From Gemmatimonadota bacterium (GTDB lineage: Bacteria > Gemmatimonadota > Gemmatimonadetes > Gemmatimonadales > GWC2-71-9), in assembly GCA_036679605.1 (NCBI GenBank), contig JAZDCZ010000254.1, positions 32,001-96,000 on the forward strand: a stretch of DNA of 64,000 bases. The letters are read 5' to 3'. The first letter of the stretch is position 1, and the number at the start of each line of letters is the position of its first letter. Under the pieces are notes generated by a model that worked only from the letters and a program-made list of their open reading frames with translations, made no database searches and had not been told where the DNA came from. Shown here one piece after another: positions 1 through 64,000 of the stretch. The position numbers were made by a program, and so were the translations under genes.

Positions 1-1
1 C

Positions 2-1072
2 CTCGACGACGTCGCGATGCTGCAATACACAGGTGGTACAACCGGAGTCTCTAAGGGAGCGATGCTGACCCATCGCAACGTCTCGTACAATTTGCAACAG
101 ATTGCGCGGTGGAATCATGGTGTCGAGCCCGGCAAGGAGGTCCTCCTCGCATGCCTCCCGTATTTTCACATTTATGGCCTGACCGTATCGATGAACATGC
201 CGATTCATCTCGGAGCCCAAATCATTCTTGTGCCCAACCCCCGTGATATTACTGGCATCATCAAGAGCATCCAAAAACGTGGCGTGACGTTGCTCCCGGC
301 TGTCCCAGCAATCTATAGCGGGATCAATCAATCTCCCGGTGTAAGTAGGTTGGACCTCAGTAGCATCAAGGTGTGCAACTCGGGGTCCGCGCCGTTGCCA
401 GTGGAGGTGCTCGAACGCTTCGAAGAGCTTACCGGCGGTAGGATCGCCGAGGGATACGGCCTAACCGAAACATCGCCAGTGACGCACTCCAATCCGCTGA
501 CAAAGAGAAAGCCTGGCAGCATCGGTGTTCCGCTCCCTGACACAGATGCAAAGATCGTAGATTTGGAGAATGGCGTTTCTCAAATGCCAAACGGACAGGA
601 AGGCGAACTGATTCTACGGGGGCCGCAGATAATGAAAGGATATTGGAACAGGCCCGACGAAACCGCAGACATGATAAGAGACGGCTGGCTCTACACGGGC
701 GACATTGCCGTGCAGGACGACGACGGATATTTCTACATAGTCGGTCGCAAGAAGGACATGATCCTCTGCTCCGGATACAATGTCTACCCCGACGAAGTGG
801 ACCGCGTATTGATGGGACATGCCGCCGTGCTAGAGGCCGCCACCATAGGTATTCCCGACAAGAAGCGCGGTGAGAGCGTCAAATCGTTTGTGGTGCTGAA
901 GCCCGACAGCGCGGCAACCGCCGAAAACCTAGTAGCCTACTGCCGCGAGCGGCTCGCGGCGTACAAGATTCCGCGCCAGATAGAATTTCGGGACAGCCTT
1001 CCCAAGAGCACCGTACTGAAGATCCTGCGCCGCGAGCTACGCGATCAAGAACTCGCTGGAGATGGTCATTGA
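2..1072 (+). CDS. Long-chain fatty acid--CoA ligase (AMP-binding enzyme), 5'-truncated by window edge
   Basis: YTGGTTGVSKG P-loop, EGYGLTE, WLYTGD, GRKKDMI, and LPKS..LKILR motifs; frame is open from the window start. Confidence 0.92.
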   Translation, partial: LDDVAMLQYTGGTTGVSKGAMLTHRNVSYNLQQIARWNHGVEPGKEVLLACLPYFHIYGLTVSMNMPIHLGAQIILVPNPRDITGIIKSIQKRGVTLLPAVPAIYSGINQSPGVSRLDLSSIKVCNSGSAPLPVEVLERFEELTGGRIAEGYGLTETSPVTHSNPLTKRKPGSIGVPLPDTDAKIVDLENGVSQMPNGQEGELILRGPQIMKGYWNRPDETADMIRDGWLYTGDIAVQDDDGYFYIVGRKKDMILCSGYNVYPDEVDRVLMGHAAVLEAATIGIPDKKRGESVKSFVVLKPDSAATAENLVAYCRERLAAYKIPRQIEFRDSLPKSTVLKILRRELRDQELAGDGH

Positions 1073-1776
1073 AAACTCGCTTCCGAACATTGCGAAGCGT
1101 GAACCTCGCAGTAGTCAACTGTCGTCGCTGTCCACGCCTTGTGGACCACTGTACTCACATCTCACAGACGAAGAAACACGCATTCAAAGACTGGGAATAC
1201 TGGGGAAAGCCAGTACCCGGATTCGGTGACCCGCGAGCCCGACTTCTGATCGTAGGCCTCGCGCCGGCCGCCCATGGCGCCAATCGCACCGGTCGCATGT
1301 TCACGGGAGATTCCAGCGGTAACTGGCTGTACGAAGCTCTATTTCGGTTTGGCTTTGCAAACCAATCTGATTCGTTGTCCCGCGACGACGGCATGGAACT
1401 GACCGACTGCTACATAACGGCAGCCGCCCGCTGCGCACCCCCGGGCAACAAGCCGACCAAGGAAGAATTCGAGCGATGCGGCAGGTATCTCGAGGCAGAC
1501 CTGAGTCTCCTAACGAATGTGTGTGTGACCTTGGCTCTTGGAAGGCTCGCCTATCAATGGTGGCTCAAGGCAGCGGGGTGGTGGAACAGCTTGACTCCCG
1601 GCGAGCGGCCGCAATTCGGCCATGGTATTGCTACATCTCTACCAAACGGCACCAGCCTCATAACGTCATACCACCCGAGCAGACAAAACACCAACACGCG
1701 TAAACTGACAAAAGATATGTGGTACGATGTATTTCGCTTAACAAGAAACCTTCTAGGGAAGCGGCACGAGACGTGA
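1069..1776 (+). CDS. Uracil-DNA glycosylase, family 5 (UdgB-like, Fe-S)
   Basis: CRRCPRL Fe-S motif, family-5 signature GLAPAAHGANRTGRMFTGD, YHPSRQN; TTG start overlaps the upstream stop. Confidence 0.9.
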   Translation: MKTRFRTLRSVNLAVVNCRRCPRLVDHCTHISQTKKHAFKDWEYWGKPVPGFGDPRARLLIVGLAPAAHGANRTGRMFTGDSSGNWLYEALFRFGFANQSDSLSRDDGMELTDCYITAAARCAPPGNKPTKEEFERCGRYLEADLSLLTNVCVTLALGRLAYQWWLKAAGWWNSLTPGERPQFGHGIATSLPNGTSLITSYHPSRQNTNTRKLTKDMWYDVFRLTRNLLGKRHET

Positions 1777-2348
1777 AATTACACAACTACAATAATTGCC
1801 TGCTCTATATCGTATGCCTGCTAGCACTGCAATCGCCCTTCGGATCCACGCTCTGGGCACAGGTAGCGATTCATCCGACCAGTACAACGCCTGCGGCGTG
1901 GGAGCGGTTTTCCGTTCGTGTCGCGAATAACACCGATACAGCCACGATCTCGATTCGGCTCGATCTTCCCGAGGCAATAACGGTACTTGGTGTTGATGCG
2001 CCAACCGGTTGGACCTTTGACCTGCAAGCCGGTACCGCGACGAATCCGCAGTCGATCGTTTGGTCTGGTAGTGAACTTCGCAAGGGCGACTTCCGAGAGT
2101 TCTCGTTCTTTGGTCGTATCAAAGGGGATGCCCGGAAAACCGAGTTGGTGCTACCTGTAACACTGGGTCGCGCTGCAGGTCCAGATCTCGAGTGGACTGA
2201 CAGCCCGGGCTCCACTCGTCGGGCTCAGCGCGTCGCTATCGTCGGTCGGACAAGTGTGTCAGCAGGCGGCGCAGTGGCGCTCGCCGGGGCCGCAATCGGA
2301 ATCGCTGCACTGGCGCTAGCGATCGCGCTGTCGAGAAAGAAAACGTGA
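1773..2348 (+). CDS. YcnI/DUF1775-like exported protein with C-terminal membrane anchor
   Basis: Signal peptide, RFSVRVANN..T..IRLDLP, PTGW, IVWSG..L..GDFREFSF pattern, C-terminal TM plus basic tail; GTGA overlap with the UDG stop. Confidence 0.65.
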   Translation: MKLHNYNNCLLYIVCLLALQSPFGSTLWAQVAIHPTSTTPAAWERFSVRVANNTDTATISIRLDLPEAITVLGVDAPTGWTFDLQAGTATNPQSIVWSGSELRKGDFREFSFFGRIKGDARKTELVLPVTLGRAAGPDLEWTDSPGSTRRAQRVAIVGRTSVSAGGAVALAGAAIGIAALALAIALSRKKT

Positions 2349-2407
2349 GACGCGGTCCGGGCACCACCGGCATGCTGCACGGCCGACGAAACCATGGCCG
2401 CAGGCCG

Positions 2408-3316
2408 CTAGTTGCCCGCCTTCTGATGCAATGTACTGTCCTTGGGAATGAGTTGATCAGCCTTCCAACTCAGAATCTTGAAAACCGTGCCCCCGGCCGG
2501 ATCGCGCACCCAGAAGGCTGAACTCGTCGAGTCAAACACCAGCTGTGTTAGCGTATCTCCCTGAAGCCCAAGGATGATGATACTACGATCTGGTCGATCG
2601 AAGTCCAGCGAGTCCATCTGCAGCTCAGTGGCAAAACCGTTGGCCTGGAGCGAGTCATACTGAGCGAGTAGGCGCCGCACTGCAGCAGTGTCAGCGGAGA
2701 CTCTCCCAACTCGCCACTCGTCTCCGCGCTTCGCCAGGTCGTAGCTCCGTTCGCCGCGCCGGGCTATGATCCGCCCAACACTGTCCGGTTCGACCATCAC
2801 GATCGTCTTGTCTCGCCACTCGTCGACACCCTGCCTGACAATACCGGTAAGAGTTCCAACATATTGGTAGACGAAGTCTTGGCCGGTAATACGAACATAT
2901 GAGGTGTTGAACTGCCGTCCGCGCTTGCCAAAGATGAGTGATGCCAGCTCATTGCCGCCACCCACCAGCCGTACGCTGACGCCGGAGGAGTCGACCTCCA
3001 TGCGCTTGTGCACCAGGGGGCTGGTGGAAATCAGCTCTGCCTCACTCGAATCAGCCAACCCGTTAAACAACCGCTTCATTACCAAGTTCGAGGCCTTGAA
3101 CCCGTTCACTGTCCAGCTGTCGCCATCGCGGACAAGAACAATGGTGTCGGACGATTTGACTATGGTGACCGTATCCATGTCACCGGGCAGGACTGCAGGA
3201 AGAACGAACACGGACTTGCTCTCGTCACGACCTCCACCCATAAGCTCCGAGAGCCCCCACAACAGTAGAGCCACACCCAGAACAACGACGATCCGCTTCA
3301 ACGTATTGGGGTTCAT
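2408..3316 (-). CDS. DUF4340 domain protein
   Basis: N-terminal TM, LIFGKRG...SYVR and WRDKTI motifs; lies downstream of the GldG-like gene as is typical. Confidence 0.75.
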   Translation of the reverse strand: MNPNTLKRIVVVLGVALLLWGLSELMGGGRDESKSVFVLPAVLPGDMDTVTIVKSSDTIVLVRDGDSWTVNGFKASNLVMKRLFNGLADSSEAELISTSPLVHKRMEVDSSGVSVRLVGGGNELASLIFGKRGRQFNTSYVRITGQDFVYQYVGTLTGIVRQGVDEWRDKTIVMVEPDSVGRIIARRGERSYDLAKRGDEWRVGRVSADTAAVRRLLAQYDSLQANGFATELQMDSLDFDRPDRSIIILGLQGDTLTQLVFDSTSSAFWVRDPAGGTVFKILSWKADQLIPKDSTLHQKAGN

Positions 3317-5595
3317 GTCGCCTCCGCGCCTTCCGGTCCGGCGTACACCATACGGGTGATCCTCCTCCGCCGCCGCCATAGCCTCACTACTGCCGACAAA
3401 ATCAATATGAGCGGCACACCAATGACGTTGCTGTACTTCACCAGGTCACGGGTAACGTCACTTGTGAATAGCAATCCAGGGGGTGTACGGTTCTTGGACC
3501 GAATTGAAATCAACCCTTCGTCTTGCGCCAACCAATCCACCGCATTCTGAACAAACACAACGTTACGTGGCGCGTTCCTCACCCATTGGTCACTGGCAAA
3601 TTCTCCATTACCGATGACAACCAGACGTCCAGTTGGCAAGGTAGTAGACGACTGGTCGTCATTGTCTTCATCTTTGTCCCCTTCTGCCGCACCAGGATTC
3701 ACCAATACACCGACTAACCGAACATCCAAACTGTCCTGCGGGAACTGGCTACGCCGAGGATCGATATAGGCTTGGCCTGACTCTACTCCACCTGCCTCGC
3801 TTGTAACGAGTAGCGGAATAACAGTACCCGGAACCGCGCTCGATGTATCTACAGCGCTAGTCCACGGCATGAAGACACTTTCTATGTCCTGGTTCAAAGG
3901 AGACAGTTTTGTGCTGACGGCACGTAACCAGAACGGATAGCTGCGCAACAAATTTCCGAACGACGTGGGCAACGCCACTCTCTCGTTCGACAGAAGGTCG
4001 TAGACGATCTCTAGCTGAATAGAGACACCGTACGCCTCTAGAATCTTATTCCATCCCACCGGCTGAGGTTGAGCAAACGGCTGCTGCGGCTGAAGTATCA
4101 TGCCGGTCGCCATCACGAGAGCGTTTCCGCCTTCTCGCAGGAACGCCTCCAGCTTCTGGGCCACGGAGTCTGCGACCATCGTGGGAGACCCAGCGAGCAC
4201 CAAGGCTGCGAAATCTCCTGACTTCAGAGAATCGGTTGCCAACCGGACCGTGCGCACCTCATAACCATCTCTCAACTGCTGTTTGAGCGCCTGGAACGCC
4301 GGCGGCCTTCCCTGCGGGCCCGAGGGCGGCAAGCTCTCCACGAAGCCGATCGTGGGCTTGCTCTCCCTCGTCAGCGCGCGAACATACGAGGCGAGCCGGT
4401 ATTCGAGATCTTCTGTTTGCCTAATTAACGGTATGGTTTCCGTCTGATCGGCGTATTGCAGCGCTATCCCCAGATAGCCTTCCTTCACCTGCAATTCCCG
4501 ATCGCCGACCACGTTGAATTGAACCGGCGGAATGTTGAGGGCTTGAGCTTCTTTGGCCACCTCTTCGTCGCTAGCCGGGTCGCGCTCGAGCACCCGCACT
4601 TTACCCTTGCCCGAAGCCCGGAAATCACTGAGAAGATCATCTAGATCCCGCTTGAGCAGCGAGATCTCGGGCGGCAGCTCCTTGGACACAAAGAGCTTGA
4701 TCGTTACTAAATCGTCGAGGTTGCCAAGCAGATCTTTCGTAGCCTTCGACAACGTGTAGGCGTTGCCCGGTGTTAAGTCGAGCCGGCCACCGATATGACG
4801 GCCAAAGAGGTTCACTACTACCAGCGTGACAATGGTCAACGAAGTGCCGAGCCGCAGCCGCTTGAGCGTGGCGCCGGCGGGCGCAAGTTTGCGACCCATG
4901 ATAACGCCATATGCAAGCACCACGAATATTGTAGTCAGGGTAGCGAAGTAAACGGCGTCCCTTAAATCGATCACCCCTCTCGCAACATTCTGGAAGTGGG
5001 ACAGGACACCTAGGTTGGCGGCAATCGCTGCCAAGCTTGGCGGCAGCCCTACAACGAGTGCGTTTAATCCAACGAACATCAGAAGAAACATCACGGCTAC
5101 ACCGATAATGAACGCAGTGATCTGGTCCTTGCTCATGCTCGACGCCCACAACCCGATACCACAGAATCCGGCCGCCAGTAGCGCGGCACCGACATATTGT
5201 GAAAAAATTACACCTGCGTGTAAGTCAGCTCCCAAACTAAATCCAACAGGGATCAGCCAGGTGAGAGCCAACGCAAACCAGATGAACAACAGTTGAGCCA
5301 AGTACTTACCCACCAGTAGCTCGAGTTCCGAGATCGGCTGAGCAAGCAGGACCTCCAACGTTCCGGCCCTAATGTCCTCCGACAGCGCCCTCATCGTTAC
5401 GGCAGGAATGAAGAACAGGAACATCCATGGGAGGAAGTCGAACATCGGGCGCATCGATGCGACGCCCATTAGATAGGCTTGGCGGAAGAAGAGGAAATTA
5501 TTGAGTCCAACAAACACGACCAGCAAGATGTACCCCATCGGCTGGTCGAACATGGCCTTGAGATCCCGGCGGACGATCGTAACGATAGCTCTCAC
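3313..5595 (-). CDS. ABC transporter permease fused to GldG-family auxiliary domain (GldF-GldG-like fusion)
   Basis: SEDIRAGTLEVLL, RGVIDLRDAVYF, RLDLT..NAYTLS, EYRLAS, NAVDWL..DEGLISIRSK; GTG start overlaps the ATPase stop. Confidence 0.85.
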   Translation of the reverse strand: MRAIVTIVRRDLKAMFDQPMGYILLVVFVGLNNFLFFRQAYLMGVASMRPMFDFLPWMFLFFIPAVTMRALSEDIRAGTLEVLLAQPISELELLVGKYLAQLLFIWFALALTWLIPVGFSLGADLHAGVIFSQYVGAALLAAGFCGIGLWASSMSKDQITAFIIGVAVMFLLMFVGLNALVVGLPPSLAAIAANLGVLSHFQNVARGVIDLRDAVYFATLTTIFVVLAYGVIMGRKLAPAGATLKRLRLGTSLTIVTLVVVNLFGRHIGGRLDLTPGNAYTLSKATKDLLGNLDDLVTIKLFVSKELPPEISLLKRDLDDLLSDFRASGKGKVRVLERDPASDEEVAKEAQALNIPPVQFNVVGDRELQVKEGYLGIALQYADQTETIPLIRQTEDLEYRLASYVRALTRESKPTIGFVESLPPSGPQGRPPAFQALKQQLRDGYEVRTVRLATDSLKSGDFAALVLAGSPTMVADSVAQKLEAFLREGGNALVMATGMILQPQQPFAQPQPVGWNKILEAYGVSIQLEIVYDLLSNERVALPTSFGNLLRSYPFWLRAVSTKLSPLNQDIESVFMPWTSAVDTSSAVPGTVIPLLVTSEAGGVESGQAYIDPRRSQFPQDSLDVRLVGVLVNPGAAEGDKDEDNDDQSSTTLPTGRLVVIGNGEFASDQWVRNAPRNVVFVQNAVDWLAQDEGLISIRSKNRTPPGLLFTSDVTRDLVKYSNVIGVPLILILSAVVRLWRRRRRITRMVYAGPEGAEAT

Positions 5596-6530
5596 GCCGC
5601 CTCCCCTGTTGTGAGCTGATGAAACAACTCCTCCAGGCTTCTCGTCTCCTGGTGCAGCTCGTACAGTGTCCAACCGCTCGACTTGGCCAAGTCAAAAATT
5701 GCAGGTCGAACTTCACTGGCGGCTTCCGCAGAAAGCTCGACAGTAACCCGGTCGCCTGACTCACGCACTTCCCTCACCCGCTGAACACCCTCCAGCTTAC
5801 CCAATGCCGAGGGGATCCCGGAGCCCGCCGCTTCGACACTGATCTGCACGATGCCACTGGCTTGTGCTACAAGTTGCTCAACCGGACCGTCAGCTACGAT
5901 CGCTCCGTGGTGAATGACCAAGAGCCGCGAGCACATGTGCTGCACCTCGGGAAGCACATGAGTCGACAGTATCACGGTGCGCTCCTTACCCAATTCGTCG
6001 ATCAGCCGCCGTATCTCTACGCGCTGATTGGGATCCAATCCTTCGGTCGGCTCGTCGAGCACAAGCAGGTCGGGGCGGTGCAGAATGGCCTGAGCGAGAC
6101 CGACACGCTGCTTATATCCCTTCGACAACTCGCCGATCGGCCGATAATACACTTCGGCAATCCCGGTGCCCGTGACCGCCTCGTCGATGCCATGGGCCCG
6201 ATCACTGCCCTGGAGTTCGCGCAAGTTTGCAATGAAATCCAGATATTCGGCAACCAGCATGTCGCCATATAGTGGATTGTTCTCGGGTAGGTATCCTATC
6301 CGGCGCTTGGCGTCGCGCGATACATCACCTAACGAGTCACCGTCAAAAAAGACCTCGCCTTCATCGGGCTCGAAGAACTGGTTGATAATCCGCATAGTCG
6401 TAGACTTGCCGGCTCCGTTCGGTCCGAGAAAGCCTACGACTTCGCCGCGGTCCACAGAGAAGGAAACGTCGTCTACTGCGCTGACGCTTCCGAACCGTTT
6501 CGAAACATTGTTGAGAGAGAGTAGCGACAT
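5592..6530 (-). CDS. ABC transporter ATP-binding protein (GldA-like)
   Basis: Walker A GPNGAGKST, signature LSKGYKQRVG, Walker B LLVLDEPT, H-loop STH. Confidence 0.93.
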   Translation of the reverse strand: MSLLSLNNVSKRFGSVSAVDDVSFSVDRGEVVGFLGPNGAGKSTTMRIINQFFEPDEGEVFFDGDSLGDVSRDAKRRIGYLPENNPLYGDMLVAEYLDFIANLRELQGSDRAHGIDEAVTGTGIAEVYYRPIGELSKGYKQRVGLAQAILHRPDLLVLDEPTEGLDPNQRVEIRRLIDELGKERTVILSTHVLPEVQHMCSRLLVIHHGAIVADGPVEQLVAQASGIVQISVEAAGSGIPSALGKLEGVQRVREVRESGDRVTVELSAEAASEVRPAIFDLAKSSGWTLYELHQETRSLEELFHQLTTGEAA

Positions 6531-6630
6531 CCTATATATGGTAGTGGGATTAGTGCTCGAAAGCCGGGTTTCCGGACAGAATGGAAAATCATAATAGGTT
6601 GCGCCCGGCATTCAACCCCGACCCCAACAC

Positions 6631-6670
6631 TTGAAATTACCAAGCCAACCTGTACTTTGCGGTATAAAGT
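6631..6670 (+). promoter_or_regulatory. Putative sigma70 promoter with overlapping operator palindrome
   Basis: TTGAAA(6631)-N16-TACTTT(6653); ACTTT-N7-AAAGT palindrome at 6654-6670 upstream of an operon encoding a winged-helix regulator. Confidence 0.5.
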
Positions 6671-6701
6671 TCTTTTCCTCCAACTAGAGCCGGGGGGTAC
6701 A

Positions 6702-7283
6702 GTGACCACTCCCACGTACGAGGACAGGCAGGACCCAAAGGAAACTCTGGCATACATCCGGCGCACCATGGAGTCGGCAACCACTTTTTCGGCGGTATCC
6801 GGATGGGGGTTGGTGGCTGTAGGGACGGTCGGATTACTAGCCGCTTGGCTGGCGGCGGCTGGAGGCACCGCCGGAGACCTTCGGGTGTGGATCCCTGCAG
6901 CTGTCTTGTCGATTGCTATTGCGGCGACCGCCAACGCGATCAAGGCTCACCGAACCAGCGTACCGATCTGGTCCGGTGCGTTCCGCAAGGTCGTATGGGT
7001 GATGACCCCGGTACTCGTGGCTGGGGCCATGCTCACGTTCTCGTTGGCCGGCCATGAGCAATCAAACCTGTTGCCTGGCACATGGCTTGCGCTCTACGGC
7101 GCTGGAGTCACTGCGGGCGGGACCTTCTCGGTCCGTGCCCTCAGATGGATGGGGCTAGCCTTTCTGGGCCTTGGGGCGATCGCACTGTTCCGTCCCGACC
7201 TCGGGCTGTTTCTCCTCGGCGCCGGCTTCGGGGGCCTACACATCCTGATTGGAATGGACCTGGTTTGGAGACACGGTGGGTAG
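6702..7283 (+). CDS. Multi-pass membrane protein
   Basis: About six hydrophobic segments after ETLAYIRRTME; GTG start at 6702 inferred. Confidence 0.7.
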   Translation: MTTPTYEDRQDPKETLAYIRRTMESATTFSAVSGWGLVAVGTVGLLAAWLAAAGGTAGDLRVWIPAAVLSIAIAATANAIKAHRTSVPIWSGAFRKVVWVMTPVLVAGAMLTFSLAGHEQSNLLPGTWLALYGAGVTAGGTFSVRALRWMGLAFLGLGAIALFRPDLGLFLLGAGFGGLHILIGMDLVWRHGG

Positions 7284-7596
7284 CTCGGTGACCGAGGATC
7301 TGGACCGGTTGGTCCACGAGCGAATGCGACTTGGCATAGTCTCGGCGTTGGCGGCGGAAGAGCAGCTCAGCTTCGCAGATTTGAAGGGAGTGCTGCACAC
7401 GAGTGATGGCAACTTGAGCGTACATGCCCGCAAGCTCGAGGAGGCTGGCTACATCAAGGTCACGAAGGGGTTCGAGGACCGAAAACCGAGGACCGAATAC
7501 AGATTGACCACGAAAGGGCGGAAGGCTTTGGAGTCTTATCTCAATAACATGGAGATCATTCTGAGCGAAGCGCGTGACGCACTGGAGCGGACATGA
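7276..7596 (+). CDS. Winged-helix transcriptional regulator (HTH_34/ArsR-like)
   Basis: LDRLVHERMRLGIVSAL..SDGNLSVHARKLEEAGYI..KPRTEYRLT..GRKAL. Confidence 0.88.
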   Translation: MGSSVTEDLDRLVHERMRLGIVSALAAEEQLSFADLKGVLHTSDGNLSVHARKLEEAGYIKVTKGFEDRKPRTEYRLTTKGRKALESYLNNMEIILSEARDALERT

Positions 7597-8324
7597 GTGG
7601 TTTGCACGTCGGAATCATCATGGACGGAAACGGCCGCTGGGCACGAGATCGTGTGAGACCTCGCTGGAGAGGACACCTGGCAGGAATAGAGAGTGTCCGC
7701 GACATCGTTAGAGGCGCCCCGGAACTCGGTGTGACAATACTGACGCTGTATGCCTTCTCGAGCGATAACTGGAAGCGACCCGCTGCTGAGGTTGGACGGC
7801 TGTTCTGGTTACTGCGAGAGTTTTGTCGTAGTGAACACGATGAATTGATCGATACCGGGGTGAAGGTCTCACCCATAGGCCGGCGCGACCGAATGCCTCG
7901 GCGAGCTCTCGACGTGCTCGAAGATCTGGAACAAGCCACCGCATCCGGCACAAGATTACACTTGAGACTCGCGCTTGATTACAGCTCTCGGTTCATGATC
8001 TCTCAGGCTGCCGCCGAGCTGGCCAAGTCGGTGGAACGAGGCACGCTTGCACCTGAAGAGATTTCCCCGGAGCTGATGCATCGTCAGCTAGTCCAGGACA
8101 CTGCGGATCTGGACCTGCTCATCCGCACTGCAGGAGAACAGCGTCTCTCAGATTTCCTCTTGTGGGAAGCCGCCTACGCCGAACTCTACTATACAGCGAC
8201 ACTGTGGCCGGACTTTCGCCAGGCCGACCTGGCGCTGGCGTTGTCAGAGTTCAGACAAAGAGAACGAAAGTTCGGCGGTCTGACCAAGCCAACCGAGCCG
8301 GCCCCCGCTGAGCTACGCACCTAA
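7593..8324 (+). CDS. uppS: cis-isoprenyl diphosphate synthase (undecaprenyl-PP synthase family)
   Basis: HVGIIMDGNGRWA, YAFSSDNWKRP, DLLIRTAGEQRLSDFLLWE, LWPDF, RERKFGG. Confidence 0.93.
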   Translation: MSGLHVGIIMDGNGRWARDRVRPRWRGHLAGIESVRDIVRGAPELGVTILTLYAFSSDNWKRPAAEVGRLFWLLREFCRSEHDELIDTGVKVSPIGRRDRMPRRALDVLEDLEQATASGTRLHLRLALDYSSRFMISQAAAELAKSVERGTLAPEEISPELMHRQLVQDTADLDLLIRTAGEQRLSDFLLWEAAYAELYYTATLWPDFRQADLALALSEFRQRERKFGGLTKPTEPAPAELRT

Positions 8325-8337
8325 CCGGAATCCGTCG

Positions 8338-9075
8338 ATGGTTCGTGTTGACCTCCACAGCCACACTCGCGTTTCTCACGACGCATGGATCGCACCGGAC
8401 CAAATTGTTCCCCGCGCCATAGATGCCGGACTAGATCACATAGCAATCACCGATCATGGCCGAATCGATGCGGCCCTAGAGCTGCACTCCAGGTATCCCG
8501 AACACGTAATTGTCGGGGAAGAGATGAAATGTGCCGATGGCACCGATCTCATCGGTCTCTTCATAGCACACAACATCCCCTCGGGACTGACGGTCGCGGA
8601 GACCGCGGAGCGAGTTCGTGAACAAGGTGGTCTAGTGTACGCACCTCATCCGTATGCGTATGCCACACATCCGATGCGACACGCCCGGAAGATCCTCGAG
8701 GTGGCAGACGTGGTCGAGGTGTTCAATTCACGCGCTTTTCTACCACGTTGGAACCGTTTGGCGATGCTCGCGGCACAAGAACACGGGCTTCCAGCTGCGG
8801 CGAGTTCCGATGCGCACTTCTCGCACGAACTGGGGCGAGCTTATACGGAAATGCCGGCGTTTGGTGGGGCAGATGAGTTCAGGAACTCTGTCGCGGTGGG
8901 CAAACCTCATGGCAGGAGCCTAGGATCTCCTTGGCTTCACGTTGCATCCGTGCTGCTAGCGAGTGCGAGACGATTGTCGGTACGTGGCAACCAAGAGCCG
9001 GTTATGGAGGAACCCAACCGGTCTAATCGATACGCAACCAACCCGCGCGCCCGCTTGGAGCCTCGACGTAGATAA
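8338..9075 (+). CDS. PHP-domain metal-dependent phosphoesterase
   Basis: DLHSHT, AITDH, GEE, APHP, EVFNSR, SSDAH. Confidence 0.88.
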   Translation: MVRVDLHSHTRVSHDAWIAPDQIVPRAIDAGLDHIAITDHGRIDAALELHSRYPEHVIVGEEMKCADGTDLIGLFIAHNIPSGLTVAETAERVREQGGLVYAPHPYAYATHPMRHARKILEVADVVEVFNSRAFLPRWNRLAMLAAQEHGLPAAASSDAHFSHELGRAYTEMPAFGGADEFRNSVAVGKPHGRSLGSPWLHVASVLLASARRLSVRGNQEPVMEEPNRSNRYATNPRARLEPRRR

Positions 9076-10381
9076 AGCCCTCGAACTCCCCTAACACTGG
9101 GACTTCTGCACCCGCGACGACGCTGTCGAGCGCTGCCGCCGCCAGTGCCGGCCGACTTCGAAGCAGTGTACCGCTGGTCACGACTTCACGGCGAAGGGGC
9201 GCGCCTATCAACTCCGTGACGCTTGCCTGAACAAAGCCGCTCAACCCGTTGGGCATCTCTACGCGATACCAGTTGCCTACTCCGGCCACAACGTGAAGCG
9301 GCGTGTGCGCCACCAACTCCGACACCACGGTAGAGCGCGTCCGAGGCAGTGTTCGTACTCTGGTACGGTCACGGGTCACACGCACCCAAGCGCCAACGGC
9401 TGTGCTGTCTCCGCTGAACGCCTGAGTCGCAGTTGGTGGCTCATAGAGAGCCGGATATGGATCGAAGGCCCCAAATCCACGCTGATAGACCCCAAAGTGC
9501 AGGTGCGGCGGTGTAGTTCTGGCGTTCCCAGTATTGCCCACCAAACCCAACGTGTCACCCGGCATGACTTTCGTACCGCGCTCCACGAGATGGCGATCGA
9601 GGTGAGCGTAATACAGTGACCTGCCGATCTCGTCTCGGAGCCAGATCACGTTGCCGCCCAGCCGGTTGGTCCCGGTCCGAACGACGGTACCCTTCGCCGC
9701 AGCGACAACTGGGGTCCCACGGGGCGCGAAAATGTCCACCCCTTCATGACGACGACGTCCGCCATCTCGCCGTGCAAACCACCCACTTCTAATTGCGGTC
9801 GTGTCGTGGCCGTCCACAGGAAACGCCAGCGATGCGCCTACCAGAATCGTAACCGTATAGCGCCCACCGCGAAGCAGTTCCGGCTGCACCCGCAAAACGT
9901 AATCGCCGTCGCGTCGGGCAACGTACTCAAGGTCACGATCCGAGCTGTCTGCGCTTGCGAGGAGAATCGGAGATCTCCTGGTACCATTGGGAACAACGAA
10001 CATGTCTAGGAAAACCCTGAACCCCGTATCCGCTTCGACCTCCATACTCGCCATCACCCGCTGACCGCGTCTCAGCGTCATCTGGTACCCCACGGCTCCG
10101 GGCTCAGCGGGATCCAGATAACTCACTTCGTGATAGGGCGTTACTACTGATACCGGTTGCGAAAGGGCATGACCCGAAGCAGACAGCCAATCGCGGCCCA
10201 GTGCAGTCTGGGCGAGCCCCATGTCTCGCAAGCTCCGTTCGTAGCGCTCGTGCGGTGTATAACCAACGGCAAGATTTCCTATCGCCTCCCCTCCACATGA
10301 GGCAGCGGCGAGTGAAGCTGCTACGATCGCCGTCACCCGAATGAATCCGGCTGCAGATCTGTGTGATGCAGTTGTGGTCAT
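9023..10381 (-). CDS. M23 family peptidoglycan endopeptidase lipoprotein with C-terminal SH3-like domains
   Basis: Lipobox AASC, HEGVDI, YYAHL, PHLHF; NWYRVE..GFV SH3b-like repeats. Confidence 0.88.
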   Translation of the reverse strand: MTTTASHRSAAGFIRVTAIVAASLAAASCGGEAIGNLAVGYTPHERYERSLRDMGLAQTALGRDWLSASGHALSQPVSVVTPYHEVSYLDPAEPGAVGYQMTLRRGQRVMASMEVEADTGFRVFLDMFVVPNGTRRSPILLASADSSDRDLEYVARRDGDYVLRVQPELLRGGRYTVTILVGASLAFPVDGHDTTAIRSGWFARRDGGRRRHEGVDIFAPRGTPVVAAAKGTVVRTGTNRLGGNVIWLRDEIGRSLYYAHLDRHLVERGTKVMPGDTLGLVGNTGNARTTPPHLHFGVYQRGFGAFDPYPALYEPPTATQAFSGDSTAVGAWVRVTRDRTRVRTLPRTRSTVVSELVAHTPLHVVAGVGNWYRVEMPNGLSGFVQASVTELIGAPLRREVVTSGTLLRSRPALAAAALDSVVAGAEVPVLGEFEGFIYVEAPSGRAGWLRID

Positions 10382-10460
10382 CCTAGAACATGCTCCTCAC
10401 CGACAAAAACACGGCACTATATTGTGCGTGTTCCCAAACACGATACATGGAGCAACCTCT

Positions 10461-10822
10461 ATGCCGACTCATATATCCTCTCCGCACGTGTAGCCGCCGC
10501 CGGGTCTAAGCCCAAATTGATCGACGAATTCATCGGTCGCGTCAATTCCGACACAAACAGCGTAAGCATCGCCAAGATGACCAGCCCTACTGGATGGGTC
10601 GAACCCGGTCAAACTCCGGAGTTCGATGAGTTTACTCTAGTACTCAGCGGAACGCTCCGCGTGGACTACGACGGGGGCACAATCGATGTAAGACCGGGAG
10701 AAGCCGTGATCGCACACGGAGGTGAATGGGTTCAGTACAGCACTCCTGGGCCGGCTGGAGCCGAATACGTGGCCGTCTGCGTTCCGGCATTCTCCCCCGA
10801 CCGAGTGAATAGAGACGAATAA
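10461..10822 (+). pseudogene. Cupin (EutQ-like) with an apparent 1-nt frameshift near 10482
   Basis: GGAG RBS then ATG10461 reads MPTHISSPHV*, while the cupin body (AAAGSKPKLIDEFIGRVNS...GWVEPGQTPEFDE...YVAVCVPAF) is in another frame. Confidence 0.65.
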
Positions 10823-10895
10823 ATCAGTCCGGTGGATGGTCACAAACTGGGAGTGAGCGGGGTCACCGCGCAGACCTGCCGGTTCGCCTAGATTC

Positions 10896-11402
10896 ATGAC
10901 CATGATGTCTACCATACTGCGAACCAAAGCATTTCTTGGTGGCCTCCTTACCCTCTCACTGGGGGTCGTGGCGGCAGCCGGCCCGCTGTATGGCCAGAAT
11001 CGTCCCGCCCTGGTCGCGAGCGTTTTGCCCGCTATCGTCGATGTTTCAGCCTCGAGACCAGACGGCAGCCTGGAAGCGGCAGAGGAGGTTTCTACCCCCG
11101 AGCCACACGGTCCATTGACCATAGGGCGCGCCGCACTACTCGGCGCAGTCCAGACCAACAACGACTCTTCAGTGGCACGACTTGCCGCTCCGATCTACGA
11201 AGCAAGACAGAACGGCGACGGCTTCTTGAACCGGGTCGGCCATGCGAAGCTCAGACTGGCTCCAGCGCCTCACGTGAAGGTAGCCGTGTCGATCCGCAAC
11301 TTGCTCAGGGACCATTCCGAACATCGGATTTTGGCCCACACCGTACCCGGACTCTCCACCGTGTACCACTCATATAGTGTTGGCATCGCCATAGGTTTCT
11401 AG
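10896..11402 (+). CDS. Hypothetical exported protein with a C-terminal beta-signal-like end
   Basis: Signal-peptide-like N-terminus; ends YSVGIAIGF. Confidence 0.5.
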   Translation: MTMMSTILRTKAFLGGLLTLSLGVVAAAGPLYGQNRPALVASVLPAIVDVSASRPDGSLEAAEEVSTPEPHGPLTIGRAALLGAVQTNNDSSVARLAAPIYEARQNGDGFLNRVGHAKLRLAPAPHVKVAVSIRNLLRDHSEHRILAHTVPGLSTVYHSYSVGIAIGF

Positions 11403-11406
11403 ACGA

Positions 11407-14238
11407 TCAGGGTTTCTCAGGGTACAGCGACACTCTGATGTAATTGTCTAGGGGCAAGTACTCCAGCGCTGCACTCTGCACGTCGGCAATCGTAAGCTCG
11501 TCGATCAACGCGTTGTACGTAAGAATGGCCCGGGGGTCCAGGCCCAAACGATCGTAAGCAAGGAGCTGGTTGAGCCAGAACCTGTTTTGCTTGATACTGG
11601 TTTCCCTGTCTCGCCGTTGCTGCTCCTGAACTTTGTCGATATCGGCTTGATCGGGACCTTTGTCAACCAGATTCCTGATCTCGTCGAAGACCTCCAATGT
11701 CAGCTCTTCGAGCCTGTCCGGGTCGGCACCGAAGCTGATGTGTATTGAATACGAAGGCTGGGGTTCTCTGTCTGTCGATCCGGCCACCGAAACGCTGTAC
11801 GTACCGCTCAGCACCTCACGCAACCTCTCCCTCAACCTCAGTTGCAACACTTGGATGAGCGAACTGATTCGATACCTGTTCTGCCTTGTGAATTCGAGTG
11901 GCCCCGTGAACACGATGCTGGTTCGGCTCTTGGGTTCCAGACCACGCCTAACGATTCTCTCCACTTTGGTCGCTGGCGGACGAATCCCAAGGTCGCGCCA
12001 AGTTTCCTCTCTGCCCTCAGAGGGGAGCGGAGCAAGATATTGCAGCACCAATTGCTTCATCTTCTCAAGATCGACGTTCCCGACAAAGACGAACGTGAAA
12101 TCGCCCGCATCGGAAAAGCGATCCTGATAAAACCGAAACGACTTGTCGAGATCCATCTCCTCGTAGATCTCGTTGGTAGGTGGACGAGCACGAAAGTGGT
12201 GCTGTGTCAGCGTAACGTTCAGTGTGTCCTGGAAGGCGGCGGCCGGACTGGAACTACGATTTGCCAGAACCGATTTTACTTGCGACCGAAAAGCGAGGTA
12301 TGAGGTGCTGTCACGACGTGGCTCCGTAAACAATAGATAGACCAGCTGGAACAGAGTTTCTACGTCATCGGGCGATGCACTGCCGCCGAGCCCTTCGTAG
12401 AACGAACCCACGTTGGGATTAACCGATACCGCCTTGCCGGCCAATTTCTTCTGAAGGTCCACAAGGCTGAATCTCCCCATGCCGCCTGCGGCGACCACCG
12501 TGGCTGCCGTTGATGCCGCAATGAAGTCCGAGTCGGGGGCAAGTGAAGTCCCGCCCGGGCTCGACGCCCGGAACACGATTTGGTCGTCCTTAAAATCTGT
12601 CGGCTTCAAGAGCACCCGGAGCCCGTTGGATAGCTGCCACGCAGTTACGCCGATCTCCTCGAGTTCACTCTCTCGCGCTATCGTCCCTGCCGCAGGTAGC
12701 TCAGCGATGAACGGATCGTCATCCACAATTTCCACATATGGATCCAAGTCACTTCGCTGCACTTCTTCGAACACTGCAAGCATCTGGTCTTCAGATGGAA
12801 CCTGGACGCCTGGTTTCTCAGGAGCGCTGACCAGAATCACCCGATTGCGATCGCTTAGCCATTCTCGGGCCAACCGGTTCGTCTCATCCAGCGTGATGTC
12901 TGGAAGGAACCGCTGGTGAAGTTCGTATTCGAGGGCAACTCCGGGAATGGGCTCGTTGTACAGAAAGGCATCTACGTATTCGAATGCATACTGCCCCGAG
13001 TTGGTCTTGTCACGCTCGGCATAGTCTCGCTCCAAGCGACGCAGAAGTTCTATCTTGTTTCGATCCAACTCGCTAGCAGTGAATCCGTATCGTGCGACAC
13101 GTTCGGCCTCTGTCAGAAGCGTGTGCAAGCCGCGTGTAACGCCCCCATCCGCAACACCGGCGCCCAGAACATAGACCTCCTTCGATCGGATCAACCGGCC
13201 TTGACCTGAGGAACCGTACAGGAAGGGAGGGTCAGCCTGCTGTGTGAGTTCGAAGAGCCGCTGATTCAGCATCCTGTTGTAAAGGCGCTCCACTATGAGC
13301 TTCCGGTAGCCGCCGATATCGATCTCGTCTTCCGGCGGCTGGAGATAATAGAGACTGACACTGGAACTGGTAGCCTCCTCGTCCGTAGCAATGGTAACCA
13401 GCGTCTTGTCATGGTCGGGAACCGGATACACGGTCCTCGGACGGGGGTCCGTTGCAGCTGTCCAGTCAGAGAAGTGATCTTTTATCAACTGCACTATTGC
13501 GTCTCTGTCGAAATCTCCAACCGCAATCACCGCCATTAGGTCAGGACGGTACCAGTCGCGGTAGAACCGTTTCAGTGCATCGTGATCGAACGACTCGAGC
13601 ACGGAAGGCTTACCGATCGGCAACCTCTCTGAGTAACGGGAGTTCTTGAAGAGTGTGGGGAACTGTTTGTCCATAATCCGCGCTCCGGCCCCCCGACCCA
13701 GCCGCCACTCCTCCATGACAACCCCACGTTCGCCATCTATCTGTGCTGAATCGAACAACTGCCTGTGGGCCCAGTCTTCGAGAATCTCGAACGCCTTCAC
13801 CATGACAGTCGCGGTGTCAGTCGGCACCTGGAGCATATAGACCGTCTCATCAAAACTCGTATAGGCATTGAGATCGGCACCGAACCGCATACCAATGCGT
13901 TCCAGATAGTCCACCAACTGCTGTCGCGGGAACCTCTCGGTACCGTTGAAAGCCATATGCTCCACGAAGTGAGCCAGCCCGAGCTGGTCGTCGTCTTCGA
14001 GTACGGACCCTGCATTTACGACCAGACGCAATTCCGCGCGGTTCTCGGGACGATGGTTCACTCGAACGTAGTAGCGCAGACCATTGTCGAGGGTGCCGGT
14101 GGTCACCAAGGGGTCCAGCGGGAGCGGGTCGGCAAGATTTGGAGGCGCGGCCTGACCCTCCAGATGGGTACCACCCACCAGGAGAATGGCGCACCAGATT
14201 GCCCAAAACGACCTTCTCTTCATCAGCTTTCTCCGCAT
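11407..14238 (-). CDS. M16 family zinc protease (PqqL-like, two-module)
   Basis: Inverted zincin HFVEH, NAYTSFDETVY, FYRDWYRP, LRERLREVLSGTY; signal peptide. Confidence 0.93.
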   Translation of the reverse strand: MRRKLMKRRSFWAIWCAILLVGGTHLEGQAAPPNLADPLPLDPLVTTGTLDNGLRYYVRVNHRPENRAELRLVVNAGSVLEDDDQLGLAHFVEHMAFNGTERFPRQQLVDYLERIGMRFGADLNAYTSFDETVYMLQVPTDTATVMVKAFEILEDWAHRQLFDSAQIDGERGVVMEEWRLGRGAGARIMDKQFPTLFKNSRYSERLPIGKPSVLESFDHDALKRFYRDWYRPDLMAVIAVGDFDRDAIVQLIKDHFSDWTAATDPRPRTVYPVPDHDKTLVTIATDEEATSSSVSLYYLQPPEDEIDIGGYRKLIVERLYNRMLNQRLFELTQQADPPFLYGSSGQGRLIRSKEVYVLGAGVADGGVTRGLHTLLTEAERVARYGFTASELDRNKIELLRRLERDYAERDKTNSGQYAFEYVDAFLYNEPIPGVALEYELHQRFLPDITLDETNRLAREWLSDRNRVILVSAPEKPGVQVPSEDQMLAVFEEVQRSDLDPYVEIVDDDPFIAELPAAGTIARESELEEIGVTAWQLSNGLRVLLKPTDFKDDQIVFRASSPGGTSLAPDSDFIAASTAATVVAAGGMGRFSLVDLQKKLAGKAVSVNPNVGSFYEGLGGSASPDDVETLFQLVYLLFTEPRRDSTSYLAFRSQVKSVLANRSSSPAAAFQDTLNVTLTQHHFRARPPTNEIYEEMDLDKSFRFYQDRFSDAGDFTFVFVGNVDLEKMKQLVLQYLAPLPSEGREETWRDLGIRPPATKVERIVRRGLEPKSRTSIVFTGPLEFTRQNRYRISSLIQVLQLRLRERLREVLSGTYSVSVAGSTDREPQPSYSIHISFGADPDRLEELTLEVFDEIRNLVDKGPDQADIDKVQEQQRRDRETSIKQNRFWLNQLLAYDRLGLDPRAILTYNALIDELTIADVQSAALEYLPLDNYIRVSLYPEKP

Positions 14239-14401
14239 TGGTCCAGCCTCTGTACCCTCATGGATCCCGCTTTGTGCCGCCTCACTCAAGGCTGTTCTCC
14301 GGACCAACGCCCACGTGGCGAAAATCCTTGAGCGACAATACATTAGCGTCTCCTCCGGTCGCTAGCCCGTGATCTCCTATATGAGCCCGCACATGCACTC
14401 A

Positions 14402-15340
14402 ATGAAATCTCTCAGCCGCAGAAGCTTCATCGGGACATGCGCCGCGGCGGCAACGGCTGGTCGATTGAGAATCGAGCCTGATATCTACGCCCTGGTGCTA
14501 GGGTCTGTGCAGGATGGCGGACTCCCTCAGACGGGTTGCTACACACCGCGTTGCGACCGTGCCAGGCTCAATCCTCGATACGTGGCCTCGATCGGCCTTG
14601 TCGAACCCGACTCAGAACGAGTTTACCTGGTCGATGCAACACCCGACATCACGAGACAGATCGACTTGATCAAGGAGCCCTGGTTCCGCCGGCACGCGGA
14701 ACAGAGACATCCGTTCGACGGCATCTTTCTGACCCACGCTCATATCGGTCACTACCTTGGCTTAGCACTCCTGGGCCGCGAGGGACTCGGCATGAGTTCA
14801 ACACCGTGCTACTGCAGTGCGAGTATGGCCGAGTTCTTGGCCGAGAACGCACCGTGGCGCTTGTTGGTAGAGGAGGGCAGGCTCGAACTCAAGGCACTCG
14901 AGTTCGACAAGTGGCATCGGATCGATGACTCTTTATCGGTGCAGGTTCTACCAGTCCCCCATCGCCACGAGTTTTCCGATACCGTGGCATTTGTGTTCCG
15001 CGGTCCCTCTCGCTCCCTGCTGTACCTGCCGGACATAGACCAATGGACCAAGTGGGCACGTCCCATCGAGACCGTGGTCTCGAGCGTAGACATCGCCCTC
15101 GTGGATGGGTCCTTCTATTCAGCCACCGAGGTCCCTGGGCGCCGCCACGAGGATATACCCCATCCCCTCATGGTGGACACCATGGACCGGCTTCAGCAGT
15201 CCGTCCAATCCGGCCACAAAATTGTATTCACTCACCTGAACAATACGAACATCGCCCTCGACACCGACGGGAACGAGGCTGTTGATCTTCGTAAACGCGG
15301 GTTCGAAATAGCCCAAGAGGGAATGCGGTTTACTCTCTAG
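14402..15340 (+). CDS. Tat-exported PqqB-like MBL-fold metallohydrolase
   Basis: SRRSFI Tat motif, LGSVQDGGLPQ, FLTHAHIGHY, VPHRHE, YLPDID, FTHLNNTN; start uncertain (14369-14402). Confidence 0.82.
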   Translation: MKSLSRRSFIGTCAAAATAGRLRIEPDIYALVLGSVQDGGLPQTGCYTPRCDRARLNPRYVASIGLVEPDSERVYLVDATPDITRQIDLIKEPWFRRHAEQRHPFDGIFLTHAHIGHYLGLALLGREGLGMSSTPCYCSASMAEFLAENAPWRLLVEEGRLELKALEFDKWHRIDDSLSVQVLPVPHRHEFSDTVAFVFRGPSRSLLYLPDIDQWTKWARPIETVVSSVDIALVDGSFYSATEVPGRRHEDIPHPLMVDTMDRLQQSVQSGHKIVFTHLNNTNIALDTDGNEAVDLRKRGFEIAQEGMRFTL

Positions 15341-15376
15341 CGCTATCACGGGACCGCTACACCGGTTGCAGGTCCG

Positions 15377-15565
15377 ACTGCCACCACTCTTGCCGATCTT
15401 GGTCTCCACCAACACATTAGCTGCCTCGCCCTCATAACCGTCCAAAGAAACAAGAGCACCTACGACGCCGGTGGTCCAGCTGGACCGCCGACATCGTGCA
15501 CCTCGCCCGCACCCCGGACGACCCGGCGCGGGTAAAAGCACTTGATGCGACAGGAGGAACTGATG
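15377..15565 (+). repeat. Duplicated promoter/leader/RBS module, copy 1
   Basis: Highly similar to 17188-17373; TTGCCG(15390)-N17-CACATT(15413), then about 145 nt to ATG15563, AGGAGG RBS. Confidence 0.85.
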
Positions 15566-17140
15566 GCCCGTCGTAGCACTATGAGCGTTTTCTCGATGCT
15601 CGCCCTCACCTGTCTCGGGGTCTCTGCTAGCCAGGCCCAGGAAACTGCGCCACCTCCTGCGGTCGACTACGAAGCGCTACACGCCTACATCCTGAGCGCC
15701 GTCGAGGCAAGTCAGGCCACTGGTCTGGCGGTCGGCATCATCAAGGATGACGAAGTCGTCTTCGCGCGAGGCTATGGCGTTCGCAGTCTCGAGACCATGG
15801 TTCCGGTCGATACACAGACACAGTTCGGCCTTGCGTCGGCGTCGAAGCCCTTCACCGTGGCCGCGTTGGGACTCCTGGTCGACGAGGGCAAGCTGAACTG
15901 GAACGACAAGGTCATCGATCATCTCCCGTGGTTTCGGCTTCAGGATGCTTACGCCACCGTGGAATTGACAATCGGCGATCTACTGTCTCACCGGTCAGGA
16001 TTGGGATCGTTCGATGGCGATCTGCTGTGGTTCGGGACGGACTACACCAGCGAAGAGGTGGTCCGGAGGATCCGCTCGTTGCCGCTGAGAAACGGCTTCC
16101 GGGCCCGGGCCGGATATCAGAGCGTGATGTTCATTGCGGCCGGCTTGGTGGTGGAAGCCGTCTCAGGAATGCCGTGGCACGAGTTCATCGAGCGGAGGAT
16201 TCTCCAGGTGCTCCGGATGGAGCACTCTTCCGCGAACCTGGCCGACCTGAAGGCAAGCGCCAACCATGCCGTTCCACACGCAGACGGCAGAACACTTCCA
16301 TTTATCAACTACGACAATGTCGGACCGGCAGCCGGCATAAACTCCTCGGTCTCCGACATGCTGAGTTGGCTGAAGATGTGGCTAAGCGAAGGCAGCGTAG
16401 ATGGCACACAGTTCCTCTCGCCGCGGACCATCAGGACGATCACATCATCACAGATGTTCCTGAACGGTGGTCTAGGCGCCGAGCCACAGGGCATTCATTT
16501 CAATAACTATGGATATGGGTGGCGACTGGCGGACTATGCCGGCCGCAAGGTCATTCGTCATGGCGGAGCCGTGCCTGGATATCTCTCCGCGGTGGTGTTC
16601 GTACCTGAAGAGAACCTGGGGATCGTGGTGCTTGTCAATGATCTGGCACTGATCCACGCTGCGATCGCCAATAAGATCCTCGACTTGTTCACGACATCGA
16701 AGGACAGAGACTACGTCGCTGAGACACTGCAATCCCTTAAGCGTTATGAGTCCGTTCTGGAGAGACAGCGGCAGGAGAGATTGAGCGGCCACGCGCCCAA
16801 CACGACGCCGTCACTGCCGCTCGCCGACTATGCCGGGCTGTACCGCGACACCGTGTACGGCGACGCCGAAGTCACGGACGAAAACGGTGTACTGAGTCTC
16901 ACTTTTCTTCCCGCACGAGAGCTGTTCTCGGCCCCCCTCGAGCACTTTCATTTCGACACCTTCAAAGTGCAGTTTACCGAGTGGATCGGTTGGCCGGCTC
17001 TCGAGTTCGGACTGGTGACGTTTCATCTCGGCGCAGACGGACAGGTCGAGACGTTTACTATCGACCTGCCGAGTCGGGATTTCCATTTCTCGAATCTGAA
17101 GTTCGTCAAACAGGATGACCCGACAGCGCCGACTCGCTAG
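15563..17140 (+). CDS. Serine hydrolase (beta-lactamase/PBP family) with DUF3471-like C-terminal domain
   Basis: SASK (SxxK), LLSHRSG, YQS, HGG triad, YAGLYRDTVYG; signal peptide. Confidence 0.9.
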   Translation: MARRSTMSVFSMLALTCLGVSASQAQETAPPPAVDYEALHAYILSAVEASQATGLAVGIIKDDEVVFARGYGVRSLETMVPVDTQTQFGLASASKPFTVAALGLLVDEGKLNWNDKVIDHLPWFRLQDAYATVELTIGDLLSHRSGLGSFDGDLLWFGTDYTSEEVVRRIRSLPLRNGFRARAGYQSVMFIAAGLVVEAVSGMPWHEFIERRILQVLRMEHSSANLADLKASANHAVPHADGRTLPFINYDNVGPAAGINSSVSDMLSWLKMWLSEGSVDGTQFLSPRTIRTITSSQMFLNGGLGAEPQGIHFNNYGYGWRLADYAGRKVIRHGGAVPGYLSAVVFVPEENLGIVVLVNDLALIHAAIANKILDLFTTSKDRDYVAETLQSLKRYESVLERQRQERLSGHAPNTTPSLPLADYAGLYRDTVYGDAEVTDENGVLSLTFLPARELFSAPLEHFHFDTFKVQFTEWIGWPALEFGLVTFHLGADGQVETFTIDLPSRDFHFSNLKFVKQDDPTAPTR

Positions 17141-17187
17141 TGGGACGACCGTACGCCGGTCGGACCGCATGGACCCCCCGGTCCCCC

Positions 17188-17373
17188 ACTGCCACCCCTC
17201 TTGCAGATCTTGGCAGCCGGCAGCACATTGGCTGCCTCGCCCTCATAGCCGTCCAAAGAAACAAGAGCACCTAAGACGCCGGTGGTCCTGCTGGTCCGCC
17301 GACATCGTGCACCTCGCCCACGCCCTGGACCCGGCGCGAGTCACCGCACTTGATGCGACAGGAGGACCCGATG
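17188..17373 (+). repeat. Duplicated promoter/leader/RBS module, copy 2
   Basis: TTGCAG(17201)-N17-CACATT(17224); leader near-identical to copy 1 (ccgtccaaagaaacaagagcaccta...cttgatgcgacaggagga). Confidence 0.85.
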
Positions 17374-20292
17374 GCTCGTGGACCGATACTGTTGATCCTG
17401 GCGCTGGTTGCTGCGGCATGTGCTCCTCGCCCTACGACAGTGGAACTGGAGTTTCGTGAGGGTACACTGATGGAGGTCGTCCCTTCCCCGGACGGCCGCA
17501 GTTTGGCGCTCCAACTTTGGCAGCACATCTGGATTCTCGATGCAGATGGGGGAGAAGCCCGCCGCCTCACGAATCCCATCAATCCGCCGGACGAGCACTG
17601 GTTTCCACGCTGGTCTCCTGACGGCAGCCTCATCGCATACTCCTCAATGCGCGCCGACGCCGGAATTGTCGTTGTGCCCGTGTCTGGTGGATCATCCGAA
17701 CGGCTCACGGATGGTGAATTTGATGCTTGGCCTGACTGGTCACCCGACGGGGGCACGATGGTCTTCAGTCGATACACAGGCGGCATCTGGACGATCCCGT
17801 CAGAGGGAGGAACCCCACAACGTCTAACGCCCGATACTCTTCAGGCGACAACACCGGCGTGGTCACCTGATGGACAGTGGATTGCGTTTAGCTCCAATGG
17901 TCGGCTGCATATCATTAATCCAAACGGTGGGTCCATCCGGGAAGTCACCGTCGGACCGGGAGACGAGGCACCGTCCTGGTCGGCGTCGGGTGGTCAACTC
18001 TTTTTCCTATCGAGCCGGTCGGGAAACCGACAAATCTGGTCTGTTTCCCTCGACGGAGGGGAGCTTCGACAGCTGACTGATGACGAGGACGTGTATCCTT
18101 TCGCCCCTCATTGGATGCCCGGGCGAAATGCCGTTGTCTATGCCGCCGGCGGAAGGATACGCACGCTGGATCCCACGAGCGGGACCAAGGACTCCATCCC
18201 CTTTGTGGCTCGTTTGTCTTTGCCAAGGCCCACCTACGCCCGCAAGAGACCCGAGATCCCAGCGGGTGGAACACGTGTTCCGGTGCGCGGAATTTACAAG
18301 CCCGCGCCCTCTCCGGATGGAAGTCACATAGCGTTCGCCGCACTGGGTGACCTGTGGCTGTGGGACGAGGATGGACGCACCGAGCAGCTGACCTCCGGCC
18401 CAGCCGACGACGGGGATGTGGCCTGGTCGCCCGATGGTCGCGCGATTGGATTCGTATCCGACGATCTCGGGGATTATCAGCTGTATGTACTCGAACTCGC
18501 GACCAGGGAGCGCCGACGGGTCACCAACGGCCTCGGCCAAACCGAAAATCCGATCTGGCATCCCTCTGGTGACAGTATCGTTTTTGTTCAGCGACCGTGG
18601 ACACAGGGCACCCCCACGTTGCAGATAGTCGCTCTCACCGGCGGACCGAGTCGACCCATTACCCATGCCAGAGCAATTGATGTGAAGCCGCTCGGCTGGG
18701 CTGCAGACGGCCAAAGTTTGCTGTACCAACAACTCTCGTTTGATCCCCAAACCTTTGAAATGACGACGACGGTCATGCAGCAGGGCTCGGAAGGGCCGCG
18801 TCCAATCCTGGAAGGACAATTTCGGGGGCAACTGGATTTTGTCGCGCTGTCGCACGATGCCCAGCGATGGGCCTACGTTGATAGAGGCGAACTCTACATC
18901 CGTTCGTTGGACGCCGACTCGGTCGGGAGGAGGGTGGGGACGCGTGCGGCTTACTTCCCGGCATGGTCTGCCGACGGAAACCTAGTGTATACCAGCGGTG
19001 GAAAGCTGAGACGGGTCGATGTCACTACCGGCAGAGACCGGGATCTTCTACTCGATCTGGCCTACGAAGTACCTAGTGCCGGAACACTCGTGGTGCGGAA
19101 CGCACGATTGCTCACGCCGGAACCTCGGGAAGGACTGTGGGACCTGTTTCTCGCGGATGGCTTGATAGAGTCGATACAACCGAGCGGGGGCCAACCGCTG
19201 GAAGCTGATTCCGTAATAGATGTGGAAGGGCGGATTGTCATGCCGGGACTTATGGACCTTCATGCGCATGTCTTCCGAGGGAGTTTTCCTGCAGAGGGGT
19301 ACTTGTACTGGGGCGTGACGTCGATTGGAAGTGCTGGTGGCGAGGGGCACTGGACAGTTCAGCTTAGGGAGTCGATCGAAGCTGGGCGAAAGAGCGGTCC
19401 ACGGATTTTTCCAGCCGGAGGGTTCGTCGTTGCCAGCGGGATGAACGCGTTTCCGCAAATGCTTCGTGTCGATACGGAAGAGCAGCTCGAACGACACCTG
19501 GATCACCTGGCGGGGCTTGGAGCGACACAGATCAAGCACTACCAGCGACGCAACCCCTGGATCGAAGCGGCTACGGTTAGCGCCGCGCACCGGCGGGGCA
19601 TACCGGTCCTGTCACATTTTATCGCACCGGCAGCCGTTGCCGTCGGTCTCGACCGAAAAGAGCATGCCTTCTACTCAGCATGGAATGGGGAGGTGACGGC
19701 GCAATATCGGCAGGACGTCCTTGAGATCCTCGAGAAGACCAGCATCACACTGACCCCGACGTTGGCGTTCGCCGGTACGCCGTTAGACTCGTCGGGAACC
19801 GATCGCATTCAACCCGACTTTTCCGACCCTGAGGTATCCAATTTCCTGCAGCCATCCGCTGTAGGGGTCGTGCAGCGACGGCACGCGAGACGTACCCAGC
19901 AAGCGGGCAGCCCCGAGTCACAGCGTATGTTGCGAGCCATGCTTGCCAACACTGCGGCGGCGCAAGATGGCGGCGTCAGAATAGCCACCGGAACCGATTG
20001 GCAGCCGGGCTACCTAGCCCTGCATTGGGAACTGGCGCTACTCGTCGAGGCGGGGCTCTCACCTCTGGAGGCACTGCGTGCCGCAACGGCGAATGCGGCT
20101 TACGCTCTAGGCATGGATGGTAGGCTCGGTTCAATCGAAGAGGGTGCGGTAGCGGATCTCCTCGTCCTTGACGCAGACCCAATGCAGGATATCCGCAACA
20201 CGCAGAAGATCTATGCCGTTGTGAAGAACGGGCAATTGATCAATCGCAAGAAACTGCTCAATGCCGCACGTACCAAGCATGAAGGTCGTTGA
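17371..20292 (+). CDS. Lipoprotein: TolB/PD40 beta-propellers fused to amidohydrolase domain
   Basis: Lipobox AAAC, many P.WSPDG repeats, PGLMDLHAH, TGTD, GSIEEGAVADL. Confidence 0.9.
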   Translation: MARGPILLILALVAAACAPRPTTVELEFREGTLMEVVPSPDGRSLALQLWQHIWILDADGGEARRLTNPINPPDEHWFPRWSPDGSLIAYSSMRADAGIVVVPVSGGSSERLTDGEFDAWPDWSPDGGTMVFSRYTGGIWTIPSEGGTPQRLTPDTLQATTPAWSPDGQWIAFSSNGRLHIINPNGGSIREVTVGPGDEAPSWSASGGQLFFLSSRSGNRQIWSVSLDGGELRQLTDDEDVYPFAPHWMPGRNAVVYAAGGRIRTLDPTSGTKDSIPFVARLSLPRPTYARKRPEIPAGGTRVPVRGIYKPAPSPDGSHIAFAALGDLWLWDEDGRTEQLTSGPADDGDVAWSPDGRAIGFVSDDLGDYQLYVLELATRERRRVTNGLGQTENPIWHPSGDSIVFVQRPWTQGTPTLQIVALTGGPSRPITHARAIDVKPLGWAADGQSLLYQQLSFDPQTFEMTTTVMQQGSEGPRPILEGQFRGQLDFVALSHDAQRWAYVDRGELYIRSLDADSVGRRVGTRAAYFPAWSADGNLVYTSGGKLRRVDVTTGRDRDLLLDLAYEVPSAGTLVVRNARLLTPEPREGLWDLFLADGLIESIQPSGGQPLEADSVIDVEGRIVMPGLMDLHAHVFRGSFPAEGYLYWGVTSIGSAGGEGHWTVQLRESIEAGRKSGPRIFPAGGFVVASGMNAFPQMLRVDTEEQLERHLDHLAGLGATQIKHYQRRNPWIEAATVSAAHRRGIPVLSHFIAPAAVAVGLDRKEHAFYSAWNGEVTAQYRQDVLEILEKTSITLTPTLAFAGTPLDSSGTDRIQPDFSDPEVSNFLQPSAVGVVQRRHARRTQQAGSPESQRMLRAMLANTAAAQDGGVRIATGTDWQPGYLALHWELALLVEAGLSPLEALRAATANAAYALGMDGRLGSIEEGAVADLLVLDADPMQDIRNTQKIYAVVKNGQLINRKKLLNAARTKHEGR

Positions 20293-20360
20293 GACGGTGG
20301 AACGCGCTAAGCTCAACCCCGCGATAGCAACAGTATTCGAGTACTTGTCAAGTTGACCGT

Positions 20361-20457
20361 GCGCCCTGGACCCAGCGCGGGTCACCGCAACTGATGTGCA
20401 AGGAGGAACCGATGGCCACTCGTAGCGCAATACACTTTCTCTCGATGCTCACGCTCA
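20361..20457 (+). repeat. Partial third copy of the leader/RBS/signal-peptide module
   Basis: cgccctggacccagcgcgggtcaccgcaactgatgtgcaaggaggaaccgatggcc matches the 3' end of copies 1 and 2; signal-peptide codons resemble those of the 15563 gene. Confidence 0.7.
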
Positions 20458-21764
20458 TTGGGGCGACTCCGGTGACAGTCCCGCTGCATGCCGCGTCGGC
20501 AACAGGGGCAGTACAGGCTCAAGATTCCACACCGGTCACGCAGATCATGGTCATCGCTGGTGTCCATGAAGCCCACCTCGTCTACCCCCACTACGGCCCT
20601 CAGCACGTGCGCGCCCTCTTGCAGAAGTTTCAGCCTCACGCAGTGGGCGTTGAGAACGATCGCGAGTGGCACGAGCAGCAGAAGCTCGTCTATCCTTTCT
20701 TGGTCGAACTGTACGTCGCCATGGACTGGGCCAGGGATAACGGCATTCCCGCCTACGGGATAGATTGGCACGAACAGACACTCTCGCGGAGCGAGCCCGA
20801 TTCCTCCGGACGGCCTGAGTTCGCCGAAAAAGTTCTTGCCGGAGATCCCGAAACCAGAAATCTGATAGCACGAGGAGGAGACGCTGTCACTCGCCAGGCG
20901 GCCTCACTAGTCTATTCCAATATCCGGCAAGATGCTCTCTACATGCATACCGCGGCTATCGTGGAGGGGATGAAGACGTTCGAAAGCTGGCCCGCTGAGT
21001 GGAAGGAGGCGATCGGTACGCGCGATCAGCACATCGCCGACAACGTCTTGGCTGTCGTGAAGAAGGGGCACGTACAAAGACTGGCCATCGTGATTGGGGG
21101 AGGACACGAGCCGGGGCTGCGCAAACGCTTGTCTGACGAGCCTGGCGTTGAATGGGTTGATGCAGTCGAGCTTCTGCCGCTCAGCAACATGGAAGAACAA
21201 CCCAAGCTGGGCGACGTCTACTGGCTCCTGTCGCGGCACCTGGACGGGATCGACATGGAATGGAACCGGCAGCAGCACGACTGGCGCCGCACGCACGATC
21301 TGCTCCAAAGAGCCCTCAGCGAAGCGCCGGACTCGGCAGTGACTCGATATTTTCAGGCGCGTTGGGACTGGTGGATGGGAAACGCCGGAAAGGCCGAGAA
21401 GGGATTACAGGAGCTGACAGAACTCGATCCCGACTTCGCGTTTCCGTTTCCGATAAACAGCATCTGGCAATGGCCCCCGCTCTCGAGTGTGCGAGCGAAG
21501 GCGATGTTGAGCTTGGCGAATCTGTACGACTATCGGGGTGAGCGAGACAAGGCGCTCGCTCTCTATGGTGAGCTGGTGCAATTAGGTGAATCGCTTAACG
21601 TGTACGGACATCAGCGCGCGTTCTTTAGCTACGACGTGCGCGGGTACATCGCGAGCTTCCTCGAGGAACCCTACTGTCGATGTGAGGAAGAGTGGTATCG
21701 GCCGAAAGGCTACGGCTACGTCCACACGCCTGGAGATCTCAAGACGGTACCGTGGGTCTGGTAG
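20412..21764 (+). CDS. Secreted protein, putative TIKI/TraB/EreA-like metalloenzyme domain plus TPR-like C-terminus
   Basis: IAGVH, FQPHAVGVE, PAYGIDW, RDQHIADN, IVIGGGH; helical LSLANLYDYRGERDKALALY. Confidence 0.55.
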   Translation: MATRSAIHFLSMLTLIGATPVTVPLHAASATGAVQAQDSTPVTQIMVIAGVHEAHLVYPHYGPQHVRALLQKFQPHAVGVENDREWHEQQKLVYPFLVELYVAMDWARDNGIPAYGIDWHEQTLSRSEPDSSGRPEFAEKVLAGDPETRNLIARGGDAVTRQAASLVYSNIRQDALYMHTAAIVEGMKTFESWPAEWKEAIGTRDQHIADNVLAVVKKGHVQRLAIVIGGGHEPGLRKRLSDEPGVEWVDAVELLPLSNMEEQPKLGDVYWLLSRHLDGIDMEWNRQQHDWRRTHDLLQRALSEAPDSAVTRYFQARWDWWMGNAGKAEKGLQELTELDPDFAFPFPINSIWQWPPLSSVRAKAMLSLANLYDYRGERDKALALYGELVQLGESLNVYGHQRAFFSYDVRGYIASFLEEPYCRCEEEWYRPKGYGYVHTPGDLKTVPWVW

Positions 21765-21781
21765 CCAGGGGGCTTCGCGAC

Positions 21782-24700
21782 TTGATCGCTCGAATACTGG
21801 CCCCTCCCATCGCGCGCCACGGAGTTTGGCTCTTTGCGCTTGGTGTCTCAGTCGCCTTCCTCACCAGCTGCTGGGACTTCCACTCGAACCAGCGAGAGAT
21901 CTCGGTACAGCTTTACGAAGGGACTGATCTCTCGTTCGATCTCTCGCCTGACGGACGCTGGATCGTGCTCGACCTGGTCGGCCAGCTGTGGCAGTTGCCG
22001 CTTGGCGGCGGAGACGCTGTGGCACTGACCGACGCCGTGCGCGACACCGTCGAGGCCCACGAGCCCAGATGGGCGCCCGATGGCACGAGCGTGCTGTTCT
22101 GGCGGGGTTACTCGCTGGGACTGATGAAACCGCTATGGCTGCTGTCACTGGACTCCGGCCACACGCGCGCATTGGTGGCCGATACGATCCGGCTCTTCGA
22201 GCCGGCCTGGAGCCCGAGCGGCAAGATGCTCGCGGTGGTGCGCTCCCAGAACCGCGCTCGCCCCAATGACCGCAGCCTACACCTCTACGACATGGCGACC
22301 GGCGAGCTGACACCCATGCCGACCCAGGGCCTGCCTGCGAACACACGCAACACGCTCCATATGCCCACATGGTCGCCGGACGGACGCGCCGTCGCCGTCG
22401 TCGTCGGTGCTGCAGAGGGGCCGATCTGGGAAGTGGACGTCGAGACCGGAGACGCGGTTCGACTGACCCCTCAGGGAGTGCGGGGCACGCATCCCACGTA
22501 TTCCCCCGACGGTGTTTCCATCGCCTACGTCGCGCCGGACGCCGATAGCAACGCTCAGCTCTGGGTGCAGCGACGCGGAGCACCGGGGCGACGGCAGCTC
22601 ACGGAGACGGCTGACGGCACAGAACACCTAACGACGGCGTTCGGACGTGTGGTGTGGACTCCGACGGGACACCGCCTCGTCTTCGCGCGCGCTGGGCGGC
22701 TGTGGTCCGTCCCCCGCGAAGGTGGCGACCCGACGGAGATCCCTTTCACGGCCAACGTCCGTTTCTCGCAACAGCGTCCCGAGCTTCCGCCACTGCAGTT
22801 TCCCACACCGGGGAGCGAACAACGCGCCCGCGGCTTCACGGGAATCGCCCTCGCGCCAAGCGCCGACCTTATTGCGCTCATCGCGTTGGACAGTCTCTGG
22901 CTCGTCACGCTCGACGGGCATGCGAGTAGCATTGCAAGCGTGGGCACGAACGCGAGCGGGCTCGCCTGGTCCCCCGACGGTGGGACGCTCGCGTGGAGTG
23001 GGGGTCGGAACGGCGAAGAAAACCTCTTCGCGACCGACATCGCGACGCGGGCCACTGCGCAACTCACAGCTCTGCCCGGCCAGGAGTCACGATCCGCCTG
23101 GTCCCCGGATGGCAGACAGCTTGCCTTCCTGCACGCCGTGCCGCGGGGACGACGGACAGTTGGTCATCTGCGGGTGTTTGCCGTAGACGGCGCACCGATC
23201 GAGCGGGTAGACCAAACGACGGATCTCGGACGTGCACCGGGCGCGAGCCGGTACACCCCGCTCAACCTGGTTCCGCAATGGTCGAGCGACGGATCCAGCT
23301 TGTTTCTCGCCACCTTCGGTGGACGAGTCGCGGTCGTGCCACTCCAGGGTGCCCGCCGCTCGTTGCGGCTCCCTGCTGCGGCCAACTCCGTCCGGTGGAT
23401 CAGCGATGACTCCGTCGTCTTCGTGTACGAGGACCAGTTGCACGCCGCACGTCTCGGCTCCGACTCGACCACCATTGCCGAGGGCCGCCCAATCACCGGT
23501 GACGCTGCGCTATATCCTGTCGTTGCGCGCAACGGCGCGGTGCTGTACGTGTCCGCCGACGGTCTTCGGCTGCGGCGACCGAACGGCGCCACCATCCGAC
23601 TGGGATGGCCGATTCGATTCCGTACCGCGATCCCCCCAGAGTTGGTCATCCGCAACGTGCGATTGGTTGATGCACGGGGGACCGCGCGCGAACCGTCCAA
23701 CATCGTCGTCACTCACGGGCGCATCGAGCAAATCACACGCGGCAGTGCCGTTCCTGCCGCAACCGGTGCAAGGGTCGTTGACGCCGAGGGCCGCTTCCTC
23801 ATCCCCGGCCTTATTGACCTACACGCGCACCCCGTCGACGAGGCTCAGCTCAGGGGTGCACTGTACTTCGGGGTCACGACGCTACGAGACCTTGGAAACC
23901 CGATCGCCCGGGTGGCGGCGTGGCGTGACGCGGTGGCGGCCGGCACGATGTCGGGACCCCGCATCGTCCTGGGTGGTCTCCAGTTCGCTCCAGGGTGTGT
24001 CACGTTCGGAGGCGGGTGGTGCATCTTCTCGGAATTCGTACAACACCCTCCCGATGATTCAGTAGCCGCCCGCGGGCTCGCCCTCGCCCATGCGTTCGGG
24101 ACCGAGACTGTGAAGCTGTACCAGCCACAGTCGCTCCCGGGAGCCCGGCGGTTCATTGAGATGGCACATCGGCTCGGGATGCGGGTGACCGGCCACTATG
24201 GGCACAACCTGCCGTTGCTGGCCGCCGGGATGGATGGGGAAGAGCACACCGGAATGTTTGGTCCGGTGGTGTATCAGGATGTCGCTGCGCTTGCGCACGC
24301 GGCCGGTTTGGTGATAACACCGACGCTCGTGCCCTGGCGATGGTCGATGGCCATCTCGTCCGATACCGCCGTCTTCTCAACTCCCGAACTCGCCCCGTTC
24401 ACGGACCCCGCGACTCGTCGGTTCTTTTCCGGTTCAAGGTTTCGCGCTTCGGCGATCCCGTCCCTGGAGCAGGCCAGTCGCAACCACAGGGCGACTGTTC
24501 GCCGGCTGCACCAGGCCGGAGTGATCATCGGAGCGGGAACGGACCTGTCGGCGCCAACTTGGGCGGTACACGGAGAGATGGAGGAACTCGTGGCGTCGGG
24601 GCTCACTCCCGGGGAGGCCCTCGCCGCCGCGACCTCCACGGCCGCACGCATTCTCGGAGCCGAGAGCGAGATCGGTGCCGTTGCGCCTGGCATGATCGCC

Positions 24701-24820
24701 GACCTCGTCATCCTGGAAGCAGATCCGCTCGTAGATATCCGGAATACGCGAAGGATCTGGGCGGTGATTCAAGGTGGGCGCGTGGTAGATCGCAAGCGGT
24801 TACGCAACCCAGACCCATGA
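21782..24820 (+). CDS. TolB/PD40 propeller-amidohydrolase fusion (second paralog, probable lipoprotein)
   Basis: WSPDG repeats, PGLIDLHAH, VKLY, EEH, AGTD; lipobox LTSC; start uncertain (ORF open from 21692, TTG 21782 plausible). Confidence 0.87.
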   Translation: MIARILAPPIARHGVWLFALGVSVAFLTSCWDFHSNQREISVQLYEGTDLSFDLSPDGRWIVLDLVGQLWQLPLGGGDAVALTDAVRDTVEAHEPRWAPDGTSVLFWRGYSLGLMKPLWLLSLDSGHTRALVADTIRLFEPAWSPSGKMLAVVRSQNRARPNDRSLHLYDMATGELTPMPTQGLPANTRNTLHMPTWSPDGRAVAVVVGAAEGPIWEVDVETGDAVRLTPQGVRGTHPTYSPDGVSIAYVAPDADSNAQLWVQRRGAPGRRQLTETADGTEHLTTAFGRVVWTPTGHRLVFARAGRLWSVPREGGDPTEIPFTANVRFSQQRPELPPLQFPTPGSEQRARGFTGIALAPSADLIALIALDSLWLVTLDGHASSIASVGTNASGLAWSPDGGTLAWSGGRNGEENLFATDIATRATAQLTALPGQESRSAWSPDGRQLAFLHAVPRGRRTVGHLRVFAVDGAPIERVDQTTDLGRAPGASRYTPLNLVPQWSSDGSSLFLATFGGRVAVVPLQGARRSLRLPAAANSVRWISDDSVVFVYEDQLHAARLGSDSTTIAEGRPITGDAALYPVVARNGAVLYVSADGLRLRRPNGATIRLGWPIRFRTAIPPELVIRNVRLVDARGTAREPSNIVVTHGRIEQITRGSAVPAATGARVVDAEGRFLIPGLIDLHAHPVDEAQLRGALYFGVTTLRDLGNPIARVAAWRDAVAAGTMSGPRIVLGGLQFAPGCVTFGGGWCIFSEFVQHPPDDSVAARGLALAHAFGTETVKLYQPQSLPGARRFIEMAHRLGMRVTGHYGHNLPLLAAGMDGEEHTGMFGPVVYQDVAALAHAAGLVITPTLVPWRWSMAISSDTAVFSTPELAPFTDPATRRFFSGSRFRASAIPSLEQASRNHRATVRRLHQAGVIIGAGTDLSAPTWAVHGEMEELVASGLTPGEALAAATSTAARILGAESEIGAVAPGMIADLVILEADPLVDIRNTRRIWAVIQGGRVVDRKRLRNPDP

Positions 24821-25002
24821 GAGGCCAGTGGGCTACTGATTGCATCCCACAGTTACTGTTGGGACGCTACCGGGCGTCGCTCTCCTCGACCGATCACCGA
24901 GTTGGCCGGGCTCCTCGGAGCACCATGTGGAAAGCCAGAAGGCGAAGGTTGGTACGCCGCCCCACACGCTTACCTTACTGACAGGACATCCGGCAAAGGA
25001 CG

Positions 25003-25437
25003 ATGAGAATGTCGCGTGAGCCTCTCTCGCGAAGGCACTTTCTAACAACACTGCCCCTGGGCGCGATAGCCGTTTTCGTGAGCACCAAGCCACTGCGCGG
25101 GCTCGATCTGCTTGGCGCAGAACCCACCAAGCATCCGGATCCGCGCCCCGGGATAGATGGCTCAAAGGTCCTGACCGGTGAACAGCTGTACAATCGCGCT
25201 GCACTCCCGGTCTACGACCAGATTCGCGAGATCCCCGAGATCGCGGACAGCATCCATTGTTACTGCGGCTGTGCGGATCTCCCTGAATATTATTCACTCC
25301 TTACGTGCTACGAAGAAGGTGGAATGGCCCAAGGCTGTGATATCTGCCAGGGCCAGGGACGTCTCGTCTACCGACGCCACAAAGAAGGTCAAACTCTCGA
25401 TCAAATCCGAAGAGCCATCGACGCTCGCTTCGCATGA
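25003..25437 (+). CDS. PCYCGC-motif Cys-rich protein, Tat signal
   Basis: SRRHFL, HCYCGC...LLTCY...CDICQG. Confidence 0.8.
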   Translation: MRMSREPLSRRHFLTTLPLGAIAVFVSTKPLRGLDLLGAEPTKHPDPRPGIDGSKVLTGEQLYNRAALPVYDQIREIPEIADSIHCYCGCADLPEYYSLLTCYEEGGMAQGCDICQGQGRLVYRRHKEGQTLDQIRRAIDARFA

Positions 25438-25495
25438 CCCGCGTGGGGCGGGGCGGTCGCGATTCCTAGTGCTAGCCCTACTTGGAGGAGATCTC

Positions 25496-26413
25496 ATGAA
25501 AGCCCGTCTTTTCTCGCTGACCGCTGTAGCCACTTTAGCGGGAATCCTCTCTCTTCCTCTGGAGGCCCAGATCCGGGGCAGCGAGCACTCGCTCGTGACC
25601 CAGACGGTGGACGGGACGACGATCTCAGTGGATTACTACCGCCCCCGTGCGCGGGGACGCGATCCCATCTTCGGGGGGGTCGTAGACTGGGGACACCTGT
25701 GGACCCCCGGGGCCAACTGGGCGACCACGTTCGAGTTCAGCAAGGACGTAGAATTGAACGGGCACCCAGTGCCGAAGGGCAAGTACTCGGTGTGGATGAT
25801 TGCGCAGCCGGATCTCTGGGAGGTCATACTGGACCCCAATGACAGCATCTTCCATCTTCTGCGCCCGCCTTTGACCGCAAAGCAGATCCGGATCTCGGTT
25901 ACACCGGTCGAGGGGACGTACGCCGAGGTACTCACCTTTTCGTTCCCGCTCGTCCGGAGCGACGGTACCGACCTCGTCTTCCAATGGGGAACGACCCAAG
26001 TGCCGATGCAGGTGACCGTCCAGAGCACGCAAACGCTCACCGTCGAGCCCGAGGCCGCCGCGCCCTATCCCGGGGTCTACGACGTGGTGGAGGTGGGACC
26101 ACACCACGAAATGCCCCCAGCCGAGCGCACTCGAACGCACTCGCAAATGAAGCTGACCTACTCGGGCGGTCATCTCACAGCGCTTTGGGATATGGGGGGA
26201 AACCAGGGCGACGAGAACGGAGTCGTCGAGGTGATGATGGTGCCGGTCTCGGACCAGGTGTTCCATCTGGGCTGGATGCAGGGCGGAGAGCTGTACGAGA
26301 CCGAAATGGATCTCTGGGTCGAGTTTGTCGTGGAAGACGGCTCGGCGACCGGCTTCAAGGTCCGCTTTGGAATCCTTGACGAGATCGTCTGGGAAGGAAC
26401 CCGGGTGAACTGA
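25496..26413 (+). CDS. DUF2911 domain protein with C-terminal extension
   Basis: GGAGG RBS; ISVDYYRPRARGR.IFGGVV.WG.LW.PGANWATTFEFSKDV..G..VPKGKYSVW. Confidence 0.85.
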   Translation: MKARLFSLTAVATLAGILSLPLEAQIRGSEHSLVTQTVDGTTISVDYYRPRARGRDPIFGGVVDWGHLWTPGANWATTFEFSKDVELNGHPVPKGKYSVWMIAQPDLWEVILDPNDSIFHLLRPPLTAKQIRISVTPVEGTYAEVLTFSFPLVRSDGTDLVFQWGTTQVPMQVTVQSTQTLTVEPEAAAPYPGVYDVVEVGPHHEMPPAERTRTHSQMKLTYSGGHLTALWDMGGNQGDENGVVEVMMVPVSDQVFHLGWMQGGELYETEMDLWVEFVVEDGSATGFKVRFGILDEIVWEGTRVN

Positions 26414-26429
26414 GGTGGCAGACAACACC

Positions 26430-26510
26430 GAGTTCGGGCGAGGCATGCGGCGTGAGTAGGGGCGAGGCAGGCGGCGTGAGTAGGGGCAAGGCGTGCCTCG
26501 CCCTCTACTC
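26430..26510. repeat. REP-like element: two 24-nt half units followed by a GTAG-type palindrome
   Basis: gagttcgggcgaggcatgcggcgt / gagtaggggcgaggcaggcggcgt / gagtaggggcaaggcgtgcctcgccctctactc, between convergent genes. Confidence 0.7.
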
Positions 26511-29378
26511 TTGCCGCAACGCCTCGATCGGATCGACACGCATCGCACGACGCGCGGGGAGATATGTGGCAGCCAGCGCAAGCGCGAAGATCAACACAGC
26601 CACCCCTGCCAACGTCGTGGGATCCAGGGGAACGACCCCAAACAGCAGACTCGATACGTAGCGCGTCACCCAGAACACCAGTACGAAACCCAGTGCGACC
26701 CCCAACCCGACCATGCGAGCCCCCTGGCCGAGCACGAGCCCCGCTATGTTCGAGTGGGCTGCACCGAGCGCCATCCTAATGCCGAGTTCGCGCGTGCGCT
26801 GAGTCACTGCATAGGTGAGCACCCCGAAGAGGCCGAGGCACGTGATGCCTGTGGCCAGCACGGCAAATAGAACTACCAACTGCGCCCTGAACCTGCTGTC
26901 CGCACTTTGCTCTGCGACCATCTGGTCGAGGGTGCGGATCTGTCGGACCTCGATCTCGTTGGGGTCGACGGCCACGATTTCGCGGCGCAACACCTCTGCC
27001 AATGCTGCCGGCTCCACAGAGGCGCGAACAAAGAGGTTCTCGCCACGCGCGTTGTGTAAATAGAAGGTGGGCCGTGGTTCGACTCCGAGCGTGTTCTGTA
27101 CGTCCTGCGCCACCCCAATTACTTCGGCTCCTACTCCGAACCACGGGAGGGGTGATTGCGGATCGAATTGCTCGCCCCTTCGGATCCTACTCAGCGTTTG
27201 CGCGATGACGTCCGGGGCCTCATCCCTCGGAAAGAAGACTTTGCCCAACGGGCTCTCGCCGGGCCAAACCTTCCGGGCCATTGCCGCGTTGATCACAACT
27301 CGCTGGTTTTGCAATAGCCAGGAACGGTCGTCCCCGCCATTGTCCCAGGCGGCGACTTGTTGGTTCCAACGCGCCTCGTTGGCGGCTATGTCGGCGTTGT
27401 TCCAGGCACGACCCTCGAGCATCGGGAAGCCCATGGTGCGAAAGTATCCCGCTGATAGCATTTGCATATGGGCCACCGGGCGTTGGCCCTCCTCGGGTCG
27501 TGGCCGGTCGGGCAGCGTGATAACTGTGACCGACGGCTCCACACCGGATAATGGCACAGACCCCCATCGCCCTGAAGCGTACGCCGCGACCCCGGGAATC
27601 GACTCAACGCGGTCCCGGAGCAGGGCATGCAGTTGGCGCCACCCTGAAGGCCCATTGTATTTCGAAAATTGCGGAGGGGGTAAACTGATCTTCACGTGGA
27701 CAACGCGTTCGCCAACCCCCGTGTCGACTCCTACGAGGTTCCAAAAGCTCTGCAGCATGAGACCGGCACCAGCGAGCAGCACCAGCGACAGTGCTACCTC
27801 GGCGGTGACCAGCACGCGAAGTGAACGGGTCCGGGCAAGCGTGGCGCCTCGACCTCCGGCCTTGAGTACCTCGGACGAGTCGCGCCGGGCACCACGCGCA
27901 GCGGGCCACAGGCCCACGAGCAGCACGCTGGCCAGCGATACACCTACCGCGAACGCCAGCACTCCCGCATCAAGACCGGCCTGGTCCAACCGGTGCACGC
28001 CGTCCGGCGAGAACATCTTGAGGGCGGCGATACCCCAATACGCCAACAACACACCCAACACACACGCCGTGCCCCCGAGTACTGTTGCTTCGGTGAGCAA
28101 CTGACTGAAAATGCGTCGTGCTCCGGCGCCGAGAGCCGCACGGACAGCCAGTTCCCGCTCCCGAGCCACCCCCCAACCCAATAGCAGGCTCGAAACGCTG
28201 GCGCAGGCAACGAGCAACACCAGCGCCGTGGCCGCCCAGAGAAAGCCCAATGCCACTCCATATTCCTGGCGCAGCAGATCGCCAACCGAAAAAACGGTCA
28301 CTTCGAGACCCGCTTCCGTTTCGGGAGCGATCTCGGCCATCCCGTCCGCAATGGATTGCAGATTTGTCCGTGCCTGCTCGACTGTCACCCCCTCCCGCAG
28401 CTGAGCGAGGGTACGGATTCCCCCAAAACGACGCTCGGTGCGGTATCCTCCCTGATCAAGCCCGACTGGCAAAATCAATTCCAGTGCCTGCGACACTGCG
28501 TAGTTGGCGCCTTTGCGTAGAGGCGGCATCCTGAAATCCGGCGGCAGGACACCAACGACCTCATATTCCGACGGGAGGTAGCCCTCCCCCTGGACATAAC
28601 GCCACAGGGGAATCGTCTGTCCGATCACATCCTCACCACCCAATTCGCGCAGCCAGTACCCGTGGCTAAGCAACACAACGTTGCCGGCGCCATCCAGGTC
28701 CTCGTCGGCCCGAAACGTGCGACCGCGAAACGGCGCAACTCCCATCATCGTGAACAGATCGGCGGAAACGTAAGCAGCCGGTATCACCGAAGCGCGGTCC
28801 TCATCTCCGGTGGCTACTCCGCCGGTGTAATAGATGGCGGCAAAGTGCGAGAAGACATCGTTCCGGCTGCGGTACTCGCGGAAATTGGGAATCGACATCT
28901 GCAGCTCGTCCTCCGGCGGACCGGCGCGACGATTGGAGTGGTCCCACAGTTGCACCACCCTATCGGGCGACTTGAAGGGAAGCGGTGCCAAGACAACCGT
29001 CTTGATCACGCCGAACATGGCGGCATTGGCCCCGATGCCCAGCGCCAGCGTGAGCACCGCCGCGACGGTGAATCCCGGTCTCCTGCGCAGGGCTCGGACG
29101 GCGGAGCGGAGATCGTGAGCTAGGCCAACCAAGAAGCTCGCCCGAGCCTGCTTGCGCACGTGACCGTGCAGAATCTTTTCCCCTTGCTCGCGATAGTGTC
29201 GAGCGTCGCCGAAACGTCGCTCTGCGTCACGCCGAGCTTCCGCCGGCTCCATTCCCTCGGCCTCACTGTCGAGGGTTCGCTGTTGCAAGTGGAAGTGAAA
29301 CTCTTCATCGATCTCATTGAGTGTGCGACGGCGGGATGGCAGCCATTGGCGGATGTCAAAGCAGCGTTTGAGATTCAT
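26505..29378 (-). CDS. ADOP-family duplicated ABC permease (2x MacB_PCD+FtsX), copy 1
   Basis: TLALGIGANAAMF, RERELAVRAALGA, RTRELGIRMALGA, PARRAMRVDP; prefix EIDEEFHFHL...ERRFGD; no cognate ATPase nearby. Confidence 0.92.
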   Translation of the reverse strand: MNLKRCFDIRQWLPSRRRTLNEIDEEFHFHLQQRTLDSEAEGMEPAEARRDAERRFGDARHYREQGEKILHGHVRKQARASFLVGLAHDLRSAVRALRRRPGFTVAAVLTLALGIGANAAMFGVIKTVVLAPLPFKSPDRVVQLWDHSNRRAGPPEDELQMSIPNFREYRSRNDVFSHFAAIYYTGGVATGDEDRASVIPAAYVSADLFTMMGVAPFRGRTFRADEDLDGAGNVVLLSHGYWLRELGGEDVIGQTIPLWRYVQGEGYLPSEYEVVGVLPPDFRMPPLRKGANYAVSQALELILPVGLDQGGYRTERRFGGIRTLAQLREGVTVEQARTNLQSIADGMAEIAPETEAGLEVTVFSVGDLLRQEYGVALGFLWAATALVLLVACASVSSLLLGWGVARERELAVRAALGAGARRIFSQLLTEATVLGGTACVLGVLLAYWGIAALKMFSPDGVHRLDQAGLDAGVLAFAVGVSLASVLLVGLWPAARGARRDSSEVLKAGGRGATLARTRSLRVLVTAEVALSLVLLAGAGLMLQSFWNLVGVDTGVGERVVHVKISLPPPQFSKYNGPSGWRQLHALLRDRVESIPGVAAYASGRWGSVPLSGVEPSVTVITLPDRPRPEEGQRPVAHMQMLSAGYFRTMGFPMLEGRAWNNADIAANEARWNQQVAAWDNGGDDRSWLLQNQRVVINAAMARKVWPGESPLGKVFFPRDEAPDVIAQTLSRIRRGEQFDPQSPLPWFGVGAEVIGVAQDVQNTLGVEPRPTFYLHNARGENLFVRASVEPAALAEVLRREIVAVDPNEIEVRQIRTLDQMVAEQSADSRFRAQLVVLFAVLATGITCLGLFGVLTYAVTQRTRELGIRMALGAAHSNIAGLVLGQGARMVGLGVALGFVLVFWVTRYVSSLLFGVVPLDPTTLAGVAVLIFALALAATYLPARRAMRVDPIEALRQE

Positions 29379-29722
29379 CGGACCGCCTCCGGCTTGGGAG
29401 TCATGACCTTGCCCACCGCCTCAGAAAACCGCTCCCAAAGCACTGCTTTCTCCTTCAACTGGCCACGACCGGCCCGAGTCAGGCTATAGATCTTGGCTCG
29501 GCGCTTGCTTTCGGTGAGAAACCACTCCGCTTCGATCAATCCTCGCTTTTGCATGCGATAGAGCGCGGGATACATCGATCCCTCGTCGACCTGGAGGGTA
29601 TCGTCTGTCAGGGCCTGAAGACGGCGGGTGATCCCGTACCCGTGTTGGGGCTCCTGCTCCAGAATCTGGAGCACCAGCATGTCGAGGGTGCCCTTGAGGA
29701 CTTCGATCGCATCAGATTGCAT
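29375..29722 (-). CDS. PadR-family regulator 1 (acidobacterial type)
   Basis: LKGTLDMLVLQIL..HGYGI..VDEGSMYPALYRM..RRAKIYSLT..G; stop overlaps the ADOP start. Confidence 0.92.
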   Translation of the reverse strand: MQSDAIEVLKGTLDMLVLQILEQEPQHGYGITRRLQALTDDTLQVDEGSMYPALYRMQKRGLIEAEWFLTESKRRAKIYSLTRAGRGQLKEKAVLWERFSEAVGKVMTPKPEAVR

Positions 29723-29735
29723 CGTGGGTCCCTTA

Positions 29736-29752
29736 CCTTAGAAGTTCTAGGG
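29736..29752. promoter_or_regulatory. Putative PadR1 operator
   Basis: Imperfect palindrome CCTTAGAA-G-TTCTAGGG just upstream of padR1. Confidence 0.5.
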
Positions 29753-29803
29753 AATGATACGAGCCTTCGCGCCTCGACGCAAGTCTTCAGGCTGTGTCAT
29801 CCG

Positions 29804-29855
29804 TTGACGATACTGTCGATCTATGGTATGATATTTTCGCGGAAATAATATACCA
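29804..29855 (+). promoter_or_regulatory. sigma70 promoter with overlapping long inverted repeat (AbiE-type operator)
   Basis: TTGACG-N17-TATGAT with extended TGn; IR tggtatgatattttcg/cggaaataatatacca at 29824-29855. Confidence 0.7.
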
Positions 29856-29870
29856 AGAGGTCGACCTGAC

Positions 29871-30446
29871 ATGCCTAGAGCAGCGAATTTCACTCTCCAT
29901 CCAGGGACTGTGTACCGGACGAAATCCTTCCAGAAGTATGGGAAGAACCCCACGCGACTGGCCGCCCGTCTCGTAAGAGAGGGTCACTTGGAGAAACTCC
30001 GGAGTGGTCTCTATTACGCCCCACGCGTCAGTCGGTTTGGTGTTGTACCGCCCGCAGACGGGGAGTTGCTCCGAGTGTTTTTCGATGGCGCTCCCTACTT
30101 GGTAACAGGGCCGTCGGTTTGGAACAGTCTGGCCCTTGGATCGACCACGGTGGCGAATGTCCAATTGGTCTACAACATGCAACGCACAGGTGTGGTCGAA
30201 CTGGCCGGACGACGCTTCGAGCTGCGTCGTGTTCGATTTCCTCGACGAGGTGTAAGACCGGAGTACTACGTCGTTGACCTCTTTGAGAACGTCGACGTCG
30301 CGGGAGTCGAGTACGACGTCTTGACCGCGAACCTGCGCAAGGCTATGGCGAATCGACGTTTTGATGCCTCGAGGCTTCGAGATGTCGCTCTCGAATACGG
30401 CAGCAAACGCACTCAGCGAGCCGTGTCCCAGGCCATCGGCGCGTAG
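29871..30446 (+). CDS. AbiEi-like (type IV TA) antitoxin, module A
   Basis: N-terminal wHTH RLVREGHLEKLRSGLYY, WNSLALGST; directly upstream of an AbiEii-like gene. Confidence 0.72.
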   Translation: MPRAANFTLHPGTVYRTKSFQKYGKNPTRLAARLVREGHLEKLRSGLYYAPRVSRFGVVPPADGELLRVFFDGAPYLVTGPSVWNSLALGSTTVANVQLVYNMQRTGVVELAGRRFELRRVRFPRRGVRPEYYVVDLFENVDVAGVEYDVLTANLRKAMANRRFDASRLRDVALEYGSKRTQRAVSQAIGA

Positions 30447-30451
30447 ACCAA

Positions 30452-30943
30452 GTGGGCTTCATTCACGAGGACGGCGGGTTTGCTGACCTCATACAAATCG
30501 TCTCCTCCGATCTTCGCATCAGCACGTCACTTGTGGAGAAAGACTACTGGGTAACCCACGTCCTTTGGAGCCTTGCCGAACAAGATTTCGAGGTTTGGTT
30601 CAAGGGGGGGACATCCCTGTCAAAAGGGTTCGGCCTCATTCAACGCTTCTCTGAGGATCTGGACCTCAAGCTCGAACACCCCGACCTGTCTCCAATCGGC
30701 AACTGGAAATCAGAGGGCAAGACGGCAACTGCTAATCGGAAGGTCTTCTTCGACGGGCTCATAAACCTGCTCTGTATCCCCGGGATGGATACGACGGAAC
30801 TGACCGAGCAACGCGCGAATGCCGATAGAGGCATCGTAGTTGCTGCTCATCACCCGATTGTCTTTGACGATATGCCCGTAGGCATGAGGCCATTCGTTCG
30901 GCTCCATGATGCCATGGAGTGGGTCCGCTCAAGTGCGGGATGA
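30452..30943 (+). pseudogene. AbiEii/AbiGii nucleotidyltransferase toxin, module A, probably truncated or internally deleted
   Basis: LVEKDYWV..FKGGTSLSKGFGLIQRFSEDLDL intact, but only 163 aa and lacking the C-terminal helical domain. Confidence 0.72.
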
Positions 30944-30994
30944 TCCACCGCGACCTGCCGGACCTGGCAGCGGAGTGACGCTACATTGTCAGTC

Positions 30995-31207
30995 ATGAGA
31001 CCCGACACCCGACCACCGGAACGGCTCGACCCGAGACTCGTCGCCATCTATGGCAGGATGTCGCCTGACGAGCGACTGGCGGCCGCCTTCGCCGCGACGC
31101 AGCTCGTCCGCTCTCGTCTGGAGGCGCATTTGGGGGCGCGCGAAGATTGGACCCCAGAGCAGGTGCAGGCCGAGATAGCCCGGAGGTTCCTCCATGGAAG
31201 CGGATGA
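30995..31207 (+). CDS. Small putative antitoxin, module B
   Basis: 70 aa, YGRMSPDERL...WTPEQVQAEIARRF; overlaps the NTase start. Confidence 0.65.
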   Translation: MRPDTRPPERLDPRLVAIYGRMSPDERLAAAFAATQLVRSRLEAHLGAREDWTPEQVQAEIARRFLHGSG

Positions 31208-31763
31208 ACTCCTACGCTATCTGGTCACTGTACTCGAAGAGATCGGTGTTCCGTACGCGATTGGTGGATCAATCGCGAGCATCGCATACGGTGAACCCCG
31301 AGCCACCCTGGACATCGATGTCGTGGCGTCACTCACCGCTGAGAGCTTGGCAGCCTTTTGTGAACGATTCCCTCCTGCAGACTTCTATCTGAGTCTCGAG
31401 GCAGCCGATGCAGCGATCCGAGAGGGTGGCCAGTTCAACATCATCCATCCTTCGTCCGGCATGAAGATCGATGTCTTCTCGGACAAGAAGGATGCGGTCG
31501 CCAGGAGTCAAATAGAGCGCGGTCGGCGTTTGCCGGCGCTGCCGGGCTTCACAGCCGTCTTCTCTTCGCCTGAGGAGTTGATTGTGAAGAAGCTTCAGTA
31601 CTACCAACTCGGTGGCTCGGACAAACATTTGAGAGACGTGCGAGCGATGCTCGAGATCTCGGGAGAGGAAATCGATCTCCGACGGATAGGGGAATGGGTT
31701 GCTCGGTTGGATCTCGCTGAGGTCTGGACGTTGGTGTCGGATCACCCGGTGGCCGAAGGATAG
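31194..31763 (+). CDS. Pol-beta superfamily nucleotidyltransferase (DUF6036-like), putative toxin, module B
   Basis: YAIGGSIASIAYGEPRATLDIDVV, KIDVF, SPEELIVKKL..SDKHLRDV. Confidence 0.8.
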   Translation: MEADELLRYLVTVLEEIGVPYAIGGSIASIAYGEPRATLDIDVVASLTAESLAAFCERFPPADFYLSLEAADAAIREGGQFNIIHPSSGMKIDVFSDKKDAVARSQIERGRRLPALPGFTAVFSSPEELIVKKLQYYQLGGSDKHLRDVRAMLEISGEEIDLRRIGEWVARLDLAEVWTLVSDHPVAEG

Positions 31764-31768
31764 GAACC

Positions 31769-34609
31769 TTACTCCTGCCGCAGCGCCTCGAGGGGATCGA
31801 CCCGCATCGCACGACGCGCCGGCAGATACGCGGCAACCAGCGCAAGCGCGAAGATCAGCGCAGCCACCCCAACCAACGTCATCGCATCCAGGGGGACGAC
31901 CCCAAACAGCAGACTCGAGAGGTAGCGCGTCAACCAAAACACCAAGACGAAACCCAGCGCGACCCCCAACCCAGCCATCCGGGCCCCTTGGCTGAGGACG
32001 AGTCCCGCGATTTGAGAGTTGCCGGCACCGAGCGCCATCCGAATGCCGAGTTCGCGCATGCGCTGAGTCACCGCATAGCTGAGCACTCCGAAGAGGCCGA
32101 GACACGTGATGCCAGTGGCCAGAACCGCGAAGAAGACAACCATCAGCGCCCGAAATCTGCTGTCTAGGCTGCGCTCGGCGACGATCTGCTCCACTGTACG
32201 GATCTGCGTTACTTCGATCTCGTTGGGGTCAACGGCCACGATCTCGCGACGCAGCACGTTCGCCAACCCGGCTGGATCCGCCGCCGTGCGTACAAAGAGA
32301 TCCGTGCCGCCCGTACCGGCGAGATAGTACGCGGGGATTGGTTCGCGGCCGAGCGAGTTCCTGACGTCCCGCACTACCCCAATCACCTCGAACGGGACCG
32401 GTACGGGATACCGCTGATCATATTGCTCGCTATACCGCACGACGCCGAGCGATTGGGCGACGACGTCCGGATCTTGGATGCCCCAGTAGAAGATCTTGCC
32501 TAGCGGACTCTCGTCAGGCCAAAACGTCCGCGCAAAGCCCGTACTGATCACAACCGATCGGGGAACCAATTGCCAAGAATGGTCGAGCGAATCCCTGGGG
32601 GCCGGCTGGGTCGTGAATCTTGCATCCCCCTGCCCAGCGTCGAACGTGCGACCCGCGAGGACCTGGATGCCTAGTGCTCTAAAGAACCCGGGTGACACGC
32701 GTCTCGCATCAACCCGAATAAGCTTATCCGCCTCCGACCGCGGGCGGGCGGCCATCGTCACGTCTTCGCCGAAGGGCTCACGCCCCGACAATGGCACGAA
32801 CCTCGAACGAGCGAAGGCTGTGACACCGGGTATCGCCTCGACGCGGTCCCTCAGCAGGTGAAACAGCTCGGTTTGGCCCGCAGGTCCCCTGTACTTGGAT
32901 AGTTGAGGATGCGGCATCCGGATGTTGACGTGGAGAACCCGCTCGGTCCCAATACCCGTGTCGACTCTGACAAGGTTCCAAAAACTCTGGAGCATGAGAC
33001 CAGCCCCGGCGAGCAACACCAGTGACAGGGCTACTTCCGCGGTCACCAGCGCGCGGAGGGACCGTGTCCGGGCAAGCGTGGCGCCTCGACCTCCGGCCTT
33101 GAGTACCTCGGAAGAGTGGCGCCGGGCCCCCCGCACCGCGGGCCACAAGCCCACCAGCAGCACGGTGGCCAGCGATACACTCAACGTGAACCCAAGCACG
33201 CCGACGTCGAGACTGACTTCGTCCAGTCGATGTACCCCAGCCGGTGTGAGGATCTTGAGCGCAGCGATCCCCCAATACGCCAACAACACACCCAGGACAC
33301 CCGCGGCCCCGGCGAGAACTGTTGCCTCGGTGAGCAACTGACTGAAGATGCGGCGGGCTCCGGCGCCCAGTGCCGCACGCACCGCAAGCTCTCGCTCCCG
33401 AGCTACCCCCCACCCCAACAGAAGGCTCGAAACGCTGGCGCAGGCTACGAGCAACACCAAAGCCGTGGCTGCCCAAAGGAAACCCAGTGCCACAGCGTAC
33501 TGCCGACGCAACAATTTTCCAACTGGAACGACCGTCACCTCGACGCCCGTCTGGGTTTCGGGAGCGCTCTCGGCGATACCCGCGGCAATGGCTTGCAGAT
33601 TCGCTCGCGCCTGTTCGACGGTCACTTCGTCACGCAGCTGGGCGAGGGTACGAATCGAGTACATCCCGCGATTGCCTCGTCCCCAGGACCATAGCCCCAT
33701 GGGCAGGACGACCTCAGGTTCCCGCCACACCCCGTAGCCGGCCCCCATACGCAGCGTCGGAATCCGGAAATCAGGCGGTAGCACCCCTATGATCTCGTAT
33801 TCTGCCAGTTTCCAACCCCTGTTGAACCGCTGCAGGGGAATCGTTTGCCCGATAACCTCCACCCCGCCGAACTCGCGCAGCCAGTACGCGTGAGTCAGTA
33901 AGACGACTGTGCCGACCCCTTCGAAATCCTCTTCCCTCAGGAAGGTTCGACCGCGGGTGGGCACCACGCCCATCATGTCGAATAAGTCTGCGGAGGCAAA
34001 GAAACCACGAAGTTGTCCGACGCGACCCTCGCTCACGATGCTCCACCGTTGCCCCCTAACCCCAGCGACATGCGAGAATACTTCGTTCAGGCTCTCGTAG
34101 TCTCGGAAACTGGGCTGCGACATCGCCTTCTCGATGTCCCGTGGTCGGTTGGGCTGCTGGTCCCAAAACTGCACTACTCGATCGGGAGCCTTGAATGGCA
34201 GGGGACCCAAGACAACCGTTTTGATCACGCCGAACATGGCGGCGTTGGCCCCGATACCCAGGGCCAGCGTGAGCACCGCGGCGACGGTGAATCCGGGTCT
34301 GCGGCGCAGGGCGCGGACGGCGGAGTGGAGATCCTGGAGGGAGGAGTCTATGATGCTCCGTCGCGATCGCCGCCGGGATACCGACGACTGGATAGCATGG
34401 CGCTCCGCGACCCACCCACGCACAACTACGCCGAGAACGTCGATCACCGCGCGGAATCGGTACCTTAGTACAGCTACGCGCCCGGCCCTCTTACGCTCCT
34501 CTGTGAGGCGTTCCTCGAGCACGCCGGCTATCTCGTCGCGGTAGGTGTGGCGCAGGTCGCGGGGCAACTGGCGCCAGAGCCAGCCGAGCCGTCTCTTCGG
34601 GCCGCTCAT
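31769..34609 (-). CDS. ADOP-family duplicated ABC permease, copy 2
   Basis: Same TM framework as copy 1 but a different N-terminal prefix (LPRDLRHTYRDEI). Confidence 0.92.
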   Translation of the reverse strand: MSGPKRRLGWLWRQLPRDLRHTYRDEIAGVLEERLTEERKRAGRVAVLRYRFRAVIDVLGVVVRGWVAERHAIQSSVSRRRSRRSIIDSSLQDLHSAVRALRRRPGFTVAAVLTLALGIGANAAMFGVIKTVVLGPLPFKAPDRVVQFWDQQPNRPRDIEKAMSQPSFRDYESLNEVFSHVAGVRGQRWSIVSEGRVGQLRGFFASADLFDMMGVVPTRGRTFLREEDFEGVGTVVLLTHAYWLREFGGVEVIGQTIPLQRFNRGWKLAEYEIIGVLPPDFRIPTLRMGAGYGVWREPEVVLPMGLWSWGRGNRGMYSIRTLAQLRDEVTVEQARANLQAIAAGIAESAPETQTGVEVTVVPVGKLLRRQYAVALGFLWAATALVLLVACASVSSLLLGWGVARERELAVRAALGAGARRIFSQLLTEATVLAGAAGVLGVLLAYWGIAALKILTPAGVHRLDEVSLDVGVLGFTLSVSLATVLLVGLWPAVRGARRHSSEVLKAGGRGATLARTRSLRALVTAEVALSLVLLAGAGLMLQSFWNLVRVDTGIGTERVLHVNIRMPHPQLSKYRGPAGQTELFHLLRDRVEAIPGVTAFARSRFVPLSGREPFGEDVTMAARPRSEADKLIRVDARRVSPGFFRALGIQVLAGRTFDAGQGDARFTTQPAPRDSLDHSWQLVPRSVVISTGFARTFWPDESPLGKIFYWGIQDPDVVAQSLGVVRYSEQYDQRYPVPVPFEVIGVVRDVRNSLGREPIPAYYLAGTGGTDLFVRTAADPAGLANVLRREIVAVDPNEIEVTQIRTVEQIVAERSLDSRFRALMVVFFAVLATGITCLGLFGVLSYAVTQRMRELGIRMALGAGNSQIAGLVLSQGARMAGLGVALGFVLVFWLTRYLSSLLFGVVPLDAMTLVGVAALIFALALVAAYLPARRAMRVDPLEALRQE

Positions 34610-34971
34610 GACCGCCCCGCCACATCGACCAGACCGGCCTTTCGGAGATCGAACGCCACGCTGGCCACACGATTCGCTTCGGCCTTGAGCGCGTCCCGGC
34701 CAAGATCGGTGAGCCGAAAATAGCGACGACGCTTGTCATCTCGATCGACGCCCATTGGCGCGTCGGATTGCTCAATCAAACGCCGTTTCTCTAGTGCCGT
34801 GATGGATTCGTAAAGCGAAGCGGGGCCAATGGATACGTGGCCCCGGCCGAGTTCCTCGGCCATCCGCAGCAGGCGGTATCCGTGTTGGGGGCCCTCGTCG
34901 AGGGCCCACAGAATCAGGAGCACCCTGGGGGTCAGGGGCAGTAGGGACGAAACGTCAGGCTGGCGTGTCAT
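34606..34971 (-). CDS. PadR-family regulator 2 (different subfamily)
   Basis: LPLTPRVLLILWAL..HGYRL..GPASLYESI..RRRYFRLTDLGR; GGAGGAG RBS. Confidence 0.9.
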   Translation of the reverse strand: MTRQPDVSSLLPLTPRVLLILWALDEGPQHGYRLLRMAEELGRGHVSIGPASLYESITALEKRRLIEQSDAPMGVDRDDKRRRYFRLTDLGRDALKAEANRVASVAFDLRKAGLVDVAGRS

Positions 34972-34982
34972 TGAACCACTCC

Positions 34983-35025
34983 TCCGGTATCCGGAATAGT
35001 GTTGCCTCTGAACGGTCCGTGTCAA
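34983..35025 (-). promoter_or_regulatory. padR2 promoter and operator
   Basis: Minus-strand TTGACA (35025-35020)-N18-CACTAT; palindrome TCCGG-TAT-CCGGA at 34983-34995. Confidence 0.55.
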
Positions 35026-35084
35026 GATCTAGCTGCTGCCAGCAAGCCCTGTAGCATTACTCGAGATGCAGTGGACATGCTAGT

Positions 35085-35104
35085 TGATAGCTAATCAGCT
35101 ATCA
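35085..35104. promoter_or_regulatory. Operator palindrome of TA module C
   Basis: TGATAGCT-AATC-AGCTATCA ending 6 nt before ATG35111. Confidence 0.65.
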
Positions 35105-35110
35105 TACAAT

Positions 35111-35431
35111 ATGCCCAAAGACATAGCCGCTATCGTGCGTGATGCCCGATCCAGGACCCAGTTGAGTCAGCGCGAACTCGCACGCCGCGCCGGGACCGCG
35201 CAGTCCGTAATTGCACGCGTCGAACTCGGCCAGACGAGTCCGACCTGGGAGACACTTACTCGGATTCTCGCTGCGGCGGGATTCGATCTCGACGCCAAGC
35301 TAACCGTCAGCCCTATTGTCGGGTCGCACATGCTCGACGATGTAGCTCGGATCATGAGTCTCAAACCGGTGCAGAGGCTGGAAGAGATCGCAAATGCCTG
35401 CCGGTTTGCCGCCGCGGTGAGGCGTGTCTAG
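35111..35431 (+). CDS. XRE-family HTH putative antitoxin, module C
   Basis: LSQRELARRAGTAQSVIARVELGQTSPTWETL; C-terminal MSLKPVQRL. Confidence 0.85.
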   Translation: MPKDIAAIVRDARSRTQLSQRELARRAGTAQSVIARVELGQTSPTWETLTRILAAAGFDLDAKLTVSPIVGSHMLDDVARIMSLKPVQRLEEIANACRFAAAVRRV

Positions 35432-35930
35432 TCCAGCACCGCTCAATCCGGAGCTTCTGTTCACTACGCTCGCTCGTCACGAGGTTCAATACGTCCTCAT
35501 CGGCGCGGTTGCCGCGCGTTTGCAAGGATTTCCCCGAATGACGGCCGATGCCGACATCACCCCCTCCCGCGATCGGGAGAACCTCGAACGCGTGGCCGTT
35601 GCACTGAGGGAACTCGACGCGCGGATCTATACCGAGACCGTTCCAGAGGGGCTGGCGTTTGACTGCAGTGCCACCATGCTGGAACGCGGAGAACTGTGGA
35701 ACCTGGTAACCTCGGCCGGCCGGTTGGACGTGGCGTTCATGCCGTCGGGCACCGAGGGGTTCGAAGACTTGGTTGTTGGCGCCATCCGGTTCGAGGTGTA
35801 CGGCATCGAATTGCTGGCGGCGAGCCTAGAGGACATCGTGCGATCCAAGGAAGCTGCCGACCGGCCGCAAGACCGCCAAGATGTGGTAATCATCCGGGAG
35901 ATGCTGCGGAGGGAACAGGGCTTGACCTGA
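35424..35930 (+). CDS. Pol-beta superfamily nucleotidyltransferase, putative toxin, module C
   Basis: YVLIGAVAARLQG.PRMTADADI, GRLDV, ASLEDIVRSKEAADRPQD. Confidence 0.8.
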   Translation: MSSPAPLNPELLFTTLARHEVQYVLIGAVAARLQGFPRMTADADITPSRDRENLERVAVALRELDARIYTETVPEGLAFDCSATMLERGELWNLVTSAGRLDVAFMPSGTEGFEDLVVGAIRFEVYGIELLAASLEDIVRSKEAADRPQDRQDVVIIREMLRREQGLT

Positions 35931-36051
35931 GATGCAAATCGAGACCACGGCCAACCTCTCCAGAACGGGCTAAGAGCCTTTGGTGTTGCGAGGCCCGTGC
36001 TTCAAGGCGGGACTCACGACACGGCCCGTCGCCAAGGCGACCCGCTCCACC

Positions 36052-38916
36052 TTACTCCTGCCGCAACGCCTCGATGGGGTCGACACGCATCGCGCGCCGA
36101 GCTGGGAGATACGCGGCGAGCAGGGCAACCGCGAAGATCAACGCAGCCACCCCAGCCAAGGTCAGCGGATCCAGCGGCGCGACCCCAAACAACAGACTCG
36201 AGACGTAGCGCGTCACCCAAAACACCAGTACGAAGCCCAGCGCGACCCCCAACCCGACCATTCGAGCCCCTTGGCCGAGGACGAGTCCCGCGATTTGAGA
36301 GTTGCCGGCACCGAGCGCCATCCGAATGCCGAGTTCGCGCGTGCGCTGAGTCACCGCATAGGCGAGTACCCCGAAGAGCCCGAGGCACGTGATGCCCGTG
36401 GCCAGAACGGCGAAGAGAACGACCAGCATCGCCCTGAATCTGCTGTCCGCGCTTTGCTCTGTGACCATCTGGTCGATCGTACGGATCTGCGTTACCTCGA
36501 TCTCGTTCGGGTCGACGGCCACGATTTCGCGACGCAACACTTCCAGCATTGCCTCCGGCTCCACCGAAGTGCGAACGTAGAGGTTCTCGCCATAAGGGTT
36601 CTCGACATAATACGCGGGCAGGGGTTCGTCTCCGAGCGTCATCTGTACGTCCTGCGCCACCCCGATTACCTCGCGCCCTACCCTGAACCAATTGGGTTGT
36701 GACTGTTGATCGAGTTGCTCGCCCCGTCGGATCTTACCCAGCGTCTGGGCGATAACCTCCGGGTCCTGATCGCCCGGGAAGAAGATCTTGCCCAACGCGC
36801 TCTCGCCCGGCCAAAACTTCCGGGCCATTGCCGCATTGATCACGACCGGGCAGCAGTTAAATACCCAGGAAAGGTCAGGCGGGTCGGTCGGTGAAGGCCT
36901 TGGGGCCGCCAATGCCGCCCTCCGTGCGTCCACGTCCCAAGTGCGACCCTCGATAAGCTGGACGCCCATTGCGCGAAAATATCCCGGTGATACGAATCTC
37001 CAATGGGCCACCGGGCGTTGGCCCTCCTCGGGTCGAGGCCGGTCGGGCAACGTGACGACGCCCCCACTCGGCTCCACTCCGGATAATGGCGTAGACCCGG
37101 CTTGCCCTGTAGCGTATGCCGTCACACCGGGAATCGACTCAACTCGGTCCCGGAGCAGGGCAATCAGTTCGAGTATCCCTTCTCCACGGTATTTCGAAAA
37201 TTGGCCAGGGGTTCTGTTGATGGTGACGTGGACGACCCGCTCGCCAACCCCGGTTTCGACTCCTACGAGGTTCCAAAAGCTCTGTAGCATGAGACCAGCA
37301 CCAGCCAGCAAGACCAACGACAGGGCAACCTCGACGGTGACCAGTACGCGAAGTGAATGGGTGCGGGCAAGCGTGGCGCCTCGACCTCCGGCCTTGAGTA
37401 CCTCAGACGATTCGCGCCGGGCACCACGCGCGGCTGGCCACAGGCCCACCAGCAGCACGCTTGCCAGCGATATACCCACCGCAAACGCCAGCACTCCCAG
37501 ATCGAGACTGACCTGGTCTAACCTGTGCACGCCATCCGGTGTGAAAATCTTTAGTGCTGCGATACCCCAATACGCCAGCAACACGCCCAAGACACACGCC
37601 ATACCCGCGAGTACTGTGGCCTCGGTCAGCAACTGACTGAAGATGCGTCTTGCTCCAGCGCCAAGTGCCGCACGCACAGCTAGTTCCCGCTCCCGGGCCA
37701 CGCCCCAACCCAGCAGCAGGCTCGAAACGCTGGCACAGGCAACTAGCAACACCAGAGCGGTGGCCGCCCAGAGAAAGCCCAATGCCACCCCGTATTCCTG
37801 TCGCAACAGGTCTCCAACCGAAAAGACCGTCACCTCGATACCCGCATCGGTTTCGGGAGCGATCTCGGCGATCCCGTCCGCAATGGCTTGCAGATTTGTC
37901 CGTGCCTGCTCGACGGTCACCCCCTCCCGCAGTTGGGCGAGGGTGCGAATAGACCCCCAACCACGCCAGTTGTGCAGGAACTCCCCCATATCGAGCCCGA
38001 AGGGTAAAAACACCTGGGGTTCCGGCAACACCGCGTAGTCTGCCCCTATGCGCAGCGGCGGCATCCTGAATTCCGGTGCCAGCACACCGACGACCTCGTA
38101 TTCCGCCAGATGGTACCCGCCCCCCCTCTGGACAAAACGCCGCAGGGCAATTGTTTGTCCGATTACATCCTCACCACCCAATTCGCGCAGCCAGTACCCG
38201 TGGCTGAGCAAGACAACGTTGCCGGCGCCATCAAGGTCCTCGTCGGCCCGAAACGTGCGACCGCGAAACGGCGCAACTCCCATCATCGTGAACAGATCGG
38301 CGGAAACGTAAGCAGCCGGTATATAGGTAAAGCGGTCCTCCCTTCCGCTGAGCACGCCGCCGCCGGTGTACATGATGGCGGCAAAGTGCGAGAAGACTTC
38401 GTTCCGGCTGTCGTACTCGCGGAAATTGGGCTGCGGTATCAACAACTCTTCGTCCAGCGGACCGGGTCGAGCGTTAGAGTGGTCCCACAGTTGCACCACC
38501 CTATCGGGAGCCTTGAATGGCAGCGGACCCAGGACGACCGTCTTGATCACGCCGAACATGGCGGCATTGGCCCCGATGCCCAGGGCCAGCGTGAGCACCG
38601 CCGCGACGGTGAAGCTGGGTCTGCGACGCAGGGCTCTTACGGCGGAGTGGAGATCCTGAAGGGAGGAGTCCATGATGCTCCGCCGCGATCGCCGCCGGGA
38701 AACCGACGACTGGATAGCAACGCACTCGGTCCGGATCTCCTCGAGATCCCCGAATCGGTTGACTGCCTCGTCCTGGGCGTCCGTGGGGCTCAGCGGCCCA
38801 GCTTCGAGATCCCTGGCCTTCATGTGGAGGTGAAACTGGAGTTCGTCGTCGATGTCGTGCTTAACATCGACATGCTGCCGACGAAAGATGCGCTTGAAGC
38901 CGGGCATCAGAGACAC
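36052..38916 (-). CDS. ADOP-family duplicated ABC permease, copy 3
   Basis: Same framework; prefix DIDDELQFHL...AVNRFGD. Confidence 0.92.
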   Translation of the reverse strand: MSLMPGFKRIFRRQHVDVKHDIDDELQFHLHMKARDLEAGPLSPTDAQDEAVNRFGDLEEIRTECVAIQSSVSRRRSRRSIMDSSLQDLHSAVRALRRRPSFTVAAVLTLALGIGANAAMFGVIKTVVLGPLPFKAPDRVVQLWDHSNARPGPLDEELLIPQPNFREYDSRNEVFSHFAAIMYTGGGVLSGREDRFTYIPAAYVSADLFTMMGVAPFRGRTFRADEDLDGAGNVVLLSHGYWLRELGGEDVIGQTIALRRFVQRGGGYHLAEYEVVGVLAPEFRMPPLRIGADYAVLPEPQVFLPFGLDMGEFLHNWRGWGSIRTLAQLREGVTVEQARTNLQAIADGIAEIAPETDAGIEVTVFSVGDLLRQEYGVALGFLWAATALVLLVACASVSSLLLGWGVARERELAVRAALGAGARRIFSQLLTEATVLAGMACVLGVLLAYWGIAALKIFTPDGVHRLDQVSLDLGVLAFAVGISLASVLLVGLWPAARGARRESSEVLKAGGRGATLARTHSLRVLVTVEVALSLVLLAGAGLMLQSFWNLVGVETGVGERVVHVTINRTPGQFSKYRGEGILELIALLRDRVESIPGVTAYATGQAGSTPLSGVEPSGGVVTLPDRPRPEEGQRPVAHWRFVSPGYFRAMGVQLIEGRTWDVDARRAALAAPRPSPTDPPDLSWVFNCCPVVINAAMARKFWPGESALGKIFFPGDQDPEVIAQTLGKIRRGEQLDQQSQPNWFRVGREVIGVAQDVQMTLGDEPLPAYYVENPYGENLYVRTSVEPEAMLEVLRREIVAVDPNEIEVTQIRTIDQMVTEQSADSRFRAMLVVLFAVLATGITCLGLFGVLAYAVTQRTRELGIRMALGAGNSQIAGLVLGQGARMVGLGVALGFVLVFWVTRYVSSLLFGVAPLDPLTLAGVAALIFAVALLAAYLPARRAMRVDPIEALRQE

Positions 38917-38920
38917 GGGC

Positions 38921-39259
38921 CTATGCCTCCTTCAAATTGAGCACCGTCTCCACCGCCTTGGCAGACCTCCTCCACCGGGCCGTCTCGGTCTCGAGGCGTT
39001 TGCGACCGGCGGGCGTCAGATCGTAGAACTTGGCACGGCGGCCGGTATCATTTCGCCCCCACTCGGCCTTGAGATACCCCTCTTTCTCGAGACGGTGGAG
39101 CGCTGGGTACAGCACTCCCTCATCAACGCGGAGTACCTCCTCCGTGCGCTCCAGCACCCATTTACTGATCGCGTATCCGTGAAGCGGGCCCCACGTCAGC
39201 GACTTGAGGATGAGGACGTTAAGGGTGCCGGGAATGAGCTTGTCACGCAGTTCGGCCAT
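38921..39259 (-). CDS. PadR-family regulator 3 (acidobacterial type)
   Basis: LIPGTLNVLILKSL..HGYAI..VDEGVLYPALHRLE..RRAKFYDLT..G. Confidence 0.92.
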   Translation of the reverse strand: MAELRDKLIPGTLNVLILKSLTWGPLHGYAISKWVLERTEEVLRVDEGVLYPALHRLEKEGYLKAEWGRNDTGRRAKFYDLTPAGRKRLETETARWRRSAKAVETVLNLKEA

Positions 39260-39369
39260 GCTCCCATGATACCTATGTTACCAATGTAACGCAAGCGCAG
39301 TAGGTGGCTGCCCAACCCTTTTGGTGCTGAGCACCATGATCGGAGCGGCGGCGCCGAGAACGGCCGGAC

Positions 39370-39410
39370 TTGCTCAAAGCCAGCCGAGTCTATATTCTCA
39401 TATATGAGAA
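39370..39410 (+). promoter_or_regulatory. Promoter and operator of TA module D (probably leaderless)
   Basis: TTGCTC(39370)-N17-TATTCT(39393); perfect 16-bp palindrome TTCTCATATATGAGAA (39395-39410) contains ATG39404; no SD. Confidence 0.65.
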
Positions 39411-39904
39411 CTATATCTGGGAGCACCGGTCCCCTCGTGGGTCCCCGTCTGAGGGCCTTGCGCCGGCGTAATAGACTATCCCTCAAGGAGTTGGCGGAGA
39501 AGATCGGCAGCAGCGTCTCGGCGATCCATCGCTACGAGAGCGGCTGGGGGCGATTCGAGCTGCGCACCCTGCAGCGTCTAGCCGCCGCGCTCGATGCCCG
39601 GCTGGACATCCGGCTCGAGCCGCTTCATCCTGAAAGCTCCGATGGCCGTGCATCGCCGGCTCAACTCGTCCGGACCCTGCGGTCGCTCTTCTGGGACGTC
39701 GAGCTGAAGCCCGAACACCTGGACGATAATCCGCAATGGGTCCTGCGCCGGGTTCTGCGATTCGGCGATTGGCATGCCGTGCGACAGGCACGAATGCATT
39801 TCGGCGACGATGCGGTCCGTGACGCGGCAGCCCACCGTTCCATGGATGCCCGTACCCGCCGGCTGTGGCAGGTGATCCTGGGTCCGACCCGGGACCAGCC
39901 ATGA
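39404..39904 (+). CDS. XRE HTH fused to DUF6922-like domain, putative antitoxin, module D
   Basis: LSLKELAEKIGSSVSAIHRYESG; LFWDV...WVLRRVLRFGDW. Confidence 0.8.
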   Translation: MRTISGSTGPLVGPRLRALRRRNRLSLKELAEKIGSSVSAIHRYESGWGRFELRTLQRLAAALDARLDIRLEPLHPESSDGRASPAQLVRTLRSLFWDVELKPEHLDDNPQWVLRRVLRFGDWHAVRQARMHFGDDAVRDAAAHRSMDARTRRLWQVILGPTRDQP

Positions 39905-40521
39905 ATCCGCGCGTCCTGCCCCAGGAGGCCTGGAAGCTCGTGCGCCAGCTCGACGGGGCGGTACTGCTTGAGCCCTGGATCCTCGCGGAGGGAACCGGCT
40001 TGGCCTTGCAGCTCGGTCACCGAGTCTCCATCGATCTCGATTTCTTCATCGAAGACAGGTTCGACGTCGGCGCGTTGCGGAGATCACTCGCCGATCTCGG
40101 CGCACTGGAAATCCAATACCAAGACGAGAACACGCTGCATGTCCGACTGAACGAGATTCGCCTGAGCTATCTGTTTTCGGAAGCACCGTTTCTTTGTCCG
40201 CCCCTCGAATATCGCGGCCTGCGATTGGCGGATCCTCGGGACATCGCCGCGATGAAGATCATCGCCATCGCCGGGCGGGGAAGCCGCAAGGATTTCGTCG
40301 ACCTGTACGCCTATCTAGAGGCTGGCGGTGATTTCCCGGGATTGATGGAAATTGTTCGACGTCGCCATACGAACGTCTCGTTCAACGAGATCCATCTGCT
40401 CCGGAGCCTGGTCTACTTCGAGGATGCCGAGCAGGAGCCGATGCCGCGGATGCTCCACAAGGTCGACTGGCCGGAGATTCGGGCTCGACTCGAGGAAGAG
40501 GTTCGGCGTTGGGCGCCTTAG
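39901..40521 (+). CDS. AbiEii/AbiGii-family nucleotidyltransferase, module D (GG motif changed to EG)
   Basis: LAEGTGLALQLGHRVSIDLDFF, DIAAMKIIAIAGRGSRKDFVDLY, SLVYFEDAE; ATGA overlap. Confidence 0.85.
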   Translation: MNPRVLPQEAWKLVRQLDGAVLLEPWILAEGTGLALQLGHRVSIDLDFFIEDRFDVGALRRSLADLGALEIQYQDENTLHVRLNEIRLSYLFSEAPFLCPPLEYRGLRLADPRDIAAMKIIAIAGRGSRKDFVDLYAYLEAGGDFPGLMEIVRRRHTNVSFNEIHLLRSLVYFEDAEQEPMPRMLHKVDWPEIRARLEEEVRRWAP

Positions 40522-43424
40522 TGCGAGTTCGGGCGAGGCATGCCTTGCCCTGTACTACCTCCGCTCACAGGCCGTGTCTTCTCTTCGACCGGCTCTAGCC
40601 CTAGAGTTTTTCCTTTGTCCACTGCCGGCACACCTTCCGCGAGCCACACAGGAGCCGGCGCGTCCTTCAGGTAGTGATCGAAGAACTGCTGCATCCGCAT
40701 CGCCCAGTCCTTCTTGTTCTGATATTTCCTGAGCCCGTGCGGCTCTCCATTGTAATTCAACAGCCAAACCGGCTTGCCGAGCCTCCGCAGAGCAACGAAG
40801 AACTCGATGCCCTGGTACCACGGCACCGCGGTATCCTTGTCGTTATGCATCATGAGCACCGGAGTTTCGATCTTGTCCGCCCAGAAGAGCGGTGAGTTTT
40901 CGATGTAACGCGGCCTCGCCTCCCAGAGAGAGCCGCCTAGACGACTCTGGGTGCGCTCATACTGGAACATGCGGCTCATTCCACTGCCCCATCTGATTCC
41001 GCCATAGGCGCTGGTCATGTTGGCGACTGGCGCTCCAGCCTCGGCGGCCGTGAATATGTTGGTGCGGGTAACGAGGTAAGCGATCTGATACCCTCCCCAA
41101 CTATGCCCCTGTACACCTATGCGCTCGGGATCGACAAACCCCTGGTCGACAACACTCAAGACACCGGGAACCACACAGTTGAGCGCGCTCTCGCCGGGAT
41201 AGCCGTCCCGATAGTGGATATCCGGAATAAACACGACGTAGCCGCGACTCACATAGAAGCTGATGTTGATGCTCGAGCTGCCCGCTATGGGACCGCGGTA
41301 CCTGTGCAGCGTATTCGACATCTTCTCATAGAAATAAACCATCATCGGGTATTTCTTGGATGGATCGAAATCGTCGGGCTTGAAGAGAATGCCATCGAGC
41401 GGCAAACCATCGGTGGAGTTCCAGTGCACCAACTCGGCCGCGCCCCAGAGGTACTCCGACTGTTGCGGATTGGCATCGCTGATCTGATGCATATCGGCGA
41501 ACGACTGGTCCGTGACCCAAAGGTTGGGAAACTCCTCAAAGCTCTGCCTGGTCAACATCAGGGCATCTGAATCGTCGGCTCTGCGTGGGAAGCCGAAGGA
41601 CCGATCCATCATGACCAACCGCTTCGGAGGTCGGTTACCTCGCACCCTGTCTCTATAGAATCCGGCATCTTTGGAGCCGAGATGCAACGCGCGCAACAAC
41701 ATCGGATCTCGTTCGGAGATCGATTCCTCGTCAGGATCCAGCCGCACGTATCGGAACTGCACGTTCTGATCACGTCCGACCCCTTCGGTCACGTTCCGCG
41801 GCGCCGCACGACCCCTCGGATCAACGGCCCAAATGTCGTGCTTGTCGTAGACGAGGAACTGCTTGTCATCGTCCGTCCAACCCGCATTCCCGTAGGAGTT
41901 CGGGATCATCGGCCGGTCTGCAAGCGCGTCGTCAACCCGATAGGGGATCTGACCCGTGAGGTTCACCGGTTCGCCCCCGGCTACCGCGCGAGCGAACCAG
42001 GCCAACTCATGACCGTCCCACCACGTGATGAAATCTCCGTCAGGAGAGAGGCTGGCTCTGCCTTGCAGCTTCTCTGCGACCAGATCGTTCTCACCGGTTT
42101 CGACATTCACTACATAGACTTCGTTGTATCGCGGCGAATCCCACGAGATTTGCTGTCGGTAGCGAAAGTTGGTTACGGCGAGCCCGACGTCCGCATCGCC
42201 CTCACTTGCAATCGTAACGGTCGGCATGTGCACATGAGCCAACTGTACGATCCGCATGTCGCCGAGGTGGACGACCGCCCGATAGCTTCGCTTTAGTTCA
42301 TCATCACGCTGAAGCAGCTGCATGGGCTGAAGTAAAGGGTCCTGCCAGTTCCAGACGTCGACTTCGACCTTCTCGTACTCCGGCGTTTCTTCATCGGGTT
42401 TTGGATCTGGCCGTGGAGCCGTCCCAAAAAACAGTCGTCTACCGTTGTCGGAGAACGACGGCGCTCCGTTCTCACTCACCCACCAGTCATCCTCGATTCC
42501 GGGGCTGCTCTCGGTTGCGGCTGCGCTCGCCGAGTCGCTGTCGTCGCGCCAGCGATACAGGGTAAACGACGGCTGATCGGCGCTGTAGTCATCCCGGTTC
42601 GACAAAAAGGCCGCCTGCTTACCTTCGGTATCTAACGTGGGGGATTTGTAGACGCCCTCGCCTGAGAGTAGGGTCGATATCGAACCCTCAGAGACTTTCA
42701 CCACGTATACACCGTCCGCAGTGCCGTCTTTGCTCGACGCAGCATAGACCAAACTCTTGCCGTTCTCGGAGAACTCATACTCAGTGGCGCTCTCGAATTT
42801 CTGTTCGGCGCCCGAAGCCAGGTTCCGCAATACCAGGACAGTGCCTTCCTTCTTTTCGGATTTCTTCTTCTTGGCCTTTTCCTCCTCAGTACCCTCTTCA
42901 GCGGCTTCTTCCTCTTTCTTTTCCTCGGAGTTCTTGACGCTGTCTTTCTTCGCCTCGACCTTCTCGAGAAGGTAGGCAACCCACCCGCCGGCTTCTTCCG
43001 GCAGCTTGAACGACTTGACACGCTCGATGCGCGTCACCTCGCCCGTGGCAAGATCCAGCACGCCGAGTGAGTCCTTGGGCTGCTGATCGGGCTTCTTCTT
43101 TTCCTTCTTGGCCTCGCGCACCAGCGCCAACTCAGGCTTGATGGAAAACACCACGAACCTGCTGTCGTCGGTAAAGCGTGCCGCACGGCCCCTTGGGACC
43201 ACATACGATGCGTCAGTGTTCGCACCGGTGACGTGTAGCTGGGCGTCTCCTTCCTGTGGAACCAGCGAGTAGAGAACCCACGCTCCATTGCCTGCGATCC
43301 GCTGTTCCTGGATCCGGTTCCAGTCGTCGTAAACGCTATGATCGAGGGGCCGTTTGGCCTGCGCCCAAGCCAGGCTGGGAAGCGTAATAACGGCTGTCGC
43401 TACGAAGATGATTGTACGGTGCAT
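40518..43424 (-). CDS. S9 prolyl oligopeptidase / DPP-IV-like secreted peptidase
   Basis: GHSWGG nucleophile, HNDKDTAV, EPHG triad; propeller repeats; signal peptide. Confidence 0.92.
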   Translation of the reverse strand: MHRTIIFVATAVITLPSLAWAQAKRPLDHSVYDDWNRIQEQRIAGNGAWVLYSLVPQEGDAQLHVTGANTDASYVVPRGRAARFTDDSRFVVFSIKPELALVREAKKEKKKPDQQPKDSLGVLDLATGEVTRIERVKSFKLPEEAGGWVAYLLEKVEAKKDSVKNSEEKKEEEAAEEGTEEEKAKKKKSEKKEGTVLVLRNLASGAEQKFESATEYEFSENGKSLVYAASSKDGTADGVYVVKVSEGSISTLLSGEGVYKSPTLDTEGKQAAFLSNRDDYSADQPSFTLYRWRDDSDSASAAATESSPGIEDDWWVSENGAPSFSDNGRRLFFGTAPRPDPKPDEETPEYEKVEVDVWNWQDPLLQPMQLLQRDDELKRSYRAVVHLGDMRIVQLAHVHMPTVTIASEGDADVGLAVTNFRYRQQISWDSPRYNEVYVVNVETGENDLVAEKLQGRASLSPDGDFITWWDGHELAWFARAVAGGEPVNLTGQIPYRVDDALADRPMIPNSYGNAGWTDDDKQFLVYDKHDIWAVDPRGRAAPRNVTEGVGRDQNVQFRYVRLDPDEESISERDPMLLRALHLGSKDAGFYRDRVRGNRPPKRLVMMDRSFGFPRRADDSDALMLTRQSFEEFPNLWVTDQSFADMHQISDANPQQSEYLWGAAELVHWNSTDGLPLDGILFKPDDFDPSKKYPMMVYFYEKMSNTLHRYRGPIAGSSSINISFYVSRGYVVFIPDIHYRDGYPGESALNCVVPGVLSVVDQGFVDPERIGVQGHSWGGYQIAYLVTRTNIFTAAEAGAPVANMTSAYGGIRWGSGMSRMFQYERTQSRLGGSLWEARPRYIENSPLFWADKIETPVLMMHNDKDTAVPWYQGIEFFVALRRLGKPVWLLNYNGEPHGLRKYQNKKDWAMRMQQFFDHYLKDAPAPVWLAEGVPAVDKGKTLGLEPVEEKTRPVSGGSTGQGMPRPNSH
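40524..40555. repeat. REP-like palindrome; first 20 bp identical to 26429-26448
   Basis: cgagttcgggcgaggcatgccttgccctgtac; hairpin gggcgaggca/tgccttgccc. Confidence 0.7.
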
Positions 43425-43572
43425 GGAGTTCTCCCTACTGCATGTATTGGTGTCGCTAACCCGTTCCTCCGCCCTACCGGTACTGCCCAAGCTACTCGCC
43501 ATCCCCCACACACTCAACCTGACAACACGGATCTAGCAACGACTAGTTCCCAAATCTATTTATCTTGTCTAG

Positions 43573-44484
43573 ATGACTTCACTTCTTCGCACCTTGTTGT
43601 TAGTCCTATGCCTTGGAGCCTGGGCCAATCCAAGCGACAAATCGCCGGCGCCGACCGAGCTGACTTGGACGCCCGTACAGCCGAGCCAAGGCGAGTTCAT
43701 ACACCTCGAGATCCGGCCACCAGAGGAGTCGCAAGCGGCCGGTAGGATCGCGGTCCGCGGCTATCTTGCCGGGCAGCCGCTCCACTTCGAGCGGGGTCGA
43801 GAAGGAGGGTTTCATGCCCTCGCCGGCGTTCCGGTCAACGCCGGCGACAGCGTCAAGCTGACATACATGATCGAACGCAGCGGACAAATAGTCGAGCGGG
43901 GAGTAACCCAGATCCCTGTAGAGCGACGGGTGTTTTCCGTGGCCCAACTCTCAGTAGACCCCCGTTTCGTAGAACCGCCGGACTCGGCGCTTGCAGTCCG
44001 CATTGCACGGGAGAATAGATCCGCCGGCGCGGTCTCTCGGCGCTCGCATAGCACTCCACGACTGTGGCTCGGCGAGTTCGCACTGCCGCGTGATTCCCGG
44101 ATTACCAGCGAGTATGGTCAGCGGCGCGAGTTCAACGGGGAACTGCGCAACAGACACATGGGTCTCGATCTGGCAGGCGACTTCGGCTCGACCGTACTGG
44201 CCGCCAATCGCGGTGTGGTAGCACTCATCGGAGAGTTCTACTACGCCGGCAACGTCATATACGTCGATCACGGCCGGGGCCTGGTGACAGCCTATCTCCA
44301 CATGAGCGAAATCGAGGTAGCCGTCGGTGACACCGTGCGGCAGGGCCAAGAAATCGGGAAGGTAGGTGCTTCTGGTCGTGTGACCGGTCCGCACCTGCAC
44401 TGGATCGCCCGCTACGGATCGATAACCGTAAATCCGCTCAGTCTATTCAAACTGGAATTGGATGAGTGGGATGGTGGAGGGTAG
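43573..44484 (+). CDS. M23 family metallopeptidase
   Basis: HMGLDL, TAYLHM, GPHLHW; signal peptide. Confidence 0.92.
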   Translation: MTSLLRTLLLVLCLGAWANPSDKSPAPTELTWTPVQPSQGEFIHLEIRPPEESQAAGRIAVRGYLAGQPLHFERGREGGFHALAGVPVNAGDSVKLTYMIERSGQIVERGVTQIPVERRVFSVAQLSVDPRFVEPPDSALAVRIARENRSAGAVSRRSHSTPRLWLGEFALPRDSRITSEYGQRREFNGELRNRHMGLDLAGDFGSTVLAANRGVVALIGEFYYAGNVIYVDHGRGLVTAYLHMSEIEVAVGDTVRQGQEIGKVGASGRVTGPHLHWIARYGSITVNPLSLFKLELDEWDGGG

Positions 44485-44496
44485 GAGAGTTGTGAG

Positions 44497-44570
44497 TATT
44501 AGGTGCCAGCGTGTGATCAGTAGGGGCCGGCGTGTGAACAGTTGGGGCGACGCATGCGTCGCCCCTACTG
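44497..44570. repeat. REP-like element: two 21-nt half units followed by a palindrome; possible bidirectional terminator
   Basis: tattaggtgccagcgtgtgat / cagtaggggccggcgtgtgaa / cagttggggcgacgcatgcgtcgcccctactg, between convergent genes. Confidence 0.7.
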
Positions 44571-44572
44571 AT

Positions 44573-45433
44573 TCACGGTTGCAGGTGCTTATAAAGCACT
44601 CGAATCATCCGGTACGCCTCCGGATAGGTGTCGGCTGAAAAACCGACGGTGTTGGCATCTACGCGATCCACACCCACGATCCCCTCGGCCACATCCGCAC
44701 TGACCGACGATCGGTATTCCAATTCGACCCTGAACGGGCTAGTCACCGATGGCTGCCTTGGCGGATTTTCACGTAGAGCCCGCTCGACACCACGCGCTAT
44801 GGCTGCGTGTGCCGAATCGGGTGACAAGGTGCGCACGGCCCGGTCCCAAATGCCGACCTTCACGCTCACCCCGCCCACACCCGGCACCAACTCACGCTGC
44901 TGTTTCACCGACAGGCTATCACCGCTGATAAACACCACCGGGACACCGTACCAGGCAGCGTACAATGAGTTCATGCCACTCTCGCCCACCGACGTGCCGT
45001 TGATGCGCAGGTCAGCCACGCGGCCCGAGCCCGTGTGCGCTGCGAATCCTCCAGCGCTCCCGGCCTTGCCGTGATAGCCGATGAAGAGGACCGCAGCAAA
45101 CGAGCTATCCAACCCTTGCATCATGCCGTACGGTTTCAAGTCACCGCGATACAGCACGACGCGCGAATCCAATCGGTCTTGCAAGAGATTCTGATGCGAC
45201 CCATGCGCATCGTTCACCACTACTCGCGTCGCTCCCGCGGCAAACGCACCGGCTACCGCAGCGTTCACCTCGCCTGTCATGAGAGCACGCCCCATCCCGT
45301 CATTGGTTGCACTGAGGCCCGCGACACCCTCCATATCTGCCGAGATGTATACGGCCATCTCGCGGCTCTGGCCCTGCAGTAGCAAGACCGAACTCACCAA
45401 ACTAATAAAAAGTGGAAATATCGATCGCGTCAT
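44573..45433 (-). CDS. M55 family D-aminopeptidase (DppA-like) with signal peptide
   Basis: YISADMEGVAG, VNDAHG, FIGYHGKAG, AHT, GESG, ISGD. Confidence 0.9.
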   Translation of the reverse strand: MTRSIFPLFISLVSSVLLLQGQSREMAVYISADMEGVAGLSATNDGMGRALMTGEVNAAVAGAFAAGATRVVVNDAHGSHQNLLQDRLDSRVVLYRGDLKPYGMMQGLDSSFAAVLFIGYHGKAGSAGGFAAHTGSGRVADLRINGTSVGESGMNSLYAAWYGVPVVFISGDSLSVKQQRELVPGVGGVSVKVGIWDRAVRTLSPDSAHAAIARGVERALRENPPRQPSVTSPFRVELEYRSSVSADVAEGIVGVDRVDANTVGFSADTYPEAYRMIRVLYKHLQP

Positions 45434-45448
45434 TGTTTGACCTCTCCT

Positions 45449-46063
45449 TTAAACCACGGGATTGCTCAGCACTCCGACCCCCGGAATCTCCACTGCCACT
45501 ATATCTCCAGCCTCGAGCGGCCCCACGCCCGCCGGTGTGCCGGTAGCGATCAGGTCGCCCTCTTCCAACGTCATGATATGCGAGATGTAGGAAATGATTC
45601 GAGCCAAGTCGAACGCCATCTCCGAAGCGCGGCCTCGTTGGCGTTCTACACCATTCACGCGACAGATCACCTCAAGTTCGTCCATCGACACCAGATCGCC
45701 GAGCGGCACCACTCGCGGACCGACCGGACAGAACGTGTCGAACCCCTTGGCGCGAGTCCACTGGTCGTCCCTCCGCTGTAGATCTCTTGCAGTAACGTCA
45801 TTTACACAAGTGACGCCGGCAACACCCGCCAGAGCCTCCCCTTCCCCAACCGCACGCAACCGGCGGCCGATAACCAGCCCGATCTCTCCTTCGTGTTCGA
45901 CCCGATGCGACGCGCGCGCCAAGACGATGGCCTCGCCCGGCCCGATCACCGCCGACGGCGGCTTGAGGAATATGAGAGGCTCCTCCGGGACCGTATTGCC
46001 GAGTTCCGCGGCGTGGTCGAAGTAGTTGCGGCCAATGCACACGATCTTGCCAGGACGTTGCAC
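45449..46063 (-). CDS. Fumarylacetoacetate hydrolase family protein
   Basis: [40 protein letters not shown]. Confidence 0.93.
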
Positions 46064-46078
46064 GGATTTCCACCTCCG

Positions 46079-46777
46079 TCAGTCTGATGAATCCGGCGTC
46101 ATCGAATCCAGAACCGGATACAATATTCGCCACACATTCGCGGCTAGTATTCTGTGCCCCGCTGCGGTGGGGTGGATCCCATCGGCCTGATTCAGCTCCT
46201 CGACTCCACCTACACCGTCCAATAGGAACGGAACTAGTGCCACATCGTTGGCTTGTGCAAGATCGACAAAGACCTTGCGGAAATCACCCGTGTAGTCCCG
46301 CCCCATATTCGGAAGCGCCTCCATTCCGACAATCACGATTTTCGCTTTCGGGTATTCTGCCTTGGTCCGATCGACAATGGCTTGCAGGTTGTTCGAGAGT
46401 GCCGCGATACTCTGACCGCGGAGTCCGTCGTTAGCACCAAGCTCCAGGACCAACACGGAAACAGGCTGGCGCAAAAGCCAATCGATTCTGCTCAGTCCTC
46501 CTGCCGACGTGCCGCCGCTCTCGCCGGCATTGACCACGCGATAAGACAGTCCGAGCGAATCGATCATCTGTTGAAGCAGCGACGGATACGCCTGCTCTAC
46601 CTCCACGCCCAGGCCCGCGGTCAAGCTCGTTCCCAAGAAGAGGATCGCTTGCCTACTATCCGTTGCCCGGGTCGCGGACACCGCCGGTACAGATTCCGGT
46701 CGATCTGAATCCGGAGATCCGCATGCAACCGCACTCGCCAGCGCAATCGATATTGGTAGTATCTTGTTATTCACCAT
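46079..46777 (-). CDS. tesA: Arylesterase / acyl-CoA thioesterase I (SGNH), lipoprotein
   Basis: FLGTSLTAG, NAGESG, ELGAND, DGIHP; lipobox AVAC; divergent from ybbA. Confidence 0.85.
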   Translation of the reverse strand: MVNNKILPISIALASAVACGSPDSDRPESVPAVSATRATDSRQAILFLGTSLTAGLGVEVEQAYPSLLQQMIDSLGLSYRVVNAGESGGTSAGGLSRIDWLLRQPVSVLVLELGANDGLRGQSIAALSNNLQAIVDRTKAEYPKAKIVIVGMEALPNMGRDYTGDFRKVFVDLAQANDVALVPFLLDGVGGVEELNQADGIHPTAAGHRILAANVWRILYPVLDSMTPDSSD

Positions 46778-47474
46778 GATCATAGCTGACAATCTCGCGC
46801 AAACGTACACCAGCGGCGGCAAGCCTCTCAAGGTTCTGTCCGGCGTGTCTCTCACGGTCGAGCCGGAAGGGTTCATAGCCATAGTAGGCCCCTCCGGCAG
46901 TGGCAAGACCACACTCCTCGGGCTGCTGGCCGGACTCGACCAGCCTACCTCCGGCACCGTCGCCCTGGATGGTCAAGATTTGGGCCTCCTCACAGAAGAC
47001 GAGCGTGCCAGGTTCCGGGCCGAAAAGGTCGGATTCGTATTCCAAAACTTCCAGTTGATCCCCACGCTGACCGCGCTCGAAAACGTCCTCGTACCTGTTG
47101 AGCTACGCCGGTCGCTCGACCATCAGGGTGATGGAGATGCGACGGAGCGAGCCCAAAACCTACTCGATCGCGTGGGGCTGGGCGACCGCGAGAGTCACTA
47201 TCCTTCTCAGTTGTCAGGTGGCGAACAGCAACGTGTGGCTGTCGCGCGGGCGTTTGCCAATCAACCTCGCATATTATTCGCGGACGAGCCGACCGGCAAT
47301 CTGGACGCCGAGACGGGACAACGCGTGATCGACCTGCTCGTCCGTCTCAACGCCGAAGAGAAAACAACCCTGGTGCTCGTCACGCACGACACAGAATTGG
47401 CGGCCCGCGCCACACGCATTGTAAGGCTTGCCGGTGGCCGCATCGTCTCCGACCGCGCCGAGGACGGATTATGA
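46776..47474 (+). CDS. ybbA: ABC transporter ATP-binding protein (YbbA/LolD-like)
   Basis: GPSGSGKTT, LSGGEQQRV, FADEPTGNLD; tesA-ybbA-ybbP synteny. Confidence 0.88.
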   Translation: MIIADNLAQTYTSGGKPLKVLSGVSLTVEPEGFIAIVGPSGSGKTTLLGLLAGLDQPTSGTVALDGQDLGLLTEDERARFRAEKVGFVFQNFQLIPTLTALENVLVPVELRRSLDHQGDGDATERAQNLLDRVGLGDRESHYPSQLSGGEQQRVAVARAFANQPRILFADEPTGNLDAETGQRVIDLLVRLNAEEKTTLVLVTHDTELAARATRIVRLAGGRIVSDRAEDGL

Positions 47475-50029
47475 AACTGCCGTTCGCTTTGGTCATGGCC
47501 TTGCGTGAAACCCGCTCCAGTAGGCGGCGCCTCGGTCTCTACACCGGGGCGATCGGACTGGGTGTTGCTGCGCTGGTATCGATCAATTCCTTCAGAGCCA
47601 ATGTCGCAACCGCCATCAACAACGAATCCCGCAACTTGCTCGGTGCAGATCTGGAACTCCGCAGCCGTAGGCCGTTCTCCGACGAAACCCAACTGGTGCT
47701 GGACTCGACGGAAGTGGATGGACTTGCGGTCTCGTACGTGACCACGTTCAACTCGATGGTCCTTTCGAAGCGAACCGGCCTAACGCGCTTCATCGAAGTA
47801 AGAGGAATCGAGGGACCGTATCCCTACTACGGTCAGGTAGTAACCGAGCCACCGGGACGCTGGGGAACAATGGGCAATCGACACTGGATCGTCGTGGACC
47901 CCGCGGTAATGGTCCAGCTGAACACCATACGAGGTGACACGGTGTCGTTGGGGGACGCCAAATTCGTCTTGGACGCATCGGTTGTCAAAGTTCCGGGAGA
48001 CATCGGATTCCGCAGCGTTTTCGCACCGCGCATTTACGTTCCCGCCAAGTACTTGGACGAGACCGGGCTGCTCGGGTTCGGCACGAGGACCAGCTACCGG
48101 GCCTACCTGAAATTCACTGACGACCGGAGCCTCAATGACTTCCTGGAGTCGCACCTCACGCTCCTACGCAGTGAGGGTATCGGATACGATACGGCCTCGG
48201 AGCGTCAGGAAGATATTGCCCGGTCGTTGGACCTGCTCACCCGATTCCTCGGAATGGTTGGTCTCATCGCGCTGCTGCTGGGTGGCATCGGTGTGGCAAG
48301 TGCTATTCACGTTTTCATCAAGGAGAAACTCCCGACCGTCGCAATACTGCGCTGCCTCGGCACAAGGCAATCGACCATTCTGGCAATCTACGTAGCTCAA
48401 GCCGCCTTGACCGGATTAGTCGGCGCAATCGCGGGTGCTATGCTCGGTGTACTAGTGCAAGTCAATCTGCCCACCGTATTGGCCGATTTCCTGCCCCTGG
48501 AGGTACCGACGTTTATTGAGTGGCCTACCGTGCTTGCCGGGTTGGGCATAGGCGTGTGGGCGTCGGTAGCATTTGCACTGCTTCCGCTCCTAACCGTGCG
48601 GAACGTTTCGCCATTGCAAGCACTCCGCAGTGATGTGGAACAATCTCCGCCTCGCAGCCGCGCTCGATACTGGATCTACTTGGCGTTAGTCATAACGGTG
48701 TTTGCCTTGAGCCTGTGGCAAGCCCCGGAGTTGCAAGTGGGCGCGGCGTTTGCCGGAGCAATCATTGGCGCAACCGGCTTGCTCTGGGTTGCGGCTTGGA
48801 TCATGATGAAAATGATACGGCGTTTGCTCCGACGACGCCTCACATACATTGTTCGCCAAGGAGTGGCCAACCTTTATCGACCCCACAACCAAACCATTGC
48901 AGTGACCCTTGCGGTGGGGTTCGGCGTCTTCTTGATCACCTCGCTCTACGTTGTGCAGAACAACCTCATCTCGCAGTTGTCGGTGGACGAGTCTTCTGAT
49001 GCGCCAAGTCTCGTGCTGTTCGATATCCAAAAAAGTCAAAAGGACAGTGTCGAGCGGATTATTGCTGCCAACGGGATGCCGGTGCTGGGCGTCACTGCAA
49101 TCGCGCCCGCCAGAATCTCGCACCTGAACGGCAGGCCCGTGCCTGAACTGCTCACCGACACCACATCTCCTCGAAGAAACCGTTGGCCGCTGACTCGGGA
49201 GTACCGCAACACCTATCGTGACTCCCTCTTGCCATCGGAGCAGATCGTCTCGGGAAGCTGGTGGGATCCGGATGATCCCTTGGCAGGAACTCCACGTAGC
49301 GAACGAATCGCTAGAATATCGCTTGAGGACGACCTGGCTTCTCGACTCAGGGTCAGCGTCGGAGATCACATCACTTGGGATCTTCAAGGAGTCCCCATTG
49401 AGACTGAGATAGCAAGTCTGCGCACAGTCGACTGGGCGCAGCTCAATCTCAACTTTTTCGCCGTCTTCGAACCCGGCGCGATAGATGATGCACCACAGAC
49501 ATTCGTTGCCCTCACGGGAGACGAAAGCGCCTTGCGGCGTGCAGAACTGCAGCGTGACATCGTGGTGGCGTTTCCCAACGTGTCAGCGGTGGACCTCACG
49601 TTGCTACAGGAAACCGTCAACAAGATTGTCGGAAGCGTCACATTTGCGATCCGGTTCATGGCAGTGTTCAGCATCGCAAGCGGGCTCATTGTCTTGTTTG
49701 GTGCGGTCGCCACATCGCGGTTCCAGCGCATCCGAGAGAGCGTGTTACTGAGAACGCTGGGAGCCGAGCGCCGTCAAATAATGCTTATGCTCTTTACGGA
49801 GTACAGTGCGCTGGGATTGCTGTCGGGCGTCACCGGAACGGTGCTCGGAACCGCTGCAGGATGGGCGCTAATTACCTATCTCTTCGAGATGTCATTCGAA
49901 ACACCTCCCGTAGCACTGCTCGCTTTCTGCTTAGGAACTGTAGCGATCACGATAATGGTCGGGCTGGGTGCCAGCCGAGAGGTGGTCAACCGACCACCGC
50001 TGGCTGTTATCAGGCAGATGGCGCAGTAG
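47471..50029 (+). CDS. ybbP: ABC transporter permease (YbbP-like, duplicated FtsX)
   Basis: LLGADLEL, VAILRCLG, LFDIQ, SLRTVDW..LNFF, ESVLLRTLGA. Confidence 0.85.
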   Translation: MKLPFALVMALRETRSSRRRLGLYTGAIGLGVAALVSINSFRANVATAINNESRNLLGADLELRSRRPFSDETQLVLDSTEVDGLAVSYVTTFNSMVLSKRTGLTRFIEVRGIEGPYPYYGQVVTEPPGRWGTMGNRHWIVVDPAVMVQLNTIRGDTVSLGDAKFVLDASVVKVPGDIGFRSVFAPRIYVPAKYLDETGLLGFGTRTSYRAYLKFTDDRSLNDFLESHLTLLRSEGIGYDTASERQEDIARSLDLLTRFLGMVGLIALLLGGIGVASAIHVFIKEKLPTVAILRCLGTRQSTILAIYVAQAALTGLVGAIAGAMLGVLVQVNLPTVLADFLPLEVPTFIEWPTVLAGLGIGVWASVAFALLPLLTVRNVSPLQALRSDVEQSPPRSRARYWIYLALVITVFALSLWQAPELQVGAAFAGAIIGATGLLWVAAWIMMKMIRRLLRRRLTYIVRQGVANLYRPHNQTIAVTLAVGFGVFLITSLYVVQNNLISQLSVDESSDAPSLVLFDIQKSQKDSVERIIAANGMPVLGVTAIAPARISHLNGRPVPELLTDTTSPRRNRWPLTREYRNTYRDSLLPSEQIVSGSWWDPDDPLAGTPRSERIARISLEDDLASRLRVSVGDHITWDLQGVPIETEIASLRTVDWAQLNLNFFAVFEPGAIDDAPQTFVALTGDESALRRAELQRDIVVAFPNVSAVDLTLLQETVNKIVGSVTFAIRFMAVFSIASGLIVLFGAVATSRFQRIRESVLLRTLGAERRQIMLMLFTEYSALGLLSGVTGTVLGTAAGWALITYLFEMSFETPPVALLAFCLGTVAITIMVGLGASREVVNRPPLAVIRQMAQ

Positions 50030-50177
50030 CGAACGGTCTTGTAGCGGACCGCATTGCAACTTGTACAGCCCTTCCCACCCACATCTGACCACAGCCTGCG
50101 CAGCCCAATGGCAAACGAACTTCTGACACACGACTCTGGGACTATCCGATCGGCAGGATATAGCACAGATTTAGGCC

Positions 50178-50564
50178 ATGTCTGACTCAAGCAAGAGACT
50201 TGTAGTAGTGGGCGACCGCGTCCTGATAACCCCGGAAGAAGGGGAGGAACGGACGACGGTCGGACTCTACTTGCCACCTACAGCCGTAGATCGCCAGGCT
50301 ATCCAGAGCGGTCGCATCATCGCAACCGGACCGGGAACGCCGCTGCCGGCTCCGAGCGAGTTGGATGAAGAGCCGTGGAAGATAGACGACAAAGTCACCC
50401 GTTACGTACCGATGCAGGCACGGGTAGGTGACTTCGCGCTTTTTTTCCGAAAGGCGGCCGTTGAGATCAGCTTCGAAGACCAGCGGTATCTTGTGGTCTC
50501 CCAAGCCGCGATATTGGTACTCGTCAGATCAAACGATCCGTTGGATGCCTTCAAATCCGTGTGA
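50178..50564 (+). CDS. GroES/Cpn10-family protein (orphan)
   Basis: VGDRVLI.P...T.VGLYLP...GPG...GDFALF; no groEL adjacent. Confidence 0.8.
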   Translation: MSDSSKRLVVVGDRVLITPEEGEERTTVGLYLPPTAVDRQAIQSGRIIATGPGTPLPAPSELDEEPWKIDDKVTRYVPMQARVGDFALFFRKAAVEISFEDQRYLVVSQAAILVLVRSNDPLDAFKSV

Positions 50565-50573
50565 GCCGCCGTT

Positions 50574-51014
50574 ATGACACCACCTGACGATACTCCCCCG
50601 AAACGCGCTTCCAATCTCATTTTCTTGTGTGTTGCCAACTCAGCACGGAGCCAGATCGCCGAGGCGCTAGCGCGAGTATCTGCCCCTGAGGGGTGGGAGA
50701 TCTTCAGTGCGGGGTCCAACCCCAGACTAATGCACCCTCTCGCGGTCGAAGTAATGAGCGAGATGGACATCGACATCAGCGACCATCGGTCCAAGAGTTT
50801 GGATGACGTACCGTTGGATGACGCCGATGTAGTTGTTACTCTGTGCGCCGAGGAAGTTTGTCCGGCGATTCCGAGTGGTACAGACCACATACAGTGGCAG
50901 TTACTGGATCCGGTCACTCAGGGAGACACGGTCAGACACCAGTTCGATGCTTTCCGTGCGACACGTGATGATCTCAAAACCAGGATCGATAAGTTTTGGA
51001 AAGAAAGGGGCTGA
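50574..51014 (+). CDS. arsC: LMW-PTP family arsenate reductase (ArsC-like)
   Basis: FLCVANSARSQIAE, SAGS, VTLCAEEVCP, W.LLDP. Confidence 0.82.
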   Translation: MTPPDDTPPKRASNLIFLCVANSARSQIAEALARVSAPEGWEIFSAGSNPRLMHPLAVEVMSEMDIDISDHRSKSLDDVPLDDADVVVTLCAEEVCPAIPSGTDHIQWQLLDPVTQGDTVRHQFDAFRATRDDLKTRIDKFWKERG

Positions 51015-51016
51015 GG

Positions 51017-51244
51017 TTGTCTGCTCCGACCATGGTCCTGCTGCTCCTCTTGGCGATCGGGTTCATCGCTTTCGTAGCCGTTCCCCCTCGCGCAAACTCA
51101 TCCGCCGGCGGGACCACCGATGATATCGACTTGGATGAATTGACGAAGGCTGAAAGTGAGATTGAGGAACTCGACGTGATGACAAGTCCTGAGGATGCCG
51201 CTGACAAAATTCCGGATTGGGGCCCTGGTGCCCCTAAGAGTTGA
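51017..51244 (+). CDS. Small membrane-anchored acidic protein
   Basis: TM segment, then acidic tail ending PDWGPGAPK; start uncertain (51017 or 51032). Confidence 0.6.
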   Translation: MSAPTMVLLLLLAIGFIAFVAVPPRANSSAGGTTDDIDLDELTKAESEIEELDVMTSPEDAADKIPDWGPGAPKS

Positions 51245-51247
51245 TAG

Positions 51248-52576
51248 CTAGAGCACCTCTACACCGCTTGCCGTCACCCTATGCGACACTAACTTCAACA
51301 CGGATTCCGGGGTCTCCGGACTGATTTGAATCGCTTCCTCCAGCACGGTGAGTCCACGGGTAACCGCATCGTCATCATTGGCGTGAACTAACGCAATCGG
51401 ATCACCTCGCTCGACTCGATCTCCGGGTTTTGCCAGGATTGAAAAACCGACCGTGTAGTCTATCTTGGATTCCTTTGTCAACCGACCTCCCCCCAACTCC
51501 ACTATCGCCTTCCCGATCGCCCGGACATCGATCTGCGCCAGGAAACCGGCCTCCTTGGCAACGAGACTTTCGACATAGGTAGCCCGTGGTAGCCGAGACG
51601 TGTCCTCCATCACTTTGGGATCTCCACCCTGAGCTTCGATTATTTCGCCGAATTTGGCGGCGGCCCGTCCCGTCGTGATCGCTCGTTCCAAAGACTTGCG
51701 CGCAGCAAGAGCGTCCTGTTCCACAGCACCAAGAATCAGCATCTCGACGCCGAGTGCGTACACCACCTCCATGAGATCATCGGGCCCGTTTCCGTGCAGA
51801 GCGGAGATAGCTTCTTCTGTCTCGAGTGCGTTGCCACACGCGATCCCCAAGGGGCGATCCATTGCAGTTAGCAGAACAACGGTTCGGCAGCCGCGTTCTT
51901 CGCCTAGGTCTATCATCGTCTTTGCAAGGGCAAGTTCATCGTCGAGCCTGGGCAGGAACGCCCCATCCCCCCGCTTGATGTCGAGCACGAGCCCGTTCAA
52001 TCCCTCGCACAATTTCTTGGACATGATGCTGGCGGCTATGAGCGGTATCTTTTCAATGGTGGCCGTAGCGTCCCGCAAGGCGTAGAGCTTACGGTCTGCT
52101 GGAGCTATCTCAGCGGTTTGTCCCATCAGTACGCATCCCAACTCCTCGACCTGCTTCTTGGCTCGCTCTAACGGGATGTCTGTCGTGAATCTGGGTATGG
52201 ATTCGAGCTTGTCGAGCGTCCCACCGGTATGTCCTAACGACCGCCCAGATATCATGGGAACCAATATGCCGCAGCTTGCCACAAGCGGTGCCAGCACGAG
52301 CGACACTTTATCTCCCACTCCACCGGTGGAATGCTTGTCTATGCGAGGACCGACGTCGGGGCCAAAGTCCAGGCGCGACCCCGAATTACGCATTGCGTCG
52401 GTTAGGGCACCGAGTTCGGCCGCAGTCAGTCCATTTAGGAAAGCGGCCATCAGGAGCGCCGCCATCTGATAGTCCGGGATCCGGCCAGCCGTGTATTCAG
52501 AGACTAAGCCAGTCCACTCCTCCGCGGTCAGAGCACCACCATCCCGCTTGCGTTCAATCAGTGGGATCGTCAACAT
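51248..52576 (-). CDS. pdp: Pyrimidine-nucleoside / thymidine phosphorylase
   Basis: DKHSTGGVGDK, SGRSLGHTGGTLDKLE, SIMSKK. Confidence 0.93.
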   Translation of the reverse strand: MLTIPLIERKRDGGALTAEEWTGLVSEYTAGRIPDYQMAALLMAAFLNGLTAAELGALTDAMRNSGSRLDFGPDVGPRIDKHSTGGVGDKVSLVLAPLVASCGILVPMISGRSLGHTGGTLDKLESIPRFTTDIPLERAKKQVEELGCVLMGQTAEIAPADRKLYALRDATATIEKIPLIAASIMSKKLCEGLNGLVLDIKRGDGAFLPRLDDELALAKTMIDLGEERGCRTVVLLTAMDRPLGIACGNALETEEAISALHGNGPDDLMEVVYALGVEMLILGAVEQDALAARKSLERAITTGRAAAKFGEIIEAQGGDPKVMEDTSRLPRATYVESLVAKEAGFLAQIDVRAIGKAIVELGGGRLTKESKIDYTVGFSILAKPGDRVERGDPIALVHANDDDAVTRGLTVLEEAIQISPETPESVLKLVSHRVTASGVEVL

Positions 52577-52611
52577 ATTTTTCTGTCAGTTTGCAGATTT
52601 GCGATACCGGC

Positions 52612-52944
52612 TCAGTGCCGCAGTCGGCGCTTCAATTGCCGTTTCTTCCTCCGGAACTCACGGATGGCGTCTCCACGCAAGTCGCTGAGCTGACTTTGCG
52701 CATCGTCCTGCAGATCTTTGAAGCCCCTTCGCAGCCGGCTTCGGACCTTGGTTCCCGCCTCGGGTGCGATCAATAGCGCAAACCCGGCACCGACTAGGAG
52801 ACCCATTACTAGTCCGGTGGCAAAGCCTCTTACTCCATGGACAACTCCACGATCTTCCAGTTCATCAAACTCGTCGACGTCCTCCAGATCGTCCTCGTCT
52901 AGCAATTCATCTTCCAACAGTTCTAAGTCATCGTCGTGTGGCAT
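52612..52944 (-). CDS. YtxH-domain protein with acidic N-terminus
   Basis: GLLVGAGFALLIAPEAGTKVR. Confidence 0.8.
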   Translation of the reverse strand: MPHDDDLELLEDELLDEDDLEDVDEFDELEDRGVVHGVRGFATGLVMGLLVGAGFALLIAPEAGTKVRSRLRRGFKDLQDDAQSQLSDLRGDAIREFRRKKRQLKRRLRH

Positions 52945-54308
52945 TACTCGTTCCCTCCTTCATCTGTGCGCCCAGCAGACTGCATGAGGCGCTCAATCTC
53001 CGCCGTGCTCCGAGGAGCACCAGCAGACAGAATTTCGTATCCTGTGGCTGTTACCAAAATATCATCTTCAATTCGGACACCCAACTGTTCCTCGGCGATG
53101 TATATGCCGGGTTCCACAGTAAGCACGGCACCCGGCTGGAGAGGCAGGGAGTAATCTCCAACGTCGTGCACGCGCATTCCGATCCAATGACTCAGACCGT
53201 GAATGAAGTATCGGGTGCAGTCCTGACTACCGCACAGGTTACCGCTATGACCGGCCATATACTCGCGCGCAATTCTAGTCAGTTCCCTAACTCTTATGCC
53301 CGGCCTTATGGCTTCAATCGCCGCCTGCTGCGTACCAAGCACTAGATCATAGATGGCCTTCTGCCTTTCACTGAAATGACCGTTTACAGGTATGGTGCGG
53401 GTGACGTCCGCAGAGTATTGTGCGTATTCGGCACCGACATCGACTACCACCAGATCACCATTCTTCATTTTCCGCCTGTTTACGTCGTAGTGCAGAGTGG
53501 TGCTGTTCGGCCCGCTTCCAACAATTGAAGCGAATCCCAACCTGTCGGCTCCGAGGTTGCGGAAGGTGTATTCTACGGTGGCCTCCAGTTGATACTCGTA
53601 AAGACCTGCCCTCGCGACACTCATTGCCGCTTTATGCGCCTCAGTGGTGATCGTGATCGCACGACGTAGCGCCGCGATCTCCACTCGATCTTTGATGACG
53701 CGCATACTGTCGATACTCGGAACGATATTGCGGAGACTCCATCCCGATGATTTCCACTTCAGTATCTGCTCATTGCCTTGGGTCCCATGCCATAGAACCG
53801 TGTAGAGTGGGCCAGAGTTATTCGCGATCGCTTGCTCCACATCTCGACTGAAGCTCGACCGATCCAGGACCCTCACTTCTTGGATGCCGATCAAATCGAC
53901 CGTCGCTTCATCGGGACCGAGCTTTCTGCCGGTCCACTGCTCCCTGCGCGGATCACGCGGCGGCAGATACAAGACGGCGGAACCTTGCCCGTCATCCGAA
54001 GCCATCAGCAACAACCAAGCACCTGGTGTCTCGATCCCGGTTAGATAGAAGAAGTAATCATCCTGACGAAAATCGTTATCCTGCAATACCACTTGTTCTA
54101 GATTGCGCCGCTTAGCAGCCGGAACCGCGATTACTCCGTTACCGATTCGATTCATCAGAGCTTTCCGCCGACCACGGAATGCTTCGATCTCTACTGGACG
54201 CCCAGCTCCCGGAAGTTCCTCAATAGGATTTGACGCCACATCGACTACTTGCGACACCGCGGTCTGGGCAGTAACAGTCAGCAGTACCAGTACCATCATA
54301 TATTGCAT
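52944..54308 (-). CDS. pepP: Xaa-Pro aminopeptidase (M24B), exported
   Basis: FRQDDYFFYLTG, LHY, VDVGAE, ADVTRT, HGLSHWIG.VHD, TVEPGIY, GVRIED. Confidence 0.92.
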   Translation of the reverse strand: MQYMMVLVLLTVTAQTAVSQVVDVASNPIEELPGAGRPVEIEAFRGRRKALMNRIGNGVIAVPAAKRRNLEQVVLQDNDFRQDDYFFYLTGIETPGAWLLLMASDDGQGSAVLYLPPRDPRREQWTGRKLGPDEATVDLIGIQEVRVLDRSSFSRDVEQAIANNSGPLYTVLWHGTQGNEQILKWKSSGWSLRNIVPSIDSMRVIKDRVEIAALRRAITITTEAHKAAMSVARAGLYEYQLEATVEYTFRNLGADRLGFASIVGSGPNSTTLHYDVNRRKMKNGDLVVVDVGAEYAQYSADVTRTIPVNGHFSERQKAIYDLVLGTQQAAIEAIRPGIRVRELTRIAREYMAGHSGNLCGSQDCTRYFIHGLSHWIGMRVHDVGDYSLPLQPGAVLTVEPGIYIAEEQLGVRIEDDILVTATGYEILSAGAPRSTAEIERLMQSAGRTDEGGNE

Positions 54309-54406
54309 GTATAGTCGTCCTTACTGTTGGTATTGGATTGTAGCGCCTTGACGTATGTCCGTCGAGCCCGACAAACTATGCATATACCCAGGTTGATAGG
54401 ATCAAC

Positions 54407-55195
54407 ATGACGGATACTCAAATCTCTTCCGACAACACCGAGGTCGAGCGACTCAGAGAACGCGTCCAGGAGTTGGAGCAAGAGCGCAAACATCTACAAG
54501 TTGTGGTCGAAATCCTGCAGGAGATCTCTGGAACGCTGCACTTCGTAGATATCCTACAGACGATTGCGCGGAAATTGGGCGAAACGTTCGGACTAGACCG
54601 CTGTTCCATATTTCTGGTCGAAGAGGGGACCTCCACAGCCCGGCTCGTTGCCTCTTACGAAGATCCCAGCATCAGGAACTATGTGGTTGATCTCACCCGA
54701 TACCCGGAACTCGAAAGAGCACTTGAATCGGGTGAAACCGTGTACATCGCCGATGCGCAAGCGGACCCGACTCTGAAGCACATAAAGGGCGTGCTCCAGA
54801 ACAGGCAGGTCCAAAGTATCACAGTCGTCCCTATCACATGGCGTGACGCTTCCATCGGGGCAATATTCCTCCGCACGTTCCGTGACGGTCCCTCGTTCTC
54901 CGATTCCGACGTACGATTCACTCAAGTGGTAGGAGACTTGGCCGCGAAAATGATGCGCAACGCATACCGCTATGAGCAGGCCGTCGAGCGCGAGTCGAGC
55001 ACATCCGAACGTAGCCGCTGTGCCGAGTTCGAGCGCAAGACACTCGTGGGGTTCCTGCGACGACTATTGGATGCATATGCGAATCGTGAGGGCACCTTGG
55101 GAGAGGGACTGCTATCCCGGACCTCTAGCGAGGAATTGGATCGGTTGGTAGACGTTGCCATGACCGTCATCAAGGAAGAGGCTAAGGGACGGTAG
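54407..55195 (+). CDS. Coiled-coil plus GAF domain protein without recognisable output domain
   Basis: LDRCSIFL, YPELERAL.SGE, SITVVPI...IGAIFL, FSDSD. Confidence 0.8.
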   Translation: MTDTQISSDNTEVERLRERVQELEQERKHLQVVVEILQEISGTLHFVDILQTIARKLGETFGLDRCSIFLVEEGTSTARLVASYEDPSIRNYVVDLTRYPELERALESGETVYIADAQADPTLKHIKGVLQNRQVQSITVVPITWRDASIGAIFLRTFRDGPSFSDSDVRFTQVVGDLAAKMMRNAYRYEQAVERESSTSERSRCAEFERKTLVGFLRRLLDAYANREGTLGEGLLSRTSSEELDRLVDVAMTVIKEEAKGR

Positions 55196-55255
55196 ACTTG
55201 CGTAGTTCGTAGCTCGCTACCTAAGTTGCCAGTACTTAATGCCATATATTCTGTT

Positions 55256-55810
55256 ATGACTGAGACATTACAACTCAACGGCGAGATAATCGGCGTGGGG
55301 CCCAGCTTGCTCCACGCGATGCGAAAGGCGTTGGACCGTGATCTCGGCGAACAGGCTGGCGCCTGCCTCCAGGAAGCGGGGTACGCCGCGGGCGAGCAGG
55401 TCTATGACAGCTTCCGCAACTGGCTGCCATCTTACACCGGCATTGACGATCCCGCGGATTTGGATGCGGACACTCTCGGAGAGGTTCTGTCGGCATATTT
55501 TGAGGCCCTTGGGTGGGGAAGGCTTACGGTTGAGCGTGCCGGGCAACTGGGCATCACGATCAGTTCAACCAACTGGGCCGAATCAGAGCCCAATGGCGAT
55601 GCGGAACTGCCATCCTGTTATGTGGCCTCGGGACTTTTTGCAAACTTTATCGGACGACTCGCGCGCACACCCGTGGCAGTGATGGAGGTGGAGTGCCGTA
55701 CCAGAAACGAAGCACACTGTAGGTTTCTAGTGGGGTCGCCCGAGACAATGGAATCGGTCTACGAAGCTCTCACTAACGGCCGCGACTACGAGTCAGCCCT
55801 GTCTCCCTGA
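55256..55810 (+). CDS. V4R (4-vinyl reductase) domain protein
   Basis: AGYAAGE, LGWG, SCYVASG, MEVECRTRNEAHCRF. Confidence 0.82.
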   Translation: MTETLQLNGEIIGVGPSLLHAMRKALDRDLGEQAGACLQEAGYAAGEQVYDSFRNWLPSYTGIDDPADLDADTLGEVLSAYFEALGWGRLTVERAGQLGITISSTNWAESEPNGDAELPSCYVASGLFANFIGRLARTPVAVMEVECRTRNEAHCRFLVGSPETMESVYEALTNGRDYESALSP

Positions 55811-56307
55811 TCCATCCATTCCGCATATTCGGGCCGCACAACCAGTTCCCCATCCAAAATGACTTCGCGATCCCAGGGCAGAATGATCATGCTCTCCGTG
55901 GCCATGGCATAGTAATCTGGATCGTAGGATCCTGTCTGAAACGACACCGCAGTCCTAACTTCGGCCGGCCGCAGATTCTTGACAGCCGCTGTAGCCAGCT
56001 TCAGAGTATCTCCTGAGTCACATGTCTCATCTACCACGAGAATACGCCGTCCTGCAACGCTAGGCGGCGGCTCCGTTACAAGTGTAGGTCGCTCTTCTTG
56101 ACCCAGACGCGTGACTCCCATGGAAGCAAAATCGCGTTGCATTATGCACGCCACTACTACCCCGGGAATGACACCCGCCTTGGCAATACCAAGGACTAGT
56201 TCGGGGTCGTAGTCACCCTCGATGCGGAGTGCCAAAGACCGGCACAATTCCCCAAAAAAGGTCCAGTTAATCTCCAGGACGTCACGATGGCTGCGAGGAG
56301 TAGTCAT
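55786..56307 (-). CDS. Type I phosphoribosyltransferase
   Basis: LGIAKAGVIP, PRPP loop ILVVDETCDSGDT, IILPW. Confidence 0.88.
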   Translation of the reverse strand: MTTPRSHRDVLEINWTFFGELCRSLALRIEGDYDPELVLGIAKAGVIPGVVVACIMQRDFASMGVTRLGQEERPTLVTEPPPSVAGRRILVVDETCDSGDTLKLATAAVKNLRPAEVRTAVSFQTGSYDPDYYAMATESMIILPWDREVILDGELVVRPEYAEWMDQGDRADS

Positions 56308-56411
56308 GGTTTGAGCGTCTATACGGTTTGCAGTTTACTAGAACGACCGGCAGCAGTGAAGGGTCACGCGTTTGCTTCGACATAGATGCTTCGGTATCTT
56401 GCGCCCTAGCC

Positions 56412-56846
56412 ATGGCTTTCTGGAATCGCCTCTTTGGACGGCGCCGAGGCGCGGCACTCAAGCCCCAGCGGCTCGACTACCTCAACGAGGCGTTGGCCCT
56501 GGAGCGCCAGGGTGATTATGATGCCGCACTAACATCATATCGTCTCGCCCTGCGTGATCATCCCACAGATACTCGTATCCTGCAGAACATGGCGATCGCC
56601 TACACGAAGACTCAACGTGTTGATGAGGCCATCAGGTACTATCGAAAAGCTCTGGAGATTGATGAGACCCTAGCGGGCGCCCACTACGGCCTGGCGTTTC
56701 TTCTCATCCGACGCGGCGAGACCGACCACGCAACCAAGCACCTCCAGACTTTTCTCGCACGCCCTCCCCGCGGTCCCGATGCCGACAAATGGATCCAACA
56801 CGCTCGTGTCGCCCTGGAGGACATGGGAGTCCGGGAGGAGATCTGA
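56412..56846 (+). CDS. TPR-repeat protein
   Basis: GDYDAALTSYRLAL..P, EAIRYYRKALEID, AHYGLA. Confidence 0.85.
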   Translation: MAFWNRLFGRRRGAALKPQRLDYLNEALALERQGDYDAALTSYRLALRDHPTDTRILQNMAIAYTKTQRVDEAIRYYRKALEIDETLAGAHYGLAFLLIRRGETDHATKHLQTFLARPPRGPDADKWIQHARVALEDMGVREEI

Positions 56847-57586
56847 AGACCAGGGGGATCATTGCAGTCCTGACCACGGCGTGCATATCGATCACGAGCG
56901 GACCCGGTGGGATCGCAGCCATCGAGGTAGACGGACTCTCCCAACGCTCTCTGGAAGAAGGCGACACGCTGTCCCTTGTCGCCCGTGCTGTAGACGCCAA
57001 CAATCAGGTCGTGACCGACGCCCAAGTCATCTGGGAAATCTTGGATGTCGACAGCGGGCAGGTCGGGATTACACTGGACGAAACCTCTGGTTTGATAACC
57101 GCAGGTGCACCCGGTACCGCACGAGTCCAAGCCTCGGTGGGGTCGCTCAGATCGGGGATTCTAGCCATAACGGTAGTCCCTGCCCCGGATTCCATTGCCG
57201 TCTCAGGAGATTCTCTGATCACGATAGCAGTGGGGGCCACCACATCACCCGACCTCGCTGTTGTCCTTCTGGATCTCACGACCTTTCCCGATTCTCAGAT
57301 TCCACTTGCCGGAAGGCCGGTACATTTTTCGGTAACTGTCCCGACTCCGGGCGGCACTGACACCGAAGGATTCTTTCTCACGCAAATCGACACCGTGCCA
57401 GGCGCGACCCCGCATGAGTTTGCAGCGTTGACTGATGGATCGGGTCGGGCGTCGATCGTGCTGCGACTTGTGACGGGGTCCACAGTGCCCGATACTACTG
57501 TGGTCGAGGCGGTTTCCCTGACCGCCGCGGGGGACACTGTGCCCGGGACACCGGTCAGATTCGTAGTACAGTTTCTGAGCAACTAG
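56843..57586 (+). CDS. Ig-like domain lipoprotein (probable CTG start)
   Basis: GGAGGAG RBS, lipobox TTAC, BIG-like V.W...GLITA..PGTARVQA. Confidence 0.65.
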   Translation: MKTRGIIAVLTTACISITSGPGGIAAIEVDGLSQRSLEEGDTLSLVARAVDANNQVVTDAQVIWEILDVDSGQVGITLDETSGLITAGAPGTARVQASVGSLRSGILAITVVPAPDSIAVSGDSLITIAVGATTSPDLAVVLLDLTTFPDSQIPLAGRPVHFSVTVPTPGGTDTEGFFLTQIDTVPGATPHEFAALTDGSGRASIVLRLVTGSTVPDTTVVEAVSLTAAGDTVPGTPVRFVVQFLSN

Positions 57587-57651
57587 TGGATCGTATTTCG
57601 GTTACAAGCCACTAGAGTACTGCATAGCAGAAATCATTCTGGAGACGCTGC

Positions 57652-59442
57652 GTGAACCCTAGCGATACCCTGACCACGCTCTACTTCGACGCCATTGAGC
57701 GCTTCCATACCAAGCGAGCAGCGATACGGTACAAGAAAGATGGCACGTGGCATGACATTACACACCGCGAACTTGAACGGCGTGTTCGACATGCAGCGCT
57801 TGGCCTACTCGAACTTGGCGTTCGTCCACGAGACCGTGTAGCGATCCTATCACACAACAGGCCAGAGTGGGCAATAGCAGATTTCGCTTGTCTCACTGCC
57901 CGCTGCACGGACGTGCCGATCTATCCCACGATCCCCGCCCATCAAGTGTGCCACATCATCAAGGACTCTGAAAGCAGTGTCGTATTCGTCTCCGACCGAA
58001 AACAATACGAGAAAGTCGACGCGATTCGCAACGAAATACCGGCGTTACGCCACATTATCACGTTCGACTCTCGCATCGAAGGACCTGACGTGGTAAGCAT
58101 GGAGACGCTCTATCAAATGGGCAGCGCGGTTGAATCGAAATATCCTGATTACCGCGACACAGCATGCCAAGTGAATCGGGACGACCCTGCGACCCTGATC
58201 TATACGTCCGGCACCACAGGTCCGCCAAAGGGCGTGATCCTCACACACTTCAATCTCGCTTCCAACGTTGCAGGGGCTCTGGAAGTCATTTCCGTAGGGC
58301 CGGATGACAGCTGTCTTTCCATTCTACCTTTGTCTCACAGCTTTGAGCGGATGGCCGGCCATTACACGATGTTTCAGGCCGGTGTAACAATCAACTACGC
58401 CGAGAGTTTCGATCAGGTTCCGGCGAACCTAATCCAGGTCAGGCCCACTGTAGTGATCTCGGTGCCTAGACTCTTCGAAAAGATCTACGCGAGGGTGCTG
58501 GAGAACGCCATGGCAAGCGGTTCGGTGAAGCGGCGCATCTTCTTTTGGGCTCGTAATACGGCTGAGACGTGGGCCGACCTCTCGCTGAACGGGCAACCGA
58601 TTTCCACTAGACTGCACCTCAAGAAACGGCTGGCCGACGCCTTGGTATTCTCGAAACTCAGGGCTCGAATCGGAGGCCGCCTACGATTCTTTCTATCCGG
58701 AGGGGCGCCGCTCGCTCCGGAGATTGCCCGCTTCTTTTACGCAGCCGGGATCCCGATTCTGGAAGGCTACGGACTAACAGAATCATCTCCTGTCATTACC
58801 GTTAACCCTCCGGATGCCCTGCGAATCGGTACTGTCGGACCGCCATTACCGGGCGTGGAAGTGCAAATCGCTGACGACGGTGAGATTTTGGCTCGCGGAC
58901 CCAACATCATGCAGGGTTATTACAAGCAACCTGACGCGACGAGTAGCGCGGTTGACGCAAATGGGTGGCTTCATACCGGAGATATCGGGAAGCTCGACGG
59001 TGACAATTACTTGAGCATCACCGACCGCAAGAAGGACATCATCGTCACTGCGGGAGGCAAGAATATCGCGCCGCAACCGATCGAGAACGCGATTAAGCTA
59101 AACGAGTTCGTCTTGAACGCCGTCATGGTCGGTGACAGGCGCAAGTTTCCATCGGTCTTGGTTGTCCCGAATATCGACGCACTCGAAAAATGGGCCCTTG
59201 AACGAAACATTCTGGCAGAGCCCGACGCCTTCTTAGAGCAACCCGACGTCGTGGCGAAAATAGAGCGGGAGGTAATGGGAGTCCTTCGAAACCTGGCAAA
59301 CTACCAGAGGCCAAAGAAGATCTTGATCATTGAGAAAGATTTCACAGAGGAAGGCGGAGAACTGACGCCAAAACAAAACGTTAAACGCAAAGTCGTCGAG
59401 GAAAAATATGCGGACATGATTGACAAACTCTACGAGGAGTGA
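57652..59442 (+). CDS. Long-chain fatty acid--CoA ligase (AMP-dependent synthetase)
   Basis: IYTSGTTGPPKG, LPLSHSFER, EGYGLTE, WLHTGD, ITDRKKD, ELTPK. Confidence 0.93.
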   Translation: MNPSDTLTTLYFDAIERFHTKRAAIRYKKDGTWHDITHRELERRVRHAALGLLELGVRPRDRVAILSHNRPEWAIADFACLTARCTDVPIYPTIPAHQVCHIIKDSESSVVFVSDRKQYEKVDAIRNEIPALRHIITFDSRIEGPDVVSMETLYQMGSAVESKYPDYRDTACQVNRDDPATLIYTSGTTGPPKGVILTHFNLASNVAGALEVISVGPDDSCLSILPLSHSFERMAGHYTMFQAGVTINYAESFDQVPANLIQVRPTVVISVPRLFEKIYARVLENAMASGSVKRRIFFWARNTAETWADLSLNGQPISTRLHLKKRLADALVFSKLRARIGGRLRFFLSGGAPLAPEIARFFYAAGIPILEGYGLTESSPVITVNPPDALRIGTVGPPLPGVEVQIADDGEILARGPNIMQGYYKQPDATSSAVDANGWLHTGDIGKLDGDNYLSITDRKKDIIVTAGGKNIAPQPIENAIKLNEFVLNAVMVGDRRKFPSVLVVPNIDALEKWALERNILAEPDAFLEQPDVVAKIEREVMGVLRNLANYQRPKKILIIEKDFTEEGGELTPKQNVKRKVVEEKYADMIDKLYEE

Positions 59443-59446
59443 CGTA

Positions 59447-60061
59447 CTACGGCGCTACTCTCTCTCCAACCCAAAGACCTTCTCCCACCGCCAGCTCGCT
59501 CACACTCGAAATCGAAACTCGCTTTCCCACTGATACGATCCGCGAAGAACGCAGCAGCACTCGAGCACCTTCAACTAGCCAATGCTCACACGCATACTCA
59601 CTACCGACCACTATCCCTCTCATCGTCGAAGGCCTGAGCGGTATTATCTCCGTTGCGTGTAACAGGCTGACAACGGTGGATCTTCCTACCTCTGGCGGCG
59701 GATTCACGGCAACAAAGTGAACATCAGGGATTCTTGATGCCAAGTCTTGTCCCAGCCGGCCGGCCGACCCCAGTAGTGCTACATACCCTCCCGGTTCAGC
59801 CACAGAAAGAAGCGAATGCACCACATCCACGTCCGGCATGTCCTCCACCGTCAGATCATCGGACCGGCTGTCGGAATCAAGCTTTGGGTCGCGACCGAAA
59901 TGGACTGCGCCATCGACGATCGGGTATTGGGCATCACATGAAGGACAACCGACTGCTCCGCTAACAACACTGCGATCTTCCATTTTGTCTACCGACAAGA
60001 CGCAAGGGCACTCCTCGTGGTCGGCTGGGCACTTGAGGAACTCCGCAAGCTCGATAAACAT
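59447..60061 (-). CDS. Hypothetical protein, Trm112-like N-terminal Cys knuckle
   Basis: LKCP.DH...GCPSCDAQYPIVDG followed by a Rossmann-like segment. Confidence 0.6.
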   Translation of the reverse strand: MFIELAEFLKCPADHEECPCVLSVDKMEDRSVVSGAVGCPSCDAQYPIVDGAVHFGRDPKLDSDSRSDDLTVEDMPDVDVVHSLLSVAEPGGYVALLGSAGRLGQDLASRIPDVHFVAVNPPPEVGRSTVVSLLHATEIIPLRPSTMRGIVVGSEYACEHWLVEGARVLLRSSRIVSVGKRVSISSVSELAVGEGLWVGERVAP

Positions 60062-60076
60062 GTTTCTATCTTCTCC

Positions 60077-60775
60077 TCAAGCCGAAGAGGGTCCTAGACG
60101 TATGAGATCAACCCTCACACGCTGCGGTCGTGTCACTGCAAATACAACAGCGTCAGCCACATCACTTGCCTTGAGCATGTCCGATCTGTCTGGTAGGTCC
60201 GCGTGGCCCTCGGCATCGAGTTGATTCCAGATGTCTGTATCCGTGGGACCCGGAGAGATCAACGTGGTTCTGATGTCTGTGTCTGCAAGTTCCCGTACCA
60301 GTACCTCGTGCATGCCCCGCAGCCCGCACTTGCTGGCACCGTAGGCTGCGTTCCCCGGAAAGGCAACGTGATCCGAGATACTGCCGATTGTAACGAGATG
60401 ACTGCGGCCCTTGCGGATGAGGTGAGGCAATAGGGCGTGAAGAACCAAGAACGGCCCTGTTAGGTTGACTGCCAACTGGTCGCTGAATTCATCCACCGTG
60501 GTATCGGACAACGATCTCAGCATGAAACTTCCAGCGTTGTTTACTACTATATCGGGTACGCCGACCTCGCCGAGCACTTTGTCAATGGCCTCATCGACTG
60601 CCTTGGCATCAGTAATGTCACACGGAATATCTGTTCTTCTCTCCTGCTCTATCGCAGCGAGACTCCGGGCGATTCTAACGACGTGAGCCCCCGCGACTTG
60701 TAGTTCCTCTGACACTGCGAGACCTATACCGCGGCTCGCTCCCGTCACGACCGCGATCTTCCCGCCGAGCATCAT
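60077..60775 (-). CDS. SDR family oxidoreductase
   Basis: TGASRGIG, NNAG, YGASK; TGATG coupling to folE. Confidence 0.92.
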   Translation of the reverse strand: MMLGGKIAVVTGASRGIGLAVSEELQVAGAHVVRIARSLAAIEQERRTDIPCDITDAKAVDEAIDKVLGEVGVPDIVVNNAGSFMLRSLSDTTVDEFSDQLAVNLTGPFLVLHALLPHLIRKGRSHLVTIGSISDHVAFPGNAAYGASKCGLRGMHEVLVRELADTDIRTTLISPGPTDTDIWNQLDAEGHADLPDRSDMLKASDVADAVVFAVTRPQRVRVDLIRLGPSSA

Positions 60776-61398
60776 CAATCCATCCAATTTCCACCATGGA
60801 CCAGACGGAGAAATTCGTCGCGTGTCCTGTCATCTAGAAACTGGCCTCTCAATGCGCTGGTCACGGTCCTAGAGTGTTGTTTCTCAACACCCCGCATCAT
60901 CATGCAAAGATGGTGAGCTTCTATCACGACGCCGACACCGTGTGGTTCGACCGTTCGCATGAGAGAATCAGCGATCTGGTCGGTCAAGCGCTCCTGGATC
61001 TGGAGCCTATGGGCGAATACGTCTACAACGCGCGGAATCTTGGAGAGACCCAGTATCTTCCCCTTCGGCAGATAGGCCACATGTGCCTTGCCAAAAAAAG
61101 GCAACATATGGTGCTCGCACAGAGAGTAAATCTCGATGTCCCGTACCAGCACCATGCTATCGTGGGATTCCTCGAACACCGCACCTGCAACGGCCTCATC
61201 GACCGAAGTTCCGTAGCCTCGAGTGAGCCACTTGAGGGAGATCTCTACACGCTCCGGAGTCTTCACGAGTCCCTCTCGGTCCGGGTCCTCACCGAGAAAC
61301 AGGAGGGTACGTCGAATCAGCTCCCTGATGATCGACCCTGATTCGTCCGGGGAAGCGACGGCATCTGGCTGGCGCTTGATATGATGGGCTCCGGTCAC
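60775..61398 (-). CDS. folE: GTP cyclohydrolase I
   Basis: [43 protein letters not shown]. Confidence 0.96.
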
Positions 61399-61756
61399 TG
61401 GCTACTCCAAGACACACATACATTCTGCCAGTATGGCAGACGTAGTTGGCAAGTTATTGTGTTACGGATATCTGAAGGCTATCTACAACTCTGCGAGATA
61501 GGTAGTGGTAGCTATATTGTAGCGAAGAAAAAGCGGAACGAAGAGAATTATTGATGCCCGAAACAGTACTGATCGTGCCCTCCACGAAGCATTTGTCGTC
61601 CCGGTTGTGGGGCCTGACATCCGCAAAGTAAGCGCGCACGCTGACGAGCTTGTTGGCTCAATAACTGACCTCTCCGCCCCGCATCCTTCGCGAATTATAG
61701 AGTCGTTACCATACGGCGTCAACAGACACCAAGTCGACAAAAGGGAATGGTAGGAA

Positions 61757-61903
61757 TTGCTGACGATTGGAGCAGGTGTGAGCCTCGCGCTCTGGGTCTT
61801 TCTCGCTTTTGTAGCTCAATTCCCAACCGGTTGGGTAAACCTGCCGCTTGCGATCGGAGTGGTTCTAATAGCTATGCGAATAGTCAAGGACAAGCGGACC
61901 TAG
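61757..61903 (+). CDS. Small two-TM membrane protein (48 aa, below the ORF-track cutoff)
   Basis: TTG start after purine-rich GGGA/AGGA; MLTIGAGVSLALWVFLAFVAQFPTGWVNLPLAIGVVLIAMRIVKDKRT. Confidence 0.6.
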   Translation: MLTIGAGVSLALWVFLAFVAQFPTGWVNLPLAIGVVLIAMRIVKDKRT

Positions 61904-62011
61904 ATGTCCGGTCTTGGCGGACGAGCTGCAGCACTCGTAGGGACACCTGACGGCATCAAAAGCGACCAGTGGCGTACTAACCTGAACTGAGATACGCTCA
62001 CGCTCCACTAG

Positions 62012-62989
62012 TCATATCTCCCAGTTAGAAAACAGGACCTCGTTTGCAGGTAACATGGCCTCAGGAAGTTCAGCGAGGGTCATTCGAAGATCCGTCCATC
62101 TCACATGATATCCCAACTCAACCAGCTTCGTGAAGGAACCGGCATAATTGGTTTGACAGCGAATCGCCACTCTTGGAATTTCCCTCCGCGTCGCACAGCG
62201 CTCTGCCGCAACCACCAGTTTTTCGAACGTGTCTGGAGAATCTGCAAAGAGCTTGAGTATTCTCAGCTCATCCACTGATCGTTCCTCCACCAATGCGGCC
62301 GAATGCCATAACGCGAAGCCCGACACGTCTCCATTCCGCTCGACGATCGCAGCGTCACCGATTCCGAGTTCCAGAGTAAGCTCAAACTCTCGCTGGAAGT
62401 CATATCCTTCAACGGATTTGCCCAACCTCACACCGCACTGCATAAGCATGTCGGATTGATCGGCTGCTGACAGCTCGCTTAGCTGCACGAAACGGCCTCT
62501 AATATTTCGCTTGGCGGCATCGCAAGTCATAGTCATGGTGAGGTATTGCGGAATAAACCCCAGCCTACTGTAGAACCCTATGTTATCTACAGTGCGTGGC
62601 ATCGTCTCGAGCCCCAATGTTCGCACACCCTCATCCCGGAGCCAATCGATCGCAGTCTGAACGATAGCGCGACCTACACCAAGCCCCTGCCTATCCGGCC
62701 TGACACCCAGCGGACCCATCCATCCTTCCACCCCTGAGTGATGAGCAATATTGAAGGCGACCAAATCGTCGTTTTCGTCGAACCAGAGCATGGCCCCATC
62801 ACCGGCATCCCGAATCGCGTAGTCCCAGATATCCGGGTTGAGCCTAGGCACTCGCACCCCCACCAAGCCGTCACGTCGGTAGCGATCGGTGAACGAATCT
62901 GAGAATAGACGGTTCAACGACGGCACATCCGCCTGGGTGGGGGCTCGGGGGCCCCGCAGCCCCTTCTCCGGACGCCATAGCTTTACCAC
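62012..62989 (-). CDS. GNAT family acetyltransferase (tandem GNAT-like)
   Basis: LGVRPDRQGLGVG acetyl-CoA motif, NIGFYSRLGF. Confidence 0.85.
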   Translation of the reverse strand: MVKLWRPEKGLRGPRAPTQADVPSLNRLFSDSFTDRYRRDGLVGVRVPRLNPDIWDYAIRDAGDGAMLWFDENDDLVAFNIAHHSGVEGWMGPLGVRPDRQGLGVGRAIVQTAIDWLRDEGVRTLGLETMPRTVDNIGFYSRLGFIPQYLTMTMTCDAAKRNIRGRFVQLSELSAADQSDMLMQCGVRLGKSVEGYDFQREFELTLELGIGDAAIVERNGDVSGFALWHSAALVEERSVDELRILKLFADSPDTFEKLVVAAERCATRREIPRVAIRCQTNYAGSFTKLVELGYHVRWTDLRMTLAELPEAMLPANEVLFSNWEI

Positions 62990-64000
62990 GGCGAGGCACC
63001 TCCGTTGTCGGCGACTGTCGCAAAACCTTTATCTTGGTCGAACTCTACCCGCAGAACTCGATCTACCCCTTCCTTGACCGACTCGATGTGCGTTATCAAA
63101 ATCACTTGTGGGAATCTTCCGGTGAGTCTACGCAACAACTCAACTACGTGATGCCTACGGTTTTCGTCAAGGCTACCGAACACCTCATCGAGCACCAGCA
63201 GAGACAGCGGTTGACCTGCACGTTCTGCCACCATCTGGCTGATGGCGAGGCGCAAGACGAGATTGACCAGATCTTCCTCACCTCCGGAGATCACCGACTT
63301 CGGCAACCCGTTCTCGACAACCAGGACTCGATACTGATCATCTAGGTCCAGTTCATCGTAACGGCCGTCAGTGAGATCGGACAAGAACACTGAGGCACGT
63401 TCGGCTATCTCGGGCCGCATCGTAGCATTCAACTCGAGACGCAGATCCTGGAGCGCATCGTCGAGATCGTCATGCAAGTGTAGATCCGACTTGATGTGAT
63501 CGACTCGCGCCGATCGCTCGTCTCGAGCGCGAACTCGCCGTTCCGCCATTTCTACCGCAGTCCTCCCGGCCTTTTGATCGCCTTCGACCGTGGCCAATTG
63601 CAGTTCTGCTTCGCGGGACGCTGCCTCCGCTCTCTCGTAGCTTTTCTTAGCCCGGGAAAACAGTTCATCGCTATATCCAAAATTCTCCAGCAGTTTCTTA
63701 GCCCGATTCAACCGATTCTCCACCTCGGAAACCGCATTCTCCGCCGATTCCGCCCTCTGGACTAGGCTTTCCGCTACTTCAGCCTTTACTTTCAGTTCCG
63801 CACCTCTTTGCTTGATCGGCTCGAGCAACCGCAGTTCCTTTCTCACTATTTCATGACGCTCAATATCGTACAGATCGGGCAGATCTGCGATCTCTCGTTC
63901 TAGGTCTTCCTGCCGGCGTTGCGATGCACTCGCGTCAGATTCCGCTTGGTCCTTTTCTCGCACACGGTTCTCGTACATTGCCACCCGCTCTACCGCACTC
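62983..64000 (-). CDS. sbcC: SbcC/Rad50-SMC family ATPase, C-terminal part (truncated by window edge)
   Basis: Coiled coil, ISGGE signature, LLVLDEVFGSLD, ILITH. Confidence 0.85.
   Translation of the reverse strand, partial: SAVERVAMYENRVREKDQAESDASASQRRQEDLEREIADLPDLYDIERHEIVRKELRLLEPIKQRGAELKVKAEVAESLVQRAESAENAVSEVENRLNRAKKLLENFGYSDELFSRAKKSYERAEAASREAELQLATVEGDQKAGRTAVEMAERRVRARDERSARVDHIKSDLHLHDDLDDALQDLRLELNATMRPEIAERASVFLSDLTDGRYDELDLDDQYRVLVVENGLPKSVISGGEEDLVNLVLRLAISQMVAERAGQPLSLLVLDEVFGSLDENRRHHVVELLRRLTGRFPQVILITHIESVKEGVDRVLRVEFDQDKGFATVADNGGASPW

What the first reader, a model, noticed from the sequence alone, without database searches (positions are those of the whole stretch)
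26429..40550. Tandem array of ADOP permease-PadR units interleaved with four different nucleotidyltransferase toxin-antitoxin pairs (candidate toxin-locked receptor array)
Seen: the unit [<-ADOP <-PadR | antitoxin->NTase->] occurs three times (26505-31763, 31769-35930, 36052-40521). Every PadR is head-to-head with a TA-like pair. The four pairs are different from each other, yet all encode a Pol-beta-superfamily NTase (two AbiEii-type, two DUF6036-like). Known: ADOP-PadR pairs are common in Acidobacteria-like genomes, AbiEii-type NTases are type IV TA toxins, and TA cassettes limit deletions in Vibrio superintegrons. Inference: the near-identical ADOP copies would loop out by homologous recombination, and a TA pair in each interval would make such deletions costly while allowing gene conversion. 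An alternative is that ADOP sensing is coupled to toxin expression through the shared divergent promoters (defence or dormancy). I know of no description of this architecture.
Basis: partly seen in the sequence, partly recalled or inferred. Interest (0 to 1): 0.85.

Follow-up and report, generated by a model that had tools for sequence, protein, structure and literature searches.

The report
Toxin pairs between shuffled permease genes
Three related regulator-plus-membrane-protein gene pairs really do alternate with four toxin-antitoxin pairs here, but close relatives reorder the pieces and two of the four toxins look dead, so this is most likely a fast-changing genomic slot where mobile gene pairs pile up and recombine, with any protection against deletion a side effect.

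Summary
The layout is real: three PadR-ADOP units, each back-to-back with an NTase toxin-antitoxin pair; contigs of a public run bridge the junctions. But the ADOPs are only 72-81% identical. Toxin 1 is cut at residue ~151 of 315, and toxin 4 has Glu where 119 of 120 homologs have the motif-I Gly. Related strains reorder the pairs: DUF2911-TA3-TA1 without an ADOP, PadR1-TA2 without TA1. No NTase pair flanks ~265 foreign or 37 other own-genome ADOP intervals, and four TA pairs also cluster elsewhere in this genome without an ADOP. The ADOPs are mosaics whose promoter-PadR-N-terminal head swaps onto different bodies; a model supports PadR binding that head. Best reading: a strain-variable hot-spot where roaming TA pairs and recombining PadR-ADOP cassettes accumulate. 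The toxin lock is not excluded: each inter-ADOP interval keeps one intact-looking toxin, and post-recombinational killing has precedent. The scan noted tandem PadR-ADOP arrays before, on other DNA, but none with TA pairs. New variant of known kinds; interest 0.42.

The parts
25496..26413 (+). DUF2911 protein, left neighbour of the array; last gene of the + strand block of a ~25-kb island (15340-40555) that the same-genus genome G001 lacks
   Evidence: PF11138; G001 synteny; in run X2 it is followed by TA3 instead of ADOP1
26429..26505 (.). GTAG-type REP-like hairpin cluster at the ADOP1 3' end; its first 20 bp (26429-26448) recur exactly at 40524-40543
   Evidence: 2 copies of the 20-mer in the genome at up to 2 mismatches; the core hairpin occurs in 18 of 301 family genomes searched, own included
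26505..29378 (-). ADOP1 (double MacB/FtsX orphan permease); head type shared with L097, L102, P0004 and P0020; body closest to ADOP3
   Evidence: TIGR03434 726 bits, NF038403 prefix
29375..29722 (-). PadR1; modelled to bind the ADOP1 N-terminal prefix
   Evidence: TIGR03433 133 bits; complex score 0.77, best control 0.00
29739..29782 (-). PadR1 promoter (-35 at 29777-29782, -10 at 29754-29759) and palindrome (29739-29749); the X3 strain joint falls at 29782
   Evidence: read by eye; like elements upstream of L097, L102 and L099 PadRs; joint
29804..29850 (+). TA1 promoter and AT-rich inverted repeat (likely AbiEi operator, inferred); the X2 joint into TA1 is at 29800
   Evidence: 10 of 12 match, one of 4 hits; shuffles give 3.4
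29871..30446 (+). A1, AbiEi-family antitoxin, intact
   Evidence: PADLOC PDLC02234 E 4e-49
30452..30943 (+). T1, AbiEii toxin truncated at about residue 151; a homolog in the same 90% cluster has 315 aa, so the C-terminal half is missing
   Evidence: the X1 contig agrees with the window here
30986..31207 (+). A2, small MenA1 (Rv0078B)-like antitoxin; start uncertain
   Evidence: PF18993 E 0.045; tblastn finds it beside T2 homologs in 5 of 21 loci, one of them from unpublished G499
31194..31763 (+). T2, MenT1-like NTase toxin with intact conserved residues
   Evidence: profile against 8AN4 E 2.8e-10; Foldseek top hits 8an5/8an4, TM about 0.7; no departure at any column conserved in 85% or more of 120 homologs
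31769..34609 (-). ADOP2; L098-type head on an ADOP3-type linker; its body is 93-100% identical over most of its length to P0003, which carries an ADOP3-type head
34606..34971 (-). PadR2, a different PadR type (78% to the L098 PadR, 23-26% to PadR1 and PadR3); own promoter and palindrome at about 34983-35025
35111..35431 (+). A3, Xre/HTH antitoxin-like protein with an upstream 20-bp palindrome
   Evidence: PF13560, PF01381
35424..35930 (+). T3, DUF6036 NTase; G27, D42, D44, K142 and D150 kept; toxicity of this family not tested
   Evidence: PF19502 over cut-off; profile against 8AN4 E 2e-4
36052..38916 (-). ADOP3; head type shared with L018, L100 and P0003
38921..39259 (-). PadR3 (85% to the PadR of an Acidobacteriota MAG, L018); own promoter and palindrome at 39266-39294
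   Evidence: TIGR03433 130 bits
39404..39904 (+). A4, HTH-DUF6922 antitoxin with a 16-bp palindrome over its start
39901..40521 (+). T4, short AbiEii-family NTase with Glu30 at the first Gly of motif I; probably inactive; lies outside the ADOP repeats
   Evidence: PF08843; G in 119 of 120 homologs, 1 gap; the AbiEii G49A mutant is non-toxic (PMC3985639)
40524..40550 (.). Right REP-like hairpin and direct-repeat copy, inside the 3' end of the S9 peptidase ORF
40518..43427 (-). S9 peptidase, right anchor; in G001 only a four-helix-bundle (23S_rRNA_IVP) gene separates it from the homolog of window 14369-15340

Best explanation
The array is the variable end of a ~25-kb strain-specific island in a probable Gemmatimonadota genome, where two kinds of self-contained, self-regulated gene pairs accumulate. 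(1) PadR-ADOP units of one horizontally spread ADOP clade. PadR probably represses its own promoter (inferred from palindromes). The cytoplasmic N-terminal prefix of the ADOP probably binds the DNA-recognition face of its cognate PadR and so acts as a signal-controlled anti-repressor (model-supported, not measured). Copies recombine in their conserved membrane segments and exchange promoter-PadR-prefix heads and periplasmic bodies (shown by mosaics). (2) Roaming NTase TA pairs that settle in the only neutral slot, between a PadR promoter edge and the next gene's 3' end. They stack on one another, change order between strains and decay by toxin loss (order changes and decay shown; insertion mechanism unknown). 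Interleaving follows from where the free slot is and from TA pairs riding with a head when ADOPs recombine. Intact toxins T2 and T3 may incidentally make loop-out of their interval costly, but the evidence does not show that this is why they are there.
For: Strain contigs at 91-95% identity: DUF2911-(REP)-TA3-TA1 on one 2731-nt contig with no ADOP (X2), and PadR1 promoter-TA2-REP-ADOP tail without TA1 (X3); the joints fall at the -35 edges, 29782 and 29800. The whole island is missing in same-genus G001. NTase pairs beside generic ADOPs: 0 of ~265 intervals in 134 loci and 0 of 37 own-genome intervals. ADOP within 1.5 kb of TA homologs: 0 of 8 TA4 loci and 1 of 21 TA2 loci (1 of 20 without unpublished G499). 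Four TA pairs lie in 6.3 kb on C161 without an adjacent ADOP. T1 is truncated and T4 has G30E. PadR identity follows prefix identity (rho 0.81) more than core identity (0.38) over 12 units; the 66 pairs are not independent. P0003 is an ADOP3 head on an ADOP2 body. On a body tree, starred branches force at least 4 and at least 5 changes for two head types. PadR1-prefix model: score 0.77, best of 3 controls 0.00; the mark was reached by 116 of 157 solved complexes and 2 of 215 mismatched pairs (counts hold only roughly here); runs agree in at least 68% of contacts; partner pLDDT at least 71.
Against: Each inter-ADOP interval still holds exactly one intact-looking toxin, and the dead toxins are the redundant one and the outer one (2 of 6 random placements would give this). 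These ADOPs are more alike than any control tandem pair, so the controls do not cover this identity range. Clade relatives have TA genes next to them somewhat more often than generic ADOPs: 2 of 15 sides against 3 of 206 free control sides (Fisher p 0.04; loci not independent; TA load differs between hosts) and against 1 of 56 own-genome sides (p 0.11). The ADOP-TA2-PadR1 interleaving persists in X3, and PadR3-TA4 apparently in X4. The strain evidence comes from metagenome contigs of one study (X2, X3) that may mix several organisms.
Confidence: 0.55

Rival explanations
1. Toxin-locked array. Selection keeps an active TA pair in each interval between recombining ADOP copies because loop-out loses the antitoxin gene and kills the cell (post-recombinational killing). 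Exchange of heads and bodies continues while copy number is held.
For: One intact-looking toxin per interval (T2; T3). Exact tracts of 47-89 nt and proven mosaicism. Highest tandem identity seen. Interleaving kept in X3. Three proteins (P0003, P0020, P0258) list the same 10895-nt contig length, suggesting a sister array with TA2 between two ADOPs (inferred from equal lengths). Precedent in PMC5629016 (passages) and PMC6354349 (abstract).
Against: No enrichment beside generic tandem ADOPs. At 72-81% identity loop-out should already be rare (general knowledge). TA pairs stack without ADOPs at this locus in X2 and elsewhere in the genome. TA4 is outside the repeats. The T1 truncation looks like a deletion that already ran through a TA pair. 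No toxicity was measured.
Confidence: 0.25
2. REP-bounded cassette system. A Y1 (IS200/RAYT-like) transposase or recombination at the REP-like hairpins inserts and reorders the modules, making an integron-like array without an integrase.
For: A 20-bp direct repeat with only two genomic copies brackets the array. The same hairpin follows DUF2911 (X2, 28-nt side), T2 (X2, X3) and T1 (X3, 35-nt side) in related strains. The genome has 5 Y1_Tnp matches.
Against: The hairpin is a family-wide intergenic repeat found mostly beside ordinary genes (TA-like genes seen by eye beside 1 of 17 foreign loci). It is absent from the internal junctions of the window. No Y1 gene lies on this contig among the 5 matches. 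The short sides may come from repeats.
Confidence: 0.09
3. Coupled defence or dormancy circuit. ADOP sensing releases PadR and so changes expression of the divergent TA operon through a shared promoter region.
For: All three PadRs are back-to-back with a TA pair; the -35 boxes of PadR1 and TA1 are only 21 bp apart. AbiE is a phage-defence system (PMC3985639, passages).
Against: Each unit has its own promoter and palindrome, and the PadR palindromes lie on the PadR side. The partner changes between strains (PadR1 with TA1 or TA2; TA3 without PadR). None of the 7 clade upstream sides with 700 nt or more has a TA hit. Two toxins look dead.
Confidence: 0.07
4. Assembly chimera of separate loci or strains joined through ADOP homology.
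For: The bin has 6.3% contamination. No listed X1 contig spans the whole array, and contigs break inside ADOPs.
Against: Every ADOP-PadR-TA junction up to A4 is bridged with 0 differences at flat depth. The flanks on both sides are syntenic with one G001 contig. The clade has only three copies in the genome.
Confidence: 0.04

Closest known systems
TIGR03433/TIGR03434 PadR-ADOP pairs; HAAS-PadR-like wHTH dyad (10.1101/2020.09.24.301986, passages)
   Same: A standalone PadR precedes a double MacB/FtsX permease with an N-terminal helical prefix and no ATPase. The paper lists FtsX/MacB fusions of HAAS and proposes signalling to PadR.
   Different: Here one ADOP clade carries at least seven head types that swap between bodies, three of them in one array interleaved with TA pairs. 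Binding of the prefix to PadR gets model support; the passages read only propose it.
AbiE type IV TA (AbiEi/AbiEii; PMC3985639, passages)
   Same: TA1 and TA4 match the AbiEii family; A1 is AbiEi; the antitoxin precedes the toxin, with a palindromic promoter.
   Different: T1 lacks its C-terminal half; T4 has Glu at the motif-I Gly whose Ala mutant is non-toxic in AbiEii; A4 is HTH-DUF6922, not AbiEi.
MenAT1 of M. tuberculosis (PMC10435456, passages; PDB 8AN4/8AN5)
   Same: TA2: a short antitoxin upstream of a ~190-aa NTase whose profile and fold match MenT1 best.
   Different: Only 18-20% structural-alignment identity; the antitoxin match is weak (E 0.045); activity and binding untested.
TA systems that limit local deletions: post-recombinational killing on Shigella pINV (PMC5629016, passages), P. 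syringae plasmids (PMC6354349, abstract), Vibrio superintegron TA cassettes (PMC12548467, passages)
   Same: TA pairs lie between homologous repeats that could loop out.
   Different: The repeats here are diverged paralogous genes (72-81%), not IS or MITE copies or attC sites; there is no attC in the array; protection is unshown.
Chromosomal TA or defence hot-spots (general knowledge; examples in this genome)
   Same: Several unrelated TA pairs are stacked in one strain-variable slot, with toxin decay.
   Different: The slot is shared with a recombining regulator-permease family.

Membership tests
ADOP-PadR (TIGR03434/TIGR03433) | Permease scores above the TIGR03434 cut-off | tested here: met
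   726, 737 and 715 bits against 622.3
ADOP-PadR (TIGR03434/TIGR03433) | Adjacent upstream PadR | tested here: met
   PF03551 in all three; TIGR03433 over cut-off for PadR1 and PadR3, not PadR2 (52 against 101.8)
HAAS-PadR dyad | N-terminal helical domain that partners the PadR | tested here: inconclusive
   NF038403 prefix in ADOP1 and ADOP3; the prefix co-varies with PadR; model 0.77 against control 0.00; no HAAS-named Pfam hit; binding not measured
AbiE type IV TA (TA1) | AbiEi antitoxin upstream of an AbiEii toxin | tested here: met
AbiE type IV TA (TA1) | Full-length toxin including the C-terminal motifs III and IV | tested here: not met
   Homology ends at residue ~151 of a 315-aa homolog
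AbiEii-family toxin (T4) | Intact hG[G/S]...DhD catalytic motif | tested here: not met
   Glu30 against Gly in 119 of 120 homologs; the base was not confirmed on independent reads
MenAT1-like TA (TA2) | MenT1 fold with intact conserved residues | tested here: met
MenAT1-like TA (TA2) | Short MenA1-type antitoxin upstream | tested here: inconclusive
   PF18993 E 0.045, below cut-off; small ORF upstream in homologous loci
Any TA system (TA1-TA4) | Toxicity and rescue by the partner | not testable with these tools
   needs expression tests
Integron / superintegron cassette array | attC sites between cassettes | tested here: not met
   My pattern-plus-fold scan found attC-like sites beside both integrases of the genome (L269, L270) but only one hit in 25-41 kb, inside the T4 coding sequence
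Integron / superintegron cassette array | Linked integron integrase | tested here: not met
   The two TIGR02249 matches over cut-off are on contigs C73 and C407
REP/RAYT system | GTAG-flanked hairpin repeats | tested here: met
   the REP label and GTAG convention are recalled
REP/RAYT system | Cognate RAYT flanked by these repeats | tested here: inconclusive
   5 Y1_Tnp matches, none on this contig; their flanks were not analysed for the hairpin
Post-recombinational killing (toxin lock) | Active TA pair between recombining direct repeats | tested here: inconclusive
   Geometry met for TA2 and TA3, not TA4; recombination shown; activity unknown
Post-recombinational killing (toxin lock) | TA enrichment between tandem ADOPs in general | tested here: not met
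   0 NTase pairs beside ~265 foreign and 37 own-genome ADOP intervals; the controls reach only 70% identity

The most novel reading that the evidence does not exclude
An integrase-free combinatorial sensor array. Homologous exchange among ADOP copies re-pairs PadR anti-repressor heads with different periplasmic bodies, rewiring which signal controls which regulator. One active NTase TA pair per interval stops the same recombination from collapsing the array, and spare or outer toxins decay as predicted.
Probability: 0.2. Interest if true: 0.72.

Novelty: new variant of a known kind. Interest (0 to 1): 0.42.

Why it matters
Every component and the protective principle are known, so the ordinary reading matters modestly: it is a clear snapshot of chromosomal TA turnover at a hot-spot. 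Two by-products are more useful. First, ADOP permeases, abundant in these genomes and scarcely described in the searched library (2 papers hold the family name), swap regulator heads as a unit. Second, a structure model places the ADOP prefix on PadR's DNA-recognition face, which makes the proposed HAAS-PadR signalling directly testable with three natural cognate pairs from one locus. If the toxin lock also held, it would show TA systems preserving a recombining paralog array in a chromosome without integron machinery.

Tried and rejected
Clade ADOPs in relatives: none at E<=1e-200 in 40 related genomes, so no complete sister array was available. DUF2911 search in 300 order genomes gave only 37-52% homologs; not informative on the site. 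Sequencing runs: no RNA holder listed; X4 and X5 held small shares. Rfam: 0 hits in the window. The sigma-70 and terminator scan gave counts at chance level (4 against 3.4; 13 against 11.3); the PadR promoters were read by eye. An integron reading was rejected. The ORF downstream of the L103 ADOP looked HipA-like by eye but had no Pfam or PADLOC hit and a poor alignment; not counted. A HicB-like ORF near the C113 ADOP had no Pfam hit; not counted. PadR detection failed and was redone. AU tests on the body tree did not finish; only starred-branch counts are used. Single-sequence PDB searches of T2 and T3 were weak or blank; profiles were needed. The ADOP1 prefix has no significant PDB sequence match (best E 0.34). 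T4's exact sequence is on record only from this assembly, so G30E is not independently confirmed. Literature searches without a paper on ADOP-TA arrays; some searches gave the papers cited. No supplements were read; the tables of the HAAS paper may list more contexts.

Full report
Observation. The ORF map and family scans confirm three units of ADOP and PadR on the minus strand, each back-to-back with an antitoxin-NTase pair on the plus strand; two pairs sit in the first interval. All three permeases pass the TIGR03434 cut-off. The pairs are AbiEi/AbiEii (TA1), a short Rv0078B-like protein with an NTase (TA2), HTH with DUF6036 (TA3) and HTH-DUF6922 with AbiEii (TA4). T2 is not DUF6036. Its 100-sequence profile matches MenT1 (8AN4, E 2.8e-10) and its model (pLDDT 92.7) hits 8an5/8an4 first (TM about 0.7). 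The ADOPs are not near-identical: 71.7, 73.4 and 80.7% DNA identity, with longest exact tracts of 47, 64 and 89 nt. A 20-bp direct repeat, part of a GTAG-type hairpin (label recalled), brackets the array at 26429-26448 and 40524-40543 and has only these two copies in the genome.

Is the assembly real? Contigs of run X1, which may be the source sample and so is not independent biology, bridge 26058-27497, 29013-32023, 33083-36306 and 38554-39610 with no differences. Depth is 14-22 up to TA4, where a more abundant relative adds depth. No listed contig spans the whole array. The flanks (5-15268 and 40555-46075) are contiguous in the same-genus genome G001, which lacks all of 15340-40555 and has a four-helix-bundle gene there. 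The array is thus the end of a ~25-kb island. Genes from named Gemmatimonadota loci match this genome at a median 55.5% (40 of 93 ORFs hit), Acidobacteriota ones at 43.2% (97 of 311), so the host is probably Gemmatimonadota.

State of the toxins. T1 matches a 315-aa member of its own 90% cluster only to about residue 151, so it lacks its C-terminal half. T4 has Glu30 where 119 of 120 homologs have Gly (one gap). This is the first Gly of motif I, and the G49A mutant of AbiEii is non-toxic (PMC3985639, passages). The base is on record only from this assembly. T2 departs from no column conserved in 85% or more of 120 homologs. T3 keeps G27, D42, D44, K142 and D150 among 65 homologs, with a few substitutions elsewhere. 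So two toxins look dead and two intact. The intact ones lie one per inter-ADOP interval; this fits a lock, but 2 of 6 random placements would give it. A homolog of TA1 on contig C113 also has a shortened toxin ORF (108 aa).

The locus in relatives. Runs X2 and X3 (one study; marine sediment by record; contigs 91-95% alike; possibly several organisms) rearrange the modules. One 2731-nt X2 contig reads DUF2911, a 28-nt match to the right hairpin, TA3, 53 other letters, then TA1, with no ADOP; X3 shows the TA3-TA1 joint weakly (30-nt side). An X3 contig joins the PadR1 promoter to TA2 without TA1. Both runs carry hairpin letters between the T2 stop and the ADOP stop, and X3 joins T1 at 30899 to the left hairpin (35-nt side). 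The firm joints fall at 29782, the outer edge of PadR1's -35 box, and at 29800, four bases before TA1's -35 box. Modules are therefore promoter-to-stop units. Each unit has its own palindrome (read by eye), so the divergent promoters are adjacent, not shared. The interleaving itself persists in X3 (ADOP tail-TA2-PadR1). Three database proteins (two clade ADOPs and a 93% T2 homolog) list the same 10895-nt contig length, which suggests a sister array.

Enrichment test. The three ADOPs belong to a small clade (21 listed proteins before a drop to 30-38% identity). I fetched 13 clade loci and 144 generic ADOP loci, dropped 10 near-duplicates and took ORFs of 55-440 aa within 1 kb of each ADOP or its PadR. 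All 210 control ORFs, 50 of 52 own-genome ORFs plus one extra, and 24 of 25 clade ORFs were scanned (the three left out were ADOP fragments). Beside ~265 generic ADOP intervals in 134 loci (56 loci with two or more) there was no AbiEii, DUF6036 or DUF2204 gene and three other TA-like hits. Beside 37 other own-genome intervals, including the 17 full copies on C13, there was none and one PIN. Clade relatives are single-copy in their loci; L099 has AbiEi/AbiEii and L105 a PIN pair downstream. That is 2 of 15 sides against 3 of 206 free control sides (p 0.04) and 1 of 56 own sides (p 0.11); the loci are not independent. The gene caller was trained on this genome and may miss foreign TA genes. Conversely, 0 of 8 TA4 loci and 1 of 21 TA2 loci (1 of 20 without unpublished G499, the only claim besides the A2 count that rests on it) have an ADOP within 1.5 kb, and several stack with other TA genes. 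This genome has 15 AbiEii matches and packs four TA pairs into 6.3 kb on C161 with no adjacent ADOP.

ADOP heads swap. Over 12 clade units PadR identity follows the identity of the ADOP N-terminal prefix (rho 0.81) more than that of the core (0.38) (pairs not independent). ADOP1 and ADOP3 have 83% identical core starts but 39% PadRs and 25% prefixes, and each head has a 70-85% match in other genomes. One is an Acidobacteriota MAG whose neighbouring genes match this genome at 46% or less, which points to horizontal transfer. P0003 has an ADOP3-type head on a body 93-100% identical to ADOP2 over most of its length. ADOP2 keeps an ADOP3-type linker (informative sites 48 against 20 in that block, reversed in most others). 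On a tree of 17 bodies, starred branches force at least 4 and at least 5 changes for two head types. A model of two PadR1 with ADOP1 residues 1-90 scored 0.77 against 0.00 for the best of 3 controls. The mark was reached by 116 of 157 solved complexes and 2 of 215 mismatched pairs; these counts hold only roughly for this job. The runs agree in at least 68% of contacts and the partner's pLDDT is at least 71. The interface uses PadR residues 27-33, 46-59 and 74-77, which by recall include the recognition helix and wing. No solved relative of the prefix was found by sequence. This supports but does not show the HAAS-PadR signalling proposed in 10.1101/2020.09.24.301986 (passages).

Mechanism. Shown: the island, module reordering between strains, head-body mosaics, truncation of T1, and the absence of a general ADOP-NTase link. 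Model-supported: the prefix binds PadR. Inferred: PadR autorepression and its relief by the permease; TA pairs settling in the neutral slot between a PadR promoter and the next 3' end and travelling with heads; inactivity of T4. Unknown: how TA pairs insert, whether T2 and T3 are toxic, and what the permeases sense or carry. I give 0.55 to accretion plus recombination with incidental protection, 0.25 to a selected toxin lock, 0.09 to REP-driven cassettes, 0.07 to coupled regulation and 0.04 to a chimera.

Comparison and novelty. The array is not an integron: there is no attC in it, and the two integrases lie on other contigs. TA systems that block recombinational loss of neighbouring DNA are published for Shigella pINV (PMC5629016, passages) and P. 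syringae plasmids (PMC6354349, abstract and outline), and proposed for the Vibrio superintegron (PMC12548467, passages). MenAT1 is described in PMC10435456 (passages). Searches found no paper on TA pairs among ADOPs; the library lacks most subscription papers and I read no supplements. Earlier notes of this scan describe tandem PadR-ADOP arrays without TA pairs and nothing like this stretch. The combination appears undescribed, but its parts and the proposed principle are known: a new variant of a known kind, interest 0.42.

Noticed in passing
window 15374-15545 and 17185-17355; also G000 C212, C91, C419: A ~170-nt leader, 86% identical, precedes two island genes, with 78-81% partial copies on other contigs. 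There is no Rfam hit in the window. It could be a duplicated promoter or an undescribed structured RNA.
   Followed up: partly
G000:C214:67594 and 87077: The same REP-like hairpin sits within what look like Ser/Thr kinase coding sequences, at a spot where other kinase genes have only half of it.
   Followed up: no
G000:C13 (L004-L010): 17 full ADOPs plus a split one in 138 kb, most with their own PadR, about 30% identical to the array's ADOPs, with no TA hit beside them.
   Followed up: partly
L100:3989-4110, L101:2027-2160, L106:3489-3600: Three clade ADOPs share a ~90-nt hairpin-rich 3' element that by eye resembles a decayed attC site.
   Followed up: no
L194:14590-15140 (G001): At the site of the island, G001 has a 23S_rRNA_IVP four-helix-bundle gene flanked by short tandem repeats.
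   Followed up: yes
L269, L270 (G000 C73, C407): Two integron integrases with attC-like sites; one array carries a HicAB pair.
   Followed up: partly
L011:3067-3977 (G000 C113): An A1 homolog (42%) is followed by a 108-aa remnant where the toxin should be, a second case of apparent toxin decay.
   Followed up: no
window 39270-41260: Run X1 holds a roughly five times more abundant relative of TA4 with different flanks, in line with TA4 roaming in that community.
   Followed up: no
window 40518-40555: The S9 peptidase ORF reads through the right hairpin and overlaps the T4 stop; its G001 ortholog stops just where the hairpin region begins.
   Followed up: partly
P0379, P0382, P0389, P0390: Several T3 homologs are 270-290 aa with an extra N-terminal ~110 aa, possibly antitoxin-toxin fusions.
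   Followed up: no
L017, L018: Both clade ADOPs of one Acidobacteriota MAG are split into several ORFs, one with an IS3-like insertion at its 3' end.
   Followed up: no
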